A stretch of DNA of 64,000 nt from the IMG/VR virus record IMGVR_UViG_2579778660_000001; one strand, 5' to 3'. This document shows, piece after piece, positions 1-64,000 of the stretch. The DNA is from a virus (Duplodnaviria; Heunggongvirae; Uroviricota; Caudoviricetes). How positions within the stretch are numbered: position 1 is the stretch's first letter; each line of letters starts with the position of its first letter. The notes under the pieces are model-generated. The model saw nothing but the letters and a program-made list of their open reading frames with translations, was not told the DNA's origin and did no database searches. Both the position numbers and the translations under genes were made by a program.

Positions 1-1
1 C

Positions 2-2509
2 GATGGTAGTGCCAATATCGACCTGCCGGGCGTGAATAAAGCAGGTAATCAGAGCACTACCGGTAATGCTGCAACCGCTACAAAACTGCAAACAGCCCGC
101 ACAATCAACGGTGTTAAGTTTGATGGTTCTGCGAACATTTCGATACCAACAATCACGTCCAGAGGGCGTGTTACTGCGCTCACCGATACAACACAAGGTG
201 CTGCTACTGGATTGCAGATGTATGAGGCGTACAACAATAGCTACCCGACCGCGTATGGCAACGTATTGCACATGAAAGGTGCGAGTGCTGCTGGTGAGGG
301 CGAGTTGCTTATTGGCTGGAGTGGTACGAGCGGTGCACATGCGCCGGTTTTCATTCGCTCCCGAAGAGATTACGCTGATGCGGCATGGTCAGCGTGGGCG
401 CAGGTATATACATCAAGGGACTCCATTCCTGGTGTGAATGCCACTGGCAATCAGAATACAACTGGCAATGCAGCAACTGCTACAAAACTACAGACGGCAA
501 GAACTATCGGCGGAGTTAGCTTTGATGGTACTGCGAATATTAATTTACCTGGTGTTAACGTTGCGGGTAATCAGAATACATCCGGTAACGCGGCTACAGC
601 GACCAAGTTACAAACCGCGAGAACTATAAATGGGGTGTCGTTTGACGGTTCTAAAAACATTGAGCTAACTCCAAGGTCTATAGGCACGATCAACTCAACA
701 ACAATGTCTTTTAGTGGTGGTGCTGGATGGTTCAAGCTGGCAACTGTAACCATGCCACAGGCCAGTTCTATGGTTTACATAAGCCTGATTGGTGGTGCTG
801 GATATAATGTTAACTCCCCTATGCAGGCTGGTATATCTGAACTTGTTCTTCGTGCGGGAAATGGGAATCCAAAAGGTCTTACCGGTGCGTTATGGCGACG
901 GACATCGGTTGGATTTACTAATTTTGCATGGGTGAATACATCCGGTGATACCTATGATGTTTATGTTGAAATAGGTAATTACGCCACGGGTGTAAATATC
1001 CAGTGGGATTATACCAGGAACGCCAGCGTAACGATTCATACATCACCATCTTATACAGCGGATAAACCAACAGGCCTGACAGATGGAACTGTATATGTCA
1101 TTTACAGTTCGCACATTAAACCGACCGCCACGGATGTCGGCGCATTCCCAATAACCGGAGGAAATCTCAAAGGCGGTTTAACGGCTACTGGTGAGATCAT
1201 TTCAAAATCGGCGAATGGTCAGCGCATTGCCTACGGAAACTACGGATTCTTTATCCGAAACGATGGTTCACACACATTTTTCATGTTGACCGATTCGGGT
1301 AACAGCCTGGGAACCTATAATAATTTAAGGCCGCTTATTATTAACAACGCCAATGGTACTGTTACGATCGGTAATGGACTCAATGTTACTGGCGGCATCA
1401 ATGGTAGTTTGAACGGTAATGCTGCAACTGCAACAAAACTGCAAACAGCACGCACAATCGGCGGAGTGTCATTCGATGGTAGTGCCAATATCGACCTGCC
1501 GGGCGTGAATAAAGCAGGTAATCAGAGCACTACCGGTAATGCCGCAACCGCAACGAAACTACAGACTGCACGCACAATCGGCGGCGTGTCGTTCGATGGT
1601 AGTGCCAATATCGACCTGCCGGGCGTGAATAAAGCAGGTAATCAGAGCACTACCGGCAATGCTGCAACTGCAACAAAACTGCAAACAGCACGCACAATAG
1701 GCGGAGTGTCATTCGATGGTAGTGCCAATATCGACCTGCCGGGCGTGAATAAAGCAGGTAATCAGAGCACTACCGGTAATGCCGCAACCGCAACGAAACT
1801 ACAGACTGCACGCACTATCAACGGTGTTAAGTTTGATGGTTCTGCAAATATTACTTTAACTGCTGCTAACCTTGGCCTGAGCGATTCAAGCGGATATGTT
1901 GGGCGTTTGGTGAATACCCAGGTTTTCACTTCATCAGGTACGTATACCCCAACCCCAGGAACAAAACGGATCAGGGTCACAATAACGGGCGGCGGTGGCG
2001 GAGGGGGCGGCTGCAAGGCATACTCGAACAGCGAGACGTTTTTCGGTGCTGGCGGTGGGGCCGGTGGGACAATAATTTCAATAATGACCCCGACACAGAA
2101 TAGTTATCCAGTCACTATCGGCGCAGGTGGGGCCGGTGGTGTTAGTGCGACGAACGGCACCAGTGGCGGGAAAAGCGTATTCGCATCGTTAATTGCTCCT
2201 GGTGGCTCAGGCGGCGGAAAGTCAGGAGTCACAAACACAAACGGTGGTAACGGAGGTGTGCCGAGTACTGGCGATATCCGCATCACTGGTGGATATGGAG
2301 GCGACGGTCAGTCCGGAAATATCGGCGTCAGCGGTGAAGGCGGAACATCGTACTGGGGCGGCGGTGGACGTGCAGGCGCTGGCGGTGGTGTTATCGGTAA
2401 AGCATATGGTTCAGGCGGAGGTGGCGCATACGATGCCGGTTATAGCGGAACCAGTATGACGGGCGGGAAAGGCGCTTCAGGGATTTGTATTATCGAGGAG
2501 TTTGCATAA
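2..2509 (+). CDS. tail fibre protein, 5' partial (reading frame is open from the first bases of the window)
   Basis: Reiterated 40-aa motif GNAATATKLQTARTI(G/N)GV(S/K)FDGSANI typical of enterobacterial phage tail fibres; Gly-rich C-terminus; followed by an overlapping assembly-chaperone gene. The track start at 32 is GTG but the frame continues upstream. Confidence 0.85.
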   Translation, partial: DGSANIDLPGVNKAGNQSTTGNAATATKLQTARTINGVKFDGSANISIPTITSRGRVTALTDTTQGAATGLQMYEAYNNSYPTAYGNVLHMKGASAAGEGELLIGWSGTSGAHAPVFIRSRRDYADAAWSAWAQVYTSRDSIPGVNATGNQNTTGNAATATKLQTARTIGGVSFDGTANINLPGVNVAGNQNTSGNAATATKLQTARTINGVSFDGSKNIELTPRSIGTINSTTMSFSGGAGWFKLATVTMPQASSMVYISLIGGAGYNVNSPMQAGISELVLRAGNGNPKGLTGALWRRTSVGFTNFAWVNTSGDTYDVYVEIGNYATGVNIQWDYTRNASVTIHTSPSYTADKPTGLTDGTVYVIYSSHIKPTATDVGAFPITGGNLKGGLTATGEIISKSANGQRIAYGNYGFFIRNDGSHTFFMLTDSGNSLGTYNNLRPLIINNANGTVTIGNGLNVTGGINGSLNGNAATATKLQTARTIGGVSFDGSANIDLPGVNKAGNQSTTGNAATATKLQTARTIGGVSFDGSANIDLPGVNKAGNQSTTGNAATATKLQTARTIGGVSFDGSANIDLPGVNKAGNQSTTGNAATATKLQTARTINGVKFDGSANITLTAANLGLSDSSGYVGRLVNTQVFTSSGTYTPTPGTKRIRVTITGGGGGGGGCKAYSNSETFFGAGGGAGGTIISIMTPTQNSYPVTIGAGGAGGVSATNGTSGGKSVFASLIAPGGSGGGKSGVTNTNGGNGGVPSTGDIRITGGYGGDGQSGNIGVSGEGGTSYWGGGGRAGAGGGVIGKAYGSGGGGAYDAGYSGTSMTGGKGASGICIIEEFA
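1410..1850 (+). repeat. tandem 120-bp in-frame repeats (about 3.7 copies, near-identical) inside the tail fibre gene
   Basis: Direct reading: the unit aacggtaatgctgcaactgcaacaaaactgcaaacagcacgcacaatcggcgg...ccggt recurs at 120-bp period; degenerate copies at 1-120 and 430-660. Confidence 0.85.
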
Positions 2510-2919
2510 TGAATACGTCATATGCAGTTATTGAAAATGGGATGGTTGTGAATGTCATTGTCTGGGATGGCGAGGCTGAATTCACAGTGCCGGATAATCA
2601 GCAGCTCATTAATATTTCTGATATCAGTGAGCAGCCCGGAATCGGCTGGGTGTATTCAGACGGGGGATTTACTGCGCCACCCACTCCGGAACGTTCTCAT
2701 GATGAACTGGTAGCTGACGCTGAACAGAAAAAACAGTCGCTGATTGATACCGCAATGGCTTCCATTAGTCTTATTCAACTGAAATTACAGGCCGGACGGA
2801 ATCTTACGCATGCTGAAACCACCCGTCTTAACGCTGTGTTGGATTATATCGATGCGGTGACCGCAACGGATACCAGCACTGCACCAGATGTCAATTGGCC
2901 AGCGTTCCCGGAGGCGTAG
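2509..2919 (+). CDS. tail fibre assembly / chaperone protein (U-like)
   Basis: ATG overlaps the tail-fibre stop (TAATG) with GGAG 12 nt upstream; C-terminus ...DTSTAPDVNWPAFPEA resembles Tfa-family chaperones; position immediately 3' of the fibre gene. Confidence 0.6.
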   Translation: MNTSYAVIENGMVVNVIVWDGEAEFTVPDNQQLINISDISEQPGIGWVYSDGGFTAPPTPERSHDELVADAEQKKQSLIDTAMASISLIQLKLQAGRNLTHAETTRLNAVLDYIDAVTATDTSTAPDVNWPAFPEA

Positions 2920-3314
2920 TCCATTTAATGAAATATCTGGATCGCTGGAAGCATCGACTGGTTCCAGTGCATCCAGATAAGATGATTACTGTTCATGCTT
3001 CAAGAGCGAGCGCATACTGCATCCAGGCCAATCTAACTTTCATTCGACCAGAGTGTCACCTCTCAAAAGCATTTTTTGACTCTGGTCGTTCAGCCTTTTT
3101 GCCGCTCGCCTTATCCTCAAAAATTAGCTCACATCCTGCGCTTTCAAGGGCATTTCGTTGCAAAGCGGTGTTTTGGTCATTTGTTGATATGCGAATGTAT
3201 CCAATAAGCATATGTCTCCCTTGTATGCTAAGGATACGATTCTAGAAGATGTCCTGTAAGGAAATAACAAACTGACTAAGTTAGTGGCGCATTAGATGTT
3301 ATTTCTGGAGGGGT

Positions 3315-3641
3315 ATGTTTGCAGATTATGAAAATCTGGCTGTAGTAGTCATAACATCCCTACTAAGTGGAACCGGCGTATTCCTTCTCGGAGTCAGAGA
3401 CGGGCGCATTTCTGCGTCCCTGCTCAATCTTGCGAGTGAATTGTTTACTGCGGTAACAGCCGGGCTTGCGGGGTATGGGGTGGCGGTTAGCCAAGAATGG
3501 CCTGAAGGTATCATTTTCTGCGTTGTTCTGATTGCCAGTAACAACGGAAGAGAAATTTTACAGGGCTTGAAGTCCAGAGCTAGTAACGTCTTGAATCTCT
3601 TAAGCGTAATAGCGAATGGGGGAAAAGGTGGAGAGAAATAA
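3315..3641 (+). CDS. putative holin (LydA-like), 108 aa, predicted membrane helices
   Basis: GGAGGGG RBS; hydrophobic segments; size and position match the first gene of the P1 darA/lyd operon (recalled gene order, not searched). Confidence 0.45.
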   Translation: MFADYENLAVVVITSLLSGTGVFLLGVRDGRISASLLNLASELFTAVTAGLAGYGVAVSQEWPEGIIFCVVLIASNNGREILQGLKSRASNVLNLLSVIANGGKGGEK

Positions 3642-4087
3642 TGGGTAACTTTGGGAATTATTTCATTTTTATCATGGCATTTGTTGCCATCATTGACCGT
3701 TTCATTTTTCGTCGCAAGAGTGTTGAGATTTTGAGTATTGGTGACGCTGTAGTGAAAGAATCCGCTATAGCATTTCCTGTTTCGCTACGTGTTAAGCGAA
3801 GCTGGGTCAGCAATGCTCAAATCGAATATTGGTTGCAAGACCTGAAAAATCCATCTGTGGTTATTTCAGGGAAAACGCGACCAGTTGACGCCTCAAAACG
3901 CGGTGAGAGAGAAGAGTATTTGCTCATCGATACGAAATATCTTGAGCCAACGAAGTGGGATCTGAAAGTCACATTGACTAACGGTAACTGCCGACTGAAT
4001 CCGCTTTATCGCATTTTCCCTATCAATGACTGCATAGAGCGCCAGTTTACGATCGAAAAGCGTGAAGGAGACTGGGATGTCAAATAA
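3641..4087 (+). CDS. putative antiholin / lysis-associated protein (LydB-like), 148 aa
   Basis: TAATG overlap with the upstream gene; N-terminal transmembrane helix; size consistent with LydB. Confidence 0.35.
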   Translation: MGNFGNYFIFIMAFVAIIDRFIFRRKSVEILSIGDAVVKESAIAFPVSLRVKRSWVSNAQIEYWLQDLKNPSVVISGKTRPVDASKRGEREEYLLIDTKYLEPTKWDLKVTLTNGNCRLNPLYRIFPINDCIERQFTIEKREGDWDVK

Positions 4088-4697
4088 GAATAATTATGTT
4101 CTTCTTAATTATGATGAGTTAAACGAAAAGGGGCTGGCAAAACTCGTCAAAGAAATCAGCAAAGGTGGTTACAAGATAGCGAGGGTGATCCCTGCAAGTA
4201 ATGGCAGGAAGAAAGATGGGATCATGACGCGCACGTTTACCCTTATTGGTCTTGATGAACAGACAATGGAAGTTCAGGTTAACGATACCGGTGATATATC
4301 TGGGATCAAACTGAATGGTAAAACAGTACCGTTCAAGCCAGTAAAAACAATGTCGGCTTTGGGGCAATCTCTTGCGGCTTTATTTAATCGCGGAGCAACT
4401 TCTTTCCAGAAGTCATTAGCTCGAAAACTTGCTCGTGCAGCAAAAAATATTGATGACGAAAATAAGAAGCGGCAGGGAGTTAAATCCAACGCTCAGAAAT
4501 TAGCTGAAGCGAAAGAATCACGTGATGCACTCCGTGAAGATATCGCTAATGCTAACGACAAACTGTCTAAACTCCAGAGCAAGTCAGACAAAGTAATGCA
4601 AGATACGGGTAACGTTAAAGCTGCCTTGTCTCAGGAAGTAGCTAAGACACGTGCTCTTAAAGAAGAAATCGCGCGCCTGGAGGATGAGCATGATTAA
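4077..4697 (+). CDS. Hdf-like coiled-coil virion protein
   Basis: AAGGAG RBS 6 nt before ATG at 4077 (track start 4062 is less likely); Lys/Glu-rich coiled-coil C-terminus; sits immediately 5' of the DarA-like gene. Confidence 0.35.
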   Translation: MSNKNNYVLLNYDELNEKGLAKLVKEISKGGYKIARVIPASNGRKKDGIMTRTFTLIGLDEQTMEVQVNDTGDISGIKLNGKTVPFKPVKTMSALGQSLAALFNRGATSFQKSLARKLARAAKNIDDENKKRQGVKSNAQKLAEAKESRDALREDIANANDKLSKLQSKSDKVMQDTGNVKAALSQEVAKTRALKEEIARLEDEHD

Positions 4698-6615
4698 CAA
4701 TCCTTTACGAATTAATATTCAGTCTACTTTTGCTGATACGATCCCCGGCTATATGCCAGGTCGCTGGTCTTCAGAAGAATTAAGCGAAGATGACCTGATT
4801 TTTGAGGCGGCGACCTTAGAAGATATTGAGCTTGCCTATATGGGCAATGAAATTCTGGTTGTGTCTGACGAAGCTATGTTTGAGTCCATAACTACAACCA
4901 GAATTCGGTTAGCTCAAACAATGCGAGCTTTCGTCCGTGCGCTGAATCGTGGCCTGAATGGTACGAATATTATGGCAGGGACTGATGAAGCCGGGACCGA
5001 TGAAAATGGACGTAATTGTATTGGTGGTGCGATTATCGGTCGTGTACGTCGGGTAGCTAATATCCCTGTTTTGACCGCGCAGATACCGCTTACTGACGGG
5101 CAGAGTACAAGCATAATTTTCCACTCTCCAACAGCTGACGGGGCAAAAATAAAGAGTAACGACGAGCTTGTTGCATTTCAGTTTTTACTTAATAAGCGTA
5201 ACGTAACTCACGTTGTCGCCCCGATTGGCGGGAGAGATGTTTCTTTAAGCCAGGTATGCCAGGCGCTATCTAATTTGATTGAGCGTAACAGCGAAAAATT
5301 TAAGAAAGCAAAAGAGCGCCAGGACAAAATGAAGGCAGATATTGAGAGTTATCTCAATGAAGCAGATAAACTGGCAGAAGAACGGTCAATAACAATTGAT
5401 CAGGTGGACGTTGCGCAACGTGGGCTGACTGAAAAGCGTGCTGCTCTTACGGAGATGCAAAAAAAACTTGATGCCCAGAAAGCCATCAACGAGGAATTAC
5501 AAGAAAAACGCGATAAATTGTTGTCTGCTAAAGGTGAAAAAACGAAGGAGCGAGCGTTTAGTGACCAGCTGCGACATGTAAAACATAATCTTGCCATTGA
5601 CGGAAAAACAGTGCTGGATAATGGCGCTGAAGTTAATTATGTCACGTCCGGCAGTGACAATTTCGTTACGATAGTAGCACCTGAAGGTAAATTCAGTATT
5701 GATGCCAGTGCTGTCAAAGGAGGCAGTTTGGCAGATGCTGCAACCAAATTACTTAAAGCCTACCGAGAGCATAACGCAGATAAATATAAAGTTGATGTGT
5801 TACCAGGCCAGCAGGAAGACTCCGAACCACCACAGACAGCCCCCGAGACGAACCCAGTATCACAACCAGAGAGCCAAGATGTAGGTAAATACCACTATGC
5901 ACTTCAATCTCGCCCGGCTGGTGTTGGTGCTGTGCCGGATGGGAATAAAGCCGTGCTTGATCGTCCTGACCAGGCTGATCAGTATTACGGATATGCTCGT
6001 CACGGTATCATTACGTATGACCGTAAACTGACAGATGAAGAAGTCAGCCAGTACGAGTTGCTCTATCTTCCTGATGAAGATGAGCTGAAAGATTTTGCAG
6101 GCCAATTGGTTGTGTCCAGCATGTCTAAACATATTGATGGCTATGTGGACCTGTTTGGCAGTGACCTGAAAACATTCAAGGCGCAAGTGAAAATTCTTTT
6201 CCGCAAAGCGTTTCCAAACGTGGCGTATCCACTTGGTGATGGGGAGAACCTTTTCATTATGGACGTGTATAACGCCCTTCAAAATTATTCAAGCGAAGTA
6301 AAAACAGAGCATGTGGTTGAGCCAGAATCACAACCACAACCAGCACCAGAACAGGAGCCGGAGCCAGAAGAAGCGGGTGAATCAGCAAGTGAAGCTGATC
6401 AGGAGGCAGATAAAGCGCTGGAGTACCTGAAATCCGTGCCGGAGCAGTTTACATCCCGCGATCTGACGGTCATCAGTACTGAACTTGATCATGTACAGGA
6501 AGCAGCAAATGCTCTAATCAGTGCAGGTCGATACGACGAGAACGAAGCCACTGTGGGTGCAGCAGTTGACTACCTGATCAACATTCTGGCTGAAATTCAG
6601 CAGGGAGGTGCTTAA
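4690..6615 (+). CDS. DarA-like internal head protein (defence against restriction), 641 aa
   Basis: GGAGGA RBS with ATG at 4690 overlapping the upstream stop; size close to P1 DarA; coiled-coil and Pro/Glu-rich acidic linker; operon context with a DarB-like gene elsewhere in the window. Confidence 0.45.
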   Translation: MINNPLRINIQSTFADTIPGYMPGRWSSEELSEDDLIFEAATLEDIELAYMGNEILVVSDEAMFESITTTRIRLAQTMRAFVRALNRGLNGTNIMAGTDEAGTDENGRNCIGGAIIGRVRRVANIPVLTAQIPLTDGQSTSIIFHSPTADGAKIKSNDELVAFQFLLNKRNVTHVVAPIGGRDVSLSQVCQALSNLIERNSEKFKKAKERQDKMKADIESYLNEADKLAEERSITIDQVDVAQRGLTEKRAALTEMQKKLDAQKAINEELQEKRDKLLSAKGEKTKERAFSDQLRHVKHNLAIDGKTVLDNGAEVNYVTSGSDNFVTIVAPEGKFSIDASAVKGGSLADAATKLLKAYREHNADKYKVDVLPGQQEDSEPPQTAPETNPVSQPESQDVGKYHYALQSRPAGVGAVPDGNKAVLDRPDQADQYYGYARHGIITYDRKLTDEEVSQYELLYLPDEDELKDFAGQLVVSSMSKHIDGYVDLFGSDLKTFKAQVKILFRKAFPNVAYPLGDGENLFIMDVYNALQNYSSEVKTEHVVEPESQPQPAPEQEPEPEEAGESASEADQEADKALEYLKSVPEQFTSRDLTVISTELDHVQEAANALISAGRYDENEATVGAAVDYLINILAEIQQGGA

Positions 6616-6983
6616 TGACCATCTCTGTTTTAGACCGCCTGAAATTAGGTAAAGAGCTATCAGATCTAATGCAGGCGCAGAAAACTGCGCCAGTATTGCA
6701 ACGCGTCACCATTGGTAAGCAGATTGTTGATGTGATGCTGAAATTGGGCCTGGGGACTGCCGCGCAACCGGCAGCGGAACCGCAACAACAGACTGATCCT
6801 GTTGTAGATGAAGTCCCTAAGATAGTGACTGACTTCCTGGGCGGTGTGTTCACAAAGTCCACACAAATGGAATTTATTGATGCGCTGCGTGGGATCTCAA
6901 ACTATGTTGGCGAGTTCCTTACGTTGGAGCAGGCTAAAGTACAGACCATAAGCTGGGTGAAAGCCAACGGTTATGCCGGGTAA
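6615..6983 (+). CDS. DdrA-like small protein, 122 aa
   Basis: TAATG overlap with the DarA-like gene; size matches the P1 ddrA position; followed by a terminator. Confidence 0.35.
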   Translation: MTISVLDRLKLGKELSDLMQAQKTAPVLQRVTIGKQIVDVMLKLGLGTAAQPAAEPQQQTDPVVDEVPKIVTDFLGGVFTKSTQMEFIDALRGISNYVGEFLTLEQAKVQTISWVKANGYAG

Positions 6984-6986
6984 TCA

Positions 6987-7012
6987 AAAGGGGGTGAAAT
7001 CCCCCTTTCACT
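6987..7012 (+). terminator. intrinsic terminator-like hairpin (aaaggggg-tgaaat-ccccctttc)
   Basis: GC stem followed by a T-rich stretch directly after the stop at 6983. Confidence 0.5.
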
Positions 7013-7065
7013 TCTCTGTTCTCACATAAATCACACTCTTTTTACACTCACAGCTTTCTCTATAG

Positions 7066-8463
7066 TTGGAGTGTATTTTGAACAAATCAGTTACTTCTGC
7101 GCTTTCCGAGGCCGCAGATATTAACAGCGTCATTGCTCTGGTTTCTTCATTAGAGAGGAAAGAAACACGCATGGGGCGAAGTAGCTACGTAGTCACCAGC
7201 AAAGGCGCAGAGGTAAAGACGGCTTTTAAGGTCGTTGATGCCAGCAGTCTAATCATTTCGAACAACCTTGACGGTACGATTAACCCGGCCTTCCCGGAAG
7301 AACTCCAACCACGAGATCGTACCCGGCTATCCAGCAAACTCCAGGTTAACCGTATTGCCTCCGATTTACGCCCGGCACAATTAACGGATTCCGGTATGAG
7401 CAGCCACGGAGCGCCGATAGTTGGTGCGGACAACGTTGTTGAATCCGGCAACGGAAGGAGTATGGGTATCTGGCGTGCCTATGAGCAAGGACAGGCGGAT
7501 GAGTATCGCCAGTACCTGATCGACCATGCGAAAGAGTTTGGTCTGAATCCTGACGAAATTTCGCAAATGTCTATGCCCGTACTGGTGCGAGAAAGACTCA
7601 CAGATGTAGACCGCGCTCAATTTGCCCGCGATTCAAACATTAGCGATCTGCAAGAGATGGCAGCAAGTGAAAAAGCGTATGCGGATGCGCAATTTCTCAC
7701 TGAGAGCGTCATGGCGCTATTTAATCCTTCAGATGATGGAAATCTGCTGGCGCGGTCCAATGATGCGTTTATTCGTGCGTTTTTGCGCGAAATTGGCGAT
7801 ACAGCGACGGCAGGCTTGCTTACTGCCGATGGGCGTCCCACGAAACAGCTTATCGATCGCATCCAGAATGCAATTTTTGCCAAAGCGTACAAGGATGAAA
7901 GGCTTGTTCGGCTGGTGTCGGAAGAGCCAGATCCGGAAATGCGTAATATCCTGACCGCATTAAATACGGCAGCCAGCGATTTTGCGCAAATGCAGTCGCT
8001 GTCTGGCGACGCTCACCATGACGCAGTAACAGGCTTAGTGGACGGTATAGAGCAGGTTAATGGCCTGGATACACAGGCGATAGCAGCACTCCAGGAAGCA
8101 ATCAATCTTGTACGTGAAGCCAAAGACAACGGTCAGGCCGTTGAAGAAGTGATCGCCCAAAGGGGGTTATTCGGTGACAGTACACCGGAAGCTGAGGCAT
8201 TGGCGCTATTCATCGTAGCAAATAATCGCAGTGCGAAGCGTATGGGGGCAGCATTCAAAAAAATGGCGCAAAAAATCAACGACGAGCTGACTCATAAACA
8301 ACAGGCATTGGGCGATATGTTCGGCGGTGGCGATGTTGATCTGCGTCGTATTTTGTCTGCTGTATCTGATGAAATTGAGGGTGAATTTGGCGAAGGGAAA
8401 GGTCTGAACTTTGCTATGTTTGAAAATTCTACAGTTCTAAATAATTGCCGTATGGGAAACTAA
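7066..8463 (+). CDS. hypothetical virion/morphogenesis-associated protein, 465 aa
   Basis: Long ORF with TTG start (uncertain) and no recognisable motif; lies between the Dar-like operon and the portal-like gene. Confidence 0.45.
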   Translation: MECILNKSVTSALSEAADINSVIALVSSLERKETRMGRSSYVVTSKGAEVKTAFKVVDASSLIISNNLDGTINPAFPEELQPRDRTRLSSKLQVNRIASDLRPAQLTDSGMSSHGAPIVGADNVVESGNGRSMGIWRAYEQGQADEYRQYLIDHAKEFGLNPDEISQMSMPVLVRERLTDVDRAQFARDSNISDLQEMAASEKAYADAQFLTESVMALFNPSDDGNLLARSNDAFIRAFLREIGDTATAGLLTADGRPTKQLIDRIQNAIFAKAYKDERLVRLVSEEPDPEMRNILTALNTAASDFAQMQSLSGDAHHDAVTGLVDGIEQVNGLDTQAIAALQEAINLVREAKDNGQAVEEVIAQRGLFGDSTPEAEALALFIVANNRSAKRMGAAFKKMAQKINDELTHKQQALGDMFGGGDVDLRRILSAVSDEIEGEFGEGKGLNFAMFENSTVLNNCRMGN

Positions 8464-8527
8464 ACCAACCGCTGAAATCACATACTGATTATGCTGCCGC
8501 AAAACTGGAAACAATTTGCGGTGATTC

Positions 8528-10210
8528 ATGGCAACGAAAGACAAAAATAAAGGCTTTCTGTCAGCATTGAAGAAAGCCTTCAACGGTGGTGATGTTACGC
8601 CCGCCGATCCGGTCGTTTTTACGAGCGGACATAGTGTCGTTGCTCGTTCCGGCCTGTCTGCTTTACGTCCAGGCATCCTGGGGAGCAATAGCGATGGCAT
8701 GACGAGTGAGGCAGATTCAATTTCTTTATCCGCTGAACTGCCCGGCGAGCGCCTGCAAAAGTACAACATCCTGGAAACGATGGCTAAAAGCCCGACTATC
8801 TCGACGGCTTTAAACATTCACATTGCACATGCGCTTGCGCCTTCAAAAAAAACCGGACAGGCATTCATCCTTTCGCCAAAGGATGGTTCCGATGCCGAGG
8901 CAGTAAGTAGATGTGAAGAGTTAACCGCTGATTTGGGGGCGATGATTAATGACGGACTTCCTTCATGGGCCATGATCATGGCGATCTTTGGGGTGTCTTA
9001 TGTCCGACCTTATGCTGAACAGGGCAGGGGGATAACAGGCATTGAGTCCAGTTATTACACTCTGCCACATTTCGTCCAGGAATTTTATCGCGGTAGCCAG
9101 CTGGTTGGATTCAGTGGTGATTACATCCTGGATACGCATAGTTTGCGCAGAGTAATAACCGAACCGTGGAATCTGGTTTCCATGAAAAATCCCTATTGGA
9201 CGCCACAGCATAAAGTTATTCCGGTTAGCTACGGCACAAAAGGGTACTCACTGTTAAGTGATCAGGCTGATAAGCCGTTAATGGAGACGCAGAATTACGG
9301 AACTTCATTCCTGGAATACAGCTATGAACCTTACCTTAATTTATGTGCTTCGCTCGCCGCGCTGAAATCAACGCGAAATAATGCAGCCAAAATTGACCGC
9401 CTGATTGCTCTTACGACGAACACACTGGACCCGGTTAATGCGGCGAACTATACGCGTGGCGTCAGCCAGGCATTGAAGCGTCATAGTGACCTGGTGGCGC
9501 AAAGGTCGATTAATGCTAACGCTATTCCGACTGTGCTTAACCATCTGATACCTGTTATGGGGGACGGGAAGAACGGCATCACCATTGATACGCAATCTAT
9601 ACCCGCAGATATCAGTGGTATCGAAGACGTTATGTTTCACCTCCGGCAGCTTGCTGCAAGCCTCGGCATTGACGCAACAATGCTTGGCTGGGCGGATCAG
9701 ATGAGCGGAGGGCTTGGAGAAGGCGGCTGGCAGCAAACTGCTATCCAGGCTGCATTGCGTGCGAACTGGATCAGACAGGCCGCCCAGCGAACTATTTATC
9801 GGCTTCTGGACATTCACCTCGCTTATAAATACGGCAAGGTTTACACCGAAACAAACCGCCCTTATGACGTGCAATTCAACTCAATGAACACTGCTATTCA
9901 GGAAGAGGAAAACCGGGAACTGGATGCACGCGCTAACTTTGTTGCTGTCATCTCGCAAATAATGGACCAGATCCAGAACAACCCGAAACTGGCTGGTAGT
10001 GACGCGTTTATGCGTTATCTGTTCACCGAGCAGTTGCACATCGACGATGACACTCTCAACACCATGATCAAAGAGTTTAAGGCGAATGAATCAGAGCAAA
10101 ACAACGAGCATGGTATGTACGAATCCGCGCCGTTGTCGTCCGGTGACGATCCGGAAAACTGGACGCCAGAACAGTTAATAAACTTTGCAAAATTTGTGAT
10201 GAGCAATTAA
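8528..10210 (+). CDS. portal (head-tail connector) protein, 560 aa
   Basis: Central segment NYGTSFLEYSYEPYLNLCASL resembles the YGRSYIEEYLGDLRSLENL region of T7-type portals (recalled); followed by a scaffold/protease-like gene. Confidence 0.5.
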   Translation: MATKDKNKGFLSALKKAFNGGDVTPADPVVFTSGHSVVARSGLSALRPGILGSNSDGMTSEADSISLSAELPGERLQKYNILETMAKSPTISTALNIHIAHALAPSKKTGQAFILSPKDGSDAEAVSRCEELTADLGAMINDGLPSWAMIMAIFGVSYVRPYAEQGRGITGIESSYYTLPHFVQEFYRGSQLVGFSGDYILDTHSLRRVITEPWNLVSMKNPYWTPQHKVIPVSYGTKGYSLLSDQADKPLMETQNYGTSFLEYSYEPYLNLCASLAALKSTRNNAAKIDRLIALTTNTLDPVNAANYTRGVSQALKRHSDLVAQRSINANAIPTVLNHLIPVMGDGKNGITIDTQSIPADISGIEDVMFHLRQLAASLGIDATMLGWADQMSGGLGEGGWQQTAIQAALRANWIRQAAQRTIYRLLDIHLAYKYGKVYTETNRPYDVQFNSMNTAIQEEENRELDARANFVAVISQIMDQIQNNPKLAGSDAFMRYLFTEQLHIDDDTLNTMIKEFKANESEQNNEHGMYESAPLSSGDDPENWTPEQLINFAKFVMSN

Positions 10211-10223
10211 CCGGAGGGAAATA

Positions 10224-11222
10224 ATGCAATCACTGAATACTGTTACGGATCGCTTCTCCCTGGTAGAGAAAATCCGCAAACACACACCGCAGAACAACCG
10301 AAATTACGTCATTCAGTCGGTACGAGACACATTCAACTCGCCAGAAACAAAAGAGCGTATCGCGCTGGGTGAGATGTATGGTTATTACGGTCATGGTCGC
10401 CGGGCGATGCACTATAACAAAACGAAAAGCCTGAACTTGCCGGAAGTCTCTGTTGTGATGGTAGATGGGAAGGCTGTTGTATTGGAGAACGTGCCGTCAA
10501 ACAGGACTATCGACATTTCGATTGACGACAACGGCATTGTTACTCATACGCAGGAAATACTGGATACAGACACCGGGCGTATTGTTCAGGGCATGATTAA
10601 TTCTGGTGCTGGTGGTTGGTCGTGGGCTACATCTGGTCCAGATTCATCGGTATCCCTGGTAAAGTCTTTCCACGGCTTTGATTACGTAACTGTGCCTAAC
10701 TATATCAGCCTCGACAAGAAAAGCCTGATGCTTGAAGCAGCAGAAGAGCGCGATGCGGCTATTCATGCAGCACTTATCGAACAAGGTTTTACCGATAACG
10801 CTGCTACGGATCTGGTTCACCACTTTTCAGCAATGAAAAACCAGCAAGCCATGCTCGAATCTGCACATCGTGAAGCCCTGGAATCAGAATTGATGCTCCT
10901 TGAAGTGGAAAACATACAGCTTCGAGATAAGCTGCGCGCTCAAACAGCGATGATGGAAAGCCAGGGGGAAAATGCAAAGCAATGCCGCCGGATTTTGCGT
11001 GACGCTATCCAGGAAATGCCTGTTTTTATCAGCGCAGAACAGCGCCGGGCGCTCTGCCGTATGCAGTCTGAAGATGATGCCCGCATAGTGGCTGCGATGC
11101 TTGAATCTCTTGGGGCAAATGCTACTTATGGCTTACCGGTATCAGGCAAGAAAGAACCAGAGTTATCACCGAAGGAGAACAAAAACACCACCCCGTTACT
11201 CTTCGTTTCGCGACGGGCATAA
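10224..11222 (+). CDS. head scaffolding / prohead protease-like protein, 332 aa
   Basis: GGAGGG RBS; coiled-coil C-terminal half; position immediately after the portal gene. Confidence 0.4.
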   Translation: MQSLNTVTDRFSLVEKIRKHTPQNNRNYVIQSVRDTFNSPETKERIALGEMYGYYGHGRRAMHYNKTKSLNLPEVSVVMVDGKAVVLENVPSNRTIDISIDDNGIVTHTQEILDTDTGRIVQGMINSGAGGWSWATSGPDSSVSLVKSFHGFDYVTVPNYISLDKKSLMLEAAEERDAAIHAALIEQGFTDNAATDLVHHFSAMKNQQAMLESAHREALESELMLLEVENIQLRDKLRAQTAMMESQGENAKQCRRILRDAIQEMPVFISAEQRRALCRMQSEDDARIVAAMLESLGANATYGLPVSGKKEPELSPKENKNTTPLLFVSRRA

Positions 11223-11233
11223 CCGTCGAATGA

Positions 11234-11250
11234 AATCAAATTTCTAACAT
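11234..11250 (-). promoter_or_regulatory. operator-like site (ATGTTAGAAATTTG on the minus strand)
   Basis: One of about 12 copies of the ATGTTAGAAAACTAATT-type motif; adjacent 18-bp palindrome AGTGTATTTATATACACT. Confidence 0.5.
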
Positions 11251-11337
11251 AGTGTATTTATATACACTGTTGATTCTGTCCGATGTGATCGAGTAGGATC
11301 GCGGTCACTGCTCCGGTAGCGACTGCCAAAAAAAGCA

Positions 11338-11362
11338 AAAGCCGCTGAGAAGCGGCTTTTTG
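11338..11362 (+). terminator. intrinsic terminator (agccgctgagaagcggct + T run)
   Basis: Perfect GC hairpin followed by TTTTT. Confidence 0.75.
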
Positions 11363-11422
11363 GTGTATAAATCCACTGGCATAGATTTATACGGTAGATA
11401 GATTTTTTCACGGAACTATCTG

Positions 11423-12385
11423 GTGAATATTTTAAATTCAGTTTCAGTAACTTTCAACACTTCTGAGTATAAAAACAACACTGAATACCACAAAAAAATC
11501 AAAGGTCATCAGTTGAGTTTTTTTGCTCGTCATATCGGTCTTCTTTCCCCTTCACATAGCGCCATTATTGCCGAGTTCGCCAACCTGGCAGGGGCTACCG
11601 ATGAATACATGATCCGTCGCTCATATGCTGATATGTCCGAGATTACAGGACGCAGTATTTCTACTGTACGCCGGGCATTTGCTGAAGCGACGAAGTGCGG
11701 AATGCTTGTTAGGCAACATCAGGTAGCGAATAACAATGCCCAGGTGTGTAACGTATATCGGTTTACGACACAATTTCTCCACTTCATTCATGTAGCAATG
11801 GAGATAGGGGGTAAGCAGGGCATCAAATTTGCCAACGCCACAAAACTGGTTAAGCAGTTGATTTCAAAGGTTCGTTATTTTTTTGAAACTGGGAACCCCC
11901 TGTTCAAATTGAACAAGTCCCCCCATGTTCAAAATGAACAGCCAATAGAAAATAAGAGTCACTCTATAGCAAAAAGAAGAGAAAGATCATGCGCGGTTCA
12001 GCCAAAGGCTTCACCAGCAGATAGTTCTCAAGCGGATAATGGGGTGCTGGATAAAAAACCAGTGATCAGGGAAGAACATACCAACCGCTGCCTGGCGGCG
12101 GCAAAAGCGAGAGCTGCAAAGCGTCGTTCAGACGAGGGGCACGCAAAACGGCAGGCTCTGTATCGTACCGCTGAAAAGTTGGCAAAAAAATTTGCATGGA
12201 TACGTAGTGCCGCTACCGCAGTGAATAAGCCTAAACAATCCAGCGCCCTGGATTTCTCAATGGATTATTCTGGCTCCCAGGGGTGTGCAACCATTGGTGA
12301 AGCCTTTGACCTGATGAAACAGCGTGGCTATCGGTCTGAATTTGACCGGGAGGATTGGTCAATCCCTGCGGGATTCAGGGGATGA
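11423..12385 (+). CDS. helix-turn-helix DNA-binding protein (possible replication or immunity regulator), 320 aa
   Basis: Winged-helix-like segment ITGRSISTVRRAFAEATKCGML; basic C-terminal half; GTG start without a clear RBS, so the true start may be internal. Confidence 0.45.
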   Translation: MNILNSVSVTFNTSEYKNNTEYHKKIKGHQLSFFARHIGLLSPSHSAIIAEFANLAGATDEYMIRRSYADMSEITGRSISTVRRAFAEATKCGMLVRQHQVANNNAQVCNVYRFTTQFLHFIHVAMEIGGKQGIKFANATKLVKQLISKVRYFFETGNPLFKLNKSPHVQNEQPIENKSHSIAKRRERSCAVQPKASPADSSQADNGVLDKKPVIREEHTNRCLAAAKARAAKRRSDEGHAKRQALYRTAEKLAKKFAWIRSAATAVNKPKQSSALDFSMDYSGSQGCATIGEAFDLMKQRGYRSEFDREDWSIPAGFRG

Positions 12386-12524
12386 CCTGTGTGCCTACAA
12401 AACATCCCAATGATCGGCAAATGCTCGCTCGATGATTTGTATTAGAAAATTAATTTGCTGTTTCTAAATCGGAATGTATGATCTGCATCATCGACTGAAG
12501 TCATCCATTGCTGAAATTTTTAGT

Positions 12525-12553
12525 TGATCTTCCATGTTTTCAGGCTTATATTC
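12525..12553 (+). promoter_or_regulatory. candidate sigma70 promoter (TTGATC - 17 bp - TATATT) driving the c4/icd-like region
   Basis: Good -35/-10 hexamers with 17-bp spacing upstream of a 240-bp non-coding structured segment. Confidence 0.4.
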
Positions 12554-12559
12554 ATGCCG

Positions 12560-12790
12560 TCGTAGCAAATTCTGCGACCAGGTTTGACAGCCTGAATGTT
12601 AGTGCGGACAACCGCAGATTTCCGATATTGCGGTATTTTTGTGTCCGTAAACCGCGTTACGCCCGAATTATGGTGGGGCGTGATGGGGAGGCTTCGGCCT
12701 GCTGGTTTCACTAACGCCAGTCTGTCAACCCTGTCACGTCCTGCCACCTGTTTGACAGCGGGTAGCAGGTTGTTAAACCTGTTAGTGAGG
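12560..12790 (+). ncRNA. candidate c4-like antisense regulatory RNA region
   Basis: No credible ORF; direct repeats gtttgacagc at 12572 and 12751 with complementary ctgtcaac at 12721; a UUCG tetraloop hairpin (aggcttcggcct); immediately 5' of an Icd-like ORF, as in the P1 immI arrangement. Confidence 0.35.
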
Positions 12791-12798
12791 CCGTAACT

Positions 12799-13023
12799 AT
12801 GGTTAATGCCAATCCTTGCTCACGTCCAGAATTCATCTGGCGTTTCCACTCCCTGCAAAAACACTGCGATCACTTCGCAATTGCCGCAACCGAAAAAGAA
12901 GCCCGTTCTCTGATCCCTGATCAGCATGGTGTTCTTACTGGTCGTTTCTCTACTTCCCCACAACCAAACACTAATCCCTGGTATCGCAATATTACCAATC
13001 CCAGCATTGCGGAGGCACACTGA
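12799..13023 (+). CDS. Icd-like small protein (cell-division-inhibitor family), 74 aa
   Basis: Motif PEFIWRFHSLQKH...AATEKEARS; a diverged paralogue at 51993-52190; translationally chained (TGATG) to downstream small ORFs. Confidence 0.4.
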   Translation: MVNANPCSRPEFIWRFHSLQKHCDHFAIAATEKEARSLIPDQHGVLTGRFSTSPQPNTNPWYRNITNPSIAEAH

Positions 13024-13142
13024 TGGATATCTGCCTTCATGAATGCTTTTAACCGGATGATGTCGGAGGCTGAGCACCGAGGAAAACGCTGGTATCACCC
13101 CAAAATGGGGCAATTCCAGGTGATCGGTTGGGGAGGTGAGTG

Positions 13143-13340
13143 ATGGACATCATGCAGGCGGTAAAAAAAATCAGGGAAGAACAGGCTGAAGTGTGCCGCC
13201 GTAAAGCATGGAGTGTTGGTGTATGGGCCTGGCCTGATAATTACTCTACTACCGGATGGTTTTGTATTAATGGACTCCAGATCCGGGAAGTTGATTTATC
13301 GACGGCTGATATAGTCGGTAATGATTGGTTCGTGACTTGA
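13143..13340 (+). CDS. DUF2829-like small protein, 65 aa
   Basis: GGAGGTGAG RBS with ATG at 13143; motifs A.VCRRKAW and C-terminal GNDWFV; occupies the slot where an antirepressor would be expected. Confidence 0.4.
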   Translation: MDIMQAVKKIREEQAEVCRRKAWSVGVWAWPDNYSTTGWFCINGLQIREVDLSTADIVGNDWFVT

Positions 13341-13348
13341 AGCGTGAT

Positions 13349-13373
13349 GCCCCGGCCTGGTCGGGGCTTTTTT
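13349..13373 (+). terminator. intrinsic terminator (gccccg-gcctggt-cggggc + TTTTTT)
   Basis: Strong GC hairpin and T run between convergent genes. Confidence 0.75.
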
Positions 13374-13858
13374 CATGCCTCATTAGTTGAGGTTGCTGCG
13401 TCTCCGACTGGTAACAGAGCGGTATTGCGTGGTTCGCCAGCAGGCCAGCGATAGCCAGACACTCTTGATGTTGGGAATGCGCGAATATTAACCGCATCCC
13501 CCTGGTTCCCACCCAGGACAAGCAGATCGCCATTGGCGCGGCGTCCGACAACGAAGCCTACGTGCCCACCGCCTACGCGGGTAAATACAACGATACATCC
13601 GTATGCCGGTGTATCTAATTTCTCGCCCCAATCCAGATAGGATTTTGCCGACTCAAATCTTGTTGAGCGGATGCCTACACGTTCCAGCATTGCACCGACA
13701 AATGCTGCGCACCACGGCGTTTCATCGTCTTTAATTCCGCCGCGCTTGATGTCGCGCCAAAACTGAACGATTTCAGGGTTGTGTTTAGCGCCTTTTATTT
13801 CAGTCAGGCCAATGTGCTTACGTGCTTCAATTAGCCAGCGAGGTTCAATGTTTGCCAT
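13373..13858 (-). CDS. CHAP-domain peptidoglycan hydrolase (Cys/His peptidase), 161 aa
   Basis: Catalytic-type motifs PWCAAFV (Cys) and GGHVGFVV (His); divergent from the DarB-like gene. Confidence 0.55.
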   Translation of the reverse strand: MANIEPRWLIEARKHIGLTEIKGAKHNPEIVQFWRDIKRGGIKDDETPWCAAFVGAMLERVGIRSTRFESAKSYLDWGEKLDTPAYGCIVVFTRVGGGHVGFVVGRRANGDLLVLGGNQGDAVNIRAFPTSRVSGYRWPAGEPRNTALLPVGDAATSTNEA

Positions 13859-13932
13859 ATTTTTTTCCGGTCATGGGTTAATAAGTAGGCAAACTATGGG
13901 GGGTATGTGATTTTGACGGTAGTATCGTCCCC

Positions 13933-16900
13933 GTGAAAATAACATTCTCCATACCCTCTCAACCGTACCGCATAGCGGATTTTTTACGGTTTAGAGGGGG
14001 TAATCCTTTGGATAAACTACTTCATTCAATCAGTGAAGCTTCCAGCTTAGGCGAACTGATTGAAATTGTTAGTCGGTTGCATAAATTACGTGCTGTTGCG
14101 ACCTTTGGCGTTAAGAAAGTCGATGGTGTCAGCATTCAAAAAACACGGCGGGCAGCAAACAACGCCGCAGTAGAGCTTCTTAATTCCCTTCCGCCCGGCT
14201 TCGATGGGGCGAAATTAACTGACGAACAGCGTCAGATTCTTGCCGGGTATACCGGTGAAGGCGGCCTGACAGATGGTGAGGGCAGCCAATACGAATACTA
14301 CACGCCACAGTTTATGGCTGAAGGTATATGGGATCTGTTTGCTGACTACGGTATTGATGGCGGGCACGTACTGGAACCATCAGCGGGCACAGGTATTTTC
14401 CAGGAGACAAAACGACAGGGCATGATAATGACCAGCGCCGAACTGTCTCCGATTTCCGGTCGAATAAACCAGCTTTTGCACCCGGAAGACGATGTGAATA
14501 TCGGGGCGTTTGAGGCGCTGGCGGCGAAAGACGCAATGTATGATCACGCTGTTGGTAACGTACCGTTTGGTGAAGGGCGTTCCGGTGTCGCCGGGCTTGA
14601 TCCGGCATATGCAAACGAGAAGAACGTTGGCAATTACTTTGTGCTGCGCACGATCGACAAGGTTAAGCCTGGTGGGCTTATCGTATTGGTGGTGCCGAAT
14701 GGCATGACCGATGGTACGAAATATAAAAAATTGCGCGATAAAGTCAGCCGTAAAGCGGAATTTTTGGGCGCACATCGTATGCCTTCCGGTACGTTCAGCG
14801 AATCCGGTACAGATACCGTGGTGGACGTATGGGTATTGCGTAAACACCCGGAAACCTTCCTGGAGATGATCCCCGACACGGATGATTCAACACTCAAATC
14901 GGCAAACGTCCTTTGGGATACCTTCCTCAAAGGAAAATGGTTTACAACCGAAGGGAAGCGATTTGTTTACGGCGACATGGAACGTACCAGCTTCCGCAAT
15001 ACCCTGGTGGTGAAAAAGGACGGTCGTGTATCCAATGAGTCGATGAAAACCGCGCTATCTCGTCGCTTTGATAGTCGCATCAATTGGGATTTGCTCGGCG
15101 TAACTACTCAGGCATGGCAGGGCGCGAAAGTGGGCGATAAACGCCTAGTAGGCGGCATCTGGCATGAGTTTGATGGCCTGAAATGGGTCAAGGACACGAC
15201 AACCAAATCCTCCGCGCTTGATGTAAGTCGATATGGTGTTTCGACATTCGGTGATCTGCAAACAACGTTCCAATCAACAAACGGCATTCTGGCTCTGTCA
15301 TGGGGGCAGATATCCGCGATCGCTTCCGACTATCCATCGGTTATCAGTGATGAAGTAGCGGCAATGATTCGCTTTGCTGGGAAACAACGCGAAAAAGACC
15401 GTGAGCGCATTATGCGCGGTGCGCTGATCGGGCAACTTATCAATAAAGCGCTGGATAAGCGTAACCTTGGTGAAAACGTCGATGATGAACTGGCTGATGC
15501 CGCACGTCTGACGGCTGCCGAAGTTGCTAAATATGGCCCACCACACGCCATTAAGCTAAACGACATTACCGAAGCGGGCGCGAAGAACTGGCTGACATTC
15601 ACCGGGAACGTCAATCAGGACGGTGAAGCATCCGATCTGCTGTCCGGACGGCTTGATGTTAGCAAAGGGGCTGCTGGTATTGATTTCACTCGTCCGGAAC
15701 AGGTTGTGACACACCTTTTCAGCGATGTTGCCCTTAATCCTATCAATCTTGATGACTTCCGCGAGGCGTTTAAAGGCGAACTGCCAGAAGACGACGATCA
15801 AGCACTGGAATACCTGGCGAAATTCGACGATATCGCTATTGATGGATATGGTTGCCTGCTACCGATGGGCCGTGCCACTAGCGGTGATATTAAATCAAAA
15901 GTGGCACTGCTGGTGGGCTGGCGAGACGCGTCCACAGGAGAGCGGAAGGCCAACTTTGAGCGCCAGCTTTCAAAAATCGAAGAGAAACGCACGTTTACAC
16001 CGCTGAACAAAGTCACGGTAAACCTTAACGCACGGTGGTTGGATCGCCGCCTGATAAAAGAGTTCCTGGCAGAGCAGGGCTATGACGAGTTTAAGTATAC
16101 AGAACCCGACCTTAAGGTTGAGAACGGCATTCTGGTATCCCCGGACGATTACGAAGGTAAGGACGGGGTATTTACTGGCTACCAGCTACGAACCGTAAAC
16201 GGCAAAAACGGGAACGAGTTCAAGAAAGCGAATAACAAAGATGGCTTCCTGAATCAGCTTGAGAACTACCTGAACGGTGTTAAACCGCGCGGACAGAACG
16301 CTAACGAGTACCTGGACAAAATCGCCCAGCTTGAGACGAGTTTTAACGACTGGTTAAGAACTCACCCGCAGGCAGACCAGATCGCCCGCGATTATAACGA
16401 CGCCTTTAACGGTTATATTCCATTTACCCATTCAGACGCACCCCTGGGGCTTGAAGGCATCAGCGGGAAACGTATACCGCTTTCTTACCAGAACGAAGAA
16501 GTTCGTCGTCTGTCGGAAGATGGGCGCGGGATTATGGGATTCGGAACTGGTTTGGGTAAAACGACGACCGCGCTGGCACTGGAAGCCTATAACTTTGAAA
16601 CCGGGCGAACCAAACGTACCTGTATCGTTGTTCCAAAGGCCGTATACCAGAACTGGTATCACGAGGCACAGAGCTTCTACAGTGCAGATGCCTTCGCCAA
16701 TATGATGTTTATCGGTCTGGACGAAGTGCGCGATGGTGACGGAAATATTCAGACTGCCCCAGTGCTCGACCAGGACGGCACCCCGCGACTTGATAACGAC
16801 GGCAATCCGATCACCCGTAATGTTGTTAAAGAATCCGCCAGTGCCGTTATCGCTCAACGCATGAACATGATCCCATCGTCGAACTGGCGAACGGTCATCA

Positions 16901-19900
16901 TGACAAAAGAGCAGTTCGCATCTATCCCGTTGCGCGATGAAACCATCGGAGAAAACTCACAGCAGGCTGTCTTTAATGCCGCCGAAATGGGGCGTCTTGA
17001 CCTGGCGTCAGGCAAGCACCGTGATGCGCAGAAGAAGAACAAGATTAAGGACCAGGCCGCGAATACCGGTACAGCGAAGAAGCAGAATATCCCGTACTTT
17101 GAGGATATGAACTTCGATAGCGTAATTGCCGACGAAGGGCACAACTACCGCAACTCCTTTGGTGCCGGGCGTGAAGCGGGGCAACTGGCATATTTACCTA
17201 ATCCGGCGGTATCCAAAATGGCCCGTGACATGGCTGTAAAAGCTGCGTACATGATGAAACGTCACAATGGGCGCGGCGTCGTAATGCTGACAGCAACTCC
17301 GCTGGTTAATAGCCCTATTGACGCCTTCAACATGCTGTCAACGGTGATCCCTCAGCACGAGTGGATGCACATGGGGATTATTACCCCTGACGACTTTGTC
17401 CGAGTGTTCGGTAAAACAGCCACTGTTCAGGTCCAGAAAATTTCTGGCGAAGTGGAAGAGAAACAGGGGCTGGTGGGCTTCCAGAACCTTGATGGTCTGC
17501 GTGGCATTTTCCACCGCTGGACAACGCTTAAAACGGCTTCCGATGTTGGTGCAACGGTAAAAATCCCGGATATCGTCGAAAACACCTTGCAGATCCCAAT
17601 GACTCCAGAGCAGCAAGCAGCTTATGAAGAGCTTCGTAAACGCGCGCAGGAGTTAAGTCGTGGTGATGACGTCACTGTCGATGATGAAGGCAATATCACT
17701 CGCGGGAAACCGGATGATTTCATTTTCTCTATCATTCGCGACATGGATAAGGTCGCTATCGACCCGGATCTTTACGCCAGCGCTATCACATTCCAGTTCC
17801 CTGTAGAACTTACTGAACAGGTGAAGTCTATAGCTAATAACCTACCAAAAGTGGCTGGTGGGAAAGCGGCAGACGATGCAGAAGAAGCAGAGGAGGATGC
17901 GACCGGAGGCCTGGTCAGTACCCGTACCAGCAAGGTTGTAGCTACAACATTTAGTGAGCATCCAAATCACGTCGAATTGCGTGCCAGCATTGACCTGGAG
18001 GCTGAAATACTCAAGGCAATTGCTGATGCAGGCATCGACATGAAACAGGTGTCACACCCGATCCCGCCTAAGTATGCCGCACTTATCGAGAACCTTCGTG
18101 AAGGGCTTAAGAACGGTAAGCAAATTATCTTTATCGACGAGAAAGCCCAGCACCAGAAACTACGTCGCATCATTGCCAGTGCGTTGCAAATGCCAGAGCA
18201 GGAGATAGGCATTATCAATGCTACGACTGTTAGCCAGGCTGGTGGTGTTAAGCTGAAAAAGGTCAAAAAACCGACCGAACCGACGCCAAACAAAGACGGT
18301 GAATACAAAGAAGGCGCATGGGAAACCTACTACAGTAAACTGGCCCAATATGAGGATTATCTCTCTGCTAAAAATGATGCTGGCCTTGAGGGGATGGAAG
18401 GTATTGCTGCCGACTATAACGAAGGGCGCACGCAAATCATTATCTGTAACAAGAAAGCCGAAGTAGGTATCAACCTGCATATTGGAACGACCGATATTCA
18501 CCACCTGACACTACCCTGGACTCCTGCCAGTATCGACCAACGAAATGGGCGCGGTGCGCGCGTAGGTTCTCCGCAAGAGAAGGTTAATGTTCACTATTAT
18601 TGTGGCAAAGGCACATTCGATGACTTCCGTCTGGATACGCTTAAACGTAAGAAAGACTGGATCAAGATGGTGATGACCTCCGATATGTCAGAGATCGCCA
18701 ATGGTGATGCGGATGACGCTGATGAACGCGCCATTATGCTGGCGGCAAATCCGGAAGAACGACGCGCAATTATGGCTCGTCAGTCGAAAGAACGTGAGGA
18801 ACGCCTGCGACTTAAAGCGCAACGCGAAGCCAATAATGCTCTCGATAACTACCTGAAAGCGGCGAATGCTGCCGGGAAGGATATCGGCATGATGGAGGCA
18901 GAACTGAAAAGCGCGATGGAGCAGGCGCAACGATACCAGAGTGATCTGGATGGACTGATTAAGAGCGGCATCAACAAAAACGGACAGAAATATACGCTTT
19001 CAGCACTAAGCAAAGCTAAAAAAAGAGTGCGTGAATTGCGATTTGCAATCACCAGGGCGAAGGACGCGGATACTGTTATGAAACGCTCTCGTGGTGATGT
19101 GGAGCGTGCTATTAAGTCTGGTGTGCTGGATATCAGTATCGATGTTATTCAGAACCCGCAGGAGTATATGCGCACTGGCAAGAACATCCTGTTGCATAAA
19201 GGTAGTTACTACCGTGCAGTCATTGATGCTGAATACGAGACAACGGCGATTGTACGCGTGACACAAATTGAGGGCGAAAAAGCGCAATACACCTGCCGCG
19301 TCGCCTGGCTGGATAGAGCAAGTCGCAACTCTCGTTCTCCTGGCTCAACCATGACATTACCGTTTGACTCAGTGGTTGAAGCGGTAACATTTGAAGAGGG
19401 GGTGGCTGAATCACGAGAAATAGCGGCACGTGGTGTTCAAAGCCACCAGCTTTCAACCTCTCTTTCTCGCGATCAATTCTATGACGCTATTCGTAGCGGT
19501 GTTATGCGGGTAACTGGGAAAGATCGTGGCGGTTGGCAAGGAGCACCGGATGTAAACTATTGGGCTTATCGTAACGCCAATGGTCAGATTCAAATGGCCT
19601 TTACCTATGGCGGGATGATTGGTCAAAAAATTAGCGCATCTGGAAGTGACGAGATAGCACCTGAACAATGGATTTATCCTGATGTAAACGACGAAGCATT
19701 AAAACGCGAAGTCGCGAAAATCCAGACAGGTGATAACCCACTTCGTATTTCAGAGGCAGAAGGTTTTCTCCGTGCATTGTTTGGCTTCGATTATGAGCAA
19801 GGTATGGAAGCATGGGGCGCTCAGGCCACTATGGATGATGTGGTCAAGGCGTTCGATGGCTGGATGGCAGGGCGCGATCTCTCCGGGCGTTCACTTGAAA

Positions 19901-20850
19901 AAGTGACTCAGGAAGATGTCCGCAGCTTGTTCCGCAAGCCAAATGGAGAAGGCCTGGAAACGTACTGGCGAGGCGTGCTTTCTTTCCGCGATTTCCAGGG
20001 GCGCATGAAAGCCTTCACCAATGGTTCGGAGATTTCGCAGATGTTCGAACAACTGCGAACGTCCAAAATCATAACCAAAATTGAGAAAACACGCATGGCG
20101 CTAAATGCATGGCGTGATGCGCTGTTTGATCAGTACAAAATGCAAAGTGATGCAGATGGTTGGGCGTCACTTGCCTCGTTGGCAGATCAGTCAGTTTACA
20201 GTGCGCAACTAAGCATTTCTAATGCCGATAATCCGCTTGAAACATCTGCAACAGTCTGGATTAAAGCGGGGGCGTTAATTCATGCATTTGAGGATAAAAG
20301 CATTACCCGTGATGATTTCGCAGATGCAGATAGCTTGAATCGTCTTGTCGGGATGGCTATACGCCATGCTAACGCCTTAAAAGCGGGCGGGTATGTGGAA
20401 GAGTTGCCTGATGCTCTGAAATCTGCAACGTGGGATGACTTTGTGTCGCTTAAAAATAGTGGCGCTACGGAGTCAGAGATTGCTGAACGTCTTGCGGCGG
20501 CTAAGACTGAACGGGAAGAACAGGCTGATGCTGCTGAGAACAAGGCTGACGAGGCAGCAAATGATGATTACATTATCGTGGTAAACGATAAGCCTATTCG
20601 CGCCAAAGCACGTGTCCGCGGTCGCTGGTGGAGCGTAAGTGAAGACGCTGGTGCTGTTTATCTCATTGCAGATATGCCCGGATCTTCATCTATTCGCAAC
20701 GCAAAAGATGCCATCAAGAAAATCGGTGGGCGTTTCTGGAACTTCGAAGTTAACCCGGTTGCCGATGTGGACTTTGACCGTCCGGCCTGGATGGTATCGA
20801 CGCGCTATTCAATTGATGAAGTGCGTAAAATCATTGAAGCGGCGGCTTAA
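13933..20850 (+). CDS. DarB-like giant antirestriction protein: N6-adenine methyltransferase fused to an SF2 helicase, 2305 aa
   Basis: SAM-binding motif VLEPSAGTGIF and NPPY-like GNVPFG in the N-terminal part; Walker A GFGTGLGKTTTALA, DEAH-like VIADEGHNY and motif VI QRNGRGAR in the middle. Start codon uncertain (GTG at 13933 or TTG near 14006). Confidence 0.7.
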   Translation: MKITFSIPSQPYRIADFLRFRGGNPLDKLLHSISEASSLGELIEIVSRLHKLRAVATFGVKKVDGVSIQKTRRAANNAAVELLNSLPPGFDGAKLTDEQRQILAGYTGEGGLTDGEGSQYEYYTPQFMAEGIWDLFADYGIDGGHVLEPSAGTGIFQETKRQGMIMTSAELSPISGRINQLLHPEDDVNIGAFEALAAKDAMYDHAVGNVPFGEGRSGVAGLDPAYANEKNVGNYFVLRTIDKVKPGGLIVLVVPNGMTDGTKYKKLRDKVSRKAEFLGAHRMPSGTFSESGTDTVVDVWVLRKHPETFLEMIPDTDDSTLKSANVLWDTFLKGKWFTTEGKRFVYGDMERTSFRNTLVVKKDGRVSNESMKTALSRRFDSRINWDLLGVTTQAWQGAKVGDKRLVGGIWHEFDGLKWVKDTTTKSSALDVSRYGVSTFGDLQTTFQSTNGILALSWGQISAIASDYPSVISDEVAAMIRFAGKQREKDRERIMRGALIGQLINKALDKRNLGENVDDELADAARLTAAEVAKYGPPHAIKLNDITEAGAKNWLTFTGNVNQDGEASDLLSGRLDVSKGAAGIDFTRPEQVVTHLFSDVALNPINLDDFREAFKGELPEDDDQALEYLAKFDDIAIDGYGCLLPMGRATSGDIKSKVALLVGWRDASTGERKANFERQLSKIEEKRTFTPLNKVTVNLNARWLDRRLIKEFLAEQGYDEFKYTEPDLKVENGILVSPDDYEGKDGVFTGYQLRTVNGKNGNEFKKANNKDGFLNQLENYLNGVKPRGQNANEYLDKIAQLETSFNDWLRTHPQADQIARDYNDAFNGYIPFTHSDAPLGLEGISGKRIPLSYQNEEVRRLSEDGRGIMGFGTGLGKTTTALALEAYNFETGRTKRTCIVVPKAVYQNWYHEAQSFYSADAFANMMFIGLDEVRDGDGNIQTAPVLDQDGTPRLDNDGNPITRNVVKESASAVIAQRMNMIPSSNWRTVIMTKEQFASIPLRDETIGENSQQAVFNAAEMGRLDLASGKHRDAQKKNKIKDQAANTGTAKKQNIPYFEDMNFDSVIADEGHNYRNSFGAGREAGQLAYLPNPAVSKMARDMAVKAAYMMKRHNGRGVVMLTATPLVNSPIDAFNMLSTVIPQHEWMHMGIITPDDFVRVFGKTATVQVQKISGEVEEKQGLVGFQNLDGLRGIFHRWTTLKTASDVGATVKIPDIVENTLQIPMTPEQQAAYEELRKRAQELSRGDDVTVDDEGNITRGKPDDFIFSIIRDMDKVAIDPDLYASAITFQFPVELTEQVKSIANNLPKVAGGKAADDAEEAEEDATGGLVSTRTSKVVATTFSEHPNHVELRASIDLEAEILKAIADAGIDMKQVSHPIPPKYAALIENLREGLKNGKQIIFIDEKAQHQKLRRIIASALQMPEQEIGIINATTVSQAGGVKLKKVKKPTEPTPNKDGEYKEGAWETYYSKLAQYEDYLSAKNDAGLEGMEGIAADYNEGRTQIIICNKKAEVGINLHIGTTDIHHLTLPWTPASIDQRNGRGARVGSPQEKVNVHYYCGKGTFDDFRLDTLKRKKDWIKMVMTSDMSEIANGDADDADERAIMLAANPEERRAIMARQSKEREERLRLKAQREANNALDNYLKAANAAGKDIGMMEAELKSAMEQAQRYQSDLDGLIKSGINKNGQKYTLSALSKAKKRVRELRFAITRAKDADTVMKRSRGDVERAIKSGVLDISIDVIQNPQEYMRTGKNILLHKGSYYRAVIDAEYETTAIVRVTQIEGEKAQYTCRVAWLDRASRNSRSPGSTMTLPFDSVVEAVTFEEGVAESREIAARGVQSHQLSTSLSRDQFYDAIRSGVMRVTGKDRGGWQGAPDVNYWAYRNANGQIQMAFTYGGMIGQKISASGSDEIAPEQWIYPDVNDEALKREVAKIQTGDNPLRISEAEGFLRALFGFDYEQGMEAWGAQATMDDVVKAFDGWMAGRDLSGRSLEKVTQEDVRSLFRKPNGEGLETYWRGVLSFRDFQGRMKAFTNGSEISQMFEQLRTSKIITKIEKTRMALNAWRDALFDQYKMQSDADGWASLASLADQSVYSAQLSISNADNPLETSATVWIKAGALIHAFEDKSITRDDFADADSLNRLVGMAIRHANALKAGGYVEELPDALKSATWDDFVSLKNSGATESEIAERLAAAKTEREEQADAAENKADEAANDDYIIVVNDKPIRAKARVRGRWWSVSEDAGAVYLIADMPGSSSIRNAKDAIKKIGGRFWNFEVNPVADVDFDRPAWMVSTRYSIDEVRKIIEAAA

Positions 20851-20886
20851 CAGATATGGAGCGGCCTCGAAAGAGGCCGAATTAAA

Positions 20887-21321
20887 ATGACAACATTGAT
20901 CGACACAGTAAAACCAACGGAATCCTACCTTGAGGACATTTTGCCGCAGGCGCTCAATGGCAGGAGTGAAGAGGCATTTCTGGATGCATATCTGAATGGC
21001 ATGGTGGAAAGGCTGAAACGAGATCCACAGCTTTATCACCTTTATGGGCCGTGGTGGCCTGCGCTTAAAACGTTATTGCTGGAGCGCGGCGACATATCAT
21101 TTGGACAAGTTGTAGATAGTGATGTGGCAGAGATCTACAAAATGAGTCGCCCGGCGCTTACGGTTTTGGCTGGGCATCTGTATTCGAGCGATCGCCTGGA
21201 AAATGACGCGGTATACAATCCTGTTCATGCTCTGGAAGTCGCGCTTTATGCTGATGATACAGAGCCATACGTATACACAAGTTACGACGAGTCTATAGAG
21301 AAATATCGAATCGTGGAGTAG
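20887..21321 (+). CDS. hypothetical protein, 144 aa (darB operon partner)
   Basis: Tightly linked 37 nt after the darB stop; acidic; no recognisable motif. Confidence 0.45.
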   Translation: MTTLIDTVKPTESYLEDILPQALNGRSEEAFLDAYLNGMVERLKRDPQLYHLYGPWWPALKTLLLERGDISFGQVVDSDVAEIYKMSRPALTVLAGHLYSSDRLENDAVYNPVHALEVALYADDTEPYVYTSYDESIEKYRIVE

Positions 21322-21323
21322 CC

Positions 21324-21563
21324 ATGCGAAAGAATCGTAGGTTTACGATCGACGACTTAAAAGCGTACTCACAAGGGAAGGGATACGCCCTTGAATACCA
21401 CCGTTATAAGCGAGTATTTACCCTGCGGCATATAGAAAACCCTTCGAAATGGGGATGGATTTATTTTCCGCACACTGACGATAAGCTGGTGGGGCTTGTT
21501 GATGATTTATCCTATGAAGGATGGATGATTGCTATCGACAAGGCGGTTACGGAAATTAACTAA
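21324..21563 (+). CDS. hypothetical protein, 79 aa
   Basis: Starts 3 nt after the upstream stop; Trp/Tyr-rich. Confidence 0.4.
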   Translation: MRKNRRFTIDDLKAYSQGKGYALEYHRYKRVFTLRHIENPSKWGWIYFPHTDDKLVGLVDDLSYEGWMIAIDKAVTEIN

Positions 21564-21758
21564 CCGGATAAAGTAAACCATTAAAAATAACAAGTTGGGT
21601 AAATGACATACAATTTACCCGGCTTGTTGACCCGCATCACCATTTATTCTAAAAACAAGTCCGACCTGTTGCATTCGCCTATCTCTTTAGTAGTATTCCC
21701 CTCGATTTTGATAAAGCTAACGATCTTGTTATTATCGTGTTCATGATTTAAGGAATTT

Positions 21759-21775
21759 TGTGTTAGAAAATTGAT
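21759..21775 (+). promoter_or_regulatory. operator-like site TGTGTTAGAAAATTGAT overlapping the start of the VRR-NUC gene
   Basis: Motif copy. Confidence 0.5.
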
Positions 21776-22217
21776 GCGAAGACGCAGGCATCATAGTGCG
21801 TATTCTGAAATATCCCCGCACGCTGCTGCACTGAGAGAGTTAGAAAGAAATCCTGACTTATTAAAACGGAATTACGAACATTACGAACAGGTTCGCGTTC
21901 TGGATTGGCTGTATCGCAACATGCGATACGTGTATGAGCACACACACTCAACACCGAACGGCGGCCTGAGAGGCAAAAGGACAGCCATTAAGATGGTGGC
22001 AGAAGGTCAGAAGAAGGGCTATCCGGACCTTTCTATTGACCTTGCTCGTGGTGGGTATCACGGAATGCGCATTGAGATGAAGCACGGGAGAAACCGTCTG
22101 ACTCCCGAACAGCTCGTCTGGATGACTCGCCTCACGGAAGCAGGCTATTACTGCTTTGAGGCGCGCAGTGCCGATGAAGCCATAAAAGCTATCACGGAAT
22201 ATGTAAATCTTGATTAA
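21774..22217 (+). CDS. VRR-NUC family nuclease, 147 aa
   Basis: PD-(D/E)xK-type motifs GYPDLSI and IEMK; ATG at 21774 (track start at TTG 21771). Confidence 0.6.
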   Translation: MRRRRHHSAYSEISPHAAALRELERNPDLLKRNYEHYEQVRVLDWLYRNMRYVYEHTHSTPNGGLRGKRTAIKMVAEGQKKGYPDLSIDLARGGYHGMRIEMKHGRNRLTPEQLVWMTRLTEAGYYCFEARSADEAIKAITEYVNLD

Positions 22218-22231
22218 ACGGAGAAATCGTT

Positions 22232-22432
22232 TTGCGTTTACTTAACGTGGCTGAACTTATCCCTGCAGGAACTAATGCTATCGCTCGGCGTCGCTCATGG
22301 CAGCAGGCTCTATGTATTGAGATCTCGAAACGTATCAATGGAAGTTTTGAAGCTCGCAATATTGTTACTGGCGATAAGGTTCACATAACCCCGGAAAGTG
22401 CAAGCGCTGATGATTGGGAGTTTGTACATTGA
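22232..22432 (+). CDS. DUF2829-like small protein, 66 aa
   Basis: Motifs AIARRRSW and C-terminal ADDWEFV. Confidence 0.4.
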   Translation: MRLLNVAELIPAGTNAIARRRSWQQALCIEISKRINGSFEARNIVTGDKVHITPESASADDWEFVH

Positions 22433-22445
22433 GCAAAAAATATTA

Positions 22446-22728
22446 TGTGAGTCTGGCGTTCGCTGACGATGCGGGGAGGACGCGGAGTATCACGTTGAGC
22501 ACACCGGTTAAGGCTGTGACAGCGCCGTTAATCCGTGAAGCTCTCAGAGAGCTGGAATTGGGTGAAAACTCGGCACTGTTGTCGGTTAGTTGGTTAGGGA
22601 AAATGTCAGAGAAACAATACGTGGATGGAGTTACCCCAATAACAGTAATGAGGCTACTTTCATTGCTGCAATGGGCCATCGTACCTGTATTTATCGCGTA
22701 TCTTATTTATGAGGTTGCAACACAGTAA
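22446..22728 (+). CDS. small membrane-anchored protein, about 94-99 aa
   Basis: C-terminal transmembrane helix; start ambiguous (TTG 22429 or GTG 22446); followed by a terminator. Confidence 0.4.
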
Positions 22729-22745
22729 TTGCATAAAAACCCGCC

Positions 22746-22773
22746 AATTAGCGGGTTTTTTGTTTACTGCATC
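22746..22773 (+). terminator. intrinsic terminator (aaacccgc-caatta-gcgggttt + T run)
   Basis: Hairpin plus TTTTTT. Confidence 0.75.
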
Positions 22774-22802
22774 TTCCGATACCGTCATCAAACTAATAAA
22801 AT

Positions 22803-22819
22803 ATGTTAGAAAACTAATT
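22803..22819 (+). promoter_or_regulatory. operator-like site ATGTTAGAAAACTAATT (consensus copy)
   Basis: About 25 bp upstream of the ATG at 22842. Confidence 0.55.
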
Positions 22820-22841
22820 TAGCAAAGTGACGGGAACAGCA

Positions 22842-24050
22842 ATGAGTCAACACACTGATACTTCTAATCTGGAAATTATCTCGACAGCAATTGAAACGCT
22901 GCGCACACAAATCGCTCTTATACAGAAACGGAATCCGGGTGATGACCTGTCAAAGCGACTGCACGAGAGTGTCATTGCCACTACAGATAACCTGGTGGCG
23001 GAAATCAACAAGCTGCTTGATGATGGGGCAGTTGATTACAATAAGCTGGTGGATCAGTTTGAGGAATACCAACAAGCCGTTAATGATGGCTTGAGCCGTT
23101 TTTCGCAAGTCACAGGCGTATCAGCGACAGTTGAAAGCCTGGGTGATGCAGTTAATCAATTTGCCGCGAATATGCGTAATGAGATCGGCAATCTGGAAGC
23201 GCGTCTTGAACAGGCAAATACACTGCGTAAATCTGCCGAAGCCGATTTGAACCGTTACAAAAAAGACTATCCGCCCAGCCTGACAAAGCGGCTGGATGTT
23301 GCGGAGAAGGATAACCGCACGCTGAAAAGAGAGCGCCGGGAACTAAAAGAGCGTTTAACCAGGCTCAATCAGCAATGCATTGATTATCAAGGCGAAGGCG
23401 TCACACTGCGTAAAAAGTTGGCTACAGCGCAGAGCATTATCGAAACATTAAAGCGAGAGTGCTCACAGCTTGGTCACGATCTGAACCGTGCTTGTGGCAT
23501 GGGACAAAGACCAGAGACATTTCCACTTATGTATGATGGGCGGGATGCCATTGCCTACATCCATGAGTATCCGCACGGCCTGGTTGCGGAAACTGGGCAG
23601 CGTGGCGAAGCACTGCTGACGGCTAATTACCATCAACAAATCAGAACCAATCGCCTGTTAACGATGGATGTGATCCCATCGGTGTGGGGAACGCCGCTTT
23701 ACTATCGCCTGCCGGGCTTCGAAAAGGACTGGAATACCGACATAGACGAATGTCTCGCAGATAAAATTATGGCGTACCTGGAGACGGATTTTCCGCGCTT
23801 ATATCGCCGGATTATGGACTCTAAGGATGCGCCAATCGATGAATTAAAAATGCGTCCGGAGACGCTGGAGGCAATCAAGCAGACGGAGTTTGATACTGTA
23901 TTCAGTGTGGCCTGCATTCCAAGCTGTTTCCATGAAAGCATTCCGTTCATGCAAGGAGATCGTCGTCAGGAAATCATTGACGCTTGCCGGGTATGGGCGA
24001 ACGAATGGGATAAGAAGAATGGGGGTGTAGAAGATCTTTACGGGAAATAA
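22842..24050 (+). CDS. hypothetical coiled-coil protein, 402 aa
   Basis: ATG at 22842 (track start is an upstream GTG); long ORF with coiled-coil N-terminal half. Confidence 0.5.
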   Translation: MSQHTDTSNLEIISTAIETLRTQIALIQKRNPGDDLSKRLHESVIATTDNLVAEINKLLDDGAVDYNKLVDQFEEYQQAVNDGLSRFSQVTGVSATVESLGDAVNQFAANMRNEIGNLEARLEQANTLRKSAEADLNRYKKDYPPSLTKRLDVAEKDNRTLKRERRELKERLTRLNQQCIDYQGEGVTLRKKLATAQSIIETLKRECSQLGHDLNRACGMGQRPETFPLMYDGRDAIAYIHEYPHGLVAETGQRGEALLTANYHQQIRTNRLLTMDVIPSVWGTPLYYRLPGFEKDWNTDIDECLADKIMAYLETDFPRLYRRIMDSKDAPIDELKMRPETLEAIKQTEFDTVFSVACIPSCFHESIPFMQGDRRQEIIDACRVWANEWDKKNGGVEDLYGK

Positions 24051-24069
24051 TGTGTTAGAAATCTAAAAT
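24051..24069 (+). promoter_or_regulatory. operator-like site TGTGTTAGAAATCTAAAAT
   Basis: Immediately after the stop at 24050, at the head of a 1.2-kb non-coding region. Confidence 0.45.
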
Positions 24070-24699
24070 TACGATTCGAATGTATTGATTGTGAAGGTAA
24101 CTTAACATAGAATTTTCCTTGCTGGTGGGCGGCACCCACGTTTCGCTTGCTGGGCTTGATAGTCACTTATTGGTTATTGTTCGCCCACCAGCATTTAACA
24201 AATTAAAGCGTTAGAAAAGTATAGTAACGCAAGAGCACGCTTTGGCACCGTGCAGGCCAAAGTTCAGCAGGTTTAGTGCGGAAAGTGGTTTCAGAGAGAG
24301 CACTTTGCGGAGTAAACGACAGTACATGTTGAGCCACGGAAGGTCTTTTTAAGGTGTTCATTGATGATGGTCCGGCAGAGAGTAACGGTACATGCTGCAT
24401 CTAATCATCAATGCACATCTTCAACATTAAGGAGGCATAGGGATTTTTGTGGCGGTTACCTTTTGCCCTGAGTCTCCTTAATGTTGCGGTAATGCACCTA
24501 TGCGGATGTGGCCTTGCATTGTGTCTTGAAAGAATGGGGTAAGGCCGGGGACATCCCCAGGGGGAGGCACCCCCGCTGCAACGAACAGCCACAGACGGCA
24601 GTCGAGTGATGGGAACGTGCAAAGACTTTAAACCTCGTTATGGCTGGCGTGGCAAACGCGACAACCGAGACAGAGCGGTGACGGGCGGAGAGAGTGCCG

Positions 24700-24825
24700 C
24701 ATCAAGAAAGAAGCCGACTTGTGATCCCTTTCAGCGGGCATTTGAAAGTGAATCCAGTTCAGGCAGTCGGCTTCTTTCTTGTGTGAGATGTAGCGTATTT
24801 GCCCATCTTCGGGTGGGCTTTTTTA
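24700..24825 (+). ncRNA. candidate structured small RNA ending in an intrinsic terminator
   Basis: 12-14-bp inverted repeat gaaagaagccgact / agtcggcttctttc followed by hairpin gccca-tcttcg-tgggc and a TTTTTT run at 24801-24825; no ORF with an RBS. Confidence 0.3.
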
Positions 24826-25284
24826 GGGTTTTCGTCATGGTTAGCGACTTTGCGGCGGTTTAGAACCCGACCATTAAAGTAAATGCAAACGATGATCTGA
24901 TGATGGTAGCGGCCTAAGAAGCCTGACGCCACGGGGTATGAGTCGTCCCCCGTCAAAAAATCGACCGCAGAGTGTCCCCGTCTGTGTATTAGGGAACGGG
25001 GAGGCATAACAGGCAAGGGCGCTGGTGTGATTAACCAGATGAATGAGAAGGGTCAGGTCTTTCTGGTCAGCGCCCTTACCTGTTACGTCCCTCCCGCGTA
25101 ACAGCCATTGCTTGATGGTATATGGGAAAGTTTGTTGGTTACGGGTATATCCCGTCATGCTGAAGGCGCTAATCACGCTGGAAGCCAGGGTTATGCATCC
25201 CCTGTTACTGAATTGCAGCCAGGGCGCGGTGCGCCGAAAAGCATACGGAGGTGGAAGCCCTCGCCGGAGACGTACCCGGCAAGT

Positions 25285-25360
25285 GATGGTGTAGCTCAGC
25301 GGTTAGAGCGGTTGACTGTTAATCAACGGGTCGATGGTTCAAATCCATCCACCATCGCCA
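25285..25360 (+). tRNA. tRNA-Asn (anticodon GUU)
   Basis: Cloverleaf folded by hand: acceptor gatggtg/caccatc, D arm gctc/gagc, anticodon loop CUGUUAA, T loop TTCAAAT, encoded CCA. Confidence 0.85.
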
Positions 25361-25362
25361 AT

Positions 25363-25438
25363 GCCGGTTTAGCTCAGTTGGTAGAGCGCCTGCCTTGTAA
25401 GCAGGATGTCAGCGGTTCGAGTCCGTTAACCGGCACCA
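25363..25438 (+). tRNA. tRNA-Thr (anticodon UGU)
   Basis: Acceptor gccggtt/aaccggc, anticodon loop CUUGUAA, T loop TTCGAGT, encoded CCA; 2 nt after tRNA-Asn. Confidence 0.85.
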
Positions 25439-25903
25439 ACACAACAGGTAAGGGTATTTTGCGACGTCGGAGATCGCCGTGCTTGGCAGAGGGTTCGAAT
25501 CCCTACGAAGTACCCTTACCGTTGTGATGAAGTGCAGCTCTTTGAAGCAACCAGAAGATAAGCATCTGGCTTCACAACATAAACCGCAGGAACGACCAAT
25601 AAACGGTAGTCCGTATGGAGAACACCCCGTTGAGGAAGAGGCCTGGCCGGAACCGTAACCGGCACCACAACGTTGAGAACATTGGCGTAACGGGATCATA
25701 TCCCAATCTATGAATAAATGTCGCGAGGCAGCGTGACAACCAGTGTTCTCAACGTTGTGGTGGATTCGCAGACTGATGCGATAGCTTTCTTGGATGTTAG
25801 GGAAATGCGGCCGCAAATCTTCCCTTTCGCGAGCGGTGATCGTCCGTAGTCCTAATTGGCTGCACCGTATGCCGGAGATTCAGTACCGGCCACCACAACG
25901 GCC

Positions 25904-25990
25904 GGAGAGTAGGGAGCATGGTGCTCAAGCGGTCTTGAAAACCGTCCCATTGCGCAAGCGATGATGGTTCGATTCCATTACTCTCCGCCA
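25904..25990 (+). tRNA. putative class-II tRNA, Ser-like (anticodon UGA), possibly a pseudo-tRNA
   Basis: Acceptor ggagagt/actctcc, anticodon arm gcggt-CUUGAAA-accgt, long variable arm, T arm gatgg-TTCGATT-ccatt, discriminator G and CCA; but A at position 8 and an atypical D arm. Confidence 0.4.
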
Positions 25991-26253
25991 GCGCAACGTT
26001 AAGAGTATTTGGCTAATTAAGCGAATGCCGGAAGCAGAACCGGATCACCAAATGCGTACAGGCGTCATCGCCGCCCAGCCAGCCAAGTGCTCTTACCATT
26101 GCGGTGAATGCGGCTAAGCGCACGCGGAACAGTTAAAACAATCCTTATTAGTGGTTAAATCAAACATCCCGGCGTTAATTGTTAACTGGTTAACGTCACC
26201 TGGAGGCACCAGGCACCGCAGCTTTTTTATTCGTTAAATAATGGAGTGAGAGG

Positions 26254-26472
26254 ATGCAGAACAATCCGAACAAATGTCGAACGCTATGGGTGCGGCTATA
26301 TATTTATGTCGTCCTCTGTTTGATTGTGTCACTGGTTCTGTATGTTTGGCTTTTGCCAAATATGATCTCATCTGACAGCACAATACTTGTATTGTTGGGA
26401 GTCCTTCTCGCGCTCATTTACCCGGCTTTTGCAGTAGTCTTTTTTCGCAAAAAAATCCAGGAAATTGATTAA
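26254..26472 (+). CDS. small integral membrane protein, 72 aa
   Basis: GGAGTGAGAGG RBS; two predicted membrane helices; TGATTAATG coupling to the downstream lipoprotein gene. Confidence 0.5.
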   Translation: MQNNPNKCRTLWVRLYIYVVLCLIVSLVLYVWLLPNMISSDSTILVLLGVLLALIYPAFAVVFFRKKIQEID

Positions 26473-27299
26473 TGAAAAAAACGTTGATTAGTGCAGCGAT
26501 TATTTTTGGTTCTTTATGTCTGACCGGATGCGACCGGGTAGAACCAGGCAATGTAGGGATCAAAGTAAATAAGCTGGGGGATGATAAAGGTGTCGGCGAA
26601 GTAGTTGGCGTTGGTCGCTACTGGACAGGCTGGAACACAGAAGTTTATATCTTCCCGACCTTTAAGCAAATGAAGACCTATGATGATCCGTTCAGCTTCC
26701 AAATGAGCGACGGGACAACAATTGGTTACCACATTGGTGTAGCTTACAAGGTTGATCCGGCAAAAGTCACAACTGTATTTCAGACCTACCGCAAAGGCGT
26801 GGATGACATTACCGACACCGACCTGCGCCAGAAGATTGCCGACGCACTTAACCGACTGGCCAGCAAAATGACCACCGACAAATTTATCGACGGTGGCAAG
26901 TCTGAACTGCTGGATGCAGCTCTTAAAGACATCCAGGAAGAAATGACGCCCATCGGTATTCAGGTAATGAGCCTCTCATATGTGGGCAAGCCGGAGTACC
27001 CGCCAACCGTTATCGACAGCATTAATGCCAAAGTCACGGCGAACCAGAAAACTCTGCAACGCGAGCAGGAAGTCAAGCAACGCGAAGCAGAAGCCAACAT
27101 GCTGCGCGCAGAAGCTGCCGGACAGGCCGATGCCATTCGCACAAAAGCCCAGGCTGAAGCTGATGCCATTCGTTTACGCGGTGAGGCTCTGCGCCAGAAC
27201 CCCGGCGTTATGGAGTTGGAAGCGATCAACAAATGGAACGGAACGCTACCGCAGTATATGACCAGTAATACCGCTGTTCCGTTTGTTCCGGTGAAATAA
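26472..27299 (+). CDS. SPFH/band-7 domain lipoprotein (Plp-like), 275 aa
   Basis: Lipobox LCLTGC after a signal peptide; SPFH-like core; Ala/Glu/Gln-rich coiled-coil tail. Confidence 0.6.
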   Translation: MKKTLISAAIIFGSLCLTGCDRVEPGNVGIKVNKLGDDKGVGEVVGVGRYWTGWNTEVYIFPTFKQMKTYDDPFSFQMSDGTTIGYHIGVAYKVDPAKVTTVFQTYRKGVDDITDTDLRQKIADALNRLASKMTTDKFIDGGKSELLDAALKDIQEEMTPIGIQVMSLSYVGKPEYPPTVIDSINAKVTANQKTLQREQEVKQREAEANMLRAEAAGQADAIRTKAQAEADAIRLRGEALRQNPGVMELEAINKWNGTLPQYMTSNTAVPFVPVK

Positions 27300-27312
27300 C
27301 CAAATAGAGAAC

Positions 27313-27444
27313 ATGATGGAATTTTGGACGTTTGCCGACAAGAACCCTTGGTGGACATTTTTATTTCTGCTGGTGGTTGCATATGGGGTCGAGCAAGCAG
27401 CAAAAGCCTTACGCGGTCCTGGCAAAAAGCGTAAGCGGAATTAA
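27313..27444 (+). CDS. possible small membrane protein, 43 aa
   Basis: ORF MMEFWTFADKNPWWTFLFLLVVAYGV... directly after the lipoprotein gene; weak RBS; below the track threshold. Confidence 0.25.
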   Translation: MMEFWTFADKNPWWTFLFLLVVAYGVEQAAKALRGPGKKRKRN

Positions 27445-27452
27445 CAGTAATC

Positions 27453-27528
27453 TGGCCCTTTAGCTCAGTGGTTAGAGCTGGCGACTCATAATCGCACGGT
27501 CACCGGTTCAAGTCCGGTAGGGGCCACC
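27453..27528 (+). tRNA. tRNA with anticodon CAU, ileX-like (tRNA-Ile2, lysidine type)
   Basis: Sequence ggccctttagctcagtggttagagc...gactcataatcgc...ggttcaagtcc...ggggccacca closely resembles E. coli ileX (recalled); clean cloverleaf. Confidence 0.8.
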
Positions 27529-27983
27529 ATATTTGGTTGTAACACGGCGTATGGCACATGCGTCGTTAGCGGTCTGGTGACGTTAAAGGGGTTATCTTTT
27601 CCCCTAGCTCAGGCAACAAACCAGGTAGCCGGAATGTGCAAGCCCCGTTCATATCGTCGGACCGAGGACTCACCATCCTGGCGATTCGGTGTGACAGCCG
27701 GAAGAGTACGGCGCACAACAGGAAAAGGCGTTTAATTAACGCGAGCGCCGTTTCCGTTGTGGTAATTGCGGCTATGCGCTCGTGGCGAAGCCATTTTCAT
27801 TCATTGAGGTTCTGATAAGTGTCGTCGCCGGGCGTGGCTGACCTGGCAGGTGGAGGCACCACCGCCACAACTCCTTTCAATTCATCATATAGCCGCTCAG
27901 GCTGTAACCCTTAATTAATACGAAGTTTCGACATCTCTATCGGTTTAACCGAGAGATGGTCGCGCGTGTAAAAAGGAGACGTT

Positions 27984-28559
27984 ATGTTAATGGCGAACGA
28001 TAACGCATATGCAGAAGAAGATCTCATTTTGAGTGACTTCATAGGGAAGCAGGAACGCTGGACCCAAAAGCGAGAGGAACTTTACGCCTCATTAGTTCGC
28101 AAAGGCGTCAATATCGAAACCGCACAGAGCGGCGATATGACAGTGGTAAGCGTTGGATTGCACGGTGTAAGCGTGTCAGCAATCAATCATGAGCCATACG
28201 TTGCGTTATCCGAGTCAATGGTAAGGTTAGTTAAGTTCCTGAAGTACACAGAAGCGAATAATGTAATCATTGGCAAAAAGAATATCCCTTTTTCCTCGGC
28301 TTTTTACTGGATGATGAAAGGGCTTGATGCCAGGCGGACATCATGGCCTAAAGGGAGCTATATATCGATGTTCCGTGGCAGCATTGGCAGCAAAGAAAAG
28401 CTCTTCGAATTCTTGCCGGAAGAGGCATTCGATATTGTGGAAGGGTGCGATGTGATGGTGATGCCTCGCCTGGTAATGATGAATGGTGATTTACAGGCGC
28501 AGACAGACTGGTTTGCAACTGGTGTGGATATTATCGCGACTGACTGGGAGGCTTTCTGA
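27984..28559 (+). CDS. hypothetical protein, 191 aa
   Basis: AAAAGGAGA RBS; long ORF. Confidence 0.5.
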   Translation: MLMANDNAYAEEDLILSDFIGKQERWTQKREELYASLVRKGVNIETAQSGDMTVVSVGLHGVSVSAINHEPYVALSESMVRLVKFLKYTEANNVIIGKKNIPFSSAFYWMMKGLDARRTSWPKGSYISMFRGSIGSKEKLFEFLPEEAFDIVEGCDVMVMPRLVMMNGDLQAQTDWFATGVDIIATDWEAF

Positions 28560-28951
28560 TGTACGGGACTACCAAATTAAGCACTCAACAGGCCACCAAT
28601 ATGGAGTGGTCTATCGCTAACTGTAAGATCGTGTCATGCAATGCCACGCGTACTGATGTGGGCCATAAAAGCACTATAACAGGCTATCTGGTAATGACCA
28701 CCAGGGGGATGAGGGTTAGATTTCGCTGGAAAGCAGAGCAAGTAACGCCATTCAGAGAGCCATCAATGCCGCTGCAGGTTGAGCAGGATTATCTATGTTT
28801 ACCAGAAATAGATGGCGGAATGCTGGTGGAGTCTGATGGTAGTAAGGCTGATTTTGAAGCCAATTTGAAGCTGGCACAGGCCGTAATCAATAGTTATCGC
28901 GGACAGTGGATCGCAAAAGTGAAACATGTTGTTCGTTTGTCTCGCTGGTAG
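28559..28951 (+). CDS. hypothetical protein, 130 aa
   Basis: TGATG coupling to the upstream gene. Confidence 0.45.
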   Translation: MYGTTKLSTQQATNMEWSIANCKIVSCNATRTDVGHKSTITGYLVMTTRGMRVRFRWKAEQVTPFREPSMPLQVEQDYLCLPEIDGGMLVESDGSKADFEANLKLAQAVINSYRGQWIAKVKHVVRLSRW

Positions 28952-29059
28952 CATTAGATATTTAGTATTAATTTTCTAATACAATCATCTTTTTGCCAGT
29001 CTATACAGTTTTAACATTCTCATTATCATCCCCTCGGTCATTTCCTGCCCGGGGGATTA

Positions 29060-29452
29060 ATGGAACAAATCAGCAGCGCAGAAATTGCGGATATCATGAT
29101 TAGGGCTGACTGCTATCTGACAGTCACTGAAATTACCATTCTCGCCAAAGAAAAATACCCTCATCTCCATGTTTCACGGGTAAGTGTAACTAACATCATT
29201 CGTCATTTTGTTCGTTCAAGCAGGGCAATCTGTGAGCTTGATGATCGCGTTTACCCACGAAAATACTGGTTGCATGGCCTGAACGGATATCAGTTCAAGG
29301 TGCGTGGGCGAACCCCTGAATACGGCAGTTTACTGGTTAAAAACTGTAGCAGGAAATCAGTCGAACAGGCGCGAAAAGAGCAACGAGAGCTGGTGGACAT
29401 GGCGAATAAGCTGTGGAATGCCGCCGTTAAAAAGCGTGGTGTTGCTTTATGA
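29060..29452 (+). CDS. hypothetical basic protein, possibly a late-promoter activator (Lpa-like position)
   Basis: Immediately 5' of pacA and overlapping its start; functional call by position only. Confidence 0.3.
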   Translation: MEQISSAEIADIMIRADCYLTVTEITILAKEKYPHLHVSRVSVTNIIRHFVRSSRAICELDDRVYPRKYWLHGLNGYQFKVRGRTPEYGSLLVKNCSRKSVEQARKEQRELVDMANKLWNAAVKKRGVAL

Positions 29453-30813
29453 GTCTGGTTAATTGGGAGGAGCACCGCGCCCGCTTTATAGCGTTGCGTG
29501 AAGAAAAAGGGATCACTGTAAAGGAATACTGTGAGGAGCATGGCCTTAGCTTCAATACAGCCAGAAAGCATCTCAATATGAAAAAAAATGAGGTGCGGTC
29601 GCAGGTAAAGACAACAAAAAAAAGCACCAAATCACCTGAAAAAAAACGGGCAGGAAGAGCAACAAAAAAGCAGGAAGAGGGTGCAGGAAAAACAAAATTT
29701 ACAGAAATTGACAATTCGCAGGGCGCAGGTTCTTTCCGAAGTATGCCGAGAAAGAAAACTTCGGATCATGAAAATAATTCAAATAATAACAATGAGATAA
29801 AAGAATCCGTCAGGAGATCATTACGCGAAAAAATGGCGAAAATGATCCCCGAAGAAGATAAAAGCGCCCCAAAAATTGAGGGATCTTCTGCAATGATCCC
29901 TGACGGTGCTGTGCAGCGTGCCACATTGCCAACTACGAATGTAGCTCGCGATATGATGAAGAACGGCGCAGAAGAACACCTGCGGTTAGCAATTCAAATG
30001 GCGCAAGAGCGCGCACTTCAGTATCAAAGCATTGTTGATCAGGAGGCCGAACGTCTACAGGCGGAAATAGACACCCTGGGCGATAAAGAGCCAGAAGGAA
30101 TGCACCCTGGGCAGCGCCTTCTCGGTCTAATCAGTGACGCGGCCTACTACATGAATGATTTTATCAGTAGGTTGGCAGCTATTTATCAGTCCGAACAAAA
30201 GCTGCGACAGGGGGATGAAAAGCTTCGTCAGAGCGCTCGCCAGCAAGCATTCAAAGAGGCTGAGGCCAGAGAAAAACTCGAATTAGCACGCCTACAGGCC
30301 GAACAGCGTGGCAAAGAGATTGAATATCGCATTGGCGCTGACGCACGCGCAGCCAGAGTTATCGCCGCCGCTATACGTATGCGTGAGCGCGAGGAACTGG
30401 ATGATATCGGTGTTGCTGAATACATCGAGCGCCAGGGTGTCAGCGTCCCGGCTATCCTCGCGGCGCGCGCGGCGAAAGCTATCACTCTTCTCGAACCACC
30501 TGTTTCTGACGTCAATGATGTTGATGATGAACAGCTGGACAAAGAGGCAAGGGAGTTTGCAACGCTTCAGGCTAACCATCCGCAATGGCTGGCAGAGCGC
30601 CGGGCGGATGTGGCAACCATTGTTGAAGAATTGGGGTGCGGAGATTACGACCGCAATGGCGAGCGTAAAGCTGGAGAATTCGAGGCCAACGACGAAGAGC
30701 TGGATATTGACCCTTCGGCAACGGCTGAAATTTACGGTGATTATGATGCATCTGATGCAGGGTATGACGCCGGAGATGATGATATCGCGATAGAACCGCC
30801 GGAGGATGATTAA
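29449..30813 (+). CDS. pacA: terminase small subunit / pac-recognition protein (PacA-like), 454 aa
   Basis: ATGA overlap with the upstream gene; basic N-terminal region and highly acidic C-terminus; directly precedes the terminase ATPase; GATC-rich segment inside the gene. Confidence 0.6.
   Translation: MSLVNWEEHRARFIALREEKGITVKEYCEEHGLSFNTARKHLNMKKNEVRSQVKTTKKSTKSPEKKRAGRATKKQEEGAGKTKFTEIDNSQGAGSFRSMPRKKTSDHENNSNNNNEIKESVRRSLREKMAKMIPEEDKSAPKIEGSSAMIPDGAVQRATLPTTNVARDMMKNGAEEHLRLAIQMAQERALQYQSIVDQEAERLQAEIDTLGDKEPEGMHPGQRLLGLISDAAYYMNDFISRLAAIYQSEQKLRQGDEKLRQSARQQAFKEAEAREKLELARLQAEQRGKEIEYRIGADARAARVIAAAIRMREREELDDIGVAEYIERQGVSVPAILAARAAKAITLLEPPVSDVNDVDDEQLDKEAREFATLQANHPQWLAERRADVATIVEELGCGDYDRNGERKAGEFEANDEELDIDPSATAEIYGDYDASDAGYDAGDDDIAIEPPEDD
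29760..29900 (+). promoter_or_regulatory. candidate pac cleavage region (GATC cluster)
   Basis: Five GATC sites (29764, 29816, 29844, 29882, 29895) within about 135 bp inside pacA, as hexamers of the form NGATCN; P1 pac is a Dam-methylated hexamer cluster inside pacA. Confidence 0.35.
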
Positions 30814-32321
30814 TGGCTGGCAGGCGCAAGGTTAAATGCGTCACCAGAGATCCACGCTGGCGCGATATGGTAATCAAATACCGCTACAACTTTACCCAGG
30901 CTGTTGTCGATATTTTTGGGATGTTCCCCTCCCACCAGCAGCAGCAGATCATTCAGTCCGTACAGGAAACGGGGAGTAGGACTACCGTCACGTCCGGACA
31001 CGGAACGGGGAAGTCGTCCCTTACCGCGATGTTGCTGTTGATTTTTATGATCCTGTTCCCCGATGCCCGTGTCATCATTGTTGCTAACAAGATAGGCCAG
31101 GTAAAAACAGGCGTATTCAAATACGTTAAACAGTATTGGGCGAATGCAGTTAAGCGTCATGGGTGGTTGCAGACCTATTTTGTCCTCTCTGACACCATGT
31201 TTTATGAGCGCTCCCGTAAGGGGATTTGGGAAGTTCTCTGCAAAGGTTATCGACTCGGCAACGAAGAAGCGCTGGCGGGGGAACACGCGGCACATTTGCT
31301 TCTAATTCTGGATGAAGCATCTGGTATATCTGATAAGGCGATCGGCGTAATGACCGGTGCTCTTACTGAAGAAGATAACCGGATGTTGATGCTATCCCAG
31401 CCAACAAGGCCAAGTGGTTATTTCTACGATTCGCACCATTCTCGAGCAAAAACCCCAGACAACCCGAAAGGGATCTGGACAGCAATTGTTCTTAACTCGG
31501 AAGAATCACCGTTCGTCACACCACAATTCATCAAGGAGAAGCTTCTGGAATATGGCGGGCGCGATTCTATTGAGTACATGGTCAAGGTGCTTGGTCAGTT
31601 CCCACGAGAAATTAACGGCTATTTGCTTGGTCGTGATGAATGCGATCGCGCTGCTCGCCGCAAGGTGTTGTTGGAGAAAAACTGGGGATGGGTGGCAACG
31701 GCTGACGTTGGTAATGGGCGAGATAAGTCGGTCCTCAACATCTGCAAGGTATCAGGTCACAGGGATAAGCGGCGCGTTGTTAACTTTAAGGTAATGGAGA
31801 TGCCTGGCACTATGGACCCATTGGCCTTTGCTGACTTCATATATAACGAATGTACGCCGGAAAAATACCCGAATATAACAATCGCGGTTGATGCTGATGG
31901 TTTTGGTTCTGATACGTGTGCGCAGTTGGTGCGTCGTGGTGCGAACCCGGTACGTATTCGGTGGGGAAAACCCATGTTTGCGAACAAAGACAGGGAGCGA
32001 TTTGTTAATCAGCGAGCCTACGCAAATATTATGGCGCGTGATGCCATAAAGTCAGGGCGTATGCGGATAGACAGTGACTCTAAAACGGCAGAGCAAGCGT
32101 CAAAAATCCCCTTTTTACTGAATGAAGAAGGGAAAATGGCGATGATGCGCAAAGAGCACATGCGGCAAAAGCTAAACATCAAATCGCCTGACCGATGGGA
32201 TACCTACTGCTTCACTATGCTGGTGGACTATGTGCCTGCTAATGAAGATATTGGTGCCGAAATGGCAACTTTCCGAGATCAGGTTCTGGCGGATATCGAA
32301 ATGCCGGATCTGGATATATAA
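30813..32321 (+). CDS. pacB: terminase large subunit (PacB-like), 502 aa
   Basis: Walker A GHGTGKSS and Walker B LLLILDEASG; TAATG overlap with pacA; size close to P1 PacB. Confidence 0.75.
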   Translation: MAGRRKVKCVTRDPRWRDMVIKYRYNFTQAVVDIFGMFPSHQQQQIIQSVQETGSRTTVTSGHGTGKSSLTAMLLLIFMILFPDARVIIVANKIGQVKTGVFKYVKQYWANAVKRHGWLQTYFVLSDTMFYERSRKGIWEVLCKGYRLGNEEALAGEHAAHLLLILDEASGISDKAIGVMTGALTEEDNRMLMLSQPTRPSGYFYDSHHSRAKTPDNPKGIWTAIVLNSEESPFVTPQFIKEKLLEYGGRDSIEYMVKVLGQFPREINGYLLGRDECDRAARRKVLLEKNWGWVATADVGNGRDKSVLNICKVSGHRDKRRVVNFKVMEMPGTMDPLAFADFIYNECTPEKYPNITIAVDADGFGSDTCAQLVRRGANPVRIRWGKPMFANKDRERFVNQRAYANIMARDAIKSGRMRIDSDSKTAEQASKIPFLLNEEGKMAMMRKEHMRQKLNIKSPDRWDTYCFTMLVDYVPANEDIGAEMATFRDQVLADIEMPDLDI

Positions 32322-32323
32322 AA

Positions 32324-32340
32324 GCCCCGCAGTGCGGGGC
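32324..32340. terminator. bidirectional terminator-like hairpin (gccccgc-agt-gcggggc) between convergent genes
   Basis: Perfect 7-bp GC stem; weak T run. Confidence 0.4.
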
Positions 32341-32349
32341 CGGTGGTGA

Positions 32350-33387
32350 TTACCAGAGCTTTGCGGCGCGCTGCGTTTGGGGGAATGTGTATCCGTAACG
32401 TTCTTCGATTGCTTTGCCGTATTTTTTACGCGCTTCATTCAGTTTGATGCCGGTCAGGTCGTCTCCAGAGGCCATCATTACGTCTAACAATTCCAGATCC
32501 ATTTTATCCAGCCTTGCCATTGCTTCACGCGATGTACGAATCTTACGTTCAATGATATGGCGAATAGCCGGATCGGCATCCTCCAGCATCTTAGCTGATT
32601 TCTGCTTAAGGTTTTCGTTGCGGATATCGATGTTCCTTAAGATATACGACTTCGCAACGTAGCTTGGCTGATGTTTTTCCAGGTCACGAACACGATATAA
32701 GCTAAAGTCGCCGAGAAGGCTGCAAGGCACCGATTCGACGCCAGAATAAATTGTAATGCTACGGCGTTCACCAACATTATTGACAACGGGGATCGTTGTC
32801 TTCGGTAGTTTTGCGAAAACGAATGCGCCATGTGCGCCAACTCTAAAGCGAGAAAGGGCATTGCTGCCTTCGATGTTTGTTGTCAGCACAACATCTGTAT
32901 ATGCCTCTTTACGCGCCCGGTAGACCTCGCCTTCAGGCTCAGCTTCAAAGAAGCGCTGTTCTTCTTCAAGAGCACCTACGATTTGAGAAAAAACCCTATT
33001 TTTCAGGCTTTTCTTTATGATTTTGTCGTATTTTTTGAGCAATTGTTCACGTGTAAATGTACGTGTTGTTGTAGCGCTTTGCACAACAACATGCGTGCTT
33101 TGATTGGTGTCCTCAATGATGAATGGGATCGGAGAATATACAGACTCAACAATGTTAGACGCTTTGCCGTCAGCATTACGGCACAAGTCAACAAAGGCTT
33201 TCCATTCTGCGAGGCACTTTTCAGCTTCTTCTAGTACATTTTGGTCGTGTGTTAGTGCAACGTGGCGGAATTCCTCGCCAGCATAACTGGTATCATGGAA
33301 AACAGAGTTTGCGACCACCAGCTCTTTCCACCGTTCAGCGGTTTGCAGGAACCGTTTGTACTCTTTCTCGATCGACTTCTTACTCAT
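32350..33387 (-). CDS. candidate C1-type immunity repressor by position (c1 slot between pacB and the rox-dre unit), 345 aa
   Basis: Position matches c1 in the P1-family pac-c1-lox arrangement; an operator-like motif lies in its own upstream region; no motif-level identification possible. Confidence 0.4.
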   Translation of the reverse strand: MSKKSIEKEYKRFLQTAERWKELVVANSVFHDTSYAGEEFRHVALTHDQNVLEEAEKCLAEWKAFVDLCRNADGKASNIVESVYSPIPFIIEDTNQSTHVVVQSATTTRTFTREQLLKKYDKIIKKSLKNRVFSQIVGALEEEQRFFEAEPEGEVYRARKEAYTDVVLTTNIEGSNALSRFRVGAHGAFVFAKLPKTTIPVVNNVGERRSITIYSGVESVPCSLLGDFSLYRVRDLEKHQPSYVAKSYILRNIDIRNENLKQKSAKMLEDADPAIRHIIERKIRTSREAMARLDKMDLELLDVMMASGDDLTGIKLNEARKKYGKAIEERYGYTFPQTQRAAKLW

Positions 33388-33410
33388 TATTCCTACTCGA
33401 TTTAGTTTTC

Positions 33411-33427
33411 TAACATAAAATCCCTAT
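33411..33427 (-). promoter_or_regulatory. operator-like site ATGTTAGAAAACTAAAT upstream of the c1-slot gene
   Basis: Motif copy 24 bp upstream of the start at 33387. Confidence 0.55.
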
Positions 33428-33600
33428 GACAAATCTATGTCGAATAACAGAGTGAGTAAAGGATCGAACTATGATTTTTTTGTCATCAACTTTAGAAAAC
33501 CAACCGTTGAAACCACACTTCGCAAATTAAAGACCATGAAGGCAACGTGTTACTGTCCATCATCAATCTATGATGGATTACAAAAAAAATCGGCATTTTA

Positions 33601-33634
33601 TAACTTTAAATAATGGGGATTATTTAAAGTTAGG
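33601..33634 (+). other. rox-type (lox-like) site-specific recombination site
   Basis: TAACTTTAAATAAT-GGGG-ATTATTTAAAGTTA: 14-bp perfect inverted arms around a 4-bp spacer. The arms match the rox site of the Dre recombinase as I recall it (spacer GCCA there), and share ATAACTT...ATA with loxP arms. Confidence 0.8.
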
Positions 33635-33784
33635 CTATAATCATGTGTAGATGAACAGTATTGACATCACTGAAAATACGTGCCTCGAATCAAAGGCTTG
33701 TATTTTGAAAATTAACTTATAGCTACCCTGTCATTTTTATATTTTTCGCGTAGCGTCATATGTATATAGAGGCGAAATAGTTTC

Positions 33785-34813
33785 ATGGGAGAATTAATTA
33801 TCTCTGGCAGTTCCGGTGGTTTTCTGCGCAACATTGGCAAAGAGTACCAGGAAGCCGCAGAAAACTTTATGCGGTTCATGAATGACCAGGGGGCTTATGC
33901 GCCGAATACTCTGCGCGACCTCCGGTTGGTGTTTCATTCCTGGGCGCGCTGGTGTCACGCTCGCCAGCTCGCCTGGTTCCCGATCTCACCAGAAATGGCC
34001 CGCGAGTATTTTCTTCAGCTGCATGATGCCGATCTGGCTTCGACCACCATTGATAAGCACTACGCCATGCTGAACATGCTGCTTTCGCATTGTGGCCTTC
34101 CGCCACTTTCGGATGATAAAAGTGTTTCTCTGGCTATGCGGCGCATCCGGCGCGAAGCGGCAACTGAAAAAGGCGAACGAACAGGCCAGGCTATACCGCT
34201 GCGGTGGGACGATCTGAAACTGCTCGACGTCCTGTTGTCCAGGTCAGAACGGCTGGTGGACCTGCGCAACCGGGCTTTTCTCTTTGTTGCATACAATACG
34301 CTGATGCGTATGTCGGAAATCTCGCGTATTCGTGTAGGAGATCTGGACCAAACAGGTGACACTGTCACGCTACATATTTCACACACGAAGACAATAACGA
34401 CCGCCGCCGGGCTTGATAAGGTGCTTTCCCGTCGCACTACCGCTGTGCTGAATGACTGGCTGGATGTTTCCGGGCTTCGCGAACATCGTGACGCAGTGCT
34501 GTTCCCGCCGATACACCGTAGCAATAAGGCCAGGATCACGACAACGCCCCTTACTGCACCTGCAATGGAGAAAATATTCAGCGACGCCTGGGTGTTGCTG
34601 AATAAAAGAGATGCTACGCCAAACAAAGGGAGATACCGGACGTGGACCGGGCATAGTGCACGCGTCGGGGCCGCTATTGATATGGCTGAAAAGCAGGTGT
34701 CTATGGTGGAGATCATGCAGGAAGGAACCTGGAAGAAACCGGAAACACTTATGCGGTATCTGCGCCGTGGCGGTGTGTCTGTGGGGGCTAATAGCCGCCT
34801 GATGGATTCGTAA
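33785..34813 (+). CDS. dre: Dre-like tyrosine site-specific recombinase (Cre homologue), 342 aa
   Basis: Extended colinearity with P1 Cre (WARWC..WFP, LNMLLS..GLP..SD..VSLAMRRIRRE, AYNTLMRMSEISRIRV, GHSARVGAA..MA, W...LMRYLR), catalytic R/H-x-x-R/W/Y in place; rox-type site 150 bp upstream. Confidence 0.9.
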   Translation: MGELIISGSSGGFLRNIGKEYQEAAENFMRFMNDQGAYAPNTLRDLRLVFHSWARWCHARQLAWFPISPEMAREYFLQLHDADLASTTIDKHYAMLNMLLSHCGLPPLSDDKSVSLAMRRIRREAATEKGERTGQAIPLRWDDLKLLDVLLSRSERLVDLRNRAFLFVAYNTLMRMSEISRIRVGDLDQTGDTVTLHISHTKTITTAAGLDKVLSRRTTAVLNDWLDVSGLREHRDAVLFPPIHRSNKARITTTPLTAPAMEKIFSDAWVLLNKRDATPNKGRYRTWTGHSARVGAAIDMAEKQVSMVEIMQEGTWKKPETLMRYLRRGGVSVGANSRLMDS

Positions 34814-34814
34814 A

Positions 34815-34831
34815 TTAAATTTCTAACACAT
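34815..34831 (-). promoter_or_regulatory. operator-like site ATGTGTTAGAAATTT
   Basis: Between the dre stop and the next operon. Confidence 0.45.
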
Positions 34832-34886
34832 CTTTTTAGATTAACGCCTTTGATGTAAAGTACCCTCGCCTATTTAGGAGGGTGCT

Positions 34887-35231
34887 TTGCAGAGTCAAAT
34901 CACGGAATCAAGACGCTTCAAGGTGGATGGTTACACCGTAACCTTCGCTGCTGGTGTTAAGAACAGTCATGCTGTCGTTGTGTTCGGCATCATGACCGGG
35001 CTTGAGGCCGTCCCTGTGTTTACCCTCGAAAAAAACTGGCGAAATCTGGAGGAAGCAGAAAGCTACGTCCGGAAAGTAACCATCATTGCCGCCGAAAAAC
35101 TCCTGGCCCACTATCAGGAAAATTATCGCACTATGGTCGAGAAGATTAATCTCGCTTTCACTCGCCCCACTACCGGCTTTATTGCACCGGATACTAATGC
35201 AGGTCGCTATCCTGCAAGGGGGCGTCGGTGA
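34887..35231 (+). CDS. hypothetical protein, 114 aa
   Basis: GGAGGG RBS with TTG start. Confidence 0.4.
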   Translation: MQSQITESRRFKVDGYTVTFAAGVKNSHAVVVFGIMTGLEAVPVFTLEKNWRNLEEAESYVRKVTIIAAEKLLAHYQENYRTMVEKINLAFTRPTTGFIAPDTNAGRYPARGRR

Positions 35232-35704
35232 AAACTTATTACACATCTCTGAATTGTTACCCGTCTTCCTATCCAGAATTATCCGGGAAGCTGTTAGCTC
35301 TATTAGCTAAAGCACCTACGGAATGGTTTAAGCCAGTCGTTATCAATCCACACTTCCTGGATTACGGATCTGTTCGCACTCGTAACGAACTCAAAAACCT
35401 ACTGGCGCATGGATTCATTCGACACCGTGCCGCGAAAGGCTATCAGTTAGCGATTGCGCCAGAAGAGGCTGTGCGGCTATTCGCATATCGTGACAGCCAG
35501 ACAAAAGCTCGGGTAATAGCTCAAATACTTCATAACGGCAGCACCTATGCCCGCCAGTTTGGCGGCGACACGTCGCAGTTCTTGCGGGCGGTGCGATCGC
35601 TGGAGGAGCAAGGAGTTATTGAAAGTTCCTGTCTTCCTGTTCCTACCGTTCCACATATCAAACGTCGGGTTTACACCTTCACGCAGAGAGCTAAAAAACA
35701 ATGA
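35228..35704 (+). CDS. hypothetical protein, 158 aa
   Basis: Overlaps the neighbouring genes at both ends (operon). Confidence 0.45.
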   Translation: MKTYYTSLNCYPSSYPELSGKLLALLAKAPTEWFKPVVINPHFLDYGSVRTRNELKNLLAHGFIRHRAAKGYQLAIAPEEAVRLFAYRDSQTKARVIAQILHNGSTYARQFGGDTSQFLRAVRSLEEQGVIESSCLPVPTVPHIKRRVYTFTQRAKKQ

Positions 35705-36195
35705 TTTACGTAAAAGTGAAACGCCTACATCCGGCAGCAAAACTTCCAGCTTATGCCACCTCCGGATCGGCGGCGATGGATTTTGAGGCTGTTGAAATAA
35801 AACCATGCGTCGATAGCAATGGTGCAATTTCCTCAAGCTGGTGGGTGTATACCGGACTGGCTATGGAGATCCCGCCCGGCTGGTGTCTGAAACTCTATCC
35901 GCGATCCGGATTGGGCTGCAAAAAACATACTCGCCTGGCTAACTGCGTAGGAATTATCGACTCCGATTATCGCGGCGAAATCATGGCAAAACTGATTACT
36001 GATCCCGGCGGGGAAGGCGTTTGTCTCAAGCCTGGAATGGCTGTCATGCAAGGAATTTTTGAACGTGTTGAACAAGTCTCACTAGTCGAGGTTGAGGAAC
36101 TCAACGAAACGGAACGTGGTGCTGGTGGCTTTGGTAGCACATCGGAAGGCCACTTTGAAATTAAGCGTTCACCGCTTCAGTACGAAAAGTTATAA
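35701..36195 (+). CDS. dut: dUTP diphosphatase (trimeric dUTPase)
   Basis: Motifs PRSGLG, GIIDSDYRGE and C-terminal RGAGGFGSTS. Confidence 0.8.
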   Translation: MIYVKVKRLHPAAKLPAYATSGSAAMDFEAVEIKPCVDSNGAISSSWWVYTGLAMEIPPGWCLKLYPRSGLGCKKHTRLANCVGIIDSDYRGEIMAKLITDPGGEGVCLKPGMAVMQGIFERVEQVSLVEVEELNETERGAGGFGSTSEGHFEIKRSPLQYEKL

Positions 36196-36209
36196 GCAGA
36201 GAAAAGACT

Positions 36210-36911
36210 ATGAATAACATGGCAACGAAAGAGCTTTTTAAGTTCCTTCCCAAATACAAAGCTCACAAAAACGTTAGTGCATCGAAAATCAAAAATGTTG
36301 TTATTTTCGGAGTAACTGATGCCCCACTTTGGGGCAGCATCGAACTCGTTGAACCAAAAGGGGCAACAGTTTGTGTTGACGCAATGTTTTTACAAAAACA
36401 CCGACCAAAAACTGGCGGGTATCTGATCGTTTATGAAAACGGTTATCTGTTCTATGCCCCGGAGAAACCATTTGAGGAACGCTATGGCCTGGTTAACGAC
36501 GTCTCCAAAAATGGAACCACGGTCATCATTACGGATGACAACGGCGAGATGATTAATCTTACCGGGAGCGTAACTATTTCTGCTGGTGGCATCACCACCC
36601 AGCAAGAAGAAATCGACCTTGAAGCAGCCGACTTTTCTGACGCGCTGATGTGGCTGAAGGATGGCAAGAAAGTTGCCCGGCGCGGGTGGAACGGCGAAAA
36701 CCAATTCTGCTGGCTGGTTCCAGACAAACACGGCGCTTCAAGACTAACCCCTATAAAACATGCCATCAATGGAGAGCTTGAAATCAATTTCGACTCTCCT
36801 CTTGCTCCTTATGGTACGCATTTCGCTTTGAAAAATGCACAAGGTGTAGTTGTTCCGTGGGTGCCTTCTGTAGGCGACTTACTGGCATGTGACTGGTTTG
36901 TAGTGGAGTGA
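36210..36911 (+). CDS. two-domain protein with C-terminal DUF2829-like domain, 233 aa
   Basis: C-terminal segment FSDALMWLKDGKKVARRGWNGENQFCWLV...PWVPSVGDLLACDWFVVE matches the DUF2829 pattern. Confidence 0.45.
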   Translation: MNNMATKELFKFLPKYKAHKNVSASKIKNVVIFGVTDAPLWGSIELVEPKGATVCVDAMFLQKHRPKTGGYLIVYENGYLFYAPEKPFEERYGLVNDVSKNGTTVIITDDNGEMINLTGSVTISAGGITTQQEEIDLEAADFSDALMWLKDGKKVARRGWNGENQFCWLVPDKHGASRLTPIKHAINGELEINFDSPLAPYGTHFALKNAQGVVVPWVPSVGDLLACDWFVVE

Positions 36912-36917
36912 TTTAAC

Positions 36918-37718
36918 GTGGAAAATACTAAAGCAATTCAATACCGCTTGCGTAATGGCCTGCTGGTGGCTGTTAACGCCGACATGTCACTGCCGTTTGA
37001 CACGATTGAACGTACTATCATGACGTATCTCGGCTTTAATGAAGAGCTGAATGAAGAGCATGGCGTAGCTATATGGAGTGATGCAGGAAGCGGCGTTCAT
37101 CGTTACATCACCGCCAGGGGCAAAGACTACTCTCTGGAAGAACTGTTTACCCTTGCACAGTCTTTCGAATGTGTAGCATTAGACATGTTTAATGATCCTG
37201 CTATAGCGCAACGACTTATACGCGAGCTTGGGCTATCCGTTACACCAATTATCTTTAAGAATGGCAGCCTGACTGGCACATGGCGCGTAGAACGCATCTC
37301 AAACTACCTTCCATATAACCGACAGTTAAATGGAGTAATCTCCGGCGTTAATCAGCCCGTAGCGTGTGAAAATGTAAACCTGGTTGCCGCTGTTTTGGCA
37401 ACCGCATGTCGTGTTATCGGTTTGGCTAAACAGGCTTTTATTCATTTCCCAAATGGTGCAGAAGGTAGCGCAGAGATTATCGCGTGTGATTTCGAATTTA
37501 CCTGGATGCTACGCGAATATCTGGACCAAACAGTGTTCCGCGCCGAAGAACTGGATATGTATATCACGTCAACGATTCCTGATGATGTACGTGCTGAAGC
37601 AATCGCCACAGCAAGGGCCAAATGCCGTGCGGCGATTGCAGAGCAGGCCAAAGAAGAACCGTCCGATGAAGCCGTGGCTGATGTTGAAGCAGAGGTAGCG
37701 GAGGATGCTGACGCCTAA
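36918..37718 (+). CDS. hypothetical protein with acidic C-terminus, 266 aa
   Basis: GTG start with GGAGTGA RBS; long ORF. Confidence 0.45.
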   Translation: MENTKAIQYRLRNGLLVAVNADMSLPFDTIERTIMTYLGFNEELNEEHGVAIWSDAGSGVHRYITARGKDYSLEELFTLAQSFECVALDMFNDPAIAQRLIRELGLSVTPIIFKNGSLTGTWRVERISNYLPYNRQLNGVISGVNQPVACENVNLVAAVLATACRVIGLAKQAFIHFPNGAEGSAEIIACDFEFTWMLREYLDQTVFRAEELDMYITSTIPDDVRAEAIATARAKCRAAIAEQAKEEPSDEAVADVEAEVAEDADA

Positions 37719-37773
37719 AAACATCACCGAATTAGCTGGCTGACAGCAGAAAAAATCATTGAGTGATAGTAGG

Positions 37774-37804
37774 AAGCCCGCCTGGTTGAGCGGGCTTCTT
37801 TTCA
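37774..37804 (+). terminator. terminator hairpin (gaagcccgc-ctggttga-gcgggcttc + TTTT) between convergent operons
   Basis: 9-bp GC stem with T run. Confidence 0.65.
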
Positions 37805-38182
37805 AATATTGGGACCAAATAATTCACGTAGTTTTTCCGCTACTGAAGATACGGGGATTTCACCAGTTGCGGCCCCCACCGCTAGTTCCACCAGCACGGG
37901 AGAATCATATACCTGTATGCCGTTACGGCGTAGAAATAGCAGCGCACTGTTTAGCGCGGTACGCTTATTGGCATCATTGAATATATGCCCTCTCGCCGTA
38001 GCTACCAGGTAGGTGGCGGAGACTTCGAAAAGGTCGGTGATCTCTTCGTAGGCAACTCTGGCCTGAACTCTACCGATAATGGCCTCTGCCCTACCCGGAT
38101 CTGACATTCCCGGCAGGCCGCCGTAGCGGCTTATATTCGCATCATGAAGCGCAATAAGTTCTTCCGGTGATATATGCCTCAT
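37802..38182 (-). CDS. doc: Doc toxin (death on curing; Fic-fold kinase), 126 aa
   Basis: Near-identical to P1 Doc as recalled ([39 protein letters not shown]...); overlaps the phd stop. Confidence 0.95.
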
Positions 38183-38403
38183 TATCGGTTAACCAGTTCC
38201 TTGTTGGTGGAGTCCAGGGTGTCAAACAGGGATGCAAATTCAGCATCCAGCGCCGCTTTTTTGTAGGCTTCAAAAGTAGCCTTGCTGACAATTACTGCTG
38301 GCTCTCGGCCTCTGCGGGTGATTTCAACCTCTTCCCCGGCTTCAACATTGTTGAGCACTTCAGAAAGGTTGCCGCGCGCGGTACGGAAGTTAATGGATTG
38401 CAT
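38182..38403 (-). CDS. phd: Phd antitoxin (prevent host death), 73 aa
   Basis: Near-identical to P1 Phd ([49 protein letters not shown]...); true start is the ATG at 38403 (track start is 2 codons upstream). Confidence 0.95.
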
Positions 38404-38475
38404 AAACACCTCATGTACTCGTTATGTGTACACAACTATAAACTTCACAGGTATAAAGCACCAGCACTTTGCAGC

Positions 38476-38865
38476 TTAAATCACCGGACAATCGTCAAAT
38501 TCCCCACTTCGGACATCATTGATGACATGAGTGATCACACCAAAAACAGCATTACTCCCCGTGCATCCATCGTCATCCACTGGTAACGCCTCTTTCCTCC
38601 CGGTGCTTAAATCCTCCAGGTGCTGGCGCGGATACTTCCTGTATCTCTTTATGCGATATTCACCCTCCATAGCGCACACAAGCAGAGAACCATCAACCGG
38701 AGTAAGCGAGGAATCAACCACCAGCAAAGCACCCTGCAATATTCCCTCACGGTGATGGCTATCAGCTGCCCGCATGAAGTAGGTTGCTGATGGATGCCTG
38801 ATTAGTTGCTGATCAAGAGAAATTCGGCTTTCAACATAATCCGCCGCAGGAGAAGGGAAGCCCAT
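38476..38865 (-). CDS. humD: HumD (UmuD'-like S24 peptidase-fold mutagenesis protein), 129 aa
   Basis: GFPSPAADYVE...HPSATYF... aligns with UmuD; humD-phd-doc order as in P1. Confidence 0.8.
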   Translation of the reverse strand: MGFPSPAADYVESRISLDQQLIRHPSATYFMRAADSHHREGILQGALLVVDSSLTPVDGSLLVCAMEGEYRIKRYRKYPRQHLEDLSTGRKEALPVDDDGCTGSNAVFGVITHVINDVRSGEFDDCPVI

Positions 38866-38963
38866 AGCGTTTTACCTCAATGATACTGTTTATTCATACA
38901 GTATACATTAAAGATGCTTGAAGTGTGCAATAGCGCGATGCTTTGCGCTCGCCTGGTGGTGCG

Positions 38964-39215
38964 TTATTTTTTGGCTATATCTTCTTTCTGATACACCGGA
39001 TCGCTCCCTTTTGGCAACTGGAGGCTTAACTGCCGGTAGTGCCGTAGCCGTTCCATGAAATAGGCGCGCAGGTTTTCCGGTTGCTCACGGGCCACCTGCT
39101 CTGCAATCACAGGTATATTCAGCCGTTCTTTGTAAGCAACGCCGCTGGCGGCAAGGTCTACGTTCACCTTGTCTCGCTCTTCCTGGCTTTTAGCTGCTAT
39201 ATTTCGATCTGACAC
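38964..39215 (-). CDS. hot: Hot (homologue of DNA polymerase III theta subunit, HolE-like), 83 aa
   Basis: [43 protein letters not shown] parallels E. coli theta (recalled). Confidence 0.75.
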
Positions 39216-39247
39216 AAGAAACCTCCAGGAGTTAGTGGATCAGGCAC

Positions 39248-39598
39248 ATGCACAACAACGTTCTCAATGTTAGCCGTTCAATTCAGACAATCAGAGACTG
39301 CACCAGTGTGGTGGCATCAATCCCATTGCGAAACAGCATAGACGAACTGCAAATTCGTGTATTGAATCTGAATCAGGCTAATAAGCAATTGCGCTTTATT
39401 TTGACGCTGAAAAGTGAAACAGAGGGGATAAAGCACAGCGTAAAAGTATTTTCTGAGGCCATTCTGCTTAATGAGAAGCTCCGGCATCTGGTAAGGCCAG
39501 AACGTCAATATCCTGACGTCCTGGCGCGTGAAAAAGACCTTCTTTCTGAAGTTCAGGATAGGGTGATCGATTTCGTCAAATGCTATCCCCTGCATTGA
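39248..39598 (+). CDS. hypothetical protein, 116 aa
   Basis: Isolated plus-strand ORF; AGGAG 14 nt upstream. Confidence 0.35.
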   Translation: MHNNVLNVSRSIQTIRDCTSVVASIPLRNSIDELQIRVLNLNQANKQLRFILTLKSETEGIKHSVKVFSEAILLNEKLRHLVRPERQYPDVLAREKDLLSEVQDRVIDFVKCYPLH

Positions 39599-39867
39599 GG
39601 GCAGGTGTTCCCTTCCGCAAAGTAGGGAAAACTGCTATCAAGTTCATCACACCATCTGCGATGGTCGTAGCACCAAAACGCCTCCCACGGTGCACGGAAA
39701 TACTTCATCCACCAGGACACTCGATCAGGTATATCTGCTGGTGGCAGTTCTTCTGGCAATAATTTGCCTGATAATTCCCTTTCCGCCCGCGACAGCATTT
39801 TTTTGAGGCTCGCGTTCTCTTTTTCAAGCTCATCTACGCGCACCTGTAATTCAGCTTTCGTTGGCAT
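39583..39867 (-). CDS. hypothetical protein with C-terminal Cys cluster, 94 aa
   Basis: Start re-assigned to MPTKAEL (GAGG RBS; overlaps the upstream stop); CPQC-type zinc-ribbon-like end. Confidence 0.4.
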   Translation of the reverse strand: MPTKAELQVRVDELEKENASLKKMLSRAERELSGKLLPEELPPADIPDRVSWWMKYFRAPWEAFWCYDHRRWCDELDSSFPYFAEGNTCPQCRG

Positions 39868-40789
39868 GGCCCGCCTCATGCTTTTCAGCCACCAGCGGCA
39901 ATAAAGCCCTGGCCATCTTATGAACCAATAGTGCATCAATAATGCCAAGCGTATGCCCCGGCTTAATGTTTAATGCCGCCTCAAGGTGACACCTTTCCAG
40001 GCCACTTTTCTCGGCTTGTTTATGATGATCTGGTGTAATAACGTCGCCCAAAACACGGCTAATTCTTTCTCGTAATTGCTGGGTGCCAGCACACTTGATC
40101 GCTGTATCGTGGAGACGGTTAACCAGTTCGCGATAAACATGCGGCTTAATTCGGATACGTTCACCGGTGACGCCCTTTCCTGGCGCTGGCACCGAACTAT
40201 CCGGAATATCCGGATAGTTGCCAGCCTCGTAAGCTACCCGCAGCCAGTGCATGAATGTTTCAGTGGACACACAACCACAGTCCACATCGATTTTCCCGCG
40301 TTGCTGTTCCAGCCATTGCCCAAAATCCAACCTGTAAGTCTTACTTTCAAGTTCATCACCATTGAACTCGACTTTCTGCGACGCTATGAGAGCTGATTCG
40401 TATTGTTCGCGAGTGACAACTGACTGGTATTCATCGCTATCAAGGTCACCAATTGGAAGCTCAATCTCACAACAAAAATTGCGCCCAAAGAAAGTGTCTT
40501 TTTTGTGGTCTGAGCCAAAAGCAAAAGTCGCGCATGGTGCCATTAAATTGACACTGGGTAGGTAACAATAACTCATTCCATCAGGCCACCCGCCGCACTT
40601 AGGCAGCTCCTTCACTAACAAGTCGATAAGCTTCATTTTTTTATCATCTTTGCAAGCCGCCAAAGCCATTTGGGCAAGTGCCAATACTTCATCTGCCGTA
40701 TATCCAGCACCGTGACCATACATTTCGATACGGGAAATAATCTCTGATATACGCTCTTCAGTGATTCTGGTCATTTCTTTTTGCGCCAT
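39851..40789 (-). CDS. hypothetical protein, 312 aa
   Basis: Shares the ...YRELVN.L.D.A...GT.QLRER... segment with the C-terminus of the DUF4406-like protein (49930-50541). Confidence 0.5.
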   Translation of the reverse strand: MAQKEMTRITEERISEIISRIEMYGHGAGYTADEVLALAQMALAACKDDKKMKLIDLLVKELPKCGGWPDGMSYCYLPSVNLMAPCATFAFGSDHKKDTFFGRNFCCEIELPIGDLDSDEYQSVVTREQYESALIASQKVEFNGDELESKTYRLDFGQWLEQQRGKIDVDCGCVSTETFMHWLRVAYEAGNYPDIPDSSVPAPGKGVTGERIRIKPHVYRELVNRLHDTAIKCAGTQQLRERISRVLGDVITPDHHKQAEKSGLERCHLEAALNIKPGHTLGIIDALLVHKMARALLPLVAEKHEAGHANES

Positions 40790-41145
40790 TTCTTTTCACA
40801 TTCCTTAGTCCATTTTTCAATGTTCATTTTGGCAATATCAGTCATTCCATCACCTAAGAAATACTTTCTCCGGTATGTCTTGCACTTAAACCACACTACA
40901 ACAGCCACCAGCCAGAAAATAAAAGGCCATACAGCAATACCAACGACAGCCGCGATAAAGCCCAATATCCATAAATGAAGCTCTCCAACTTCTGTTTCCG
41001 GCAATATTCTTAAAGAATTAAACAGCAGGCTGAACGAATGGTCGTATGCATTGGCAGTATAAGACATGCAATCCATATAATTAAAGTCATAGCCTGCGGC
41101 TGCCGCCCATAATGGGCGGTCAAGAAAATGTTTTAGTGTCATCAT
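40771..41145 (-). CDS. membrane protein, 124 aa
   Basis: Two hydrophobic helices and a basic C-terminus. Confidence 0.45.
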   Translation of the reverse strand: MMTLKHFLDRPLWAAAAGYDFNYMDCMSYTANAYDHSFSLLFNSLRILPETEVGELHLWILGFIAAVVGIAVWPFIFWLVAVVVWFKCKTYRRKYFLGDGMTDIAKMNIEKWTKECEKKWRKKK

Positions 41146-41151
41146 ATTAAT

Positions 41152-41541
41152 TTAAGGTTCAGACCAGTTATCTTCAATAGCAATGCTTAATCTTTGTAGC
41201 CATTCTGCTAATTTCAGCATTGCTTCTCTTTCGCTTAAACCACGAGGAAAATCATCAAGCGATATTGTTGGCTTGAAGCCCCCGTAATTATCCATTTCAA
41301 CGGTCAGATTTTGCTCCAGTACGGTATTCCTTACGCGGCTATTGTGGCGAAGCAAATATACTGAACGTGATTTATTGGTTTTGTGGTCGAGCTGATGTTC
41401 GGTAAGTATCATCTGGCTTTTGCCATGACTATTACCTCTCCACATACTTACCTCACTTAATAAAACAACTCCATACGTAGTTGATGATTTTTTCCCACGT
41501 AATATAAATCTGCACTCCGGCAGTAAAACCAAAGCCAACAA
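41152..41541 (-). CDS. hypothetical protein (start may be internal)
   Basis: ORF in the operon; no motif. Confidence 0.35.
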   Translation of the reverse strand: MLALVLLPECRFILRGKKSSTTYGVVLLSEVSMWRGNSHGKSQMILTEHQLDHKTNKSRSVYLLRHNSRVRNTVLEQNLTVEMDNYGGFKPTISLDDFPRGLSEREAMLKLAEWLQRLSIAIEDNWSEP

Positions 41542-41623
41542 TTGCTGAAAAAATCAAAACATTTACTTTTGACATTATAAATTTTCTCTCGGTGTCGTAG
41601 GTGATAGCACCATAATTGATAAT

Positions 41624-41875
41624 TTAGTGAGTTAGCAGTTCCATTTTTTGGATGATTTCCGCATGAGCATCATCGTTATCAACACTTAACTCGTTTAATG
41701 CCTCTCGCACCACATCAACTTCTTCTGGTTGGAAGAAATCATCTCGGTAGTCACCAAATAGAACCGAAACAAGCCTGCCACCAGCAACATCAAGATTGGC
41801 GCTAACAGGTGGCTCTTTACCATCCTCAAATTCGACTACAAAAGTTATTTTTCCCATCGTTACCACCAGCGACAA
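41624..41875 (-). CDS. hypothetical small acidic protein
   Basis: Operon context. Confidence 0.35.
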   Translation of the reverse strand: MSLVVTMGKITFVVEFEDGKEPPVSANLDVAGGRLVSVLFGDYRDDFFQPEEVDVVREALNELSVDNDDAHAEIIQKMELLTH

Positions 41876-41939
41876 ATTGAATACAAACCCAGTGCTGCCG
41901 CCATCACAATTCCTACCGTGGTGAATGCTTCAGGCCAGC

Positions 41940-42782
41940 TCATTGATTCACCTCCTGCGGCGGTTCTGGTAGCGGCATCCAGTGGGTTACCTCTTTGAGA
42001 TGCAGGTCTTCGCCGTCGCCGTCATCCCACGTTGGATTGCCATCATCAAACCAGTCGCCATATACGCCAACCTGAGTGTTTGGTATGTTGGGCCAATAGT
42101 TATTTTTGAAATCAGCAGCTAATACATAGCGCTGCTTTTCACCCATTTCCGGCATCCGCTCGCTTACCGGAATCCATTTACCCGGCACGGTAGCGGGTTC
42201 ACTGCCGGGTAGTTGCGGCGCGGCTGCGAGCATGGCCTCGGTTTCCGCAATCAGGTTGTGAGGTAGTTGGCATCCTGCATTTTGCATGCCGTGGCCAAAT
42301 GCCAGCCAGCGCCGAAGCATGTCCGCTGAACCATCCGGAATTACCGGAGAGTTGCCAGCCAGCGCGTTCAACTTGTAAGCCTGGCTTACAGGTTCGGCAC
42401 TATGAAGCATGGCAGCTCGGCAGGCGTTCCAGCCAGATGTTCGCCCAAGCGCGTAAACTTCAGATGGCTCAAGATAATCAATGTCATGCCCGTCCTCATC
42501 GTCGTTCTCAGGTAATGCAGCAGGTACTACCGGTACTGGCGGGGCGGCATAAACAGGAATAACGTCCGATTGCTCTTTATTGCTTTCATCCGTTAAAGCC
42601 CAGAATAATTTTCCAGCCGGATGTTTGAAAATATAAGCAACTGGTTCTGCTTCCAGCGATGCCAGAGCAATTCGTGCCAGTTCTTCCGCTTCTTCTGCTG
42701 GCAGTACAACGTTGCTACCAGGTCCGTATGTTTCGCGCCACTGCTTGATTGTCAGCAGTCGCTCTTTGGTAATAGTGGTCAT
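41940..42782 (-). CDS. DUF551-like phage protein, 280 aa
   Basis: C-terminal ...THWMPLPEPP, the characteristic DUF551 ending (recalled). Confidence 0.45.
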   Translation of the reverse strand: MTTITKERLLTIKQWRETYGPGSNVVLPAEEAEELARIALASLEAEPVAYIFKHPAGKLFWALTDESNKEQSDVIPVYAAPPVPVVPAALPENDDEDGHDIDYLEPSEVYALGRTSGWNACRAAMLHSAEPVSQAYKLNALAGNSPVIPDGSADMLRRWLAFGHGMQNAGCQLPHNLIAETEAMLAAAPQLPGSEPATVPGKWIPVSERMPEMGEKQRYVLAADFKNNYWPNIPNTQVGVYGDWFDDGNPTWDDGDGEDLHLKEVTHWMPLPEPPQEVNQ

Positions 42783-43120
42783 TTGTTAATCCTCAAAACT
42801 TTATGCCCGGGCGCAAAAGCACGCGTTTTGTCTTTGCTTATTCGCCAGCCATCCTTGCGCGCCTCTTTTGCACAGCCAGCCCATGACGTACCTATATACT
42901 CACCGAAGTCTGGCGACTTATATTTGCCATCTGTACACTGGAGGCAGTCACAATAGAGATGCATGGTGTAACTTGCGGCAATAGCCATATCACTCTCCTT
43001 TAGTGCGCAAATGGTTTTTTCCAGCGGTTTTGCGCCGCGCTGGGCTTTTTGCAAAAACCACAATCCATCATCCCGTAATATTTCATCAACCCCATCCGTC
43101 GGTTGCTGAGTCTCACCCAC
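42779..43120 (-). CDS. hypothetical Cys-rich protein (alternative: two coupled small genes, with the distal one starting at the internal ATG after AAGGAGAGTGAT)
   Basis: GTG start without RBS; an internal copy of the junction motif TAAAGGAGAGTGATATGG suggests the real gene is the 69-aa C-terminal part (MAIAASYTMHLYCDCLQC...). Confidence 0.35.
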   Translation of the reverse strand: MGETQQPTDGVDEILRDDGLWFLQKAQRGAKPLEKTICALKESDMAIAASYTMHLYCDCLQCTDGKYKSPDFGEYIGTSWAGCAKEARKDGWRISKDKTRAFAPGHKVLRINK

Positions 43121-43351
43121 TGCCAGACGCCAGGAGCGTTTCTACGAACTAACAGAATCTTTGCTTTACGGTTTTTCATCGCTTTGCTCTCCTGCGTCTC
43201 TTTGCTGCTCGTCGTGCCGCTGCAATACCGGTATGGCGGCGCTTTGGTGCCGGGATGATGTTGTCAGCCATCAGGACATGTGGCTTTGCAATTAGCGCAG
43301 AAGCCCAAAAACGAGTCGGGTACGGTAACAAGCCGATACATGCCACACGCA

Positions 43352-43609
43352 TTACTCACCTCCTTTAATGCGAATGCCAGCGGCGCGGATGGCGTCAGCG
43401 CAATAATCGATAGCGCAGTTGTGTCCTTTGCCGAAATCATCCTCAGCCATCACTTTGTCATCGAGTTTTATCTCGATAGCTGCGCGAGATGCCTGCCATG
43501 CCCTCCATGCCATTTCCGTGGATGAATAAACATACCCGCAATCACCATATACAAGGCTTAAATTTTGCTTTTTCGCGAACTCCAAAAACTGCTTTCTTGA
43601 TTCGTCCAT
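43352..43609 (-). CDS. hypothetical protein, 85 aa, ending ...GIRIKGGE
   Basis: Start re-assigned to MDESRKQ (ATG 2 nt after the upstream stop, RBS GGAGAG embedded in the upstream C-terminal codons). Confidence 0.45.
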   Translation of the reverse strand: MDESRKQFLEFAKKQNLSLVYGDCGYVYSSTEMAWRAWQASRAAIEIKLDDKVMAEDDFGKGHNCAIDYCADAIRAAGIRIKGGE

Positions 43610-43610
43610 A

Positions 43611-44513
43611 TCACTCTCCTTTGATGCGAATACCAGCAAGCCAGTTTCTTATGCCGATATATTCAGCATTCCTGAAACCGCTTTTTACATATATAAATGG
43701 CAAGCGAAGATTGTGACCATTGGCTGCCAGGTAGTCTTTACAACCCTGTTCGGTGAAACAGCAGGTAACGAATTCATCAATATCTTTCACAGCAACGCGC
43801 CGCCATTTTTCTGGTGGCTCTCGAAAGTTTTCGTGAAGTAGTTCGAGACGACGACTTTGGCGTTTATTGGCTTCATTGCCATCTTCATCAACCCAGACAA
43901 TCCGGTCATAGTCATAATCAGCATCAACAACGATTTCGCGCTTTTGATACACACAAAACATAGGGTCTGACGTTATTCGATTATCCTGTGTTCGAATATT
44001 TTCACCGATGATGCCAAACGAATCTGGTGCAGATTTTGTCTGCAACTCTTCGATACGTTCAGCCATCGCAGCACACTCTTCAAAGTTGCTTAATGCTTTT
44101 CGCTCCGATTCAGCGCATTGTTTTTCCAGTTCTGCTATGCGCTTACCTCCATCCGCGATTACTCCCTCGTAATGCTCGCGCTGCTCGTTGAGTTTTGATT
44201 TTGCCGACTCCAGTTGTTTTGTTAGTTCCACAATACGGCAAACATCGTTGATACGCGTTTCCTCTAATGCGTTGATCTCATCCAGTAGTGCCAGTGCAAC
44301 TTTTGGTGGGATAGCCGCGATATAACGGGCATTGGCACTAGCGTTCCTCTGTCCATCAATGCCAGGCCAGTCAATAAAGTATCCGCAATGCCTACCCTCA
44401 GACGTGCGCGCAGGATAAATGCCGTTATGTCCCGGCAAAATATATGCTACCCATTCATCTTGCGTTGCCTGCTCCGCTGCCTCGCGCAACTCCTGATAGT
44501 TAGTTTCACTCAC
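43611..44513 (-). CDS. Ead/Ea22-like protein, 300 aa, ending ...GIRIKGE
   Basis: N-terminus MSETNYQELREAAEQ and coiled coil paralogous to 48635-49120; the C-terminal IKGE codons carry the RBS for the next gene. Confidence 0.5.
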   Translation of the reverse strand: MSETNYQELREAAEQATQDEWVAYILPGHNGIYPARTSEGRHCGYFIDWPGIDGQRNASANARYIAAIPPKVALALLDEINALEETRINDVCRIVELTKQLESAKSKLNEQREHYEGVIADGGKRIAELEKQCAESERKALSNFEECAAMAERIEELQTKSAPDSFGIIGENIRTQDNRITSDPMFCVYQKREIVVDADYDYDRIVWVDEDGNEANKRQSRRLELLHENFREPPEKWRRVAVKDIDEFVTCCFTEQGCKDYLAANGHNLRLPFIYVKSGFRNAEYIGIRNWLAGIRIKGE

Positions 44514-44700
44514 TATCTGCTCCTTCCGCTTTCTCTGCTTTATCCGCCATGATTTCCAGCTTTTGTGCTGCTGATGCCGCTAACATTTGAAATTCTTCAT
44601 CTGTTTCAACTGGAATTGGTACAAACCTGACTCCAATTTGAGCAAGGCTATGCGCCATCTCTAGACTTGCTCTTAACTCTGCTGGTGAGGCTTTATTCAT
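44506..44700 (-). CDS. hypothetical small protein, 64 aa
   Basis: Overlaps the downstream start. Confidence 0.35.
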   Translation of the reverse strand: MNKASPAELRASLEMAHSLAQIGVRFVPIPVETDEEFQMLAASAAQKLEIMADKAEKAEGADSE

Positions 44701-44796
44701 TTGGCTTCCTCCTTCCGATACATCATGATTGCCAGACCTCCCTTTGTAGTAATGCGGATGGTGCTGCCTGGCTCCATGCTCATGCCTTTATCCCAA

Positions 44797-45792
44797 TCAG
44801 TTATTAAACGTGATTACTCCGCGCTCGATGGCGAAGTCAAAAAGCTGGTTAGCGGCTACGTAAAGGCGTATGCCATGTGCTTTTTCCCATGCCCGGACAT
44901 CGTTTTCTGCGCTTCTGGCGCAGTCATCGCAAAGAGGAACAGCCCAGCGGTCGTGTTCGTTTAACGAGCGGGCGCGGTACATGAACGGGTGGTTAACTTT
45001 GCCACCGCATCCGATGCACGGACGAGAAACCACAAACCGGAGATAAGCCGGGCTTTTACCGAGGACCGCTTTTGGTCGGCGCATATAAAGCAGGCCGGAA
45101 TCCTCATCTACAGACAGGTTGACGATCTGCTCTGCGGTTATGTCCACCAGCTCGCGGGTACTGTGCTCCCAGGTGATATCTGATTCTTTCAGCGTACCGG
45201 TAGGGATTTCAGTTTTTGGCTGACAAAATGCAATGCGACCGGCTTCATCTGGCAGCTCATCTTTCAGATTCCGGCGAATGGCCCAAAAAGTGAGTTCAAC
45301 CATACTCAGATCGCGTTCTGGCGGTAGTTTTAACTCGCTCGCAGCCCAGTTCATAACCCAGTTGGCACGATTCAGGGATAACTGGTCGTCCAGCTTGCTG
45401 TACCCCTTCATCATGTATTCCGCATCATGCTTCCAGCACAGGCGAACGGCAGAGCCGTTATAGAAATGAGTGGTTAGCTGGTGGCTGCAATCGCGCTTAT
45501 CGTGCGCCTGGCAATCGTGGATATTGGAACTTACCCAATGAACAAGCGAATCTTCACCGCCCAACGCGTTAAATACGCGCTCGCTTTGAAAAAACGGTTT
45601 CAGAGACTGGTTGGCAACCAGCGAATAATTCAGATCCACTACGCCATCTGGAGTGTTTTCAGCCTGTTCACGCGGAAGTGGGGAGATAATGAAACGGCGA
45701 CCTGCGCCAATGTAGTTACTGGTGGGCTTGTCTACCGGAAAGACAGCCACACCAGCTCCGTTTACGAAATGAGGTGTGATTATTGCACTCAT
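44797..45792 (-). CDS. hypothetical protein with C-terminal Cys4 cluster (CxxC...C..C), 331 aa
   Basis: Long ORF; an operator-like site in its upstream region. Confidence 0.5.
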   Translation of the reverse strand: MSAIITPHFVNGAGVAVFPVDKPTSNYIGAGRRFIISPLPREQAENTPDGVVDLNYSLVANQSLKPFFQSERVFNALGGEDSLVHWVSSNIHDCQAHDKRDCSHQLTTHFYNGSAVRLCWKHDAEYMMKGYSKLDDQLSLNRANWVMNWAASELKLPPERDLSMVELTFWAIRRNLKDELPDEAGRIAFCQPKTEIPTGTLKESDITWEHSTRELVDITAEQIVNLSVDEDSGLLYMRRPKAVLGKSPAYLRFVVSRPCIGCGGKVNHPFMYRARSLNEHDRWAVPLCDDCARSAENDVRAWEKAHGIRLYVAANQLFDFAIERGVITFNN

Positions 45793-45833
45793 AATGTATA
45801 CCGACTCTGTTTTGTTCCGAGCGGTAAAATAAT

Positions 45834-45866
45834 ATGTTAGAAAACTAAAATCAACGTTCTAACGTA
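45834..45866 (+). promoter_or_regulatory. operator-like pair (ATGTTAGAAAACTAAAA plus inverted half-site CGTTCTAACG)
   Basis: Motif copy with partner forming GTTAGAA-N15-TTCTAAC. Confidence 0.5.
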
Positions 45867-45890
45867 ATTTTGAGTGCGTAAATGATTTGA

Positions 45891-46583
45891 TCAGACTTTA
45901 AGCTGCCCTCCCTTCACCTGCATTAGCGTCAGATTTCCGCAAAAAACCGCGCCCGTGTCTATGTAGTGCTGATTCCAGTATGCTTTTGGTCTTCGTACCG
46001 GTGTGTGCCCAAAGATAAAGCGATCTGCGCCTGTGATTTCTCCACCAATGCCATCTATCGAATCACCGACGCGACTGCGCGACCAGACAACATCAAAAAG
46101 CGACACATCCTTACCGAACTGGTACTCTCCACCTGGATAGTCGGCATGGGCTATAACGATAGTTTCATGCCCGGTGTTCAGCTCAATGATATAGGGCAGA
46201 CGCTTTACCAGCTCCACCAGCGCCCAGGCTAATATTTCCTGATCAGTGTCCAGCATGAAGAACCATTGTCCGCCATTCATTAGCCAGTTATTCACGTTGC
46301 CATCAGGACTTAACGCATCAAGCATCAACCGCTCATGGTTCCCCATTACTGCCCTGAACCAGGGCATCTGCAATAGTTCCAGACATTCGACATTTTCAGT
46401 ACCGCGATCGATAAGGTCGCCAACCGATATCAGTAAATCCTGCGCCGGGTCAAAATCCACACGATGGAGTTCGGACATCAGTCTGGTGTAGCAACCATGC
46501 AGATCACCAACAACCCATATGTTTCTATAGCCAGAACCATCAATACGGCTATATAAATTCACTTCATGCAGAGCCTGGGTCAT
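45891..46583 (-). CDS. Ser/Thr protein phosphatase (lambda-PPase-type calcineurin-like metallophosphatase)
   Basis: Motifs GDLHG, GDLIDRG and GNHE. Confidence 0.8.
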
Positions 46584-46891
46584 GCGGCAACCTTCTCACG
46601 CAGCCAGATACAAACCGGACCATCTTCAGTGTCATGAATAGAGCCAACAAACCAGCCTTCACCCTCTGGTCGCTCCGGTTCCCAGGCGGCAATATCGGGA
46701 CCAGCTGCGTCCAGATCAAAATCATCTTCATCCATACTGCGAATAGTCCACTGAAGATTATTTTCCTTCATCCAGGCGTCAAATTCCTCAGTGGAAATAT
46801 ATTCACGGCCTGCGCAAAACTTTTCATACTCCGGATGTGTCCAGCAGCCATATTCATCACGTTCTACCGGCATTTCTTTAATTGTGCTCAC
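46580..46891 (-). CDS. hypothetical acidic protein, 103 aa
   Basis: ATGA-type overlap. Confidence 0.4.
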
Positions 46892-47112
46892 TCTTCATCC
46901 TCCAAGTCGGCAACGGCCTCCATCACATCAGAACCGCGAATAAACTCAAAAGCACGGCAAGCCATTTCAAACACCTGTTGTTCTTGCGGATGCGGTGACT
47001 CCCAATACTTAAAACCAGGTCGATGCTCGTAACCCATCATGGAATAAAAATCGCCAGCAAGTTCAATCGCGGCATCAACAAGTTCGCGATTTGTCATCGT
47101 TTGTTCTGTCAT
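46888..47112 (-). CDS. hypothetical small protein, 74 aa
   Basis: Operon context. Confidence 0.35.
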   Translation of the reverse strand: MTEQTMTNRELVDAAIELAGDFYSMMGYEHRPGFKYWESPHPQEQQVFEMACRAFEFIRGSDVMEAVADLEDEE

Positions 47113-47417
47113 TTTGTTTTCTCCTGTCTGAACATCACTATCATCAGGTCGCCTTTTGTCGCTATCCTCGCTGTTGTGCCTGGTTCAATGCTGCCAAGTT
47201 CAAATGCGTCATAGAACGCTTCTAATGCCTTCTGGCGTAGTTCCTGTTTGCGCCGTTTTTTCCACTGTTTCAGGAAAATGGAACCCAGCCATCGCCATGT
47301 ACGGGACATGATGAAAAACCAACCGAGAAGTGCCAGACCGGTATTCAGGAGCGTATCGATCGTTATTGTCGTGTCGATATTCACTGGCTGCTTCCGTTGC
47401 GAATCTGTTCCGCCCAT
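47109..47417 (-). CDS. small membrane protein, 102 aa
   Basis: Hydrophobic helix; overlaps neighbours. Confidence 0.35.
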   Translation of the reverse strand: MGGTDSQRKQPVNIDTTITIDTLLNTGLALLGWFFIMSRTWRWLGSIFLKQWKKRRKQELRQKALEAFYDAFELGSIEPGTTARIATKGDLMIVMFRQEKTK

Positions 47418-48313
47418 TCTTCAAGGGATTTCTCCGCATATTCACCGGACAGGCCATCAAGCGGATGCGGTTCATTAGCCAACTCTTCTTTCGCTGACAA
47501 AATCATGCGTGTAACGTCGAAAACTTCACGCAAAGACTTATTGATAAATCCGTGATTGAACGCAGCAGCAAGACGGCTTGCGGTGTAGTTAATCCCCTCG
47601 TTGCGTGCCTCCGCACGTACTTCAGCCAGGAAAGCGTCGGTTGCTGGGGTGTCGATATTAGGCAGAAGCGCATAATCGCAAATCGTATCGATCGCAGGAT
47701 CACAACAGTCATCCTCGTTGCGTGGTCGTTCGCCAACCTTCGTTGACGATTGCATGATGATTCCCCAGCAAATACTATCGACCTCTTCGCTCCATCCATC
47801 GCAAGCATCACCGCGATAGTCGTCGATTGCAGCCTCAGCCGATTCGATAGCTTCCTCAGCAGTTTTGTGCCATTCGAAATTATGCTCAGAGCCATATGAG
47901 AAATATGAATGTCCCGCCTTCAGCCCCGCATTCTCCGCCGCCAGCGCCGCGCAATTACCCTCCAGCTCTGCAATGCGCTGTTTTGCGGCATCAAGTTCAA
48001 TCGATAATTTTTCCAACTGCTCTTTATGCTTCTTGTATTCCTGATATGCGTGCCAGGACTGACCTTTGCGCACACTATCAGTAATATCAGTAATCTGTTC
48101 TGGTGTTAGCGTGGTCAGTGGCTGTGCTGGGAAAATCAGCACTTTCCCGGAATCCCAATCAAAACCAGCGTGAATTGACTGAACCTCAACTGAAGGTGTT
48201 GAACCAATGCTGCCAGGCGAATGAACAACGATCGTTACATCCATATCGCGACGATGGCTGTGGTTGTTGGACAAAATACGATTCACCAACTCAGAAAATT
48301 TGGAAAATTTCAT
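47381..48313 (-). CDS. Ea22-like protein, about 310 aa
   Basis: Start re-assigned to MKFSKFS (ATGA overlap with the upstream stop); C-terminal domain paralogous to 49117-49626 (TPATD.FL.EV..EAR.EG...). Confidence 0.5.
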
Positions 48314-48633
48314 GCTGATTCCCTTTGATCTTCCTGGATAATGTTGTTGCAATCTTTCACGCACTCGTTGCAGATGAAAGCGTTGTCCCCAGCAATTAAC
48401 TTTTTAACGGTGTGCTGGGATTTGTTGCAGAAGCTGCAATAAAGCGTTGGACTGGCTGATACGGATGGTGCGCCAGATGTCAGCCGCGCGATGTCGTTCT
48501 TGCGACGCAATATCACACGGCTGCACTCAACCAGCATCTCCGGGGATATACCCTCCTCCGTGGCGAGCGCCTCCAGACGTTCGAGCAAGCGAAATACTTT
48601 TTCCTGGGTGATTGCATAATGCGATGTGGTCAT
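48310..48633 (-). CDS. small protein with ClpX-type N-terminal zinc-binding domain (C4 zinc finger), 107 aa
   Basis: [27 protein letters not shown] parallels the ClpX ZBD [27 protein letters not shown] (recalled); start re-assigned to MTTSHY (RBS from the upstream IKGE codons). Confidence 0.55.
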
Positions 48634-48634
48634 C

Positions 48635-49120
48635 TCACTCTCCTTTGATGCGAATGCCTGTTGCAATGCTGTTTATGATGCTGTCAGTGCATGGGGTAGA
48701 AAGCTGGGCATCTCCAGCAATTTTCATGACATCAACATCTGCATATCGAATACCGAGGTGTATCAGACCGGCTATACCTGACTTAAGCCGAGCATTTTCC
48801 ATAAACAGATCCTTTGCCCGCTGTTTTTCTGCCTCAAGCTCAACGCGCAACTTCCCTACCGTTAGCGCAATATCCTCGTTCTCCTGGTCGCGGCGTTTGA
48901 TGTACTGCTGGTTTCTTTCCCGTTCATCCAGTAGTGCCAGCACGGTTTCTGGTCCGGCCAGAAATTTGAAGGCGTTGAGCGCATCAATATCCACACCGTA
49001 ATCTTTAAGTTCCTGTTCACTTAACAAATCATCATCAGCTGGCAACATTAACAGGCGTTCCATTGCTGGAATTGCACGTTCCGCCGCCTCACGCAGTGCC
49101 TGATAATCAATCTTGCTCAT
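48635..49120 (-). CDS. Ead/Ea22-like coiled-coil protein, 161 aa, ending ...GIRIKGE
   Basis: Paralogue of 43611-44513. Confidence 0.45.
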
Positions 49121-49626
49121 TGGATGACTCCTTTACGAAGCTGTTCGGCGATATCTTCGAGAACGCCATCAGAGAATGAGCGGTCAAAATCGCCTTCCGG
49201 CGCATTAGCCATAAACTCAGTAGAGGTAAGAATCATCCGGGCAATATCCGCGGCGTTCTTCGCAGTATCATCAATAAAACCAGCTACCCAGGCAGCCAGC
49301 ATTCTGTTCGCCACAAAGTAAGCGCCCTCCTTGCGTGCTTCAGTCTTCACTTCATCCAGGAAAGTGTCGGTCGCAGGAGTAGTTTTTTGTGGTGATAGGG
49401 CGATACGAATTGTTTCAAGAGCTGGATCTATTTCCACTGTTGGCACCTTGATAAAACCAAGCTGCACGCCATTCATAATGAACGTGCGGCGATCCTCACA
49501 TATCGCCTTCAGTCTCGCATTCTCCGCAGCCAGCGCCGCGCGCTCTTTCTCAAGTCGGGAAATTTCCGTTACATACTCAGCGTTACGCTCTGCCAGTTGT
49601 GCGGGCGTTAAACCTTCAGACTTCAT
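49117..49626 (-). CDS. Ea22-like C-terminal-domain protein, 169 aa
   Basis: Paralogue of the C-terminus of 47381-48313. Confidence 0.45.
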   Translation of the reverse strand: MKSEGLTPAQLAERNAEYVTEISRLEKERAALAAENARLKAICEDRRTFIMNGVQLGFIKVPTVEIDPALETIRIALSPQKTTPATDTFLDEVKTEARKEGAYFVANRMLAAWVAGFIDDTAKNAADIARMILTSTEFMANAPEGDFDRSFSDGVLEDIAEQLRKGVIQ

Positions 49627-49933
49627 ACACTCTCCTTTCGAAATAAACGTACTGATTAATCATGCCCAGGGGCATTTCGAGTTTTTCTGCGATCTCACGG
49701 CGGGGAACACCACACCGATGAAGCTGCCGTGCCAGTTCTATATCGCCCTGCCGGTATTTGGCTGACGGGTGAAAGTCTCCTTTCAGAATCATGCAGATCC
49801 GCAGTTGCCGCGCTTTGGTTCTGACAGCACTACCGGTACGCCCGATCAGCCTCCCAATACTCTCGACTGTCATAGTCCCGGCGCACTGGCGGAGTATCAT
49901 GATTTCTGCCCTTCCCCATCCCCGCCAGCTCAC
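49616..49933 (-). CDS. small helix-turn-helix regulator
   Basis: HTH-like segment TVESIGRLIGRTGSAVRTKARQL; start may be internal (MILRQC). Confidence 0.4.
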   Translation of the reverse strand: MSWRGWGRAEIMILRQCAGTMTVESIGRLIGRTGSAVRTKARQLRICMILKGDFHPSAKYRQGDIELARQLHRCGVPRREIAEKLEMPLGMINQYVYFERRVYEV

Positions 49934-50541
49934 ACAGAACTCCTTCTAACCAAAAGAACGCCATCTTCAGAAACAACGTTGCAGGACTTCAGGTAATTCA
50001 TTGCCTCTTTCGGTAATGGATTCTTTGGATCGGCGTTTGCCAGGGATTTCGATAACCTCATGATAAATTTGATCATTACCTTCTGGCGGAGCTTGTGCTC
50101 ATGAGATAAAGACAGGTAATAGGAAATGGTATGGGCTAAACGCTCACGAAGCTGTTCTGTGCCGTGATATACAGCAGCGATATCACGCAGTGCATTGACC
50201 AGTTCCCGGTAAATATGCGGAGCAACCTGGCATTCAATGTTGGTTGGTGACTCATAAATTACATTCAGCCCCAGCTTTTTAGCCAGCTCGTGCTCTGCAC
50301 GAGCGCCAACTGATTCCTCCCACCCCTTGAGCAAATAGACCGCATTAGCCGAACGCACCATTGCAAGGCAAATATCCATGTATTCGCTCTGGCAGAGGCC
50401 AGCAGGTAACAGCGCCGGATTCATAACAATATGCCCTACCTCCATCAGCTCTTTTGCTTTCGAAAAAAACGCTGTGCGGTTGTAGTCGGGATAACCAGTC
50501 ATCGGACCCGCGATGTAAATTTTCATAATGCGTTTTGACAT
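49930..50541 (-). CDS. DUF4406-like protein (nucleoside 2-deoxyribosyltransferase-like fold), about 203 aa
   Basis: N-terminal KIYIAGPMTGYPDYN...VMNPA; start re-assigned to MSKRIMKIY (TGATG coupling to an upstream 51-aa peptide gene). Confidence 0.5.
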   Translation of the reverse strand: MSKRIMKIYIAGPMTGYPDYNRTAFFSKAKELMEVGHIVMNPALLPAGLCQSEYMDICLAMVRSANAVYLLKGWEESVGARAEHELAKKLGLNVIYESPTNIECQVAPHIYRELVNALRDIAAVYHGTEQLRERLAHTISYYLSLSHEHKLRQKVMIKFIMRLSKSLANADPKNPLPKEAMNYLKSCNVVSEDGVLLVRRSSV

Positions 50542-50696
50542 CAAAGTTTCCCCAGGAACGTTACGCAAAAGTTGATGAGAGCAAAGAGTTCAATGCCCAG
50601 CTCAAACAACGCCAGGACAGTGAAAAACAGGACATATAGCAACCCAATTTCTGTATCGGATTGCTGGTGGATTGCACTAATTGCGACAAGCATCAT
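50541..50696 (-). CDS. possible 51-aa hydrophobic leader peptide (first gene of the leftward early operon)
   Basis: AGGAGG RBS; ORF MMLVAISAIHQQSDTEIGLLYVLFFTVLALFELGIELFALINFCVTFLGKL; below the track size threshold. Confidence 0.3.
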   Translation of the reverse strand: MMLVAISAIHQQSDTEIGLLYVLFFTVLALFELGIELFALINFCVTFLGKL

Positions 50697-50735
50697 GACC
50701 TCCTGATATAGCGTCTGAAAAAAGTATCTTCATTT

Positions 50736-50768
50736 TGTGTTAGAAAATCAATTTTGATTTTCTAACAT
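50736..50768. promoter_or_regulatory. palindromic double operator (GTTAGAAAATCAA-tt-TTGATTTTCTAAC) in the divergent promoter region between ref and the leftward early operon
   Basis: Perfect 13-bp inverted arms; P1 ref is known to be repressor-controlled. Confidence 0.65.
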
Positions 50769-50812
50769 GTTTGATCAACCATAGCGGCTATGTAGACAAA
50801 CCGGGTATTTCT

Positions 50813-51388
50813 ATGAAGCAAAGCTATTGGGAGAAACAGACACAAAAAGCCCTGCAAAAACTGGCTGATCCGAAATGGCGGGAGGAACAAAGGGCAAAGC
50901 GTCTTCAGCAAGCTCAACGCCAGCAGCAGCGTGCGCGAGAAAAAGCCGCATCGCCTGAATATCGGCAAAAGAAAATTGAAAAAGCGAAGCAATATGAACA
51001 GCGAAGAAAAGAGAAGGCCGCTTCTGCTCCTGTCAAAAAAACTCGCGCGTCACGCGGCCTGAAAGGCAGAACACTCACAGCAGATGAGCGCCGGATACAA
51101 ACTGCCATCGGTGCTCTCCCCTGCATTGCCTGCCATATGCACGGACAGCATAGCCCTGTGGTATCCCTGCACCACATCTTCGGAAGAACAGCAGAGAACG
51201 CGCATAAATACGTCCTCCCTTTGTGTAAATGGCACCATCAACACGCAGCGCCAGCAGAGATCCGCGAGCAATACCCCTGGTTGGTTCCTGTTCATGCTGA
51301 TGGAAAAATAGGCGGTAAAGCAGATTTCAGGCGGCACAATGCTGATGAAATGACGTTGTATCAGATGGCGATTGAATTGACGAATTAG
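50813..51388 (+). CDS. ref: Ref (recombination enhancement function; HNH-type RecA-dependent nuclease)
   Basis: Basic N-terminal tail with ADPKWREEQ and C-terminal HNH-like Cys/His core CIACHMHGQH...HHIFGR...LCKWHH; alternative TTG start at 50771. Confidence 0.65.
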   Translation: MKQSYWEKQTQKALQKLADPKWREEQRAKRLQQAQRQQQRAREKAASPEYRQKKIEKAKQYEQRRKEKAASAPVKKTRASRGLKGRTLTADERRIQTAIGALPCIACHMHGQHSPVVSLHHIFGRTAENAHKYVLPLCKWHHQHAAPAEIREQYPWLVPVHADGKIGGKADFRRHNADEMTLYQMAIELTN

Positions 51389-51399
51389 TTTTCTAACAT
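51383..51399 (-). promoter_or_regulatory. operator-like site ATGTTAGAAAACTAATT (exact consensus copy)
   Basis: Immediately after the ref stop. Confidence 0.5.
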
Positions 51400-51719
51400 T
51401 TTAAGTTGAATTATAAATTTCTCCGATGTACATTCACTACCGATTGGCACACCGGTCAACTTTTTGAGACAAACTGTATAGTTTTTCGTATTATTGCCGC
51501 CGCCATACCTATGGCGGTGCAATATAGGTGGCTGAAAAGCCCCCGTTGACTCACGGTGTTCCAGCCTTTATTGCGCCGCCACCAGACCGTGGAACAGTCG
51601 ATGGCGGCTCCGAAAGCAAGGAGTCACTACACTATGAACAGCTACTGTCTTTTCCCGTCACTCGTTGTCCGCCACTCACGCGATAATCTGCATTCTTTAC
51701 TCGCGCTGGGGGTGTCAAA

Positions 51720-51887
51720 ATGACCGTTCGCTACCTCAACTTTCAAATCCAGAACATCACTGGCGGTTGCTATGACTGGTTTGTCACTCTCGGAAAAGAA
51801 GTGATCACCGGGAAGCTGGATGAAGTGAAAGCTAAAGCAATGGCCTACGCCTGCAAGCAAGCCCGGAAGAAATCCGCCAAAGCATAA
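51720..51887 (+). CDS. possible small protein, 55 aa, translationally coupled to a 29-aa upstream leader ORF (51634-51722)
   Basis: AAGGAG RBS before the leader ATG; ATGA overlap between leader and 55-aa ORF; not in the track. Confidence 0.3.
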   Translation: MTVRYLNFQIQNITGGCYDWFVTLGKEVITGKLDEVKAKAMAYACKQARKKSAKA

Positions 51888-51992
51888 AATACTGACTTTT
51901 GCGCCCTGGCATTATCGTGGGGTATATTTCTACGGCACCTTAGAAAAACGGGTGCCGGGATTGGAACCTCACGCGGTAGCTCCTTAACTTAG

Positions 51993-52190
51993 TCAAAGGA
52001 GGCTGCCAATATCGCTACTATCCCCACCCCAACTCATTCTGAATTTATCTGGCGTTTCTATTCCTGCCAAAAACACCTGTATATCTGCGTCATGGCTGCA
52101 ACCGAAGCAGAAGCTCGTTCATACCTTCCCCTGGCGGAACGGGGCGTAATTGGTGATAAACAGATACTGGGAAACAGTGGAACTACATGA
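51993..52190 (+). pseudogene. Icd-like paralogue lacking a canonical start codon
   Basis: Translation SEFIWRFYSCQKH...AATEAEARS parallels 12799-13023; AAGGAGG RBS is followed by an ATC codon, and the first in-frame ATG is at 52092. Confidence 0.3.
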
Positions 52191-52274
52191 GGCGGGAGTA
52201 ATTCGTGACCTGATGGAGAATTCCGTTCCCCGCCGCTATCGTGCAGGGAACGGCATCTCCGTGGTTAAAGGTGT

Positions 52275-52667
52275 TTAAAGCTCACCTGCGCGCTGTTTTT
52301 CAAGCACAGATTTAACATTTGGCGCTTTCCCTTTAAAAGAATGGAAAGTGCCACATTTTTCTGTTTTAACCTCGCGCAGAGCTTCGCCGTCGGCGTTCTG
52401 CCATTGATGGGATAATGTCATATCACCGCGAGAAGGAACATCCAGCGAGTACAGCGTGTAAGTTCCCCCCATCTCCGCATACTCCTGGAACACATAGCTC
52501 ATTACGTCAGATTCAGTTTTTCGGTGTGCGTTATCAACCTTATTCCCATTCAGAAATATGGCATCTGGATAGATTTTTATATCAAACCGACCGCACTTAA
52601 CTTGTAAATCTCCGGCGCTCGCGATCAAAGGGAAAGACGCCAGTAAAGCAATAGCCAATCTTTTCAA
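52275..52667 (-). CDS. secreted protein with signal peptide, 130 aa
   Basis: N-terminal MKRLAIALLASFPLIASA signal peptide. Confidence 0.5.
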   Translation of the reverse strand: MKRLAIALLASFPLIASAGDLQVKCGRFDIKIYPDAIFLNGNKVDNAHRKTESDVMSYVFQEYAEMGGTYTLYSLDVPSRGDMTLSHQWQNADGEALREVKTEKCGTFHSFKGKAPNVKSVLEKQRAGEL

Positions 52668-52687
52668 TTCTGCCTCCGCTGCGTAAC

Positions 52688-53311
52688 TTATTGCCCGTAT
52701 TTTTTACACCATTGCTCTGCCATTTGTTTGGCTAAAGGCCCGGCTACTGCACTGTATTCTGCTGTTTTACTTTGCACACATGAAGCAGATGGTTTTTTAT
52801 TTCGCTGCTCGGTTAGTTTGCGCTCATAAGCCATCATGCTATCGAACCCGGCAATATCACTTTGGCGAAGCATTCCCTTTTTAACCAAAAATTGCTGCCC
52901 CTCTGGCACCAACGCAAGCATAAAAAGAGGTTGCAATAACTCACCTAATCCTTGCTGGCGATACACTTCGAATTGCTGCCATCCCTGACTTAATCTGGAA
53001 AGAGTATCTTTGGTTGAATAACCTGTTTTTGTTATAGCTTTGTCCGTCAGATATGCTGTATATGCAAAAACGCAAAAGTCAGTTTTACCAATAAACTGAG
53101 TTCCAACAGGCCGTAATGGAATGCCCTCCCTCTTGCAAAAGTCCATAATGGCCGCTTGTGAATGAACTCCACCAGCGTTATTCATAACCTGCTGCCCTGC
53201 CCTGAATTGTGCAGGTAACGCAGTTGCATTGGCAGTATTAGCAGATACGCATCCCAACATAGCCGCGAGCGCGGCCCCTAAAGCCCTTAACTTCACTACA
53301 CCATCCTTCAT
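52688..53311 (-). CDS. secreted or periplasmic protein with signal peptide, 207 aa
   Basis: Signal-peptide-like N-terminus; several Cys residues. Confidence 0.5.
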   Translation of the reverse strand: MKDGVVKLRALGAALAAMLGCVSANTANATALPAQFRAGQQVMNNAGGVHSQAAIMDFCKREGIPLRPVGTQFIGKTDFCVFAYTAYLTDKAITKTGYSTKDTLSRLSQGWQQFEVYRQQGLGELLQPLFMLALVPEGQQFLVKKGMLRQSDIAGFDSMMAYERKLTEQRNKKPSASCVQSKTAEYSAVAGPLAKQMAEQWCKKYGQ

Positions 53312-53527
53312 GCAAACAAAATGAAGTTTTATGTTATAAAAACAATTAACTACATAAACATGATTTAGGCCAAATTTCGGTTAAAAAATAAAATCCACCA
53401 AAAGTGGTTGACACTATTTTGGAAATCACAAACTGCACATAATCCATCGCGCTAACGGCTCCCGTTGAAGGTTCTTTTGACGATTAACTTTCAGCCGAAG
53501 CGCGGTAGGGAGTCATAACGCCAAAGC

Positions 53528-53553
53528 AGGCCGCCATGTGCGGCCTTTTTTTG
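53528..53553 (+). terminator. intrinsic terminator / possible attenuator (aggccgc-catgt-gcggcct + T7) immediately 5' of an RBS
   Basis: Strong hairpin and T run 20 nt before the GGAGG RBS of the gene at 53580. Confidence 0.55.
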
Positions 53554-53579
53554 TATCCGTCATCCGTGGAGGAAGGACA

Positions 53580-54233
53580 ATGGAAAAGATCGCAATATTC
53601 AGCCTGACCACCAGCAAGCCTCAAATGCTCACTGCAATACTGAAAGACGGTGCTCTCATTATTAACGAAGTAAAACCCCTTCCCGCGTCAGCATTGGAGC
53701 AAAAGCAAAAAATTCCTCCAGCTATAGCAGCCCTGCGGAAAAGCAAATTTAAGGTACTGGTAGACGAAATTACGCCAACGATCTCCGCTGGCACCGGAGC
53801 AAGCCAGGTGACTCTCAAGACCCGTCATGCCGATGGCAGAGCAGCAATCATCGTCGGGATGGAAAGATACAGAGAGTTAAAACTCCAGAAGCTATTATCC
53901 CTGCCGCAAAATAACAAAGGTGCTTTCGAAATCCCTGACTCCATCGTTGACACCGAATACAACGGTAACGGAGAAGAAGTCTACCGGGTGAACTGGCAGG
54001 ATATCAGGCCGGAGCATATTTTGATGATCCTGTGTTGCTACGCGACCGTATACCACAATGTAGCCAGTGCGGATTACGTAGAGCAGATGACCGGTACAGT
54101 CGAGAAAGAGCAAAAAACAGGCATACTCGCTTCGTTCCTGTCCATTATTGGGCATGAAAAAGTTAAAGCAGGCACCTCCCAGCCAAAGGCACTGACTGGG
54201 AAAGAAGTTGATGAAGATACCGTGATACTTTGA
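53580..54233 (+). CDS. hypothetical protein, 217 aa
   Basis: GGAGGAAGG RBS with ATG at 53580 (track start is further upstream). Confidence 0.5.
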   Translation: MEKIAIFSLTTSKPQMLTAILKDGALIINEVKPLPASALEQKQKIPPAIAALRKSKFKVLVDEITPTISAGTGASQVTLKTRHADGRAAIIVGMERYRELKLQKLLSLPQNNKGAFEIPDSIVDTEYNGNGEEVYRVNWQDIRPEHILMILCCYATVYHNVASADYVEQMTGTVEKEQKTGILASFLSIIGHEKVKAGTSQPKALTGKEVDEDTVIL

Positions 54234-54236
54234 TCA

Positions 54237-54368
54237 CATTAGTAGCTTTGTTAACTCCCTCAATACCAGGTAGAAGAGTAACAAAAATATTGACGCCAGT
54301 ATTTGCGTGGTCAATGAAGCGTTCATAAACAGATCAATTAGCATTAATAATTCGAAGATAACATCCAT
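54237..54368 (-). CDS. possible 44-aa hydrophobic peptide (type-I-toxin-like or holin-like)
   Basis: ORF MDVIFELLMLIDLFMNASLTTQILASIFLLLFYLVLRELTKLLM with GGAG 9 nt upstream; convergent on the previous gene; not in the track. Confidence 0.25.
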
Positions 54369-54561
54369 GTCATTCACTCCGTTTAATTTTTAATCTAATG
54401 CCAGCAAATGAAGCTGGCCCCCGCATAAAGATTAATGAAAGTCACTTGTCACCAGTGAGGGGATTTATGAACCACATCCCCCTGAACTGGTGTCCTGTCT
54501 GTTTCTCGCATTTCACACCCTGCATACAGTTTCCCCCAGGTTATGACTGAGAGGCTTTGTT

Positions 54562-54891
54562 ATGGGCTATAGCAGACTCGACGATAGGTACATTGAAGAC
54601 GATATTTTTCGTGCGCTGTTTCACCAGGAAATGATTAAGCGGGTATCGGAGTATCACTCTGATAATTTCCAGTACACGATAAAGATTGATGAAGTATATC
54701 GTTCAGACCTTGCAGCCTACAGGGCGTATGGCAATGCAGATTTGCGCTGGGTATTCCGGGTGCTGGTGGGCCATGAGTCAGAAATGGAAGAAATGCCCGC
54801 CGGGACCACGTTAACTCTTCCTGATGTGGCATGGCTGAGGAACAAGATCCGTGATTACGCGAGCGCGGAACCGGAGATAGAAAATGCCTGA
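54562..54891 (+). CDS. hypothetical protein, 109 aa
   Basis: Overlaps the downstream start (ATGCCTGA). Confidence 0.45.
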   Translation: MGYSRLDDRYIEDDIFRALFHQEMIKRVSEYHSDNFQYTIKIDEVYRSDLAAYRAYGNADLRWVFRVLVGHESEMEEMPAGTTLTLPDVAWLRNKIRDYASAEPEIENA

Positions 54892-56077
54892 TTTCCTGAA
54901 AAAACAGGACGGGCGCTATATCACTGACGGCCTGTCCTCTAAGGACTTCACGCGTTTATTCGAGATTATCAGGAAAGAACAAACCCGTAAGCGCCGACAA
55001 GCTCACCGGACGCTGACGCCAGGTAGACTGAGGAACAAATCCGCCGAAGATATTCTCAAGTTAGGGAAGAAAAAAGGCGGCACGTTCTTCACGCGAGACG
55101 ACCTGAAAGGTTTCGAAAAGCTACGGAGTAAAACGCGCGAAAAATATGACAGCAAGACGGCTGGCATCACATACGCCCAGCTGGTGGCATCCAGCCAGGC
55201 AATCGATATTAAGCGTGCAAATAACGCCGTGGATGACGGATCTGGTATCAAAAGAGCTACCCCCGTATCTCTTCGCCACAATGTGATTAATATCCGCGTA
55301 GAAGCATCGGATATATCCGTCCACCAGCACCATATCGTCCGGATACGCTTTGAAGAATGGGATCAGATGGTTGATGACATCGCAGAAGACGATAAATCAG
55401 CTCTCAAAATCACTAAATCACTGTGCGCCGGGCGAGTGTCTTTCGATTGTGACTGTGGTCGTCATCAATACTGGTATCGTTACATCGCCACTGCGGGTAA
55501 CTTTGCCCTGGCACCGCCAAAAGAATACGCCTATCCAAAAGTTCGCAACCCGAACCTGCAAGGCGTCGCCTGTAAACACGTGATCCACTCAATGACGCGG
55601 TTACAGTCCGCCAGTTGGCAAATGAGTATTGCTCGTGCGCTACAAAAGGCTGCAACGCAAATTGCATTTGGTGACGATCGCCGCCGTACAACCAAACACT
55701 TCTCAAAAGAAGACGAGAAGGAGTTTAATCGCAATCGTAGCAGTAAAACGAACGTTGAAGCCGCCAAACGCGAATGGAGACTCTATCAGAAGCGCCAGGC
55801 AGCTTTAAGTTCAAAACTGGCAAAGGACAACGGCAAGATCGACAAGCTACGTGACCAATTGACCAGGGCCAGAAAGTTGTCAGACGCACAGAAAAAACGG
55901 GCGGCTGCAAAAGAAGCGGCCTTGCAACGAGAGAAGCAGAAAAACAAGGAGCTTCAGCAACGCCTTGCCGATCAGTTCGCACTGAAGAAGCAGGCGTTCA
56001 TTGATGCGCTTGTCATGGCAGGAACGTCACCTGAGCAAGCTGAAAAAATGTTTATAGAGTACGTGAAAAAAGCATAA
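54884..56077 (+). CDS. SWIM-type zinc-finger protein with basic coiled-coil C-terminus, 397 aa
   Basis: CDCGRHQYWYRY...ACKHV matches the SWIM CxC-x(n)-CxH pattern. Confidence 0.45.
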   Translation: MPDFLKKQDGRYITDGLSSKDFTRLFEIIRKEQTRKRRQAHRTLTPGRLRNKSAEDILKLGKKKGGTFFTRDDLKGFEKLRSKTREKYDSKTAGITYAQLVASSQAIDIKRANNAVDDGSGIKRATPVSLRHNVINIRVEASDISVHQHHIVRIRFEEWDQMVDDIAEDDKSALKITKSLCAGRVSFDCDCGRHQYWYRYIATAGNFALAPPKEYAYPKVRNPNLQGVACKHVIHSMTRLQSASWQMSIARALQKAATQIAFGDDRRRTTKHFSKEDEKEFNRNRSSKTNVEAAKREWRLYQKRQAALSSKLAKDNGKIDKLRDQLTRARKLSDAQKKRAAAKEAALQREKQKNKELQQRLADQFALKKQAFIDALVMAGTSPEQAEKMFIEYVKKA

Positions 56078-56110
56078 ACCACACATAGCCTAGTAGTTTA
56101 TGCTGGGCTT

Positions 56111-56839
56111 TCATTTTTTTGAAAGATCAATTCCAGTATTATCAAATAAACTGGAAATATCAGACACCAATTTATTAAAATGCTTGTCATCATTATAGAA
56201 TGATGTGCTTTTTATAGCGACTATAAAATCACATAAATCTTGCGGAGATTCAATGCTAACACCCTTATTTTTATATAGTTCAATAATACTGCCAACATCA
56301 GTATGCAATAGTTTTATCGCACCACAAATTTCTCGCTGTTTCGTAGCTAGGTCATTAAGTTTATTTTCATTTTCATCTAATATTTGTTTTGAATATTTAG
56401 CGTCATTGGTTGCTTGATTTAACTTTGTTTTCTTTCTTTGCAATTCTATTCTTTTATCATAATCAGCAACTTCATCTAAATATCTTATTTCAGTGTATAA
56501 TTTACTTGTTAGCTTAGATATCGTCAGTGTGAGAATAGGAGCTAATACAGATGCAAATACTCCATAAATAAATGGGATTACAACGTGACAAACCCACGGG
56601 GGTACAATCCAATTATCAAAGAACGGTACATTACCACCAACAAAAACAATAGATAATGTATATAGGATGTCGTCCTTTGACTTTAATATAATTAAAATAT
56701 CCTTCCAGTTAAGGATTAGAAAAGAAATGACAACATATGCAAAAACCTTGTTAAATATTTTATCTTTTATTATTTCAGAAAATGATTTTAGTTCTGTTTC
56801 ATTTATAGACGGATTATCTTTAACTTTTTCTGACATCAT
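56111..56839 (-). CDS. AT-rich membrane protein, candidate abortive-infection / defence effector, 242 aa
   Basis: AGGA RBS; 3-4 predicted transmembrane helices then a coiled-coil cytoplasmic domain; the gene is markedly AT-rich compared with its flanks. Confidence 0.5.
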   Translation of the reverse strand: MMSEKVKDNPSINETELKSFSEIIKDKIFNKVFAYVVISFLILNWKDILIILKSKDDILYTLSIVFVGGNVPFFDNWIVPPWVCHVVIPFIYGVFASVLAPILTLTISKLTSKLYTEIRYLDEVADYDKRIELQRKKTKLNQATNDAKYSKQILDENENKLNDLATKQREICGAIKLLHTDVGSIIELYKNKGVSIESPQDLCDFIVAIKSTSFYNDDKHFNKLVSDISSLFDNTGIDLSKK

Positions 56840-56860
56840 AGCTTATCCTGATTACTTTTA

Positions 56861-57061
56861 TTATGGATAGTTAAAAGATTCAACAGGTGATGGTGGCTGA
56901 ATTGGGTAATGTTTCTTCTCGTACTCCTCAATGAGAAGACTCATAACCTCAAAGAAATCACCTTCCGGAGTATTCATTTCCGGTTCGTTATCGAACATCG
57001 GTTCGACCGCACGCAGTGCGGCCTCATAATCTTGTTCTGTACGGATAGGTTTAATGTTCAT
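56861..57061 (-). CDS. small protein resembling the N-terminal domain of long HigA-type antitoxins, 66 aa
   Basis: Pattern I.TEQDYEAAL..VE...D.EP.....GD.FEVMSLLIEEYE, as in the E. coli YgjM/HigA N-domain (recalled); no clear RBS. Confidence 0.3.
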   Translation of the reverse strand: MNIKPIRTEQDYEAALRAVEPMFDNEPEMNTPEGDFFEVMSLLIEEYEKKHYPIQPPSPVESFNYP

Positions 57062-57074
57062 TAATTACAAAGGA

Positions 57075-57100
57075 AAGCCCACTTGCTAAGTGGGCTTTTT
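57075..57100. terminator. bidirectional terminator hairpin (agcccact-tgcta-agtgggct)
   Basis: 8-bp stem flanked by an A run and a T run. Confidence 0.6.
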
Positions 57101-57117
57101 GTATGTGTTTTACTATA

Positions 57118-57456
57118 TCAGGCTGCTTTTTTATTCATGTTCCGCTGAGAAATAAATTTTTCAGCAGTATTGATACGACTTAACTCTTCCTGAACGCGCA
57201 TATCATTTTCGACTTCCCACAGATCTACTGCGGTCTGAAGATTAATCCAAAAATCTACAGAAGTATCGAATGCTTTTGCCAGGCGATATGCCATATCCAT
57301 CGTTAGCTTACGATTATTATTAACAAGAGCACTTACGGTGTTACGATGAACATGAAGTATTTCTGCTAACTCGTTGATCTTCAGCTCTAACGGCTCCAGG
57401 TATTCGTACAGCAGGATATCACCTACGGTCGTCGGTTTTCTGGTTGCCTGTTTCAT
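57118..57456 (-). CDS. higA: HigA-family antitoxin (XRE helix-turn-helix), 112 aa
   Basis: GDILLYEYLEPLELKINELAEILHVHRNTVSALVNNNRKLTMDMAYRLAKAF...FWINLQ is the canonical HigA HTH pattern. Confidence 0.8.
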   Translation of the reverse strand: MKQATRKPTTVGDILLYEYLEPLELKINELAEILHVHRNTVSALVNNNRKLTMDMAYRLAKAFDTSVDFWINLQTAVDLWEVENDMRVQEELSRINTAEKFISQRNMNKKAA

Positions 57457-57527
57457 TTTTTTGCCCTTACTAGCGTGCGTATTAAGTGGACTCTGGTCAG
57501 AACCCGGTCCGTAACCGGGTATCTGTT

Positions 57528-57830
57528 TTAGTATTTGTGAGGGTCGAGATACAAGTCCTCGGCCTTTCCGTTAACCCACTTAAAAATTAACCTATATTGC
57601 TTATTCACCCTTACTGATGAATAGCCATTTAGCTTCCCTGACAGTTCCTCATACCGATTACCTGGTGGTGATCTTAAATCCTTACAGGTAGTTGCGGCAT
57701 TGATAATGTCCAACTTCCGTGACAATGTCATATGAATATCAGGAGGTATCTTTCTATGTGGTGTTGAAAATTCAAAAAAATCATCAAGCCACGCATCCCT
57801 GAAATCCTTTATGTTAATTTTTTTGGTCAT
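57528..57830 (-). CDS. higB: HigB-family toxin (RelE/ParE-fold mRNA interferase), 100 aa
   Basis: C-terminal YRLIFKWVNGKAEDLYLDPHKY killer-protein motif; toxin-first hig gene order. Confidence 0.75.
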   Translation of the reverse strand: MTKKINIKDFRDAWLDDFFEFSTPHRKIPPDIHMTLSRKLDIINAATTCKDLRSPPGNRYEELSGKLNGYSSVRVNKQYRLIFKWVNGKAEDLYLDPHKY

Positions 57831-57980
57831 TAGTCATTTGATCCTCCGTGATGATTACCGAATGCCATAACTATAGCGCACCGTTGCACTGTGCGCAAGT
57901 GCATTTTATGAATTCCCCCTCCTTCATCCAAAATCACAATCTCCCGAAAATCTTCCTTTCGATACCTGACAGATCGACCT

Positions 57981-58784
57981 TTGAGGATGCTTATGGGCCG
58001 TTTTGACGAATGGTTTGCTGACGATGCAAACCTGGCAAGTAAGGAGTCAGAACATGACAGCACGCAGAGAGAAACGCCAGCGCCGATTGAAGCGAATGCA
58101 GGAGGCGCGCCGGAACATGGCAATACCGGTTCGGATTCATTCAGCATTCTGGAAGAGCAACCCGCCGCCAAAGCTGATAGCCATGATAATTTTGCTGATA
58201 GCAACGGTGGCCTTACTCCGGATGCTGGCGAATCAGATATAGCCATACTTCCACCTTCCCTGGCTGGCAGAGAACCAACTCCACAGCTAAAAGCACGCTA
58301 TAACGGGCATAAAGCCTTTAACGACCAAATCCGCGCAGACTGGATGCTGATTATTGAATCCAGCCCAGACGCGTTTCAGGCTCTCTTATATCGACCAGAT
58401 GTTGGCACATATGGGGTAGTCAGCGACGAAACAGGAGAAGAGTCATTCACTGAACTGGATAACAACCAACGCGAACTGACTTACCAGGAACCTGAAATCG
58501 TTTATGTGCTGGATAACCCTGACGGACGTGACTCTTTCCATGCGATTGACGCAGACGGTGAGCAGGATGGCTTAACCGATGATGTTCTGATTCTGCGTAT
58601 TGCAGCAAATAACGTCCCCGTCGGCTCAATTCTTGAATGGAATGAAGAGATGGTAAACGGCGTAGCCCGCCGCTGGTGGTACGTGCACCGTATTTTTAGC
58701 TACGGCACACAGCATGTTGGTTCGCTTTACTACTGCATACCTGCCAGGAATTTTGATACGACTCAAAACGGAGTGATCGAATGA
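57981..58784 (+). CDS. hypothetical acidic structural protein, 267 aa
   Basis: First gene of a four-gene operon that ends with a baseplate-spike-like protein. Confidence 0.45.
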   Translation: MRMLMGRFDEWFADDANLASKESEHDSTQRETPAPIEANAGGAPEHGNTGSDSFSILEEQPAAKADSHDNFADSNGGLTPDAGESDIAILPPSLAGREPTPQLKARYNGHKAFNDQIRADWMLIIESSPDAFQALLYRPDVGTYGVVSDETGEESFTELDNNQRELTYQEPEIVYVLDNPDGRDSFHAIDADGEQDGLTDDVLILRIAANNVPVGSILEWNEEMVNGVARRWWYVHRIFSYGTQHVGSLYYCIPARNFDTTQNGVIE

Positions 58785-59548
58785 CTTCAAATAAAACCCT
58801 CCTGGCGCGAACAGGTGAATGGCAAACCTCACGCACAGGAAAATTCCAGACCACGGGCTTTGAAAACGTGGATAACGCGTTTGCGACGCTAATCAGCAAC
58901 ATTTTTTCTGATATCTTACTGGTGGCCCCCGCGCCGGAAGAAAAACGCTTTGCGTCATTCCTGAATCGTCCACCAGCAGAGCGTGTCTATGTGGCCCGTT
59001 TCGACAATGCGATCGAGTTTCTTAAAGCAGTTCGTCGCGCAAATGCCGGGCAAGGGAGAAAACCTGAAAACCAGAACATTAACCGGGATGCTCTCCCCCT
59101 GGTCAATATCTCACGCACTATGGATATCAATTATATCAACGATGATCAGCAGATTGACCGCAAAAAAGTAGCCAGTTTTTGCGAACCAGATACCGGAATG
59201 CCTTTAGCAGAACTGGAATACACCCAGGCCATTCTGACGTATGACGTTACGTTAATGGCAACTGATAAAGCGACCATGAGTCTGATGTGTAATTCGCTGG
59301 GCGCACGGCTTCGCCTGATGACAGGTACACAATTTGAAGCAACCACTCACCTTGTTCGTGTCCCGGTCCCGCTGATTTGCTCGATACAGGATGCCAAAGA
59401 AGTCGGCTTTACGGATGTTTCAGCACCAATTGGAGAAGAGCGTATTTATGCCACACAAGCGCCGATAAGTGTGATTGCAGACGTGATCACAGCATGGGAG
59501 TTGGACGCAAAACGTATTATTACCGAAACCTCGATATCTATGGGGTGA
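58781..59548 (+). CDS. putative baseplate/tail component, 255 aa
   Basis: ATGA overlap; operon context. Confidence 0.4.
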   Translation: MTSNKTLLARTGEWQTSRTGKFQTTGFENVDNAFATLISNIFSDILLVAPAPEEKRFASFLNRPPAERVYVARFDNAIEFLKAVRRANAGQGRKPENQNINRDALPLVNISRTMDINYINDDQQIDRKKVASFCEPDTGMPLAELEYTQAILTYDVTLMATDKATMSLMCNSLGARLRLMTGTQFEATTHLVRVPVPLICSIQDAKEVGFTDVSAPIGEERIYATQAPISVIADVITAWELDAKRIITETSISMG

Positions 59549-59551
59549 TAA

Positions 59552-60532
59552 GTGGCCCAGGAGTTACAACAATATTTTCTACAGTCAGTGCTCATTAACG
59601 ATAACAAAGTGCCACGAGACTGGATTTTTACCGCAGTATATGTAGAAAAAACCAGCCTCAAAGCCCCTTTGCTAAAACTGGAAATTCATGACGCTACCGG
59701 CACCGTAATTGATGACTGGAAAGCCAAATACGGTGCATCGCTGGTGGCTGAAATGGGCGATCCAAACGGTAATGCAGGCACTTTTAAAACAGATTTCTTT
59801 GTTACGTCTGCAATGCTGGCTGGTGATGTTGTTACCGTTATTGCTGTCAGTGAAGACGTGCGCAGGTTTAAGATCCCCTCCCCGCGCACAAATTTACATA
59901 CCAACAAAACACCAGACGCTATATTCAAGGCATATTCCGGCAAACTTAAAATTACCAGCAGCGTGCTAAAACGCGCAGTTACATATCATCTGAATGCTGG
60001 TGACAAACCGTCAAAAATGCTTTCGGAGATAGCGCGAGACAAAGGTGCATTGTGTTGGGTATGTCGGGGGGAATTTAACTTTTACACCCTGGCTGATCTG
60101 ATGAAGCAAACGCCATCATTTACCTACGAGGGGAATAACCCTAAAGCAGAATACACTTTGTCCAAAATGCGCCTACTCCAACAGGAACATGCGACAACAG
60201 CAAAGAATCAATATCGTTTTGTTGGGTATTCCATGACCGATGGCTACGTCGAATATGGCGATAGCTCACTCCCAGTGCGTTATATATCCGACTCTGATAT
60301 GGAAACTCTTCGCAATATGCAGCTGTCTCTCGTCCCCAAAATGGATATAGAAGTCGCAGGCAATCCTGATATAAAACCGGGGATGGTAATAGAGATTATC
60401 GTATACCGCTATGACCAGGAAAACCGCATTGATGAATCAATGCCCCGTAAGCTGATAGTAAAAAATGTTGCGCACTTTGAGGACCGCGTAGGCTACACAA
60501 CACGAATGATATTGGGAGTGCCTAACAAATGA
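59552..60532 (+). CDS. putative baseplate/tail component, 326 aa
   Basis: Operon context. Confidence 0.4.
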   Translation: MAQELQQYFLQSVLINDNKVPRDWIFTAVYVEKTSLKAPLLKLEIHDATGTVIDDWKAKYGASLVAEMGDPNGNAGTFKTDFFVTSAMLAGDVVTVIAVSEDVRRFKIPSPRTNLHTNKTPDAIFKAYSGKLKITSSVLKRAVTYHLNAGDKPSKMLSEIARDKGALCWVCRGEFNFYTLADLMKQTPSFTYEGNNPKAEYTLSKMRLLQQEHATTAKNQYRFVGYSMTDGYVEYGDSSLPVRYISDSDMETLRNMQLSLVPKMDIEVAGNPDIKPGMVIEIIVYRYDQENRIDESMPRKLIVKNVAHFEDRVGYTTRMILGVPNK

Positions 60533-61182
60533 AGCGTAGAGCGCAAATTGTTGGAACTGTGCACCCGGCAGGGCTTATGCGTGCTCAAGTCCGTGTTTTA
60601 CCTGACTGGAATGGCGTTCCTGATGACGATCTACCCTGGGCGGAATACCAGTTACCCATCGGGAACGCTTTTGTACCTACAGTCAAAGGTGACCTGGTCT
60701 GGGTAGAGTTTCCTTATTTAGATGTTAACGGTCGAATAGACACCAGACGCCCAATGATAGTTGGTGCCGCTCAGGATGCGCCAGGCGGAGTTCCAAACGT
60801 CGCGCCGGAGGCGTCAGGCAATGGTAGCGGCTGGACGCCGCCTGAAGTAGACGGAGCGCCTCCCCGCCCGCAATTTTCGGCGACAAAAGATTTCGTTATT
60901 CACCGCAATAATGTGCTAGAAGTGCGAACGGCTGGCGGTGGATATGAAATAGCCAATACGGCAGCAGGTTCAAGGATTGGCATGAATGAGTCCGGGCAGA
61001 TATATATCATTGGTCCGGCTGATGTAATCGTGAATGCAGGAGGGAGTGTTAACGTCAAATCAGCCAACAACATCAATGTTAATGGGGAAAATATTGCTGT
61101 CACCGCTAACGGGGACATAGCTTTCAAGGCAGGGGGAACCTTTCAGGCCACTGCTGGCAACTTCGATTTCAAGAAAGGATAG
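60529..61182 (+). CDS. baseplate central spike-like protein (gpV-like)
   Basis: N-terminal OB-like region and Gly-rich beta-helix-like C-terminus (...GGYEIANTAAGSRIGMNESGQIYIIGPADVIVNAGGSVNVKSANNINVNGENIAVTANGDIAFKAGG). Confidence 0.45.
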   Translation: MKRRAQIVGTVHPAGLMRAQVRVLPDWNGVPDDDLPWAEYQLPIGNAFVPTVKGDLVWVEFPYLDVNGRIDTRRPMIVGAAQDAPGGVPNVAPEASGNGSGWTPPEVDGAPPRPQFSATKDFVIHRNNVLEVRTAGGGYEIANTAAGSRIGMNESGQIYIIGPADVIVNAGGSVNVKSANNINVNGENIAVTANGDIAFKAGGTFQATAGNFDFKKG

Positions 61183-61212
61183 AAAATGCACCCATTTGTG
61201 TTAGATAATTAA

Positions 61213-61229
61213 CGCGTATTTTCTAACAT
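61213..61229 (-). promoter_or_regulatory. operator-like site ATGTTAGAAAATAC upstream of rdgC-dmt
   Basis: Motif copy about 15 bp before the rdgC start. Confidence 0.5.
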
Positions 61230-61241
61230 AAATGGTGAGAA

Positions 61242-62147
61242 ATGAGATCAGTCGCTTTCAAAAATATCTTCATCTATCGTCTTTCACGCGAAGTTAACTG
61301 GGATACCGCAGAAGTAAATGCAGCCCTTAGCAAGTTTGTGTTTACCCCATGCGGTTCTCAGGATATGGCTAAAGCTGGTTGGACCCCAATTCTTGGCGAC
61401 AACCTCACCCATGAATACCAGGGTTTTCTTCTGATGCAGCATAAACGAGAGGAAAAAATCCTGCCTTCTCAAGTACTCAAAGAAGAGTTACAGAAAAAAA
61501 TCCTGAAACTTGAAGAAGAGCAAGACAGAAAGCTGAAGAAGACCGAAAAAGATTCGCTGAAGGATGAAGTGCTTCACTCTCTTCTTCCTCGCGCTTTCAC
61601 GAGAAAATCAGTCGCTAAAATCCTGATAGACCGAAGCAATCATCTGGTTTTTGTCGAGGCCAGCAGTGCTAAAAAAGCAGAGGATCAGCTGGCTTTGTTA
61701 CGGAAATCGCTTGGCAGCTTGCCCGTTGTCCCCTTCTCTCCGAAAGACCCATTAGAACTGACCATCACTGGCTGGATTAAAGATGGCTTCCCGAACGGTT
61801 TCCGTGCTGGTGAGGAAGCGACTTTAAAAGCATTGCTTGATGATGGCGGCGCGGTCCGCTGCAAAAAAGTGGACCTGCTATCCGACGAGATCATGAGTCA
61901 TATAGAAGCTGGTAAGGTTGCAACCACAGTTGCGGTTAACTGGCAAGACCGTGCATTTTTCAGACTGAATGACGATATGAGTATCAAGGCTTTGTCGTTC
62001 AGCGACGAATTGTACGACCAAAACGACGATATTGATCGAGAGGATGTAGCGCAACGATTTGACGCTGACTTTATCCTGTTTACTGCTGAATTATCAGCCA
62101 TGTTCACTTCGCTAGTGGAGGCCGTTGGTGGTGAAGCAGAACGTTAA
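61242..62147 (+). CDS. rdgC: RdgC recombination-associated protein
   Basis: Long colinear match to E. coli RdgC as recalled ([74 protein letters not shown]). Confidence 0.85.
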
Positions 62148-64000
62148 CCTTAGATATGGTTCTGTTTGCAGTGGAATTGAAGCAGCGAGCATTGCCTGGG
62201 AACCGTTGGGTATGCGTCCGGCGTGGTTTGCTGAAATCGAGCCTTTTCCATCTGCCGTTCTTGCGCACCGCTGGCCCCATGTCGCCAACCTTGGCGATAT
62301 GACAAAACTTGCCAAAAAAGTCCTGGCTGGGGAAATCGAATCCCCTGATGTGCTCGTCGGGGGAACACCTTGTCAGGCATTCAGTATCGCGGGATTACGT
62401 GGTGGGCTTGATGATGAGCGTGGCGCGCTAACTTTAAAGTATGTGGAGCTTGCAAATGCAATTGACGACAAACGGGCTGAGTCATTTCTCAAACCAGCCG
62501 TTATCGTCTGGGAAAATGTCCCAGGAGTCTTGTCATCGGCAGATAACGCCTTCGGATGTTTCCTTGCCGGATTGGCTGGAGAAGATGCGCCATTCGAACC
62601 AGGTGCTCGACCTGAATCACGAAAAAGTAACGCGTTCTGGCGGTGGGATGTCAAAACCAGTTGCCATGCTCCAAAGTGGCCGCAGTGTGGTTGTATTTAT
62701 GGACCGCAGCGAAAAGTGGCCTGGAGAATCCTTGATGCCCAATACTTCGGAGTGGCACAACGACGCCGACGCGTGTTTGTTGTCGCAAGTGCTCGAACAG
62801 ACCTCGATCCCGCAACGATACTTTTTGAGTTCGAAGGCGTGCGCCGGAATATTGCGCCGAGCCGAAAAAAGAAGGAAATCGCTTCCGCCATTATTGCAAA
62901 TGGCGCTGCAATCAGTGGCGAAAGTCTAAATCCATGCCTACACGCTGACATGCCCCCCGGTATGAAATCGACGAAAGCCGTAAACGCTTTCAGGATGGCG
63001 GCATTTGGGGAATATATTGACGATGAAACCGCATCGACAGTAAAGGCAAGAGACTTTAAAGATGCCACTGACCTTGCCGTTTTTAGCAGCACAGGAGCAG
63101 GTTTTTGGTCAGAGGGGCATGGTACATTGCGGGCGCGTGAGCAAGAAAGCCATGAGCATCTTGTTACATTAGCTTTTCCTGAGCATATGAGCGGTACACA
63201 ACATGCTGCAACTAAGAATACTTCACCATCTCTAATGGCTCAAAATCCAACAGCCGTTTGCTATGAAGCAAGAAACGCAAAAGTAGCTGTTCGCCGTCTT
63301 ACCCCTGTCGAATGTGAAAGGCTGCAAGGTTTTCCTGATGGGCATACGTTGATCCCTACGGAAAAGCGTAAAACAATTTCCTCAGATGAACTGGCATACC
63401 TTCGCAATCACTATCCAGATTTAAGCGAAGAAGAGGCCGCGATGCTCGCTGCTGACGGGCCGCGTTACAAAGCGATTGGCAACAGCATGGCAGTTCCTGT
63501 TATGCAATGGATTGGGTGTTGCATTCTTGCGACTGTGGAAGCTAAACAGCCAAAAACAATAAATACCATTACCTACACAAGAATACTCCGGACTCCGGAT
63601 GAATATGAGCGTCCGATCTTCAAATGGGTAGGAGGTAAATTCTCAGAGTTACCTACAGTGCTTGAGCATCTACCACACGGCAAGCGGTTAATAGAACCAT
63701 TCGTTGGTGGCGGTTCCGTATTTACGAATGCAGGATTTCGCCACAACCTGCTTAATGATATTAACGGTGACCTGATTAACTTCTATCAGACATTGCAGCG
63801 AGAAGGACATTCGCTCGTCACGCTGTCATATAGTTTTTTCCAAAATTACAACAACGCTGACGCTTACCTCGAAGTGCGTGAGGCATTTAACAGAGGAAAG
63901 TATGACCAGCTACATCATGCTGCCGCCTTTTTGTACCTTAATCGGCACTGTTTTAATGGCGTAACGCGGTACAACCAAAATGGCGAGTTCAACGTGGGGT
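62128..64000 (+). CDS. dmt: fused DNA methyltransferase (Dmt-like): C5-cytosine MTase domain followed by Dam-type N6-adenine MTase domain; 3' partial, runs off the window
   Basis: Continuous frame with no stop from 62116 to the end. C5-MTase motifs in order: VCSGIEAAS (I), [12 protein letters not shown] (IV), [10 protein letters not shown] (VI), [10 protein letters not shown] (VIII), [18 protein letters not shown] (IX), [10 protein letters not shown] (X); then Dam motifs [10 protein letters not shown] and EPFVGGGSV. Start likely GTG 62128 (GGAGG 6 nt upstream), overlapping the rdgC end. Absent from the ORF track because there is no stop inside the window. Confidence 0.75.

Follow-up and report, generated by a model that had tools for sequence, protein, structure and literature searches.

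Two Tad2 family members and two probable, very distant mini relatives encoded by a P1/D6-type phage-plasmid

Introduction

Tad2 (Thoeris anti-defence 2) is a phage protein family that mops up bacterial immune alarm molecules, and the corresponding Pfam family, PF11195 (Tad2-like), was formerly known as DUF2829. Few phage counter-defence families are as widespread, and the list of its ligands continues to lengthen (gcADPR, His-ADPR, and cyclic dinucleotides). Tad2 is described as a homotetramer that captures gcADPR or His-ADPR and inhibits Thoeris; its fold has a helix at the N-terminus, five antiparallel strands, and a helix 3 ahead of the last of them. Structures have been solved for SPO1 Tad2 (8SME), ModTad2 (8V3E/9EIB), HgmTad2/AcrIIA7 (8KBI), and SptTad2 (8WJD). 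According to Li et al., about 99% of Tad2 proteins retain the gcADPR site. The region known to vary among family members is an insertion between strands beta2 and beta3 which, with helix 2, forms the interface of the V-shaped dimer and the cyclic dinucleotide (CDN) pocket of HgmTad2 and SptTad2. Characterized members are single-domain proteins of about 90–105 aa, and shorter DUF2829 proteins are found in Mycobacterium phage Curiosium (gp4, 72 aa), Acinetobacter phage XC38 (gp28, 74 aa), and Pectobacterium phage CBB (66 aa).

Here we describe the Tad2-like proteins of a 64,000-nucleotide stretch of viral DNA (the window; IMG/VR record IMGVR_UViG_2579778660_000001). The element is a P1/D6-type phage-plasmid, with Escherichia phage D6 as a close relative (92–98% at the nucleotide level).

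Results

Four candidate proteins

As judged from sequence, the element encodes two clear Tad2 family members (proteins 3 and 4) and two very distant, stripped-down relatives of 65–66 residues (proteins 1 and 2, here called minis); D6-type genomes carry four or five Tad2-fold copies each, as would fit the repeated selection for this fold that the initial annotation suggested (Table 1). The initial annotation had named three DUF2829-like ORFs, corresponding to proteins 1, 2, and 3, and all three are present at the coordinates given, on the plus strand. The motif by which it had joined them held in part: its literal form is not found in all three, since RR(K/G)W had been written for what reads RRxxW in proteins 1 and 2. 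In a post hoc test with the looser RR.{1,2}W...DW[EF][FV], the three were the sole matches among 784 six-frame ORFs, and 200 shuffled ORF sets gave no match. Its count proved too low, as protein 4 also exceeds the Pfam threshold. Pairwise BLASTP among proteins 1, 2, and 3 gave no significant match, and NCBIfam gave no match for any of the proteins.

Table 1. Tad2-like proteins of the window, their neighbours, and the elements of the immI-type operon
Feature	Position	Strand	Description
C4 a1/b1 target sites	12546–12598	+	Rfam; immI operon regulatory head
C4 antisense RNA	12666–12751	+	Rfam; immI operon regulatory head
icd homologue	12799–13023	+	Alignment with D6
ant remnant	13039–13143	+	34-aa C-terminal-tail ORF; alignment with D6
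Protein 1	13143–13340	+	65 aa from ATG (66 aa from GTG at 13140); D6 orf17; putative mini-Tad2-like
Intrinsic-terminator-like hairpin	13349–13367	+	8-bp stem, 7 G-C pairs, then TTTTTT
pmgM-like VRR-NUC gene	21771–22217		Flanks protein 2
Protein 2	22232–22432	+	66 aa, TTG start; D6 orf11; putative second mini paralogue
pmgR-like gene (ORF)	22414–22728		Flanks protein 2
Protein 4	27984–28559	+	191 aa; D6 orf6 (annotated 'hypothetical'); Tad2-like domain aa 103–190
ORF	28559–28951		Start overlaps end of protein 4
lpa	29060–29452		Downstream of protein 4
dut	35701–36195		Precedes protein 3
Protein 3	36210–36911	+	233 aa; D6 orf114 homologue; Dec-like N-terminal region, C-terminal Tad2-like/DUF2829 domain
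Protein 3 Tad2-like domain	about 36630–36905	+	aa 141–232; Pfam PF11195
isaA-like gene	36918–37718		Follows protein 3

Proteins 3 and 4

The DUF2829/Tad2 assignment is firm for protein 3, which matched PF11195 (gathering score 25 bits) with an E-value of 1.3e-21 and 77.4 bits across profile positions 2–73 of 73. Among PDB sequences it matched ModTad2 (9eib, 4e-14) and SPO1 Tad2 (8sme, 1e-8), and its D6 homologue is labelled 'DUF2829 domain-containing protein' in RefSeq. Protein 4 matched the same profile with an E-value of 1.7e-9 and 38.5 bits, and a custom-built Tad2 HMM with 2.9e-5; among sequenced phages it was found in D6 only. These comparisons establish both proteins as family members. 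Unlike the characterized Tad2 proteins, they carry N-terminal extensions of 100–135 aa. In protein 3 (about aa 9–126) this region gave matches to a phage 'capsid decoration protein' (3e-8) and to Dec (6e3c, E 0.009); in protein 4 it takes up the first 100 aa.

All five SPO1 contact residues (W25, N26, W73, S76, and D79) are kept in protein 3, and the beta2–beta3 insertion, about 30 residues in both proteins, is long in protein 3 as in CDN-binding homologues. With a complete gcADPR-type pocket and this insertion retained, protein 3 would most likely be a homo-oligomeric sponge for TIR-derived ADPR-type signals, like the characterized Tad2 proteins, and its insertion might also capture cyclic dinucleotides; Thoeris would thereby be blunted, and perhaps CBASS too. 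The copy in protein 4 is more diverged, keeping three of the four main contacts (W25, W73, and D79 are present, N26 is lost to a gap or Pro, and S76 is replaced by T), and its ligand is therefore probably different or modified. The nucleotide-sponge function that the initial annotation had suggested is thus plausible for the long proteins.

The same proteins could be read as AcrIIA7-like anti-CRISPRs rather than signal sponges, since DUF2829 was first linked to an anti-CRISPR and protein 3 matches AcrIIA7/HgmTad2 chains (8kbi, 5e-8; 9kzr, 3e-7), by sequence similarity only. Against this, E. coli and Salmonella hosts have type I CRISPR systems, not type II-A. Attempts by Li et al. to repeat the inhibition of Cas9 failed for HgmTad2 and its homologues, and Yirmiya et al. 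make the case for an anti-Thoeris family. On this literature evidence we set the anti-CRISPR reading aside as highly improbable.

Kinship of the minis to each other and to Tad2

Proteins 1 and 2 matched nothing in Pfam even at E≤10; a missing DUF2829 hit, which the initial annotation had named as telling against its assignment, is thus what was found for these two. The two are nonetheless collinear with identical motif spacing, sharing invariant I10, R19, R20, W23, D61, and W62 and a nearly invariant G13. Exhaustive phmmer searching from protein 1 retrieved a paralogue fused to the anti-repressor Ant (P0036, E 1.9e-7) and a 68-aa protein (P0037, E 3.3e-4), the latter with a sub-threshold match to Pfam Tad2-like (14 bits, E 0.076, profile positions 15–73). 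A further hit, P0035, was spurious, being a PKD-repeat protein that matched via a Trp-rich stretch.

After these two relatives had been added to the protein-1 family, hhalign aligned it over its full length with a broad Tad2 profile (81.8%, E 1.1e-5, 65 columns; z=8.0, 0 of 250 shuffles, reversed control score 10.5) and over 64 columns with a narrow one (36%). The protein-2 family aligned with the protein-1 family (78%, z=8.3), and the combined mini family with the broad Tad2 profile (75%, z=9.4); taken directly to the broad profile, the protein-2 family gave a weak match (6%, 9 columns, z=2.9). An anchored Needleman-Wunsch alignment with loop deletion gave the minis z-scores of 5.6 and 3.5, ranks 1 and 2 among 250 small ORFs. 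Among PHROGs, the C-terminal domain of Ant bridges the two mini families through phrog_7206 (E 0.0069), and phrog_643 drew a hit from ModTad2 (3e-5) and a weak one from protein 1 (0.42). Together, this analysis supports the homology of the minis to each other and, remotely, to Tad2.

Several other searches were uninformative. With shallow family profiles hhalign gave 0.6–4%, and its -glob mode gave meaningless end-overlap alignments; in 50,697 phage records, tblastn with proteins 1 and 2 as queries (E≤10) returned D6 and noise only; mini-family profiles found no Tad2 match among PDB sequences. The sole match in a scan of genome contigs lay in what by eye resembled an ordinary metabolic-enzyme ORF and was rejected as spurious. 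ORF 42202–42399 (minus strand) had scored above protein 1 in a single-sequence comparison; it was rejected because its likeness was due to chance, out of frame, and confined to the N-terminal motif.

It could be argued that proteins 1 and 2 are lineage-specific SH3/Tudor-like small beta-barrels unrelated to Tad2, that membership of the family is limited to proteins 3 and 4, and that the RRxxW...DW likeness arose by chance or convergence. The predicted structures bear on this. The protein 1 AF2 model is of low confidence (pLDDT 58.7); fold searches with the confident model of protein 2 returned generic SH3/Tudor-like barrels instead of Tad2, and the order of secondary structure elements in that model agrees with the published Tad2 topology. 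The SH3/Tudor/PWWP-like matches differ from the minis in lacking sequence similarity, score low, and come equally from many unrelated families, so they probably reflect no more than the shape common to small barrels of five strands. The profile-profile alignment is collinear over the full length, and three independent procedures agreed on its register, with z=8–9, 0 of 250 shuffles, and reversed controls at background. The match reaches past the motifs of the initial annotation (VWAWPD/CWLVPx, WFCING/YFALKN, and PDxxS), the intermediate P0037 has its own weak Pfam Tad2 match, bona fide Tad2 proteins of 72–74 aa are known, and the best-ranked structural neighbour among viral proteins is a DUF2829 protein of 66 aa. 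We therefore consider unrelated barrels unlikely.

What the minis keep and lose

The minis look like loop-less 'mini-Tad2' proteins. They appear to represent the Tad2 core (helix 1, strands 1–5, and helix 3, in that order) from which the beta2–beta3 insertion with helix 2, absent from both in the alignments, has been deleted, and they would retain the fold-determining residues (the Gly before strand 1, Arg, the Trp after strand 1, and the C-terminal D-W). In the hhalign alignments, the pocket of protein 1 keeps the W, S76, and D79, with N26 replaced by S or a gap and W73 by V; that of protein 2 keeps the W, with N26 replaced by Q, W73 by V, S76 by T, and D79 by S. The short DUF2829 proteins named above resemble the minis in length, and Curiosium gp4 and XC38 gp28, the two covered by a residue comparison, also in a nearly absent insertion, in a PDxxS after strand 2, and in having the same termini. 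These two differ from the minis, which are invisible to the Pfam model, in keeping GWNGKG and W73 (...VPWLASQTD...) and in scoring about 1e-25 against a Tad2 HMM.

These losses weigh on the suggestion that all four proteins, or at least the three of the initial annotation, are functional signalling-nucleotide sponges, each for a different immune signal (gcADPR isomers, His-ADPR, or cyclic oligonucleotides), so that the phage-plasmid would carry a set of anti-Thoeris and anti-CBASS decoys. The ligands of Tad2 do vary (gcADPR only for SPO1 Tad2, His-ADPR for ModTad2, and also cGG and cGAMP for HgmTad2 and SptTad2), the operon of protein 1 is expected to be expressed early, and the pocket Trp that follows strand 1 is present in both minis, with S76 and D79 kept as well in the protein-1 family. 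An arms race could also underlie the elevated dN/dS of protein 1 (0.45–0.93, on few substitutions). However, the minis lack W73, which is one of the two Trp ligand contacts, as well as N26 and the entire beta2–beta3 insertion. Given how widely the gcADPR site is conserved in Tad2, they are clear outliers, and the Ant fusion described below points to another role. Having lost W73 and N26 (and in protein 2 also D79), the minis are probably not canonical gcADPR sponges; because half of the ligand pocket and the dimer-interface insertion are gone, sponge activity is doubtful for them, and we consider a battery of four sponges quite unlikely.

The immI-type operon and the Ant fusion

Protein 1 is the final gene of an immI-type operon, so the initial annotation was correct in assigning one copy to the immunity operon. 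Its regulatory head scored above the gathering thresholds of both Rfam models (RF03163, 54.4 bits; RF01695, 68.8 bits), and the operon continues through icd and a remnant of ant to protein 1 and is closed by a terminator-like hairpin starting 9 nt past the protein 1 stop codon; D6 is annotated icd-ant-orf17 at the same place. Relative to D6, ant has suffered a 587-bp frameshifting deletion, and what is left corresponds to the 'MSEAEPRNKRWYHPKMG' segment of P0036, located there ahead of the fused mini domain. Protein 2 is flanked by pmgM- and pmgR-like genes in a morphogenesis-gene cluster.

In D6-like phages a Rha-type anti-repressor also ends in the mini domain. In the D6-type Ant (orf82, P0036), annotated as Ant in D6, the last ~60 aa are 37–43% identical to protein 1; residues 256–312 of P0036 align with it at 42% identity, the E-value given above having been obtained in a search over 1.8 billion proteins. 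This domain matches phrog_63 (4e-16) and phrog_7385 (7e-16), the latter being the PHROG matched by protein 1. The fused domain is conserved and strongly constrained (dN/dS 0.08–0.11). Both ant genes are absent or destroyed in the window. The operon structure and the Ant fusion are established by these analyses.

Discussion

Our analysis identifies in one phage-plasmid a multigene family of the Tad2/DUF2829 fold, and the reading we favour, with reasonable though far from complete confidence, is that it comprises two grades, namely long sponges and minis that act as small binding or oligomerization modules. Throughout, we infer rather than observe ligand binding, oligomeric state, and biological role. 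For the minis, the argument comes from the anti-repressors: the mini domain is a constrained C-terminus of Ant, and protein 1 directly follows ant, which makes small binding or oligomerization modules the most likely assignment. Protein 1 resembles the Rha/Ant-type anti-repressors (Pfam Phage_pRha; phrog_63; D6 orf82 Ant) in having a homologous domain at their C-terminus and in being encoded directly after the second ant gene, that of the immI operon, and differs from them in that the mini domain of the window is a free-standing gene. Protein 1 is probably tied to anti-repressor function.

There is a slim chance that the mini domain does bind a signal, either as the ligand-sensing module of the immunity-I anti-repressor circuit or as a minimal sponge of a new class whose pocket is built differently. 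As a sensor, the C-terminal domain of Ant, or orf17 as a separate partner, would bind a nucleotide signal of host immunity or stress, so that the detection of defence signals would bear on anti-repressor activity and on the choice between lysis and lysogeny; in that case a sponge fold would have been repurposed as a sensor.

A single enterobacterial P1/D6-type phage-plasmid carries several diverged Tad2 copies, of which two have unexplained domains at their N-terminus, and the Tad2 fold seems to reach insertion-less forms of 65 aa that current Pfam and RefSeq annotation do not see. In relatives, this minimal form is physically joined to an anti-repressor. A practical gain is better annotation of D6 orf6, orf11, orf17, and the C-terminus of orf82. 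Minis that bind ligands would set the minimum for a Tad2 sponge; minis that serve Ant would link a counter-defence fold to the control of prophage induction.

Results

All three open reading frames (ORFs) that the initial annotation had described as DUF2829-like were found at their stated positions. In a megablast search of 50,697 phage records, each region matched Escherichia phage D6 (92-98% identity), which is a P1-like plasmid prophage. The claim of multiple copies was borne out and extended: four copies instead of three are present, and D6 has a fifth that is fused to an anti-repressor (Ant). The literature that could be searched contained no mention of the D6 Tad2-like genes. Pfam detected a VRR-NUC nuclease domain (E 9e-6) in the pmgM homologue, whose D6 annotation is 'putative morphogenetic function protein'.

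Coordinates of the features discussed
Feature	Position	Strand	Description
Remnant of immI ant	~13024-13143		Frameshifting deletion of 587 bp relative to D6
ant C-terminal-tail ORF	13039-13143		34 aa
Protein 1	13143-13340	+	D6 orf17, hypothetical; directly 3' of ant in the icd-ant-orf17 operon
pmgM homologue	21771-22217	+	Directly upstream of protein 2
Protein 2	22232-22432	+	D6 orf11, hypothetical; flanked by pmgM and pmgR homologues
Three tRNA genes	25285-25357, 25363-25435, 27454-27526	+	Rfam
Protein 4	27984-28559	+	191 aa; D6 orf6, 'hypothetical'
ORF following protein 4	28559-28951		
Protein 3	36210-36911	+	D6 orf114, 'DUF2829 domain-containing protein'; flanked by dut and isaA
Protein 3, N-terminal half	36210-36620	+	Resembles Dec-type proteins
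Rejected ORF	42202-42399	-	66 aa
Replacement segment	52131-53253		Replaces D6 icd-ant(orf82)-orf81-orf80-simB
ORFs in replacement segment	52275-52667, 52688-53311	-	

Among the three proposed proteins, a Pfam Tad2-like domain (PF11195, former DUF2829) was detected only in protein 3 (residues 141-232, E 1.3e-21, 77 bits), and its sequence matches the solved Tad2 proteins ModTad2 (4e-14), SptTad2 (3e-9), SPO1 Tad2 (1e-8) and HgmTad2/AcrIIA7 (5e-8). The N-terminal half (residues ~9-126) resembles capsid decoration proteins of the Dec type: it matched Dec of phage L (6e3c; E 0.009) and, by tblastn, a protein annotated as 'capsid decoration protein' in a Pseudomonas phage (3e-8); this half is closer to phage SJ46, and the protein has 233 aa in the window versus 146 aa in D6, whose homologue is shorter at the N-terminus. 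Protein 4, unlisted in the initial annotation, was picked up at E 2.9e-5 by an HMM of 21 homologues of the protein 3 domain, searched against all 784 six-frame ORFs, and was confirmed by Pfam (PF11195 E 1.7e-9, 38.5 bits; cutoff 25). It has a 100-aa N-terminal region ahead of the Tad2-like domain, and its gene, upstream of lpa, runs into the start of the next ORF; among sequenced phages it was found only in D6.

Proteins 1 and 2 (65/66 aa; hereafter minis) had no Pfam match even at E≤10, and each is placed in a small PHROG of its own without assigned function. Pairwise BLASTP among the three proposed proteins gave nothing significant, nor did hhalign with the shallow native families, both of them very narrow, with 3 and 5 clusters in a set of 5.8 billion proteins. 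When 462 ORFs were compared by hhalign as single sequences, the minis (20.1 for protein 1, 16.6 for protein 2) were not outstanding, and the case for Tad2 therefore rests on family profiles. The top scorer in that comparison (21.5) lies out of frame inside a 281-aa ORF and matches one motif only, the Tad2 N-terminal KPGLQVERAGW; we rejected it as a chance match, and it warns that a single motif is by itself no evidence.

Aligned end to end with a Tad2 PSSM, with free deletion only in the variable beta2-beta3 loop, protein 1 reached z = 5.6 and protein 2 z = 3.5 (0/300 shuffles each; positive control 8.2), and the minis took the top two places among 250 small window ORFs. Among 1.84 billion representatives, phmmer with protein 1 found a 313-aa Rha-type anti-repressor (P0036), with 42% identity over its C-terminal 57 residues (E 1.9e-7), and a free-standing 68-aa protein (P0037, E 3.3e-4) that itself has a sub-threshold Pfam Tad2-like match (E 0.076, profile positions 15-73 of 73). 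The P0037 gene (L075 5001-5207) lies on a contig of 90.5 kb that also carries tail-like genes and the partition genes ParM/StbA; this looks like another phage-plasmid lineage with a free-standing mini-Tad2-like gene.

Together with P0036 and P0037, the protein-1 family aligned by hhalign with our first Tad2 profile over 64 columns at 36%. Against a broad profile of 61 non-redundant sequences (from solved Tad2 proteins, 80 IMG/VR homologues, A3 and protein 4), the enlarged family reached 81.8% (E 1.1e-5, 65 columns; score z 8.0), with 0/250 column shuffles as high and the reversed control at background. The protein-2 family alone was not significant against Tad2 (6%, 4/250 shuffles); it matched the protein-1 family at 78% (60 columns, z = 8.3), and the combined family matched the broad profile at 74.8% (z = 9.4). 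The Ant C-terminal domain matched the PHROG of protein 2 over its full length (E 0.0069), and all 12 family sequences are collinear (MAFFT); I10, R19, R20, W23, D61 and W62 never vary among them, and G13 hardly does. Natural Tad2 proteins as short as Curiosium gp4 (72 aa) and XC38 gp28 (74 aa), which score about 1e-25 against our own Tad2 HMM and almost lack the insertion, align nearly collinearly with the minis and share a PDxxS motif with them.

The model of protein 2 was confident (pLDDT 83.6), with a helix, four strands, a helix and a strand; this order matches that published for Tad2 (helix 1, strands 1-5, helix 3 within the beta4-beta5 loop). Its best match in a viral structure library was weak (E 0.015, TM 0.36), to a 66-aa DUF2829 protein of Pectobacterium phage CBB, and the model of protein 1 was unreliable (pLDDT 58.7). 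The predicted structures are thus compatible with a Tad2 reading, while not specific to it.

The mini domain is under strong purifying selection where fused to Ant (dN/dS 0.08-0.11), and dN/dS is 0.16-0.21 for protein 2. For protein 1 it is 0.45-0.93 from few substitutions, some pairs of orthologues (L004-L025) having non-synonymous changes only, and frameshifted or truncated variants are present in databases. Either an arms race or decay could account for this weak constraint.

As proposed, one copy (protein 1) belongs to the immunity operon: it is the final gene in a genuine immI operon that runs from C4 target sites and C4 RNA (Rfam) through icd, an ant remnant and protein 1 to an intrinsic terminator. 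Here ant has been destroyed by the deletion (compare L001 2724-3431), leaving a 9-codon stub and the C-terminal-tail ORF; neither icd nor orf17 is disrupted. A second icd-ant module, in D6 and many D6-like IMG/VR contigs, encodes a Rha-type Ant (orf82, about 313 aa) whose C-terminal ~60 residues are a mini-Tad2-like domain (L026-L045; D6 NC_050154 74022-74963). This is a fusion of the equivalents of ant and orf17, which in the other immI module lie side by side as two genes. In the window this module is replaced by about 1.1 kb (compare L158 2665-5434) bearing two ORFs whose N-termini appear signal-peptide-like by eye. The element is therefore without both anti-repressors.

Discussion

The DUF2829 assignment was fully right for protein 3. 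Judged from sequence profiles, protein 1 is probably a remote Tad2 homologue, and the same assignment would be right for protein 2 by transitivity, via the protein-1 family.

Whether these proteins act as sponges was considered from their pocket residues. In SPO1 Tad2, W25, N26, W73 and D79 are the main holders of gcADPR, and S76 and others coordinate waters; mutagenesis has confirmed the HgmTad2 equivalents W21/N22 and S90/T92/D93, and the HgmTad2 insertion after strand 2 is where cyclic dinucleotides bind. An internal check of residue numbering preceded the mapping, and mini residues were read from the hhalign alignments.

Residues at SPO1 Tad2 pocket positions
SPO1 Tad2	Protein 3	Protein 4	Protein 1	Protein 2
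W25	W	W	W	W
N26	N	lost (gap/Pro)	S or gap	Q
W73	W	W	V	V
S76	S	T	S	T
D79	D	D	D	S

Neither mini has the insertion or helix 2, from which the V-shaped dimer interface of Tad2 is formed, and the Tad2 residues that the minis keep are mostly fold-core positions. The proposed sponge function is thus a reasonable prediction for protein 3 and a possible one for protein 4, but doubtful for the minis. Lacking both anti-repressors, the element may be fixed in the plasmid state or may be induced in some other way. Fusion to Ant and the loss of pocket residues suggest that the minis have a role other than that of a sponge, perhaps linked to the anti-repressor.

Follow-up and report, generated by a model that had tools for sequence, protein, structure and literature searches.

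The window analysed here is a 64,000-nt stretch of viral DNA (IMGVR_UViG_2579778660_000001). A single long open reading frame occupies positions 13933 to 20850 of its forward strand (2305 codons if counted from a GTG at 13933) and carries both a methyltransferase and a helicase module. A CHAP peptidase gene, identified by domain matches, lies divergently upstream and two small genes follow tightly downstream, all as described in the first-pass annotation. The features of this locus are:

13373–13858, minus strand: CHAP/TIGR02594 peptidoglycan-hydrolase gene, the divergent neighbour of darB, corresponding to D6_16
13994–14000, plus strand: Shine-Dalgarno-like GAGGGGG, 7 nt 5′ of TTG 14008, read from the sequence
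14008–20850 (stop codon included), plus strand: darB, starting at TTG and encoding a predicted DarB ortholog of 2,280 aa
14008–14097, plus strand: first 30 codons of darB, where P1 DarB has its capsid-targeting sequence (putative here, by alignment)
14278–14937, plus strand: N6-adenine methyltransferase module, aa ~91–310 (Pfam, PDB match and motifs)
16483–18567, plus strand: SNF2-type SF2 helicase/translocase module, aa ~826–1520 (Pfam and motifs)
18568–20847, plus strand: C-terminal extension, aa ~1521–2280, the fastest-evolving part of the protein
20858–20879, plus strand: GGAG (20858–20861) and hairpin CGGCCUC-GAAA-GAGGCCG (20862–20879), 7 nt 5′ of the ulx AUG
20887–21321, plus strand: ulx homolog of 144 aa, starting 36 nt past the darB stop
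21324–21563, plus strand: 79-aa gene in the P1 lxc position, 2 nt after the ulx stop, matching phrog_6844

The first-pass annotation had hesitated between GTG 13933 and a downstream TTG as the start codon, while giving the protein a length of 2305 aa. TTG 14008 aligns with Met1 of P1-type DarB and is the start called both in the GenBank record of D6 and by RefSeq PGAP. The Shine-Dalgarno-like element is kept in D6 and reads GAAGGGG in the E. coli plasmid pHX138.33gt_1. GTG 13933 was rejected as a start codon: D6 has CTG at this position, and a 1-nt indel breaks its upstream frame. With translation starting at TTG 14008, the protein has 2,280 aa and not 2,305. The dN/dS ratio against D6 lies between 0.01 and 0.20 in every computable 150-codon block of the whole gene, C-terminal extension included. 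Chance alone does not explain the darB frame, which is under purifying selection throughout.

All five motifs quoted in that annotation were recovered, each once, in the ORF. In TTG numbering, VLEPSAGTGIF (aa 121–131, nt 14368–14400) and GNVPFG (aa 183–188, nt 14554–14571) fall in the methylase module, and GTGLGKTT (aa 846–853, nt 16543–16566), DEGH (aa 1042–1045, nt 17131–17142) and QRNGRGAR (aa 1511–1518, nt 18538–18561) in the helicase module. The methylase module is of the gamma class, with a TP motif YYTP (97–100), motif I VLEPSAGTG (121–129) and, instead of NPPY/F, a motif IV NVPF (184–187). An LPD36-type region with GEGG (GxGU motif) stands N-terminal to it. The HMM search suggested as a check gave domains above cut-off for the helicase (SNF2-rel_dom, 48.3 bits against 24.9; ResIII, 24.3 against 22.5; Helicase_C, 23.7 against 23.5), whereas Pfam N6_Mtase, at 20.0 bits against 20.4, fell just below threshold. 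The methylase call is also backed by a match of aa 91–263 to the HsdM structure 7eew in the PDB (E 0.001) and by PHROG methyltransferase families, and P1-type DarB likewise shows a sub-threshold N6_Mtase score and an NVPF motif IV. In the helicase module, motifs I (GTGLGKTT), II (DEGH), III (TATP) and VI (QRNGRGAR) are present and a long insert separates the two lobes. Alignment shows that GEGG, YYTP, NVPF, VLEPSAGTG, Walker A and DEGH are common to P1-type DarB. The literature surveyed holds no report of methylation by DarB.

The protein aligns with P1-type DarB at 43% identity (query aa 1–1937 against aa 1–1924, E 0), with a further weak segment at aa 2144–2280 (26% identity, E 0.022). P1 DarB, which is 2,255 aa long, has the same architecture: an N-terminal signal, an LPD36-type region, a gamma-class adenine methylase, an SNF2 helicase and a long C-terminus. 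Matches in PHROG were to phrog_1685 (full length), phrog_11801 and phrog_10089 ('DarB-like antirestriction'). The domains and motifs also agree with the DarB archetype (PMC5512222). More distant DarB-like 'polyvalent proteins' of Bcep22-like, Ralstonia and Erwinia podophages and of Thermus phages have the methylase-SNF2 dyad in common with the present protein. However, they are only 25–33% identical over parts of it (14–36% query coverage) and are larger or carry other domains.

Conservation is uneven along the protein. Its best-kept parts are the methylase and helicase cores (55–67% identity to P1-type DarB), whereas the C-terminal ~340 residues are 16–26% identical. Against D6, amino acid identity is 98–99% over the first 300 codons, methylase included, and 63–67% in the fast-evolving C-terminal part; dN/dS in the C-terminal extension is 0.09–0.20. 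A search with aa 1641–2280 matched 27 representative proteins. All five long-coverage matches were to the C-terminal end of proteins of 2,251–2,302 aa, and the others were short or partial proteins. The AF2 model of the extension, with a pLDDT of 41, was unusable. At the other end, residues 1–30 of P1 DarB suffice for capsid packaging (PMC9024508). The corresponding 30 residues here are ~27% identical to P1-type DarB (~8/30, counted on the alignment), and P1 residues 6–10, implicated in targeting, differ (MGVFR in P1, HSISE here); the capsid-targeting signal has no known consensus (PMC9024508). By analogy with P1, the N-terminal ~30 residues may act as a capsid-targeting signal here too.

The closest relatives are found in D6 and in enterobacterial plasmids. 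With D6 orf15 (ASR76325.1), annotated as 'defense against restriction; similar to P1 gene darB', the protein shares 87.6% identity. The D6 region is 84.8% nucleotide-identical to this locus, has the same TTG start and the same order (divergent CHAP gene, darB, ulx-like orf14, small orf13, pmgM), and differs in its third small ORF, of 86 aa against 79 aa here. Identity over all 2,280 residues rises to 98.4% with WP_238059270.1, an 'SNF2-related protein' encoded by pHX138.33gt_1 (NZ_CP091837.1). Nucleotide identity to this plasmid and to Shigella dysenteriae plasmids CP0268xx is 95–100% from ~14200 to 20800, with 98–100% in all 300-nt windows but two. The first 90 DarB residues, however, are 82% identical to those of pHX138.33gt_1, and the ulx and third genes of that plasmid are more distant (68–83% nucleotide identity). 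Conversely, the first ~1.1 kb of darB is ~99% D6-like and its body just 65–93% identical to D6. The darB gene of the window is a recombinational mosaic.

The other Dar genes lie upstream of darB in the window:

4062–4697, plus strand: hdf homolog (phrog_1620 'Hdf-like antirestriction', 7e-76)
4651–6615, plus strand: darA homolog (phrog_1926, E 0), named from its place between hdf and ddrA
6615–6983, plus strand: ddrA homolog (phrog_1855 'DdrA-like anti-restriction protein', 4e-49)
7066–8463, plus strand: short ddrB homolog of 465 aa, sharing 64% identity with ~440 aa of P1 ddrB

The hdf-darA-ddrA order is that of P1 and D6, and D6_26 is annotated as 'similar to P1 gene ddrA'. The short DdrB, 96% identical to D6 orf25, is half the length of its P1 counterpart, a protein of 108.7 kDa (PMC9024508). 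These four genes (4062–8463) adjoin prt and pro, while darB sits among head and lysis genes, beside ulx; no late-promoter element was recognisable upstream. Judged from sequence, the Dar set in the window is complete. P1 likewise has hdf, darA, ddrA and ddrB, the darB-ulx-small gene order and a GGAG-hairpin 5′ of ulx. The proposal that the Dar operon is rearranged relative to P1 thus does not hold for the succession darB, ulx and ~80-aa gene; the flanks alone differ. In P1 a divergent prt-pro pair stands upstream of darB, whereas the 5′ flank here consists of the CHAP gene, immI and repL. This is the published D6 arrangement and not a new rearrangement. The CHAP gene itself (Pfam CHAP, E 2.7e-7; TIGR02594, 143 bits against a cut-off of 70.55) is read as a neighbour that nothing ties to the Dar system, and in pHX138.33gt_1 an IS200/IS605 element stands between it and darB.

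The two small genes had been presented as partners of DarB, which proved right for one of them. The first encodes a Ulx homolog (47% identity to P1-type Ulx, E 2e-45; phrog_1629 'Ulx-like anti-restriction', 4.6e-58), and its D6 counterpart, D6_14, is annotated as 'similar to P1 gene ulx'. Ulx is a known helper for DarB packaging. The GGAG-hairpin upstream of ulx has a fold energy of −14.9 kcal/mol (z −4.6), and its layout is kept, with differing stem sequences, in D6, in the P1-like RCS47 and in Citrobacter, Pantoea and Xenorhabdus plasmids. The second gene occupies the position of P1 lxc and is not a known partner of DarB. Its family is narrow, and in alignment a premature TAA removes the last 7 codons relative to homologs of 85–86 aa. 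An AF2 model of the protein (pLDDT 86) had no match to known folds. BLASTP gave no significant match to P1 Lxc (E 5.1). A 7-sequence profile of the family showed marginal similarity to Lxc (hhalign P 0.002, 67 collinear columns), a score reached by 3 of 400 shuffles. The Xenorhabdus member reached E 0.009 against Lxc in one single BLASTP comparison, and a database tblastn with this member did not retrieve P1-type lxc. In the P1-like L002 (ulx 13802–14242, lxc 14239–14487), a ~80-aa gene also directly follows ulx, as in the Citrobacter, Pantoea and Xenorhabdus plasmids. The 79-aa gene may correspond to P1 lxc in this element. The lxc product (Bof) modulates immunity, acting as a co-repressor with the C1 repressor, and does not belong to Dar; the 79-aa gene probably lies outside the Dar system.

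At the sequence level, the element carrying darB is a D6-like, P1-type phage-plasmid (plasmid-prophage). We read the ORF as the DarB ortholog of this element, with a packaged anti-restriction role by homology to P1, and give this reading a probability of about 0.88. The initial proposal of a DarB-like methyltransferase-helicase of a P1-type Dar system stands because of the homology to P1-type DarB and D6 orf15, the adjoining downstream Ulx homolog, and hdf, darA, ddrA and ddrB in the window. Since close relatives already carry the annotation, this intact and genuine darB is a known, ordinary finding.

It is unlikely that the protein, packaged and ejected like DarB, has a main job other than blocking type I restriction, such as countering BREX, or marking or remodelling the genome on entry in preparation for early transcription or replication. 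In such a case the divergent C-terminal third would confer a target unlike that of P1 DarB, and the low conservation of the last ~340 residues, fastest-evolving even among close relatives, would fit. According to a review, Dar protects against BREX besides type I enzymes (PMC12707154), and methylase-helicase dyads of the DarB type are found in many 'polyvalent' proteins, next to diverse partners (PMC5512222). However, all six Dar genes are retained together in P1-like fashion, the catalytic cores are the parts kept best, and no feature of the window suggests another target.

A plasmid-borne enzyme of host defence or restriction-modification, akin to the DISARM, Dnd or Zorya helicases and guarding the lysogen against other phages rather than travelling in the virion, is very improbable. 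RefSeq names such proteins merely 'SNF2-related protein' or 'N-6 DNA methylase', and there are weak local NCBIfam matches to helicase regions of DrmD, DpdE and ZorD. For membership of a defence-helicase family, a score reaching the NCBIfam equivalog cut-off was required, and every candidate was rejected with a score far below it: DISARM DrmD (45.2 bits against 610), DpdE (34.2 against 500), Zorya ZorD (17.5 against 1500) and the Dnd restriction family dnd_restrict_1 (27.4 against 600). Moreover, the protein has neither a nuclease nor a specificity domain by Pfam, its gene lies amid those for head and lysis functions and beside ulx, and its P1 ortholog has been demonstrated in virions (PMC9024508). 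Hardly credible at all is a decaying relic, kept by chance or as capsid filler with dead enzymatic modules. The sub-threshold methylase score, the non-canonical motif IV and the premature stop in the adjoining 79-aa gene could be read in this sense. Against it, the 6.8-kb frame is open, dN/dS does not exceed 0.2 in any computable block, the catalytic motifs are all intact and shared with P1, and amino acid identity of the methylase region to D6 and pHX138 is 100%.

For the DarB ortholog of the P1-type Dar system, the locus itself offers homology, intact catalytic motifs, purifying selection, a kept darB-ulx operon and the remaining Dar genes. What follows on packaging, on ejection, on the targeted restriction systems and on the biochemistry is drawn by analogy from P1, whose virions contain DarB, Ulx, DdrB, DdrA, DarA and Hdf (PMC9024508); there, assembly of the Dar proteins is ordered, they are co-ejected with the DNA (PMC12810830) and protection works in cis (PMC12707154). 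As in P1, DarB would be synthesized during lytic growth and targeted to the procapsid by its N-terminal ~30 residues, as the final step of an ordered assembly that would begin with Hdf and DarA, continue with DdrA and DdrB, and also need Ulx. Roughly 40 copies of DarB are carried per P1 head and exit with the DNA. Type I restriction enzymes themselves translocate on DNA. Most likely, the SNF2-type motor would travel along the incoming duplex, where the fused gamma-class adenine methyltransferase would then modify or occupy target-site adenines, and/or the moving motor would block or displace type I enzymes. In a new host, DarB would thus protect in cis its own co-delivered DNA from type I enzymes of the EcoKI/EcoBI kind.

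The darB locus of the window consists of a long open reading frame, two small genes that follow it and a divergently transcribed neighbour:

13373..13858, minus strand, 161-aa CHAP ORF upstream of darB, a CHAP/TIGR02594 peptidoglycan hydrolase by profile
13933..20850, plus strand, long ORF as called
20887..21321, plus strand, ORF after darB (144 aa), the ulx homolog
21324..21563, plus strand, ORF after ulx (79 aa), hereafter the third gene

The first-pass annotation had described this arrangement and likened the large protein to P1 DarB. ORF, motif and profile searches confirmed the ORF, the motifs, both small genes and the divergent CHAP gene, and each of the quoted motifs was found once in DarB. 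With the ORFs, motifs, domains and CHAP neighbour all present, the observation is thus confirmed. In the profile search, the helicase domains scored above their Pfam gathering thresholds (SNF2-rel_dom with 48.3 bits, and also ResIII and Helicase_C), whereas the N6_Mtase profile fell just under its cut-off (20.0 versus 20.4 bits). Further support for the methylase assignment comes from the match of residues 91-263 to 7eew, a type I HsdM subunit of solved structure (E 0.001), from matches to PHROG methyltransferase families, and from a complete set of gamma-class motifs, with YYTP as the TP motif, VLEPSAGTG as motif I and NVPF as motif IV. A defence-system helicase identity is unsupported, as the NCBIfam DrmD, DpdE and ZorD matches reach 17-45 bits against cut-offs of 500-1500. 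DarB is 87.6% identical to the product of orf15 of Escherichia phage D6, a P1-type plasmid-prophage, and 98.4% identical to WP_238059270.1 from the E. coli plasmid pHX138.33gt_1; it shares 43% identity with P1-type DarB across residues 1-1937. D6 orf15 is annotated as 'defense against restriction, similar to P1 gene darB', and orf14 as 'similar to P1 gene ulx', orf13 being hypothetical. We consider it highly probable (about 0.9) that the window gene is a functional DarB ortholog. The first-pass annotation was right in substance: both darB and the phage group that carries it were already known, as was the finding itself. For DarB there is nothing new beyond an allele, and the value lies in the correct annotation.

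Two start codons had been proposed for darB. The GTG at 13933 is rejected, since D6 has CTG at this position and a 1-nt indel breaks the frame upstream of the TTG at 14008. For the same reasons, the 75 nt before this TTG are without conserved coding. The alternative, a TTG placed near 14006, proved to be the start: the TTG at 14008 aligns with Met1 of P1-type DarB, the GenBank entry of D6 and the RefSeq annotation of the plasmid homolog both begin the protein there, and GAGGGGG precedes it 7 nt upstream. From this codon DarB is 2,280 aa long. The choice of start matters because the first 30 residues of P1 DarB constitute the capsid-targeting signal (PMC9024508).

Upstream of darB, a weak sigma-70-like TTGACG-16-GAAAAT at 13913-13940 is the sole element of its kind, and we make no promoter claim for it. 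The palindrome ACTAANTTAGT, seen before lydA and which we take to be P1-late-promoter-like, occurs at 3275 and 22813 but is absent before darB, and its count is not above chance. In pHX138.33gt_1 (NZ_CP091837.1), the plasmid with the closest darB, the CHAP gene and darB are separated by an IS200/IS605 element (4188-5877) that carries tnpA and another transposase gene. The element takes the place of what lies upstream of ~13936 in the window, including any promoter there.

The other Dar genes are located upstream of darB:

4062-4697, plus strand, hdf
4651-6615, plus strand, darA
6615-6983, plus strand, ddrA
7066-8463, plus strand, ddrB, short (465 aa)

Together with darB and ulx, these account for six of the six P1 Dar genes. 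The ddrB product matches a ~440-aa stretch of P1 DdrB with 64% identity, and its D6 counterpart has 454 aa. Since P1 DdrB is a protein of 108.7 kDa (PMC9024508), D6-type phages have a half-length DdrB. The window between 13300 and 22000 is 84.8% identical to D6, and at least 118 PLSDB plasmids from E. coli, Salmonella and Shigella match the same region; the Ulx homolog is carried by 825 PLSDB plasmids.

The locus had also been described as rearranged relative to P1. This holds for the flanks. P1-type phages have prt-pro divergent upstream of darB, ulx and lxc. Here the CHAP gene takes the place of prt-pro, and the order upstream is lydA, lydB, hdf, darA, ddrA, ddrB, then prt, pro, repL and the immI region with its C4 antisense RNA, the darA operon, prt-pro, repL and immI being co-directional. 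This flank, shared with D6, is not new; the CHAP gene corresponds to D6 orf16, which is divergent in D6 also. The operon itself (darB, the ulx homolog and a gene of ~80 aa) keeps the three-gene order of P1-type phages and is thus conserved. The immI-type region extends over 12546-13340 and includes the C4 antisense RNA (12666-12751), its a1/b1 targets (12546-12598) and an icd-like ORF (12799-13023). The D6 anti-repressor gene (708 nt, D6_18) seems to be missing, with ~115 nt between icd and the next small ORF (13140-13340). On the 3' side of the operon, a pmgM homolog (21771-22217) is annotated in RefSeq plasmids as a VRR-NUC nuclease-domain protein and also matches the PHROG 'Holliday junction resolvase' family phrog_5702 (1.2e-35). 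Four plus-strand tRNA genes follow between 25285 and 27529 (Asn-GTT, Thr-TGT, Ser-TGA and Met-CAT). In the D6 locus, viewed in the same orientation, the Asn, Thr and Ser tRNAs lie on the other strand, and the stretch compared has no annotated tRNA-Met.

Both small genes had been proposed as partners of DarB. For the first, the proposal stands. Its product is 47% identical to P1-type Ulx (E 2e-45). Since Ulx of P1 belongs to the virion proteins and 'aids DarB localization' (PMC9024508), this gene is a true DarB partner. The second occupies the lxc position and is probably not a Dar component. Its family is narrow (three clusters in 5.8 billion proteins), and plasmids of Citrobacter, Pantoea and Xenorhabdus have more distant members in the same third position behind ulx. 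The window copy ends at a TAA (21561-21563), 7 codons early, where the closest homolog reads Glu; it is thus C-terminally shortened compared with the 85-86-aa homologs. BLAST found no similarity between the third gene and P1 Lxc, the co-repressor of C1. In hhalign comparisons of the third-gene profile with Lxc, the P value went from 0.3 to 0.004 and 0.002 as distant members were added, with a full-length collinear alignment; of 400 Lxc shuffles, 3 scored as high as the real sequence. Pairwise, the score was reached by 30/5000 shuffles for the window protein and 712/5000 for the D6 protein, and is not robust. The Lxc family in the large database amounts to about one sequence and frameshifted copies of it. 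With BLAST negative, pairwise shuffles not robust and profile comparisons marginal, the third gene was not identified as Lxc; at the level of sequence profiles, a distant relationship is possible. If true, the third gene would modulate the C1 repressor and would not be a Dar component.

The 36-nt spacer between darB and ulx contains a GGAG (20858-20861) followed at once by the hairpin CGGCCUC-GAAA-GAGGCCG (20862-20879), which has a GNRA loop and a fold energy of -14.9 kcal/mol (z -4.6); the ulx AUG lies 7 nt further. The same layout is found in D6, in RCS47 (P1-like) and in plasmids of Citrobacter, Pantoea and Xenorhabdus; the stem sequence changes from one to the next, the hairpin energies are -13 to -17 kcal/mol, and the linear distance from GGAG to AUG is 23-29 nt. 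With stems of unequal length, RNAalifold on a MAFFT alignment of the leader yielded a poor consensus, and each sequence was folded separately instead. No other Shine-Dalgarno sequence was detected near the ulx AUG in the window or in any of these five lineages. A Vibrio plasmid has both the hairpin and a normal GAGGAAG close to the AUG. Genes 25 and 38 of T4 have a split ribosome-binding site, where a hairpin draws a distant Shine-Dalgarno close to the start codon. By analogy, the ulx leader looks like a site of this type; alternatively, its hairpin may be an mRNA stabiliser or a processing site.

Comparison along the locus shows that darB is a recombinational mosaic. The sequence is roughly 99% identical to D6 from 13300 to ~15100 and 95-100% identical to pHX138.33gt_1 (CP091837) from ~14200 to 20800, while the ulx region (91% to D6, 72-83% to pHX138.33gt_1) represents a third lineage. 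The breakpoints fall within the N-terminal part of darB and at its 3' end. This pattern implies that phage-plasmids swap the darB body separately from ulx and from the packaging signal at the N-terminus. Conservation is uneven along the protein:

Identity of DarB regions to P1-type DarB
Methylase region: 55%
Helicase lobes: 58-67%
Middle linker: 38%
C-terminal 720 residues: 16-26%

The first 300 codons, methylase included, are 98-99% identical to D6. The C-terminal extension is the fastest-evolving part, its dN being 0.22-0.29 and its amino acid identity to D6 63-67% around residues 1800-2100. Despite this fast change it is clearly under purifying selection, dN/dS versus D6 being 0.01-0.20 in each computable 150-codon block of darB, extension included. 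An exhaustive representative search with residues 1641-2280 matched 27 representative proteins, and the long matches were all in DarB-sized proteins, which suggests that the extension is a DarB-family module. A word-indexed search returned only relatives at 66-85% identity, and an AF2 model on a shallow alignment reached a pLDDT of 41. It is conceivable, though we think it rather unlikely, that the C-terminal ~700 residues form a fast-evolving, freely recombining module that sets which host defences are countered or how DarB docks in the head; the range of defences countered would then vary among D6-type DarBs and be unlike that of P1 DarB.

A mechanism can be proposed from P1 (PMC9024508, PMC12810830, PMC12707154, PMC5512222), where ~40 DarB copies are packaged per head and exit with the DNA. 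Hdf and DarA would assemble first, then DdrA and DdrB, and as the last step DarB with Ulx, the DarB N-terminus targeting the procapsid. DarB would then act in cis, shielding the arriving DNA from type I restriction. The SNF2 motor may translocate along the duplex as it enters, with the methylase modifying or occupying target adenines, or the moving DarB complex may displace type I enzymes. This model, in either form, is favoured by the intact Walker A, DEGH and motif VI of the SNF2 motor and their fusion to an intact adenine-methylase module. We are far less confident of any one biochemical step than of the ortholog status.

The by-products are small testable leads: the conserved GGAG-hairpin as a putative translation signal for ulx, the darB breakpoints and a possible Lxc counterpart. 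More broadly, the finding confirms that the Dar set of D6-like phage-plasmids is complete and kept by selection. These are common elements in E. coli, Salmonella and Shigella, and some of them have resistance genes; the result bears on the ease with which they cross restriction barriers.

Follow-up and report, generated by a model that had tools for sequence, protein, structure and literature searches.

The 64,000-nucleotide stretch of DNA analyzed here (the window) is a phage D6-like plasmid prophage, whose pacA-pacB genes are 98.8% identical at the nucleotide level to the annotated pacA and pacB of Escherichia phage D6. The first gene of the locus, lpa (29060-29452, plus strand), codes for a late promoter activator, as indicated by the D6 annotation and a match to the Pfam family BPP1_LPA (PF25716, E = 4e-56). 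Its stop codon overlaps the start codon of pacA (ATGA), unlike in P1, where an 85-bp gap carries the late promoter LPpac. The overlap leaves no space for a P1-like LPpac, and a late promoter is thus absent ahead of the D6-like pacA. pacA (29449-30813, plus strand) encodes the small terminase, or pacase A subunit, of 454 residues, and its stop codon overlaps the start of pacB (30813-32321, plus strand), directly downstream, which encodes the large terminase, or pacase B subunit, of 502 residues. A GC-rich, terminator-like stem-loop (32323-32341) lies between pacB and the convergent gene for a c1-like prophage repressor (32350-33387, minus strand), assigned from the D6 annotation and from a PF27008 match on the identical gene in other contigs. 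Farther downstream are a rox recombination site (33601-33632, plus strand), which matches the rox arms exactly and, compared with D6 rox, has a variant spacer (GGGG), and dre (33785-34813, plus strand), coding for a Cre-like tyrosine recombinase (D6 annotation, PF00589 match).

Identification of the terminase subunits is supported by several comparisons. Besides the identity of its gene to D6 pacA, PacA matches the PHROG 1711 terminase family (E = 1.6e-184) and is colinear with P1 PacA over its full length (21% identity, E = 2e-11). Its layout is that of a P1-type pacase, i.e., an N-terminal helix-turn-helix (HTH), a variable linker, and an acidic C terminus. A three-helix HTH DNA-binding domain is predicted (29464-29574, plus strand) from a weak Pfam HTH_23 match at residues 7 to 42 and from a single-sequence AlphaFold model of the N terminus, with helices at residues 6-19, 24-31, and 35-42 (pLDDT 83-88). 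The top matches of a fold search with this model were all HTH domains, none of them significant (E of at least 0.25). The third helix, FNTARKHL (residues 35-42, approximately 29551-29574, plus strand), is the putative recognition helix. PacB has 55.7% amino acid identity to P1 PacB and matches the terminase large subunits of PHROG 2 (E = 2.6e-40). It harbors a Walker A-like motif, SGHGTGKS (residues 61-68, 30993-31016), and a Walker B motif, LLLILDEAS (residues 162-170, 31296-31322), both invariant in nine PacB sequences. The first-pass annotation had called both motifs canonical, which slightly overstates the case for Walker A, as its Gx3GKS form fails the strict [AG]x4GK[ST] pattern. A Pfam search of PacA and PacB gave only subthreshold matches, including Terminase_6N for PacB, and a PDB sequence search found no relatives.

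A fused Dam-type methyltransferase had also been described at the window end, and we indeed found there an open reading frame (about 62143-64000, plus strand, running off the window) with a C5-cytosine methylase domain (PF00145, 3.8e-37) followed by an N6-adenine methyltransferase domain of the D12/Dam class (PF02086, 1.7e-29). The Dmt protein of P1 similarly has a C5 domain and a Dam-class domain within a single ORF, and sequence comparison identifies the window gene as an orthologue of P1 dmt. The Dam domain is 98.6% identical to that of D6 and 68% identical to that of P1 Dmt, and the C5 part has 96% DNA identity to the dmt genes of P1-family phages; the very different similarities of the two domains to P1 indicate a mosaic gene. 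A Dam-family methyltransferase is also annotated in a distant Pantoea phage-plasmid.

Within pacA, five GATC sites start at 29764, 29816, 29844, 29882, and 29895 and hence span 135 bp (29764-29898), with spacings of 52, 28, 38, and 13 bp. The cluster reported initially is therefore real, and it is the tightest five-site group in the window, which holds 215 GATC sites in total (3.36/kb) and has four sites per 150 bp nowhere else. The probability of finding any five GATCs within 135 bp somewhere in 64 kb was 0.18 with uniform placement, 0.25 with an order-1 Markov model, and 0.11 with an order-3 model, compared with P = 0.004 for anywhere in the 1365-bp pacA and P = 1e-4 for a prespecified 135-bp window. 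The density thus exceeds background within pacA but is not significant window-wide, and the case for a pac site was accordingly not based on density statistics. The hexamer contexts of sites 1 to 5 are cGGATCAt, gAGATCAt, aTGATCCc, gGGATCTt, and aTGATCCc. Their proposed resemblance to the TGATC(A/G) hexamers of P1 holds in part: all contain GATC and 4/5 contain TGATC on one strand, but none of the five matches TGATC(A/G) on either strand, the prevailing type being TGATCC. A promoter and terminator scan found neither overlapping the cluster.

Conservation and the analogy with P1 delimit a candidate pac region (29690-29910) composed of a conserved spacer block and the five GATC elements. The block, AATTTACAGAAATTGACAA (29693-29714), contains a TGACAA invariant in 25 distinct sequences. 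In the relative L118, whose identity is 57%, it is located between left and right hexamer arms, which makes it one candidate for where cleavage or bending takes place. Element 1, GGATCAT (29763-29769, minus strand, on which it reads ATGATCC), is kept in all 27 distinct D6-clade sequences and is absent in L118. Element 2, GGAGATCATT (29813-29822, minus strand), forms an inverted repeat (I2, 90% complementary) with element 3, AATGATCCCC (29841-29850, plus strand), each being kept in 26/27 sequences. The motif of element 3, GCGAAAATGATC, is common to the right arm of most PacA lineages, with AAATGATC found in 22 of 32. Element 5, AATGATCCCTGA (29892-29903, plus strand), is a direct repeat (D1) of element 3, 51 bp downstream, and forms an inverted repeat (I7, AGGGATC/GATCCCT) with element 4, AGGGATC (29879-29885, minus strand); both are kept in 27/27 sequences.

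An IHF-like box, TAACAATGAGATA (29787-29799, plus strand), is a weak candidate, identical at 10 of 13 positions to the annotated IHF site of P1 pac, AAACAAAGAGTTA. It has two mismatches to WATCAANNNNTTR, and the window holds about 10 matches that good per kb. As IHF consensus scans of 29560-29930 yielded only such two-mismatch matches, at background frequency, an IHF site is not claimed. The P1 cleavage region, TTGTCAGTGCCGCAG, has a short resemblance to positions 29705-29718, TTGACAATTCGCAG, but conservation does not extend to other lineages, and we regard it as a lead only. Public contig ends, used as a proxy for physical DNA ends, gave one case. The IMG/VR contig L144 begins exactly after the GATC of element 1; with some 15 contig ends in the fetched flanks, one end in a 135-bp target is expected, as a rough estimate, about 20% of the time. 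Contigs with identical PacB have no ends within the cluster.

We analyzed conservation in the D6 clade using 27 distinct pacA sequences, with PacA identities down to 67%. Three of the GATC sites are retained in 27/27 and two in 26/27 of these sequences, whereas invariant tetramers make up only 11.6% of the segment. The sites occur in all three codon phases (0, 1, 2, 1, and 2), and the degenerate third-codon positions that they contain are all invariant (5/5), compared with 32% of third positions across the segment. Element 4 is preserved even across a Gly-to-Arg codon replacement. This pattern of substitution indicates that the candidate pac GATCs are constrained as DNA and not through the peptide that they encode. 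A repeated peptide, MIP, is encoded at elements 3 and 5, so part of their conservation could be at the protein level.

The comparison was extended to 32 PacA lineages, defined as 90% clusters from plasmids, GTDB genomes, and IMG/VR. Their GATC density is 19.1/kb at pacA offsets 130-470, against 4.2/kb outside, a 4.5-fold enrichment, and each of the 32 lineages has at least three GATC sites in that interval, even though the proteins are only about 30% identical. The more distant, Vibrio-type relatives retain two GATC arms. Almost all lineages, L118 among them, have an ancestral left arm of hexamers that is missing from the D6 lineage, where its loss is accompanied by a 12-nt indel; elements 1 and 4, in turn, are extra sites specific to that lineage. 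The P1-like phage-plasmids of Pantoea, Serratia, Xenorhabdus, Citrobacter, Leclercia, and Enterobacter are like D6 in gene order and in the pacA segment concerned, and they share with it the right-arm motif GC(C/G)AAAA(A/T)GATC. Those lineages have a left arm of three to seven TGATCA hexamers with a spacing of about 12 bp, encoding (x-x-Asp-His) repeats, and one to four right-arm sites 100 to 200 bp from it. Many lineages other than D6, a number of these phage-plasmids included, carry an extra array of TGATCA hexamers 50 to 140 bp upstream of pacA, in the promoter region. The D6 lineage has neither the left arm nor the upstream array.

The hexamer flanks are lineage-specific as well. The D6 lineage has 80% TGATCC/GGATCA, and the other 27 lineages have 83% TGATCA/TGATCG; in the pac region, TGATCC flanks reach 80 to 88%, against a background of about 20%. 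The hexamer type covaries with the predicted recognition helix of PacA, which reads RK[HK]L in 6/6 TGATCC lineages and RR[EYQHN][LF] in 26/26 TGATC(A/G) lineages.

The P1 pac site described by Sternberg and Coulby reportedly occupies 161 to 162 bp inside pacA, in the order HEX4, IHF/cleavage, HEX3. In terms of pacA offsets, its GATCs are found at 194-228 and 324-375, the annotated IHF site at 255-267, and cleavage at 275-285. The D6 cluster occupies offsets 315-446. Like P1 pac, it lies in the variable linker that directly follows the HTH domain, and in the protein alignment it falls on the P1 right arm and the stretch immediately downstream. In both phages, then, GATC elements lie in the 5′ third of pacA, past the HTH domain, the cognate PacA and PacB genes are adjacent, a Dam-class methyltransferase is phage encoded, and a lox-type site with a Cre-type recombinase (here rox and dre) follows a few kilobases downstream in the same orientation, 3.8 kb from the GATC cluster to rox and 4.0 kb from P1 pac to lox. 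The two elements differ in other respects. P1 pac has seven or eight sites in two arms (4 + 3) separated by a spacer of about 90 bp, and the D6-like element has five sites in 135 bp, with neither a periodic left arm nor such a spacer; its hexamers are of the asymmetric TGATCC/GGATCA type, partly in inverted pairs, instead of TGATC(A/G), and its IHF box is only weakly recognizable. In P1, both hexamer arms are needed for efficient cleavage, and the missing left arm speaks against a pac site here, as do the lack of P1-type hexamers and of a convincing IHF site. A pac site embedded in the gene for its recognizing protein, as in the D6-like pacA, is also found in gene 3 of P22 and gene 1 of SPP1; those sites do not consist of GATC arrays, the sequences of their terminases are unrelated, and we know of no Dam-methylation gating for them.

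Altogether, the segment at about 29690-29910 inside pacA is probably the pac site of the D6-like phage-plasmid, where headful packaging starts. Position, conservation, and the family-wide comparison all support the Dam-linked, P1-type reading put forward in the first-pass annotation. The element is very probably a rearranged relative of P1 pac rather than a copy of it. A relative of the well-studied P1 pac is to be expected here, with some differences peculiar to the lineage. By analogy with P1, which is our basis for proposing cleavage and its position, PacA binding, methylation dependence, and packaging direction, PacA would bind the GATC elements through its N-terminal HTH domain, the targets being the five heptamers of the TGATCC/GGATCAT type, two of them paired as inverted repeats. 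PacA and PacB, probably with a host DNA-bending protein, would then cut near these elements on replicating concatemers. Cutting would be permitted only when the GATCs are fully Dam methylated, so that host Dam and phage Dmt would time cleavage. Packaging would run the same way as pacA transcription, past pacB and c1 to rox, and the terminal redundancy of the first headful would include rox, enabling Dre to circularize that headful.

An alternative that we consider unlikely is that the GATC elements are regulatory sites responsive to PacA or to Dam and SeqA, used to autoregulate or time the expression of pacA-pacB or to sequester hemimethylated DNA, and that packaging starts at a different sequence. 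The TGATCA arrays upstream of pacA in many lineages place PacA-type hexamers where regulation is plausible, the D6-lineage pacA, which overlaps lpa without a late promoter of its own, would need another timing device, and the two-arm geometry of P1 is missing. Against this, the homologous hexamers of P1 are the experimentally defined pac site (PMC10028697), and the D6 elements lie within the gene and not at a promoter, with nothing promoter-like overlapping them. Regulation and packaging are in any case compatible, as the P1 sites do both. It is very unlikely that the cluster is merely the right arm left over from a P1-type pac that has decayed, the D6 lineage packaging inefficiently or with relaxed specificity, here or elsewhere. 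The left arm present in L118 and almost every lineage did disappear from the D6 lineage together with the 12-nt indel, but D6-type elements are abundant: this pacA is present on 141 plasmid records, and the elements are near-identical across many Escherichia coli, Salmonella, and Shigella plasmids. Phage D6 itself was isolated and propagated (record host, E. coli C600). The five remaining sites are strongly constrained, which, together with the additional D6-specific sites 1 and 4, has the look of compensation and not of decay. Lastly, a chance or coding by-product devoid of DNA-level function would fit the window-wide probabilities (0.11 to 0.25) and a linker of low complexity whose Asp-His (GAT-CAT) and Met-Ile (ATG-ATC) codon pairs generate GATC, but it is highly improbable, being strongly disfavored by the invariance of the GATCs in three phases while flanks and amino acids change, by their enrichment across 32 such divergent lineages, and by the lineage-specific hexamer flanks.

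With the cluster taken as a pac site, the lineage comparison suggests a tentative scenario, which we hold somewhat short of an even chance. The D6 clade may have respecified its packaging signal from TGATC(A/G) to TGATCC, with Lys replacing Arg in the recognition helix of PacA, after which the D6 lineage proper would have lost the periodic left arm, leaving a compact, one-sided set of five elements, partly in inverted pairs. In the open full-text literature we found neither a description of a D6 pac site nor a family-wide survey, although an earlier description may exist. Neither GenBank record of D6 annotates pac; as the P7 and phiW39 records of the same authors also lack it, this absence is uninformative.

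If the signal was indeed respecified, the D6 and P1 pacases would be orthogonal, without cross-packaging, and the family would represent a graded natural series in which a methylation-gated site coevolves with its terminase. D6-like phage-plasmids are frequent in E. coli, Salmonella, and Shigella, and the DNA that is packaged first, and with it the DNA that is transduced, depends on the position and orientation of pac. Phagemid delivery and PAC cloning rely heavily on P1 pac and its pacase, and a related, probably orthogonal pac/pacase pair beside Dre/rox, itself already orthogonal, could serve as another packaging system independent of the first. How packaging is currently understood does not change, a known mechanism being extended to a diverged relative. 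To our knowledge, Dam-methylation gating of terminase cleavage has been studied only in P1, and the turnover of GATC arms, the hexamer switch, and the upstream arrays provide a comparative handle on it.

The segment at 29449-32321 shares 98.8% DNA identity with the pacA-pacB region of Escherichia phage D6, represented by a 7.6-kb immC record (AY753669) and by the complete genome (MF356679), and the gene order lpa, pacA, pacB, c1 (on the opposite strand), rox and dre is common to both. Given this match and the D6-like neighbourhood, the element is a plasmid prophage of the D6 type, distantly related to P1. In both D6 records, pac, the packaging start site, is unannotated. pacA (29449-30813) encodes a 454-aa protein and pacB (30813-32321) a protein of 502 aa. 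PacB was said in the first-pass annotation to have canonical Walker motifs; SGHGTGKS (aa 61-68) and LLLILDEAS (aa 162-170) are present, and unchanged in all nine PacB sequences, but the P-loop SGHGTGKS departs from the strict pattern [AG]x4GK[ST]. The stop codon of lpa and the start codon of pacA overlap as ATGA (29449-29452). Therefore, pacA and pacB appear to share a transcript with lpa, an early gene under repressor control, and to lack the separate late promoter of P1: in P1 a late promoter precedes pacA, whereas the overlap in the D6 lineage leaves no room for one. Elsewhere in the window, 27984-28559 (+) codes for a 191-aa ORF with a Thoeris anti-defence Tad2-like domain (PF11195, E = 1.7e-9), whose plasmid homologues are labelled 'MW1434 family type I TA system toxin' in RefSeq.

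Five GATC sites start at 29764, 29816, 29844, 29882 and 29895 in pacA, exactly where the first-pass annotation had placed a GATC cluster. They belong to elements 1 to 5, at 29763-29769, 29813-29822, 29841-29850, 29879-29885 and 29892-29903, respectively. The window contains 215 GATC sites (3.36/kb), and the cluster is the tightest among them, as well as the only place with four GATC in 150 bp. An equally tight cluster is expected somewhere in the 64 kb in 18% of uniform placements, and in 25% and 11% of order-1 and order-3 Markov sequences, respectively; if the hypothesis is limited beforehand to pacA, because P1 pac sits there, P = 0.004. The excess over background is thus borderline, holding within pacA and not window-wide (P of 11-25%), and the case must therefore rest on comparison. 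The 4.2 kb at 40098-44273 contain no GATC for ~14 expected (window-wide P ~2e-4). This region harbors small accessory genes (DUF551, Ead/Ea22-like), which it shares with P1-family phages at 96-98% identity; further matches to the region are found in many Stx-converting and other enterobacterial phages.

For the comparison, loci were gathered with PacB as bait from GTDB genomes and IMG/VR, and plasmid loci were added. With a 90% identity cut, 32 PacA lineages were obtained, whose sources include Escherichia, Pantoea, Serratia, Xenorhabdus, Citrobacter, Leclercia, Enterobacter and Rosenbergiella; they were registered on a conserved Trp codon of pacA. Over the 32 lineages, GATC density was 48/kb at +150 to +200, 20/kb at +200 to +250 and 11-24/kb at +300 to +450, versus about 4/kb elsewhere. 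Overall, it amounted to 19.1/kb within +130 to +470 and 4.2/kb outside, with at least three sites within this interval in every lineage. The usual arrangement consists of a left arm of 3-7 hexamers with ~12-bp spacing, translated as x-x-Asp-His repeats, and, 100-200 bp beyond it, a right arm with 1-4 hexamers; two arms are also retained in more distant Vibrio-type relatives. The right arm often starts with GC(C/G)AAAA(A/T)GATC, a motif also found as element 3 of the window (GCGAAAATGATC), and AAATGATC is present in 22 of the lineages. Many lineages other than those of D6 and P1 (L016-L019, L025, L135, L138, L141, L142, L008, L012, L150, L153, L156, L157, L159 and L013) have a third, intergenic array upstream of pacA, composed of 2-5 TGATCA-type hexamers spaced by ~12-30 bp, ~20-140 bp upstream of the Trp anchor, with a GATC density peak of 25.6/kb at -100 to -50. 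This array may be a Dam- or PacA-controlled promoter. It is absent from the window, where lpa overlaps pacA.

The pac site of P1 is described in textbooks; phage D6 is also known, as are its pacA and pacB genes. Full-text searches of the open literature returned no description of a D6-type pac site, although one may have appeared elsewhere. In P1, seven TGATCA/G hexamers (HEX4 and HEX3) surround an IHF site and the cut, and cleavage is controlled by methylation (PMC10028697, a study in which GATCs of P1 were eliminated by synonymous changes). The layout of pacA in the P1 record agrees with this description. Its annotations place the IHF site at 255-267 and the cleavage positions at 275-285, between GATCs at offsets 194, 201, 213 and 228 on the left and at offsets 324, 336, 347 and 375 on the right; all of these GATCs fit (A/G/T)TGATC(A/G). 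D6-type and P1 PacA are only 21% identical, yet they are colinear end to end, and both start with a conserved W-x-x-H ... NTAR helix-turn-helix (HTH) region. A basic linker of variable sequence comes next, and it is here that the GATCs of both genes fall. In the protein alignment, the D6 cluster is at and just downstream of the P1 right arm, and the P1 left arm is opposite a GATC-free D6 stretch. The elements might instead represent a regulatory site, with packaging starting elsewhere, a reading to which the additional arrays that other lineages have upstream of pacA lend some support; we consider it unlikely, as experiments have established the homologous sites of P1 as pac.

The sites had been likened in the first-pass annotation to the TGATC(A/G) hexamers of P1, but the cluster contains none. 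TGATCC/GGATCA makes up 80% of the pac-region GATCs of the D6 lineage, compared with 21% in the background, and neither TGATCA nor TGATCG occurs among them. TGATCC accounts for 88% of the pac-region GATCs in L118 (IMGVR_UViG_3300009011_000012), whose PacA is 57% identical, and a 39%-identical relative, L121, is likewise of the TGATCC type; in the other 27 lineages, 83% are TGATCA/TGATCG and 6% TGATCC. The D6 sites are asymmetric heptamers, oriented as GGATCAT at elements 1, 2 and 4 and in the opposite direction, ATGATCC, at elements 3 and 5, which makes 2/3 and 4/5 inverted pairs, and the set includes a direct repeat, AATGATCCCYGA, whose copies are 51 bp apart. L118 has retained a left arm in the form of three GGATCA sites, whereas this position is devoid of GATC sites in the D6 lineage; the two also differ by a 12-nt indel directly after the HTH domain. 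Relative to L118, elements 1 and 4 were gained in the D6 lineage, whose sites form a compact, one-sided group of 135 bp.

Within the HTH, the third predicted helix contains ...RK(H/K)L in 6/6 TGATCC-type lineages and ...RR(E/Y/Q/H/N)(L/F) in 26/26 TGATC(A/G)-type lineages. A single-sequence model places the helices at aa 6-19, 24-31 and 35-42 (pLDDT 83-88), and its fold matches are HTH domains throughout, none of them significant. The co-variation of helix and hexamer is consistent with a changed DNA specificity, but it is only a lead because it represents phylogenetically a single event.

To assess conservation within the D6 clade, 27 distinct pacA genes were taken from plasmids and IMG/VR, the most diverged of which encode PacA proteins of 67% identity. 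The segment surrounding the cluster has 11.6% invariant tetramers and 32% invariant third codon positions; GATC is kept at elements 1, 4 and 5 in all 27 sequences and at elements 2 and 3 in 26. The five sites are in codon phases 0, 1, 2, 1 and 2, and the degenerate third positions within them are all invariant, while synonymous positions just outside vary. At element 4, GATC survives a Gly-to-Arg replacement (GGA to AGA). A further GATC beyond the cluster, at 30037, is kept in only 20 of the 27 sequences. As judged from these alignments, selection at the cluster acts on the DNA and not on the peptide. Such strong constraint, together with the abundance of D6-type elements, makes it quite improbable that the cluster is a decayed remnant of pac. 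Pure chance or a by-product of coding is more improbable still, being contradicted by the phase-independent conservation of GATC and by the lineage-specific hexamer flanks. Two D6-like IMG/VR contigs, L147 and L163, have each lost one pac-region GATC by a T-to-C change (GACC), at element 2 and element 3, respectively. These variants could be natural tests of site redundancy, or may reflect sequencing errors.

Position, DNA-level constraint, recurrence in the family and orthology of the parts were thus observed for the candidate pac region (~29690-29910). By homology with P1, PacA would most likely bind the GATC elements, and PacA and PacB would cut nearby, probably solely on fully methylated DNA; headful packaging would then proceed toward pacB, c1 and rox. 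One candidate cleavage zone is the AT-rich stretch between elements 1 and 2, containing TAACAATGAGATA (29787-29799), which is identical to the P1 IHF site at 10 of 13 positions, yet matches the consensus weakly. Another is a conserved block at 29693-29714, which is located between the two arms in L118 and lies ~50 bp upstream of the first element, i.e., at the P1 cut-to-HEX3 distance. Base 1 of the public contig L144 (IMGVR_UViG_2537562191_000021) corresponds to position 29768 of the window, exactly after the GATC of element 1 and inside the candidate pac. This contig start could be a physical end or a coincidence, with a chance of ~20% as a rough estimate from roughly 15 contig ends in the fetched flanks.

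The rox site (33601-33632) is 3.8 kb downstream of the cluster in the reading direction of pacA; the P1 equivalent, from the cut to lox, measures 4.0 kb and has the same orientation. P1 packaging starts at pac and moves toward lox, which places lox in the redundancy of the first headful, and the conserved pac-rox geometry suggests that D6 shares this logic. The rox site of the window has the arms of D6 rox and the 4-bp spacer GGGG, not TGGC, and the fetched relatives have TGGC, GGGG or TAGC as the spacer, along with several versions of the arms. They are natural rox variants and may be heterospecific.

The fused Dam-type methyltransferase reported at the window end was recovered as a single ORF starting at about 62143 and running off the window, in which a C5-methylase domain precedes one of the Dam class (D12). 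The latter is 98.6% identical to that of D6, and its best non-D6 matches are all P1-family dmt genes. This dmt orthologue (62143-64000, +) looks mosaic, its C5 part being close to the P1 family (96% DNA identity to dmt of phages RCS47 and Ro157c2YLVW) and its Dam part 68% identical to P1 Dmt at the protein level. A large Dam-family enzyme is likewise encoded by a distant Pantoea phage-plasmid (NZ_CP134736.1), on which an annotated rdgC gene (82851-83759) is found close upstream of the methyltransferase gene, separated from it by a single small gene. The synteny resembles that of the window, where a 301-aa ORF (61242-62147, +) immediately precedes dmt and corresponds to rdgC in position.

As far as can be established, the D6-type site is a variant on the known P1-type pac, with the same place, logic and partners, but its hexamer and arrangement differ and one arm has been lost. 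Orthology with P1 suggests a link between the methyltransferase and packaging, and the Dam enzyme of the host would also be able to methylate these GATC sites. Post-transcriptional timing, for instance by methylation gating, would be especially useful where pacA has no late promoter of its own.

Follow-up and report, generated by a model that had tools for sequence, protein, structure and literature searches.

The closest described systems are Cre/loxP of phage P1 and Dre/rox of Escherichia phage D6 (AY753669; MF356679), which are mutually heterospecific (PMC4957104). The sequence of rox has been published (PMC4777119; also the supplement of PMC4957104), and the literature gives its core as GCCA (PMC4777119), the reverse complement of TGGC. 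Dre tolerates changes in this core (PMC4777119, PMC12331466). Engineered rox variants, in which the arms were kept and the central bases changed, recombine with themselves through wild-type Dre (PMC4777119, PMC12331466, PMC8762395); the set comprises rox7, rox8, rox12, rox61, rox85 and rox62, the libraries rox4R, rox6R and rox2N, and roxsym1/2. The arms of a further site, pox from the Panto/pox system of Pantoea sp. aB, are nearly those of rox, and either enzyme, Dre or Panto, recombines both of them (PMC4957104). Co-integration between rox and pox failed, which the authors attributed to the cores (PMC4957104).

We analysed a stretch of 64,000 nucleotides of viral DNA (IMG/VR record IMGVR_UViG_2579778660_000001), referred to here as the window, in which all features described by a first-pass annotation were found where that annotation had placed them. 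The gene dre, at 33785..34813 on the + strand, encodes a Cre-family tyrosine recombinase of 342 amino acids. The protein matches the Pfam family Phage_integrase (E = 5.5e-17) and is 41% identical to P1 Cre (BLASTP), with all catalytic residues aligned: R175, E178, K202, H290, R293, W316 and Y325 correspond to Cre R173, E176, K201, H289, R292, W315 and Y324. Assignment to the Cre family was therefore correct, but the description as merely ‘Dre-like’ was too cautious. The protein is Dre itself, identical to D6 Dre at 340 of 342 positions over the full length (99.4%), with the substitutions S2G and P235R, and it is encoded in the same genomic setting.

The gene order pacA-pacB-c1-rox-dre-orf-orf-dut is common to the window, D6 (AY753669) and plasmid pCR-0543_3; the identification of pacB is backed by PHROG matches. 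The c1 repressor homologue (32350..33387, - strand, 345 amino acids) is identical to D6 C1 at 336 of 345 positions, matches phrog_1678, and is annotated as ‘phage repressor protein’ in AY753669 and pCR-0543_3. It is a neighbouring immunity gene and lies outside the recombination unit. The region is present in 116 PLSDB plasmids at 60-99% identity, with sizes of ~87-97 kb among the matches listed. The D6-like phage-plasmids of the P1 family are extrachromosomal elements of ~90 kb with an immC region of the P1/D6 type, and the window belongs among them.

The recombination site occupies 33601..33632 on the + strand, about 152 nt upstream of the dre ATG. Its 32 bp consist of a left arm (TAACTTTAAATAAT, 33601-33614), the core GGGG (33615-33618) and a right arm (ATTATTTAAAGTTA, 33619-33632). 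The arms form a perfect 14-bp inverted repeat in an inverted-repeat scan, and both are identical to those of the annotated D6 rox (AY753669, 4909-4940), which bears out the earlier assignment to rox rather than loxP. Read towards dre, the core is TGGC in D6 and GGGG in the window, with changes at core positions 1 and 4 (T>G and C>G). The site is thus not fully equal to canonical rox, and the difference in the spacer that had been noted is real. It amounts to two of four bases and not three, because GCCA, the spacer given for rox in the first-pass annotation, is the reading of the opposite strand. The window and D6 are ~97% identical over a 400-bp alignment, and within the site the two core bases are the only differences. 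Strand exchange is predicted to involve the 6 bp at 33614..33619 (+ strand), which read TGGGGA here and TTGGCA in canonical rox; the cleavage positions follow from the analogy with loxP discussed in PMC4777119. The site is present once in the window, even when up to 3 mismatches are allowed (shuffled sequences predict 0). No half-sites or core copies above chance occur elsewhere in the window, and a search of it for a second rox or pseudo-rox site as a possible donor of the core found none.

The GGGG core is rare. In 40-bp megablast counts, which require an exact 28-mer across the core and leave variant-arm sites with either core uncounted, GGGG is found in one of 5,426 complete E. coli genomes, and TGGC in 94 complete E. 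coli genomes and 111 PLSDB plasmids. GGGG is absent from PLSDB plasmids (0) and from the metagenome contigs (0 of 14); TGGC is carried by 31 of 35 IMG/VR relatives and 11 of the 14 metagenome contigs. The plasmid closest to the window (98.9% identity) has TGGC, and this core persists at loci where flank identity to the window falls to 77-87%. TAGC, TAGT and TGGA also occur as natural rox cores. A further IMG/VR contig, UViG_2579778873_000001, carries GGGG and matches the window at 100% identity across 6 kb. Two independent assemblies share the allele, one an IMG/VR contig and the other a RefSeq plasmid (NZ_JBSWAS010000004.1); to the right of the site they show 37 differences per kb (~3%). The second carrier is a circular plasmid of 92,705 bp. 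Exact rox arms in a Clostridia MAG were rejected as a chance identity; they form a terminator-like hairpin between convergent housekeeping genes, with A and T runs at its sides and no recombinase nearby. Two other loci, L036 and L037, were considered as Panto/pox and rejected, because the pox arms and core differ.

These comparisons identify the Dre/rox module of an E. coli phage-plasmid that is D6-like and belongs to the P1 family, with a rare natural core in rox. We conclude, with a probability of roughly 0.78 for the reading as a whole, that the module serves cyclisation and dimer resolution as in D6 and P1, with no new specificity of the enzyme. What the window contains is the known Dre/rox pair with a minor core allele, and not a new recombination system. 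Cre-family enzymes recognise the arms of their sites sequence-specifically, as work on Cre/loxP indicates, and are not known to read the central bases in this way. Dre dimers would bind the two unchanged 14-bp arms, with cleavage and strand exchange following across the centre of the site, and the specificity of the recombinase, judged from the arms and the protein, should be unchanged. The natural partners would be two copies of the same element, either the terminally redundant ends after injection or the two halves of a plasmid dimer. Since such partners carry the same core, GGGG would always meet a homologous GGGG. The first-pass annotation had also proposed a directionality variant, but GGGG is asymmetric like TGGC, so recombination is expected to proceed with ordinary directionality. 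In this way the module would cyclise the genome and resolve dimers just as its counterparts in D6 and P1 do. Published pooled data on the central four bases suggest that Dre recombines GGGG-rox (PMC4777119), and from the pooled rox4R library and the other engineered cores we infer that the site recombines with itself. The run of four Gs could alter bending or the efficiency of cleavage.

Among related loci, the two flanks of rox differ in their degree of identity. Loci L004 and L029 are 95% identical in the left flank and 79% in the right, and L029 and L030 are 72% identical in the left and 96% in the right. Between L004 and the window the left flank is 87% and the right flank 98% identical, with the switch located between 33609 and 33645. 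The two GGGG carriers share 3.4 kb to the left with about 10 differences and diverge by ~3% from 33667 onwards. These patterns point to rox as a junction between the modules on its c1 side and those on its dre side, which relatives carry in different combinations through reassortment. The interval in which the haplotypes of the GGGG carriers switch is 243 bp long, so ordinary homologous recombination near rox could account for the switch as well. The module junction at rox has a parallel in P1, where lox is a hot spot of recombination.

Whether GGGG-rox recombines with canonical rox is predicted differently by two published data sets, with opposite outcomes. One alternative to our reading is that the site is heterospecific, recombining with itself and not with TGGC-rox, and that its lineage is isolated from Dre-mediated exchange with other D6-like plasmids. 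In favour of this, ATCCCCAT versus ATGCCAAT fails on either side, no co-integration occurred between rox and pox, whose cores differ (PMC4957104), and two substitutions in 4 bp against a local divergence of ~3% exceed what drift alone would give. However, when a library randomised at the same four bases was combined with wild-type rox, recombination was about 0.9, equal to the wild-type control (PMC4777119). The bases implicated in incompatibility are the first arm bases on either side of the core, positions 2 and 7, and they are wild type in the window (T and A); the window differs from rox at positions 3 and 6 only, and thus lacks the changes that mark the heterospecific variants. The haplotype switch beside rox in the GGGG carriers further argues that the lineage is not isolated from exchange. 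We regard heterospecificity as a genuine possibility that the balance of these observations disfavours, and even if it were true it would be of the same kind as in the engineered rox7/8/12/61/85/62.

A second question is why the core is otherwise so strongly conserved. In the D6 intergenic region, TTGGCA and TATAAT at a distance of 16 bp match the promoter consensus at 11 of 12 positions and constitute the sole promoter-like site called there. The central TTGGCA of canonical rox, together with the TATAAT 16 bp downstream, would thereby form a near-consensus sigma-70 promoter facing dre. The same scan called no promoter-like site in the window, where GGGG turns TTGGCA into TGGGGA and the match to the -35 hexamer falls from 5/6 to 3/6. 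The candidate -10 hexamer itself is intact, as a perfect TATAAT directed towards dre at 33636..33641 (+ strand), 3 bp past the right arm. This TATAAT is invariant at offset +3 in all D6-like loci, including 14 of 14 metagenome contigs, while the adjacent bases vary. Against a promoter at this place, the -35 hexamer is also weakened in two other natural alleles, as TTGGAG (L030) and TTAGTA (L044/L045). A second candidate dre promoter, TTGACA-18-TCGAAT at 33661..33690 on the + strand, matches at 10 of 12 positions; it is the top hexamer pair in the intergenic region of the window, missed under the stricter calling rule, and 8 of 9 D6-like representatives retain both TTGACA and CGAATCA. Further downstream, a strongly conserved block in the dre leader (33717..33757, + strand), which contains CTACCCTGTCATTTT followed by TTTTTCGCGTAGCG, persists in L034 despite a right flank of 65% identity. 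A search of the leader for a structured RNA gave no match in Rfam (top score IS128, 17 bits against a threshold of 80).

On the basis of these sequence features we tentatively propose that rox is dual-purpose, with the strand-exchange region doubling as the -35 hexamer of a dre promoter. With Dre on rox, the -35 hexamer and the spacer between -35 and -10 would be covered, so that Dre could repress its own transcription. The core would then be fixed by the promoter and by the homology needed for module exchange, a combination that would explain the strong conservation of TGGC. GGGG would be a promoter-down, partly isolating crossover allele; rox-proximal transcription of dre would probably be lower, with the second candidate promoter remaining. 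Neither of the D6 records (AY753669, MF356679) annotates a promoter at rox, and the three cre promoters annotated in P1 all lie on the downstream side of lox, not inside it. A full-text literature search for rox with promoter or autoregulation, the coverage of which did not extend to the original Dre/rox and D6 genome papers, returned nothing relevant.

The opposite view is that the core change is a neutral polymorphism, which affects neither recombination nor expression, and that TTGGCA and TATAAT do not make a working promoter. The pooled rox4R library tolerates core changes broadly, and the existence of the other natural cores fits with this view. A match to a consensus is no proof of function, and a match of at least 11/12 anywhere in that intergenic region has a chance of about 0.035, which is only moderate evidence. 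The persistence of TGGC despite a flank divergence of 13-23%, and the fixed offset of TATAAT among variable neighbours, argue instead for constraint on exactly those bases, and we consider strict neutrality rather unlikely. Some constraint other than a promoter could also be the cause of the conservation of TATAAT.

The first-pass annotation had further noted a palindrome upstream of the site and suggested that it controls the recombinase gene. The palindrome exists and is slightly longer than was reported: TCCATCAT-caatct-ATGATGGA, at 33556..33577 between c1 and rox, has arms of 8 bp (33556-33563 and 33570-33577) in the inverted-repeat scan. A role in the control of dre is unsupported, as the palindrome follows the c1 flank, is absent in some relatives and degraded in close ones, and has no extra copies above chance. 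D6 has arms of 6 bp, and three other loci (L005, L008 and L012) carry the repeat in degraded form. It is lineage-specific and tied to one type of c1 flank; where the c1 flank is of another type it is missing, even if the dre flank shares 98% identity with that of the window. We rejected the palindrome as a member of an operator family, because 7 matches with up to 3 mismatches were found against 3.7 expected (8 of 100 shuffles gave as many), and because it is not conserved among relatives. A terminator was likewise rejected, since on the + strand an A-run follows the repeat and on the - strand a T-run precedes it; a terminator scan of the window did not list the palindrome.

Far less probable is a new specificity of the enzyme, in which Dre with S2G and P235R would have co-evolved with the variant core and would prefer it. 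Position P235 aligns with Cre P234, near the DNA-contacting residues R241 and K244 of Cre, and both substitutions are found in the window only, among the four sequences compared. However, Dre of the other GGGG carrier, pCR-0543_3, has neither substitution, which rules out covariation of protein and core. The new protein-DNA specificity proposed by the first-pass annotation thus finds no evidence, with both arms equal to those of rox and a protein that is nearly identical to Dre. A sequencing or assembly artefact, suggested by the error-proneness of homopolymer runs on some platforms, is ruled out for practical purposes by the identical core in two independent and mutually divergent assemblies and by the nature of the change, which consists of two substitutions with the length unchanged.

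For genome engineering the gain is small, as the enzyme is Dre, the arms are those of rox, and heterospecific cores have already been engineered. GGGG-rox would at most be one more characterised core, which could help to settle the conflicting rules of core compatibility in rox. For the biology of phage-plasmids, the modest point is that rox marks the line across which modules of the immunity side (c1) and of the dre side appear to reassort. New here is the overlap between the rox core, otherwise so strongly conserved, and the -35 hexamer of a putative promoter facing dre. With a working promoter, D6-like elements would link expression of the recombinase to occupancy of the recombination site, a coupling that the annotation of the P1 cre region does not show.

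Compared with the known systems, the window pair is Dre/rox proper. Panto is only 52% identical to Dre, and pox has the sequence GAAACTTTAAATAA-TAAGTC-TTATTTAAAGTTTC. With P1 Cre/loxP the locus shares the enzyme family, the catalytic residues, the place beside c1 and the pac genes and, presumably, the roles in cyclisation and dimer resolution. The two differ in the architecture of the site (13-8-13 in loxP, 14-4-14 in rox), in the sequence of the arms, and in the presence in P1 of cra and the annotated cre promoters downstream of lox. The engineered heterospecific rox variants are man-made and changed at positions 2 and 7, whereas the allele in the window is natural and changed at positions 3 and 6; GGGG would have been among the 256 members of the rox4R library, assayed there as part of the pool. 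Dre/rox of D6 has the same arms, spacing to the start codon (153 by the count used in this comparison) and synteny, and differs in its core TGGC with the -35-like hexamer TTGGCA, where the window has GGGG without the hexamer, and in the two residues of Dre at which the window protein carries its substitutions.

The locus is the Dre/rox system of Escherichia phage D6 itself, carrying a rare natural allele of the rox core. The recombinase, a 342-aa ORF at 33785-34813 (plus strand), is identical to D6 Dre at 340 of 342 positions (the differences are S2G and P235R). With P1 Cre it shares 41% identity, in an alignment that pairs the Cre catalytic residues with R175, E178, K202, H290, R293, W316 and Y325, and it matches the Pfam family Phage_integrase. 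With 33400-34900 as megablast query, D6 was matched at 96.6-97.1%, along with 116 plasmids, of which E. coli accounts for 94, Salmonella for 16 and Shigella for 6; the IMG/VR contig UViG_2579778873_000001 is 100% identical to the window across 6,026 bp. The D6 immC record, AY753669, lists pacA, pacB, c1 (minus strand), rox, dre, two orfs and dut, with rox labelled 'region of crossover (rox) site for Dre recombinase', and this gene order is common to the window and plasmid pCR-0543_3.

A 345-aa ORF at 32350-33387 (minus strand; 336/345 residues identical to the D6 C1 repressor) is a neighbour of the recombination unit and lies outside it. The 397-bp intergenic region between the two ORFs contains the rox site, TAACTTTAAATAAT-GGGG-ATTATTTAAAGTTA (33601-33632), whose 14-bp inverted arms match perfectly and whose end lies 152 nt upstream of the recombinase ATG. 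At up to three mismatches the site is single-copy in the 64-kb window, where chance predicts none, and a search of the window for further half-sites or core-region copies found none. The first-pass annotation had placed the site and the recombinase ORF correctly. Its reading of a Dre-like enzyme with a rox-type site holds in part: the enzyme is Dre itself and the arms are those of rox, whereas the core differs.

Aligned in the same orientation, the D6 and window sites have identical arms and non-identical cores, TGGC in D6 versus GGGG in the window, with changes at the first (T>G) and fourth (C>G) bases. In the 1-8 numbering of PMC4777119, the wild type reads ATGCCAAT and the window ATCCCCAT, with changes at positions 3 and 6. 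The spacer thus differs from rox at two of four bases; the GCCA given in the annotation was the other strand, because rox is published as TAACTTTAAATAATGCCAATTATTTAAAGTTA (PMC4777119) and primers in PMC4957104 carry both strands.

Alleles were counted with 40-bp queries designed so that each 28-mer seed spanned the core. GGGG occurred in none of the PLSDB plasmids (TGGC in 111), in one of 5,426 complete E. coli genomes (TGGC in 94), in one of 35 IMG/VR recombinase relatives with a site, namely the window's own contig (TGGC in 31), and in none of 14 metagenome contigs with perfect arms (TGGC in 11). The single E. coli carrier is strain 205, on plasmid pCR-0543_3 (urine, Houston); the nearest plasmid, CP125036 (98.9% identity), has TGGC. 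GGGG is not an error: it is found in two independently assembled carriers, whose sequences differ by 37 positions per kb right of the site. The remaining IMG/VR loci carry TGGA (one), TAGC (one) or GTCA (two, in which the arms differ as well), and the remaining metagenome contigs carry TAGT (two) or TAGC (one). Among these low-frequency alleles, TAGC (L034, L046), TAGT (L044, L045) and TGGA (L030, with right arm GTTATTTAAAGTTA) retain the first core T, unlike GGGG. A natural asymmetric rox, with left arm TAACTTTAGATAAT (A>G at arm position 9) and a canonical right arm, lies ~150 bp upstream of dre in 10 of the 35 IMG/VR loci (L004, L009, L011, L018-L020, L022 and L029-L031). Most of its occurrences go with an alternative c1-flank type, which L010 combines with a canonical arm.

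The first-pass annotation proposed a possible new orthogonal specificity. Nothing indicates a new enzyme specificity, since the arms are unchanged and the second GGGG carrier has neither S2G nor P235R; GGGG is asymmetric, and directionality is therefore of the ordinary kind. For recombination between GGGG-rox and TGGC-rox, two published studies give opposite predictions. With wild-type rox as partner, a library randomised at the central four positions recombined 'nearly completely (~0.9)', as did the wild-type control; when incompatibility was selected for, positions 2 and 7 became skewed and positions 3 and 6 stayed 'relatively unaffected' (PMC4777119). By contrast, heterotypic pairs recombined only when an unbroken run of four bases was identical on one side of the 8-bp region (PMC12331466), a rule that GGGG and wild type fail on both sides (ATCC vs ATGC and CCAT vs CAAT). 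The evidence thus does not demonstrate a new orthogonal specificity, and one of the two published data sets speaks against it. Whichever prediction holds, heterospecific rox cores have already been engineered; the natural GGGG allele would be a clean test case for the disagreement between PMC4777119 and PMC12331466 on central-four variants.

Two IMG/VR contigs, L036 (IMGVR_UViG_3300013827_000026) and L037 (IMGVR_UViG_3300025735_000294), offer a stronger candidate than the window's locus for a new Cre-family pair of recombinase and site. Their site, TAACTTTATATAA-TGTCAG-TTATATAAAGTTA (L036:2317-2348), departs from rox in both arms by a symmetric A>T substitution and is not pox, which is GAAACTTTAAATAA-TAAGTC-TTATTTAAAGTTTC. 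A recombinase 55-56% identical to Dre (2501-3514) follows ~150 bp downstream, and a c1-like 350-aa ORF lies on the other side. A Clostridia MAG (CALXYR010000051.1; L079:5072-5103) also has the exact rox arms, here around an ATTA core, between convergent housekeeping genes, one of them for a CDP-alcohol phosphatidyltransferase. The site is flanked by A and T runs and has no recombinase nearby; this is a terminator-like hairpin and apparently a chance pseudo-rox.

The flanks of rox are discordant. On the left (c1) and right (dre) sides, respectively, identity is 95% and 79% between L004 and L029, 72% and 96% between L029 and L030, and 87% and 98% between L004 and the window. The L004 type stays divergent as far as the left arm, which itself has A>G at position 9, and is nearly identical directly past the core. 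The GGGG carriers are nearly identical over ~30200-33660 and ~3% divergent from 33667 on. These patterns suggest that rox is a module boundary in D6-like phage-plasmids, across which the c1 and dre sides reassort. They are consistent with exchange at rox, although homologous recombination near rox may also account for the flank switch. Exchange at rox would have a parallel in P1 crosses, where exchange occurs at lox. Divergence between the window and pCR-0543_3 leaps to 50-68 differences per 200 bp at 36000-36900, in the region of a DUF2829-domain gene, which is another module replacement. On this plasmid (L039) RefSeq annotates a Thoeris anti-defence Tad2 family gene upstream of pacA (L039:388-963) and, downstream of the dre-dut block, a HumD-family gene together with the toxin-antitoxin pair phd/doc (L039:11170-11771, 11844-12040).

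The second palindrome of the first-pass annotation, TCCATCAT-caatct-ATGATGGA (33556-33577), is real and slightly longer than reported, with no copies above chance elsewhere in the window. Its proposed role in controlling dre is not supported: it is missing in loci with other c1-flank types, even beside dre flanks 98% identical to the window, its arms measure 6 bp in D6, and in L005, L008 and L012 the repeat is degraded. By inspection and by scan it is not terminator-like. Any function it has would belong with the c1 side rather than with dre.

The most concrete predicted effect of GGGG is loss of the -35 match in a conserved promoter-like site embedded in rox. In 600 bp around D6 rox, a promoter scan made one call, on the plus strand (TTGGCA-16 bp-TATAAT, 11/12 match), in which TTGGCA consists of the left arm's last T, the core and the right arm's first A; at least 11/12 anywhere in such a region arose in 3.5% of simulated random sequences. 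The window has TGGGGA (3/6) at the -35 position, and the scan called nothing there. TATAAT (33636-33641) starts 3 bp past the right arm and keeps this offset in every D6-like locus examined amid varying neighbours (ggcTATAATc, gtaTATAATa, tcaTATAATa, ggtTATAATg, gacTATAATc); two 55%-identical relatives lack it. TGGC is kept in loci with left flanks 77-84% and right flanks 77-87% identical to the window, a conservation on which both the promoter-like site and the module junction bear. We infer that Dre occupying rox would block the promoter-like site. A dre-leader block (…CTACCCTGTCATTTT…TTTTTCGCGTAGCG…; 33717-33757), with no Rfam match, persists in L034 despite a right flank of just 65% identity, and in part in the 55% relatives. 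Both D6 records lack a promoter annotation at rox. A second conserved candidate promoter (TTGACA, 18 bp, TCGAAT; 33661-33690) lies downstream of rox, and in P1 the three annotated cre promoters are all downstream of lox.
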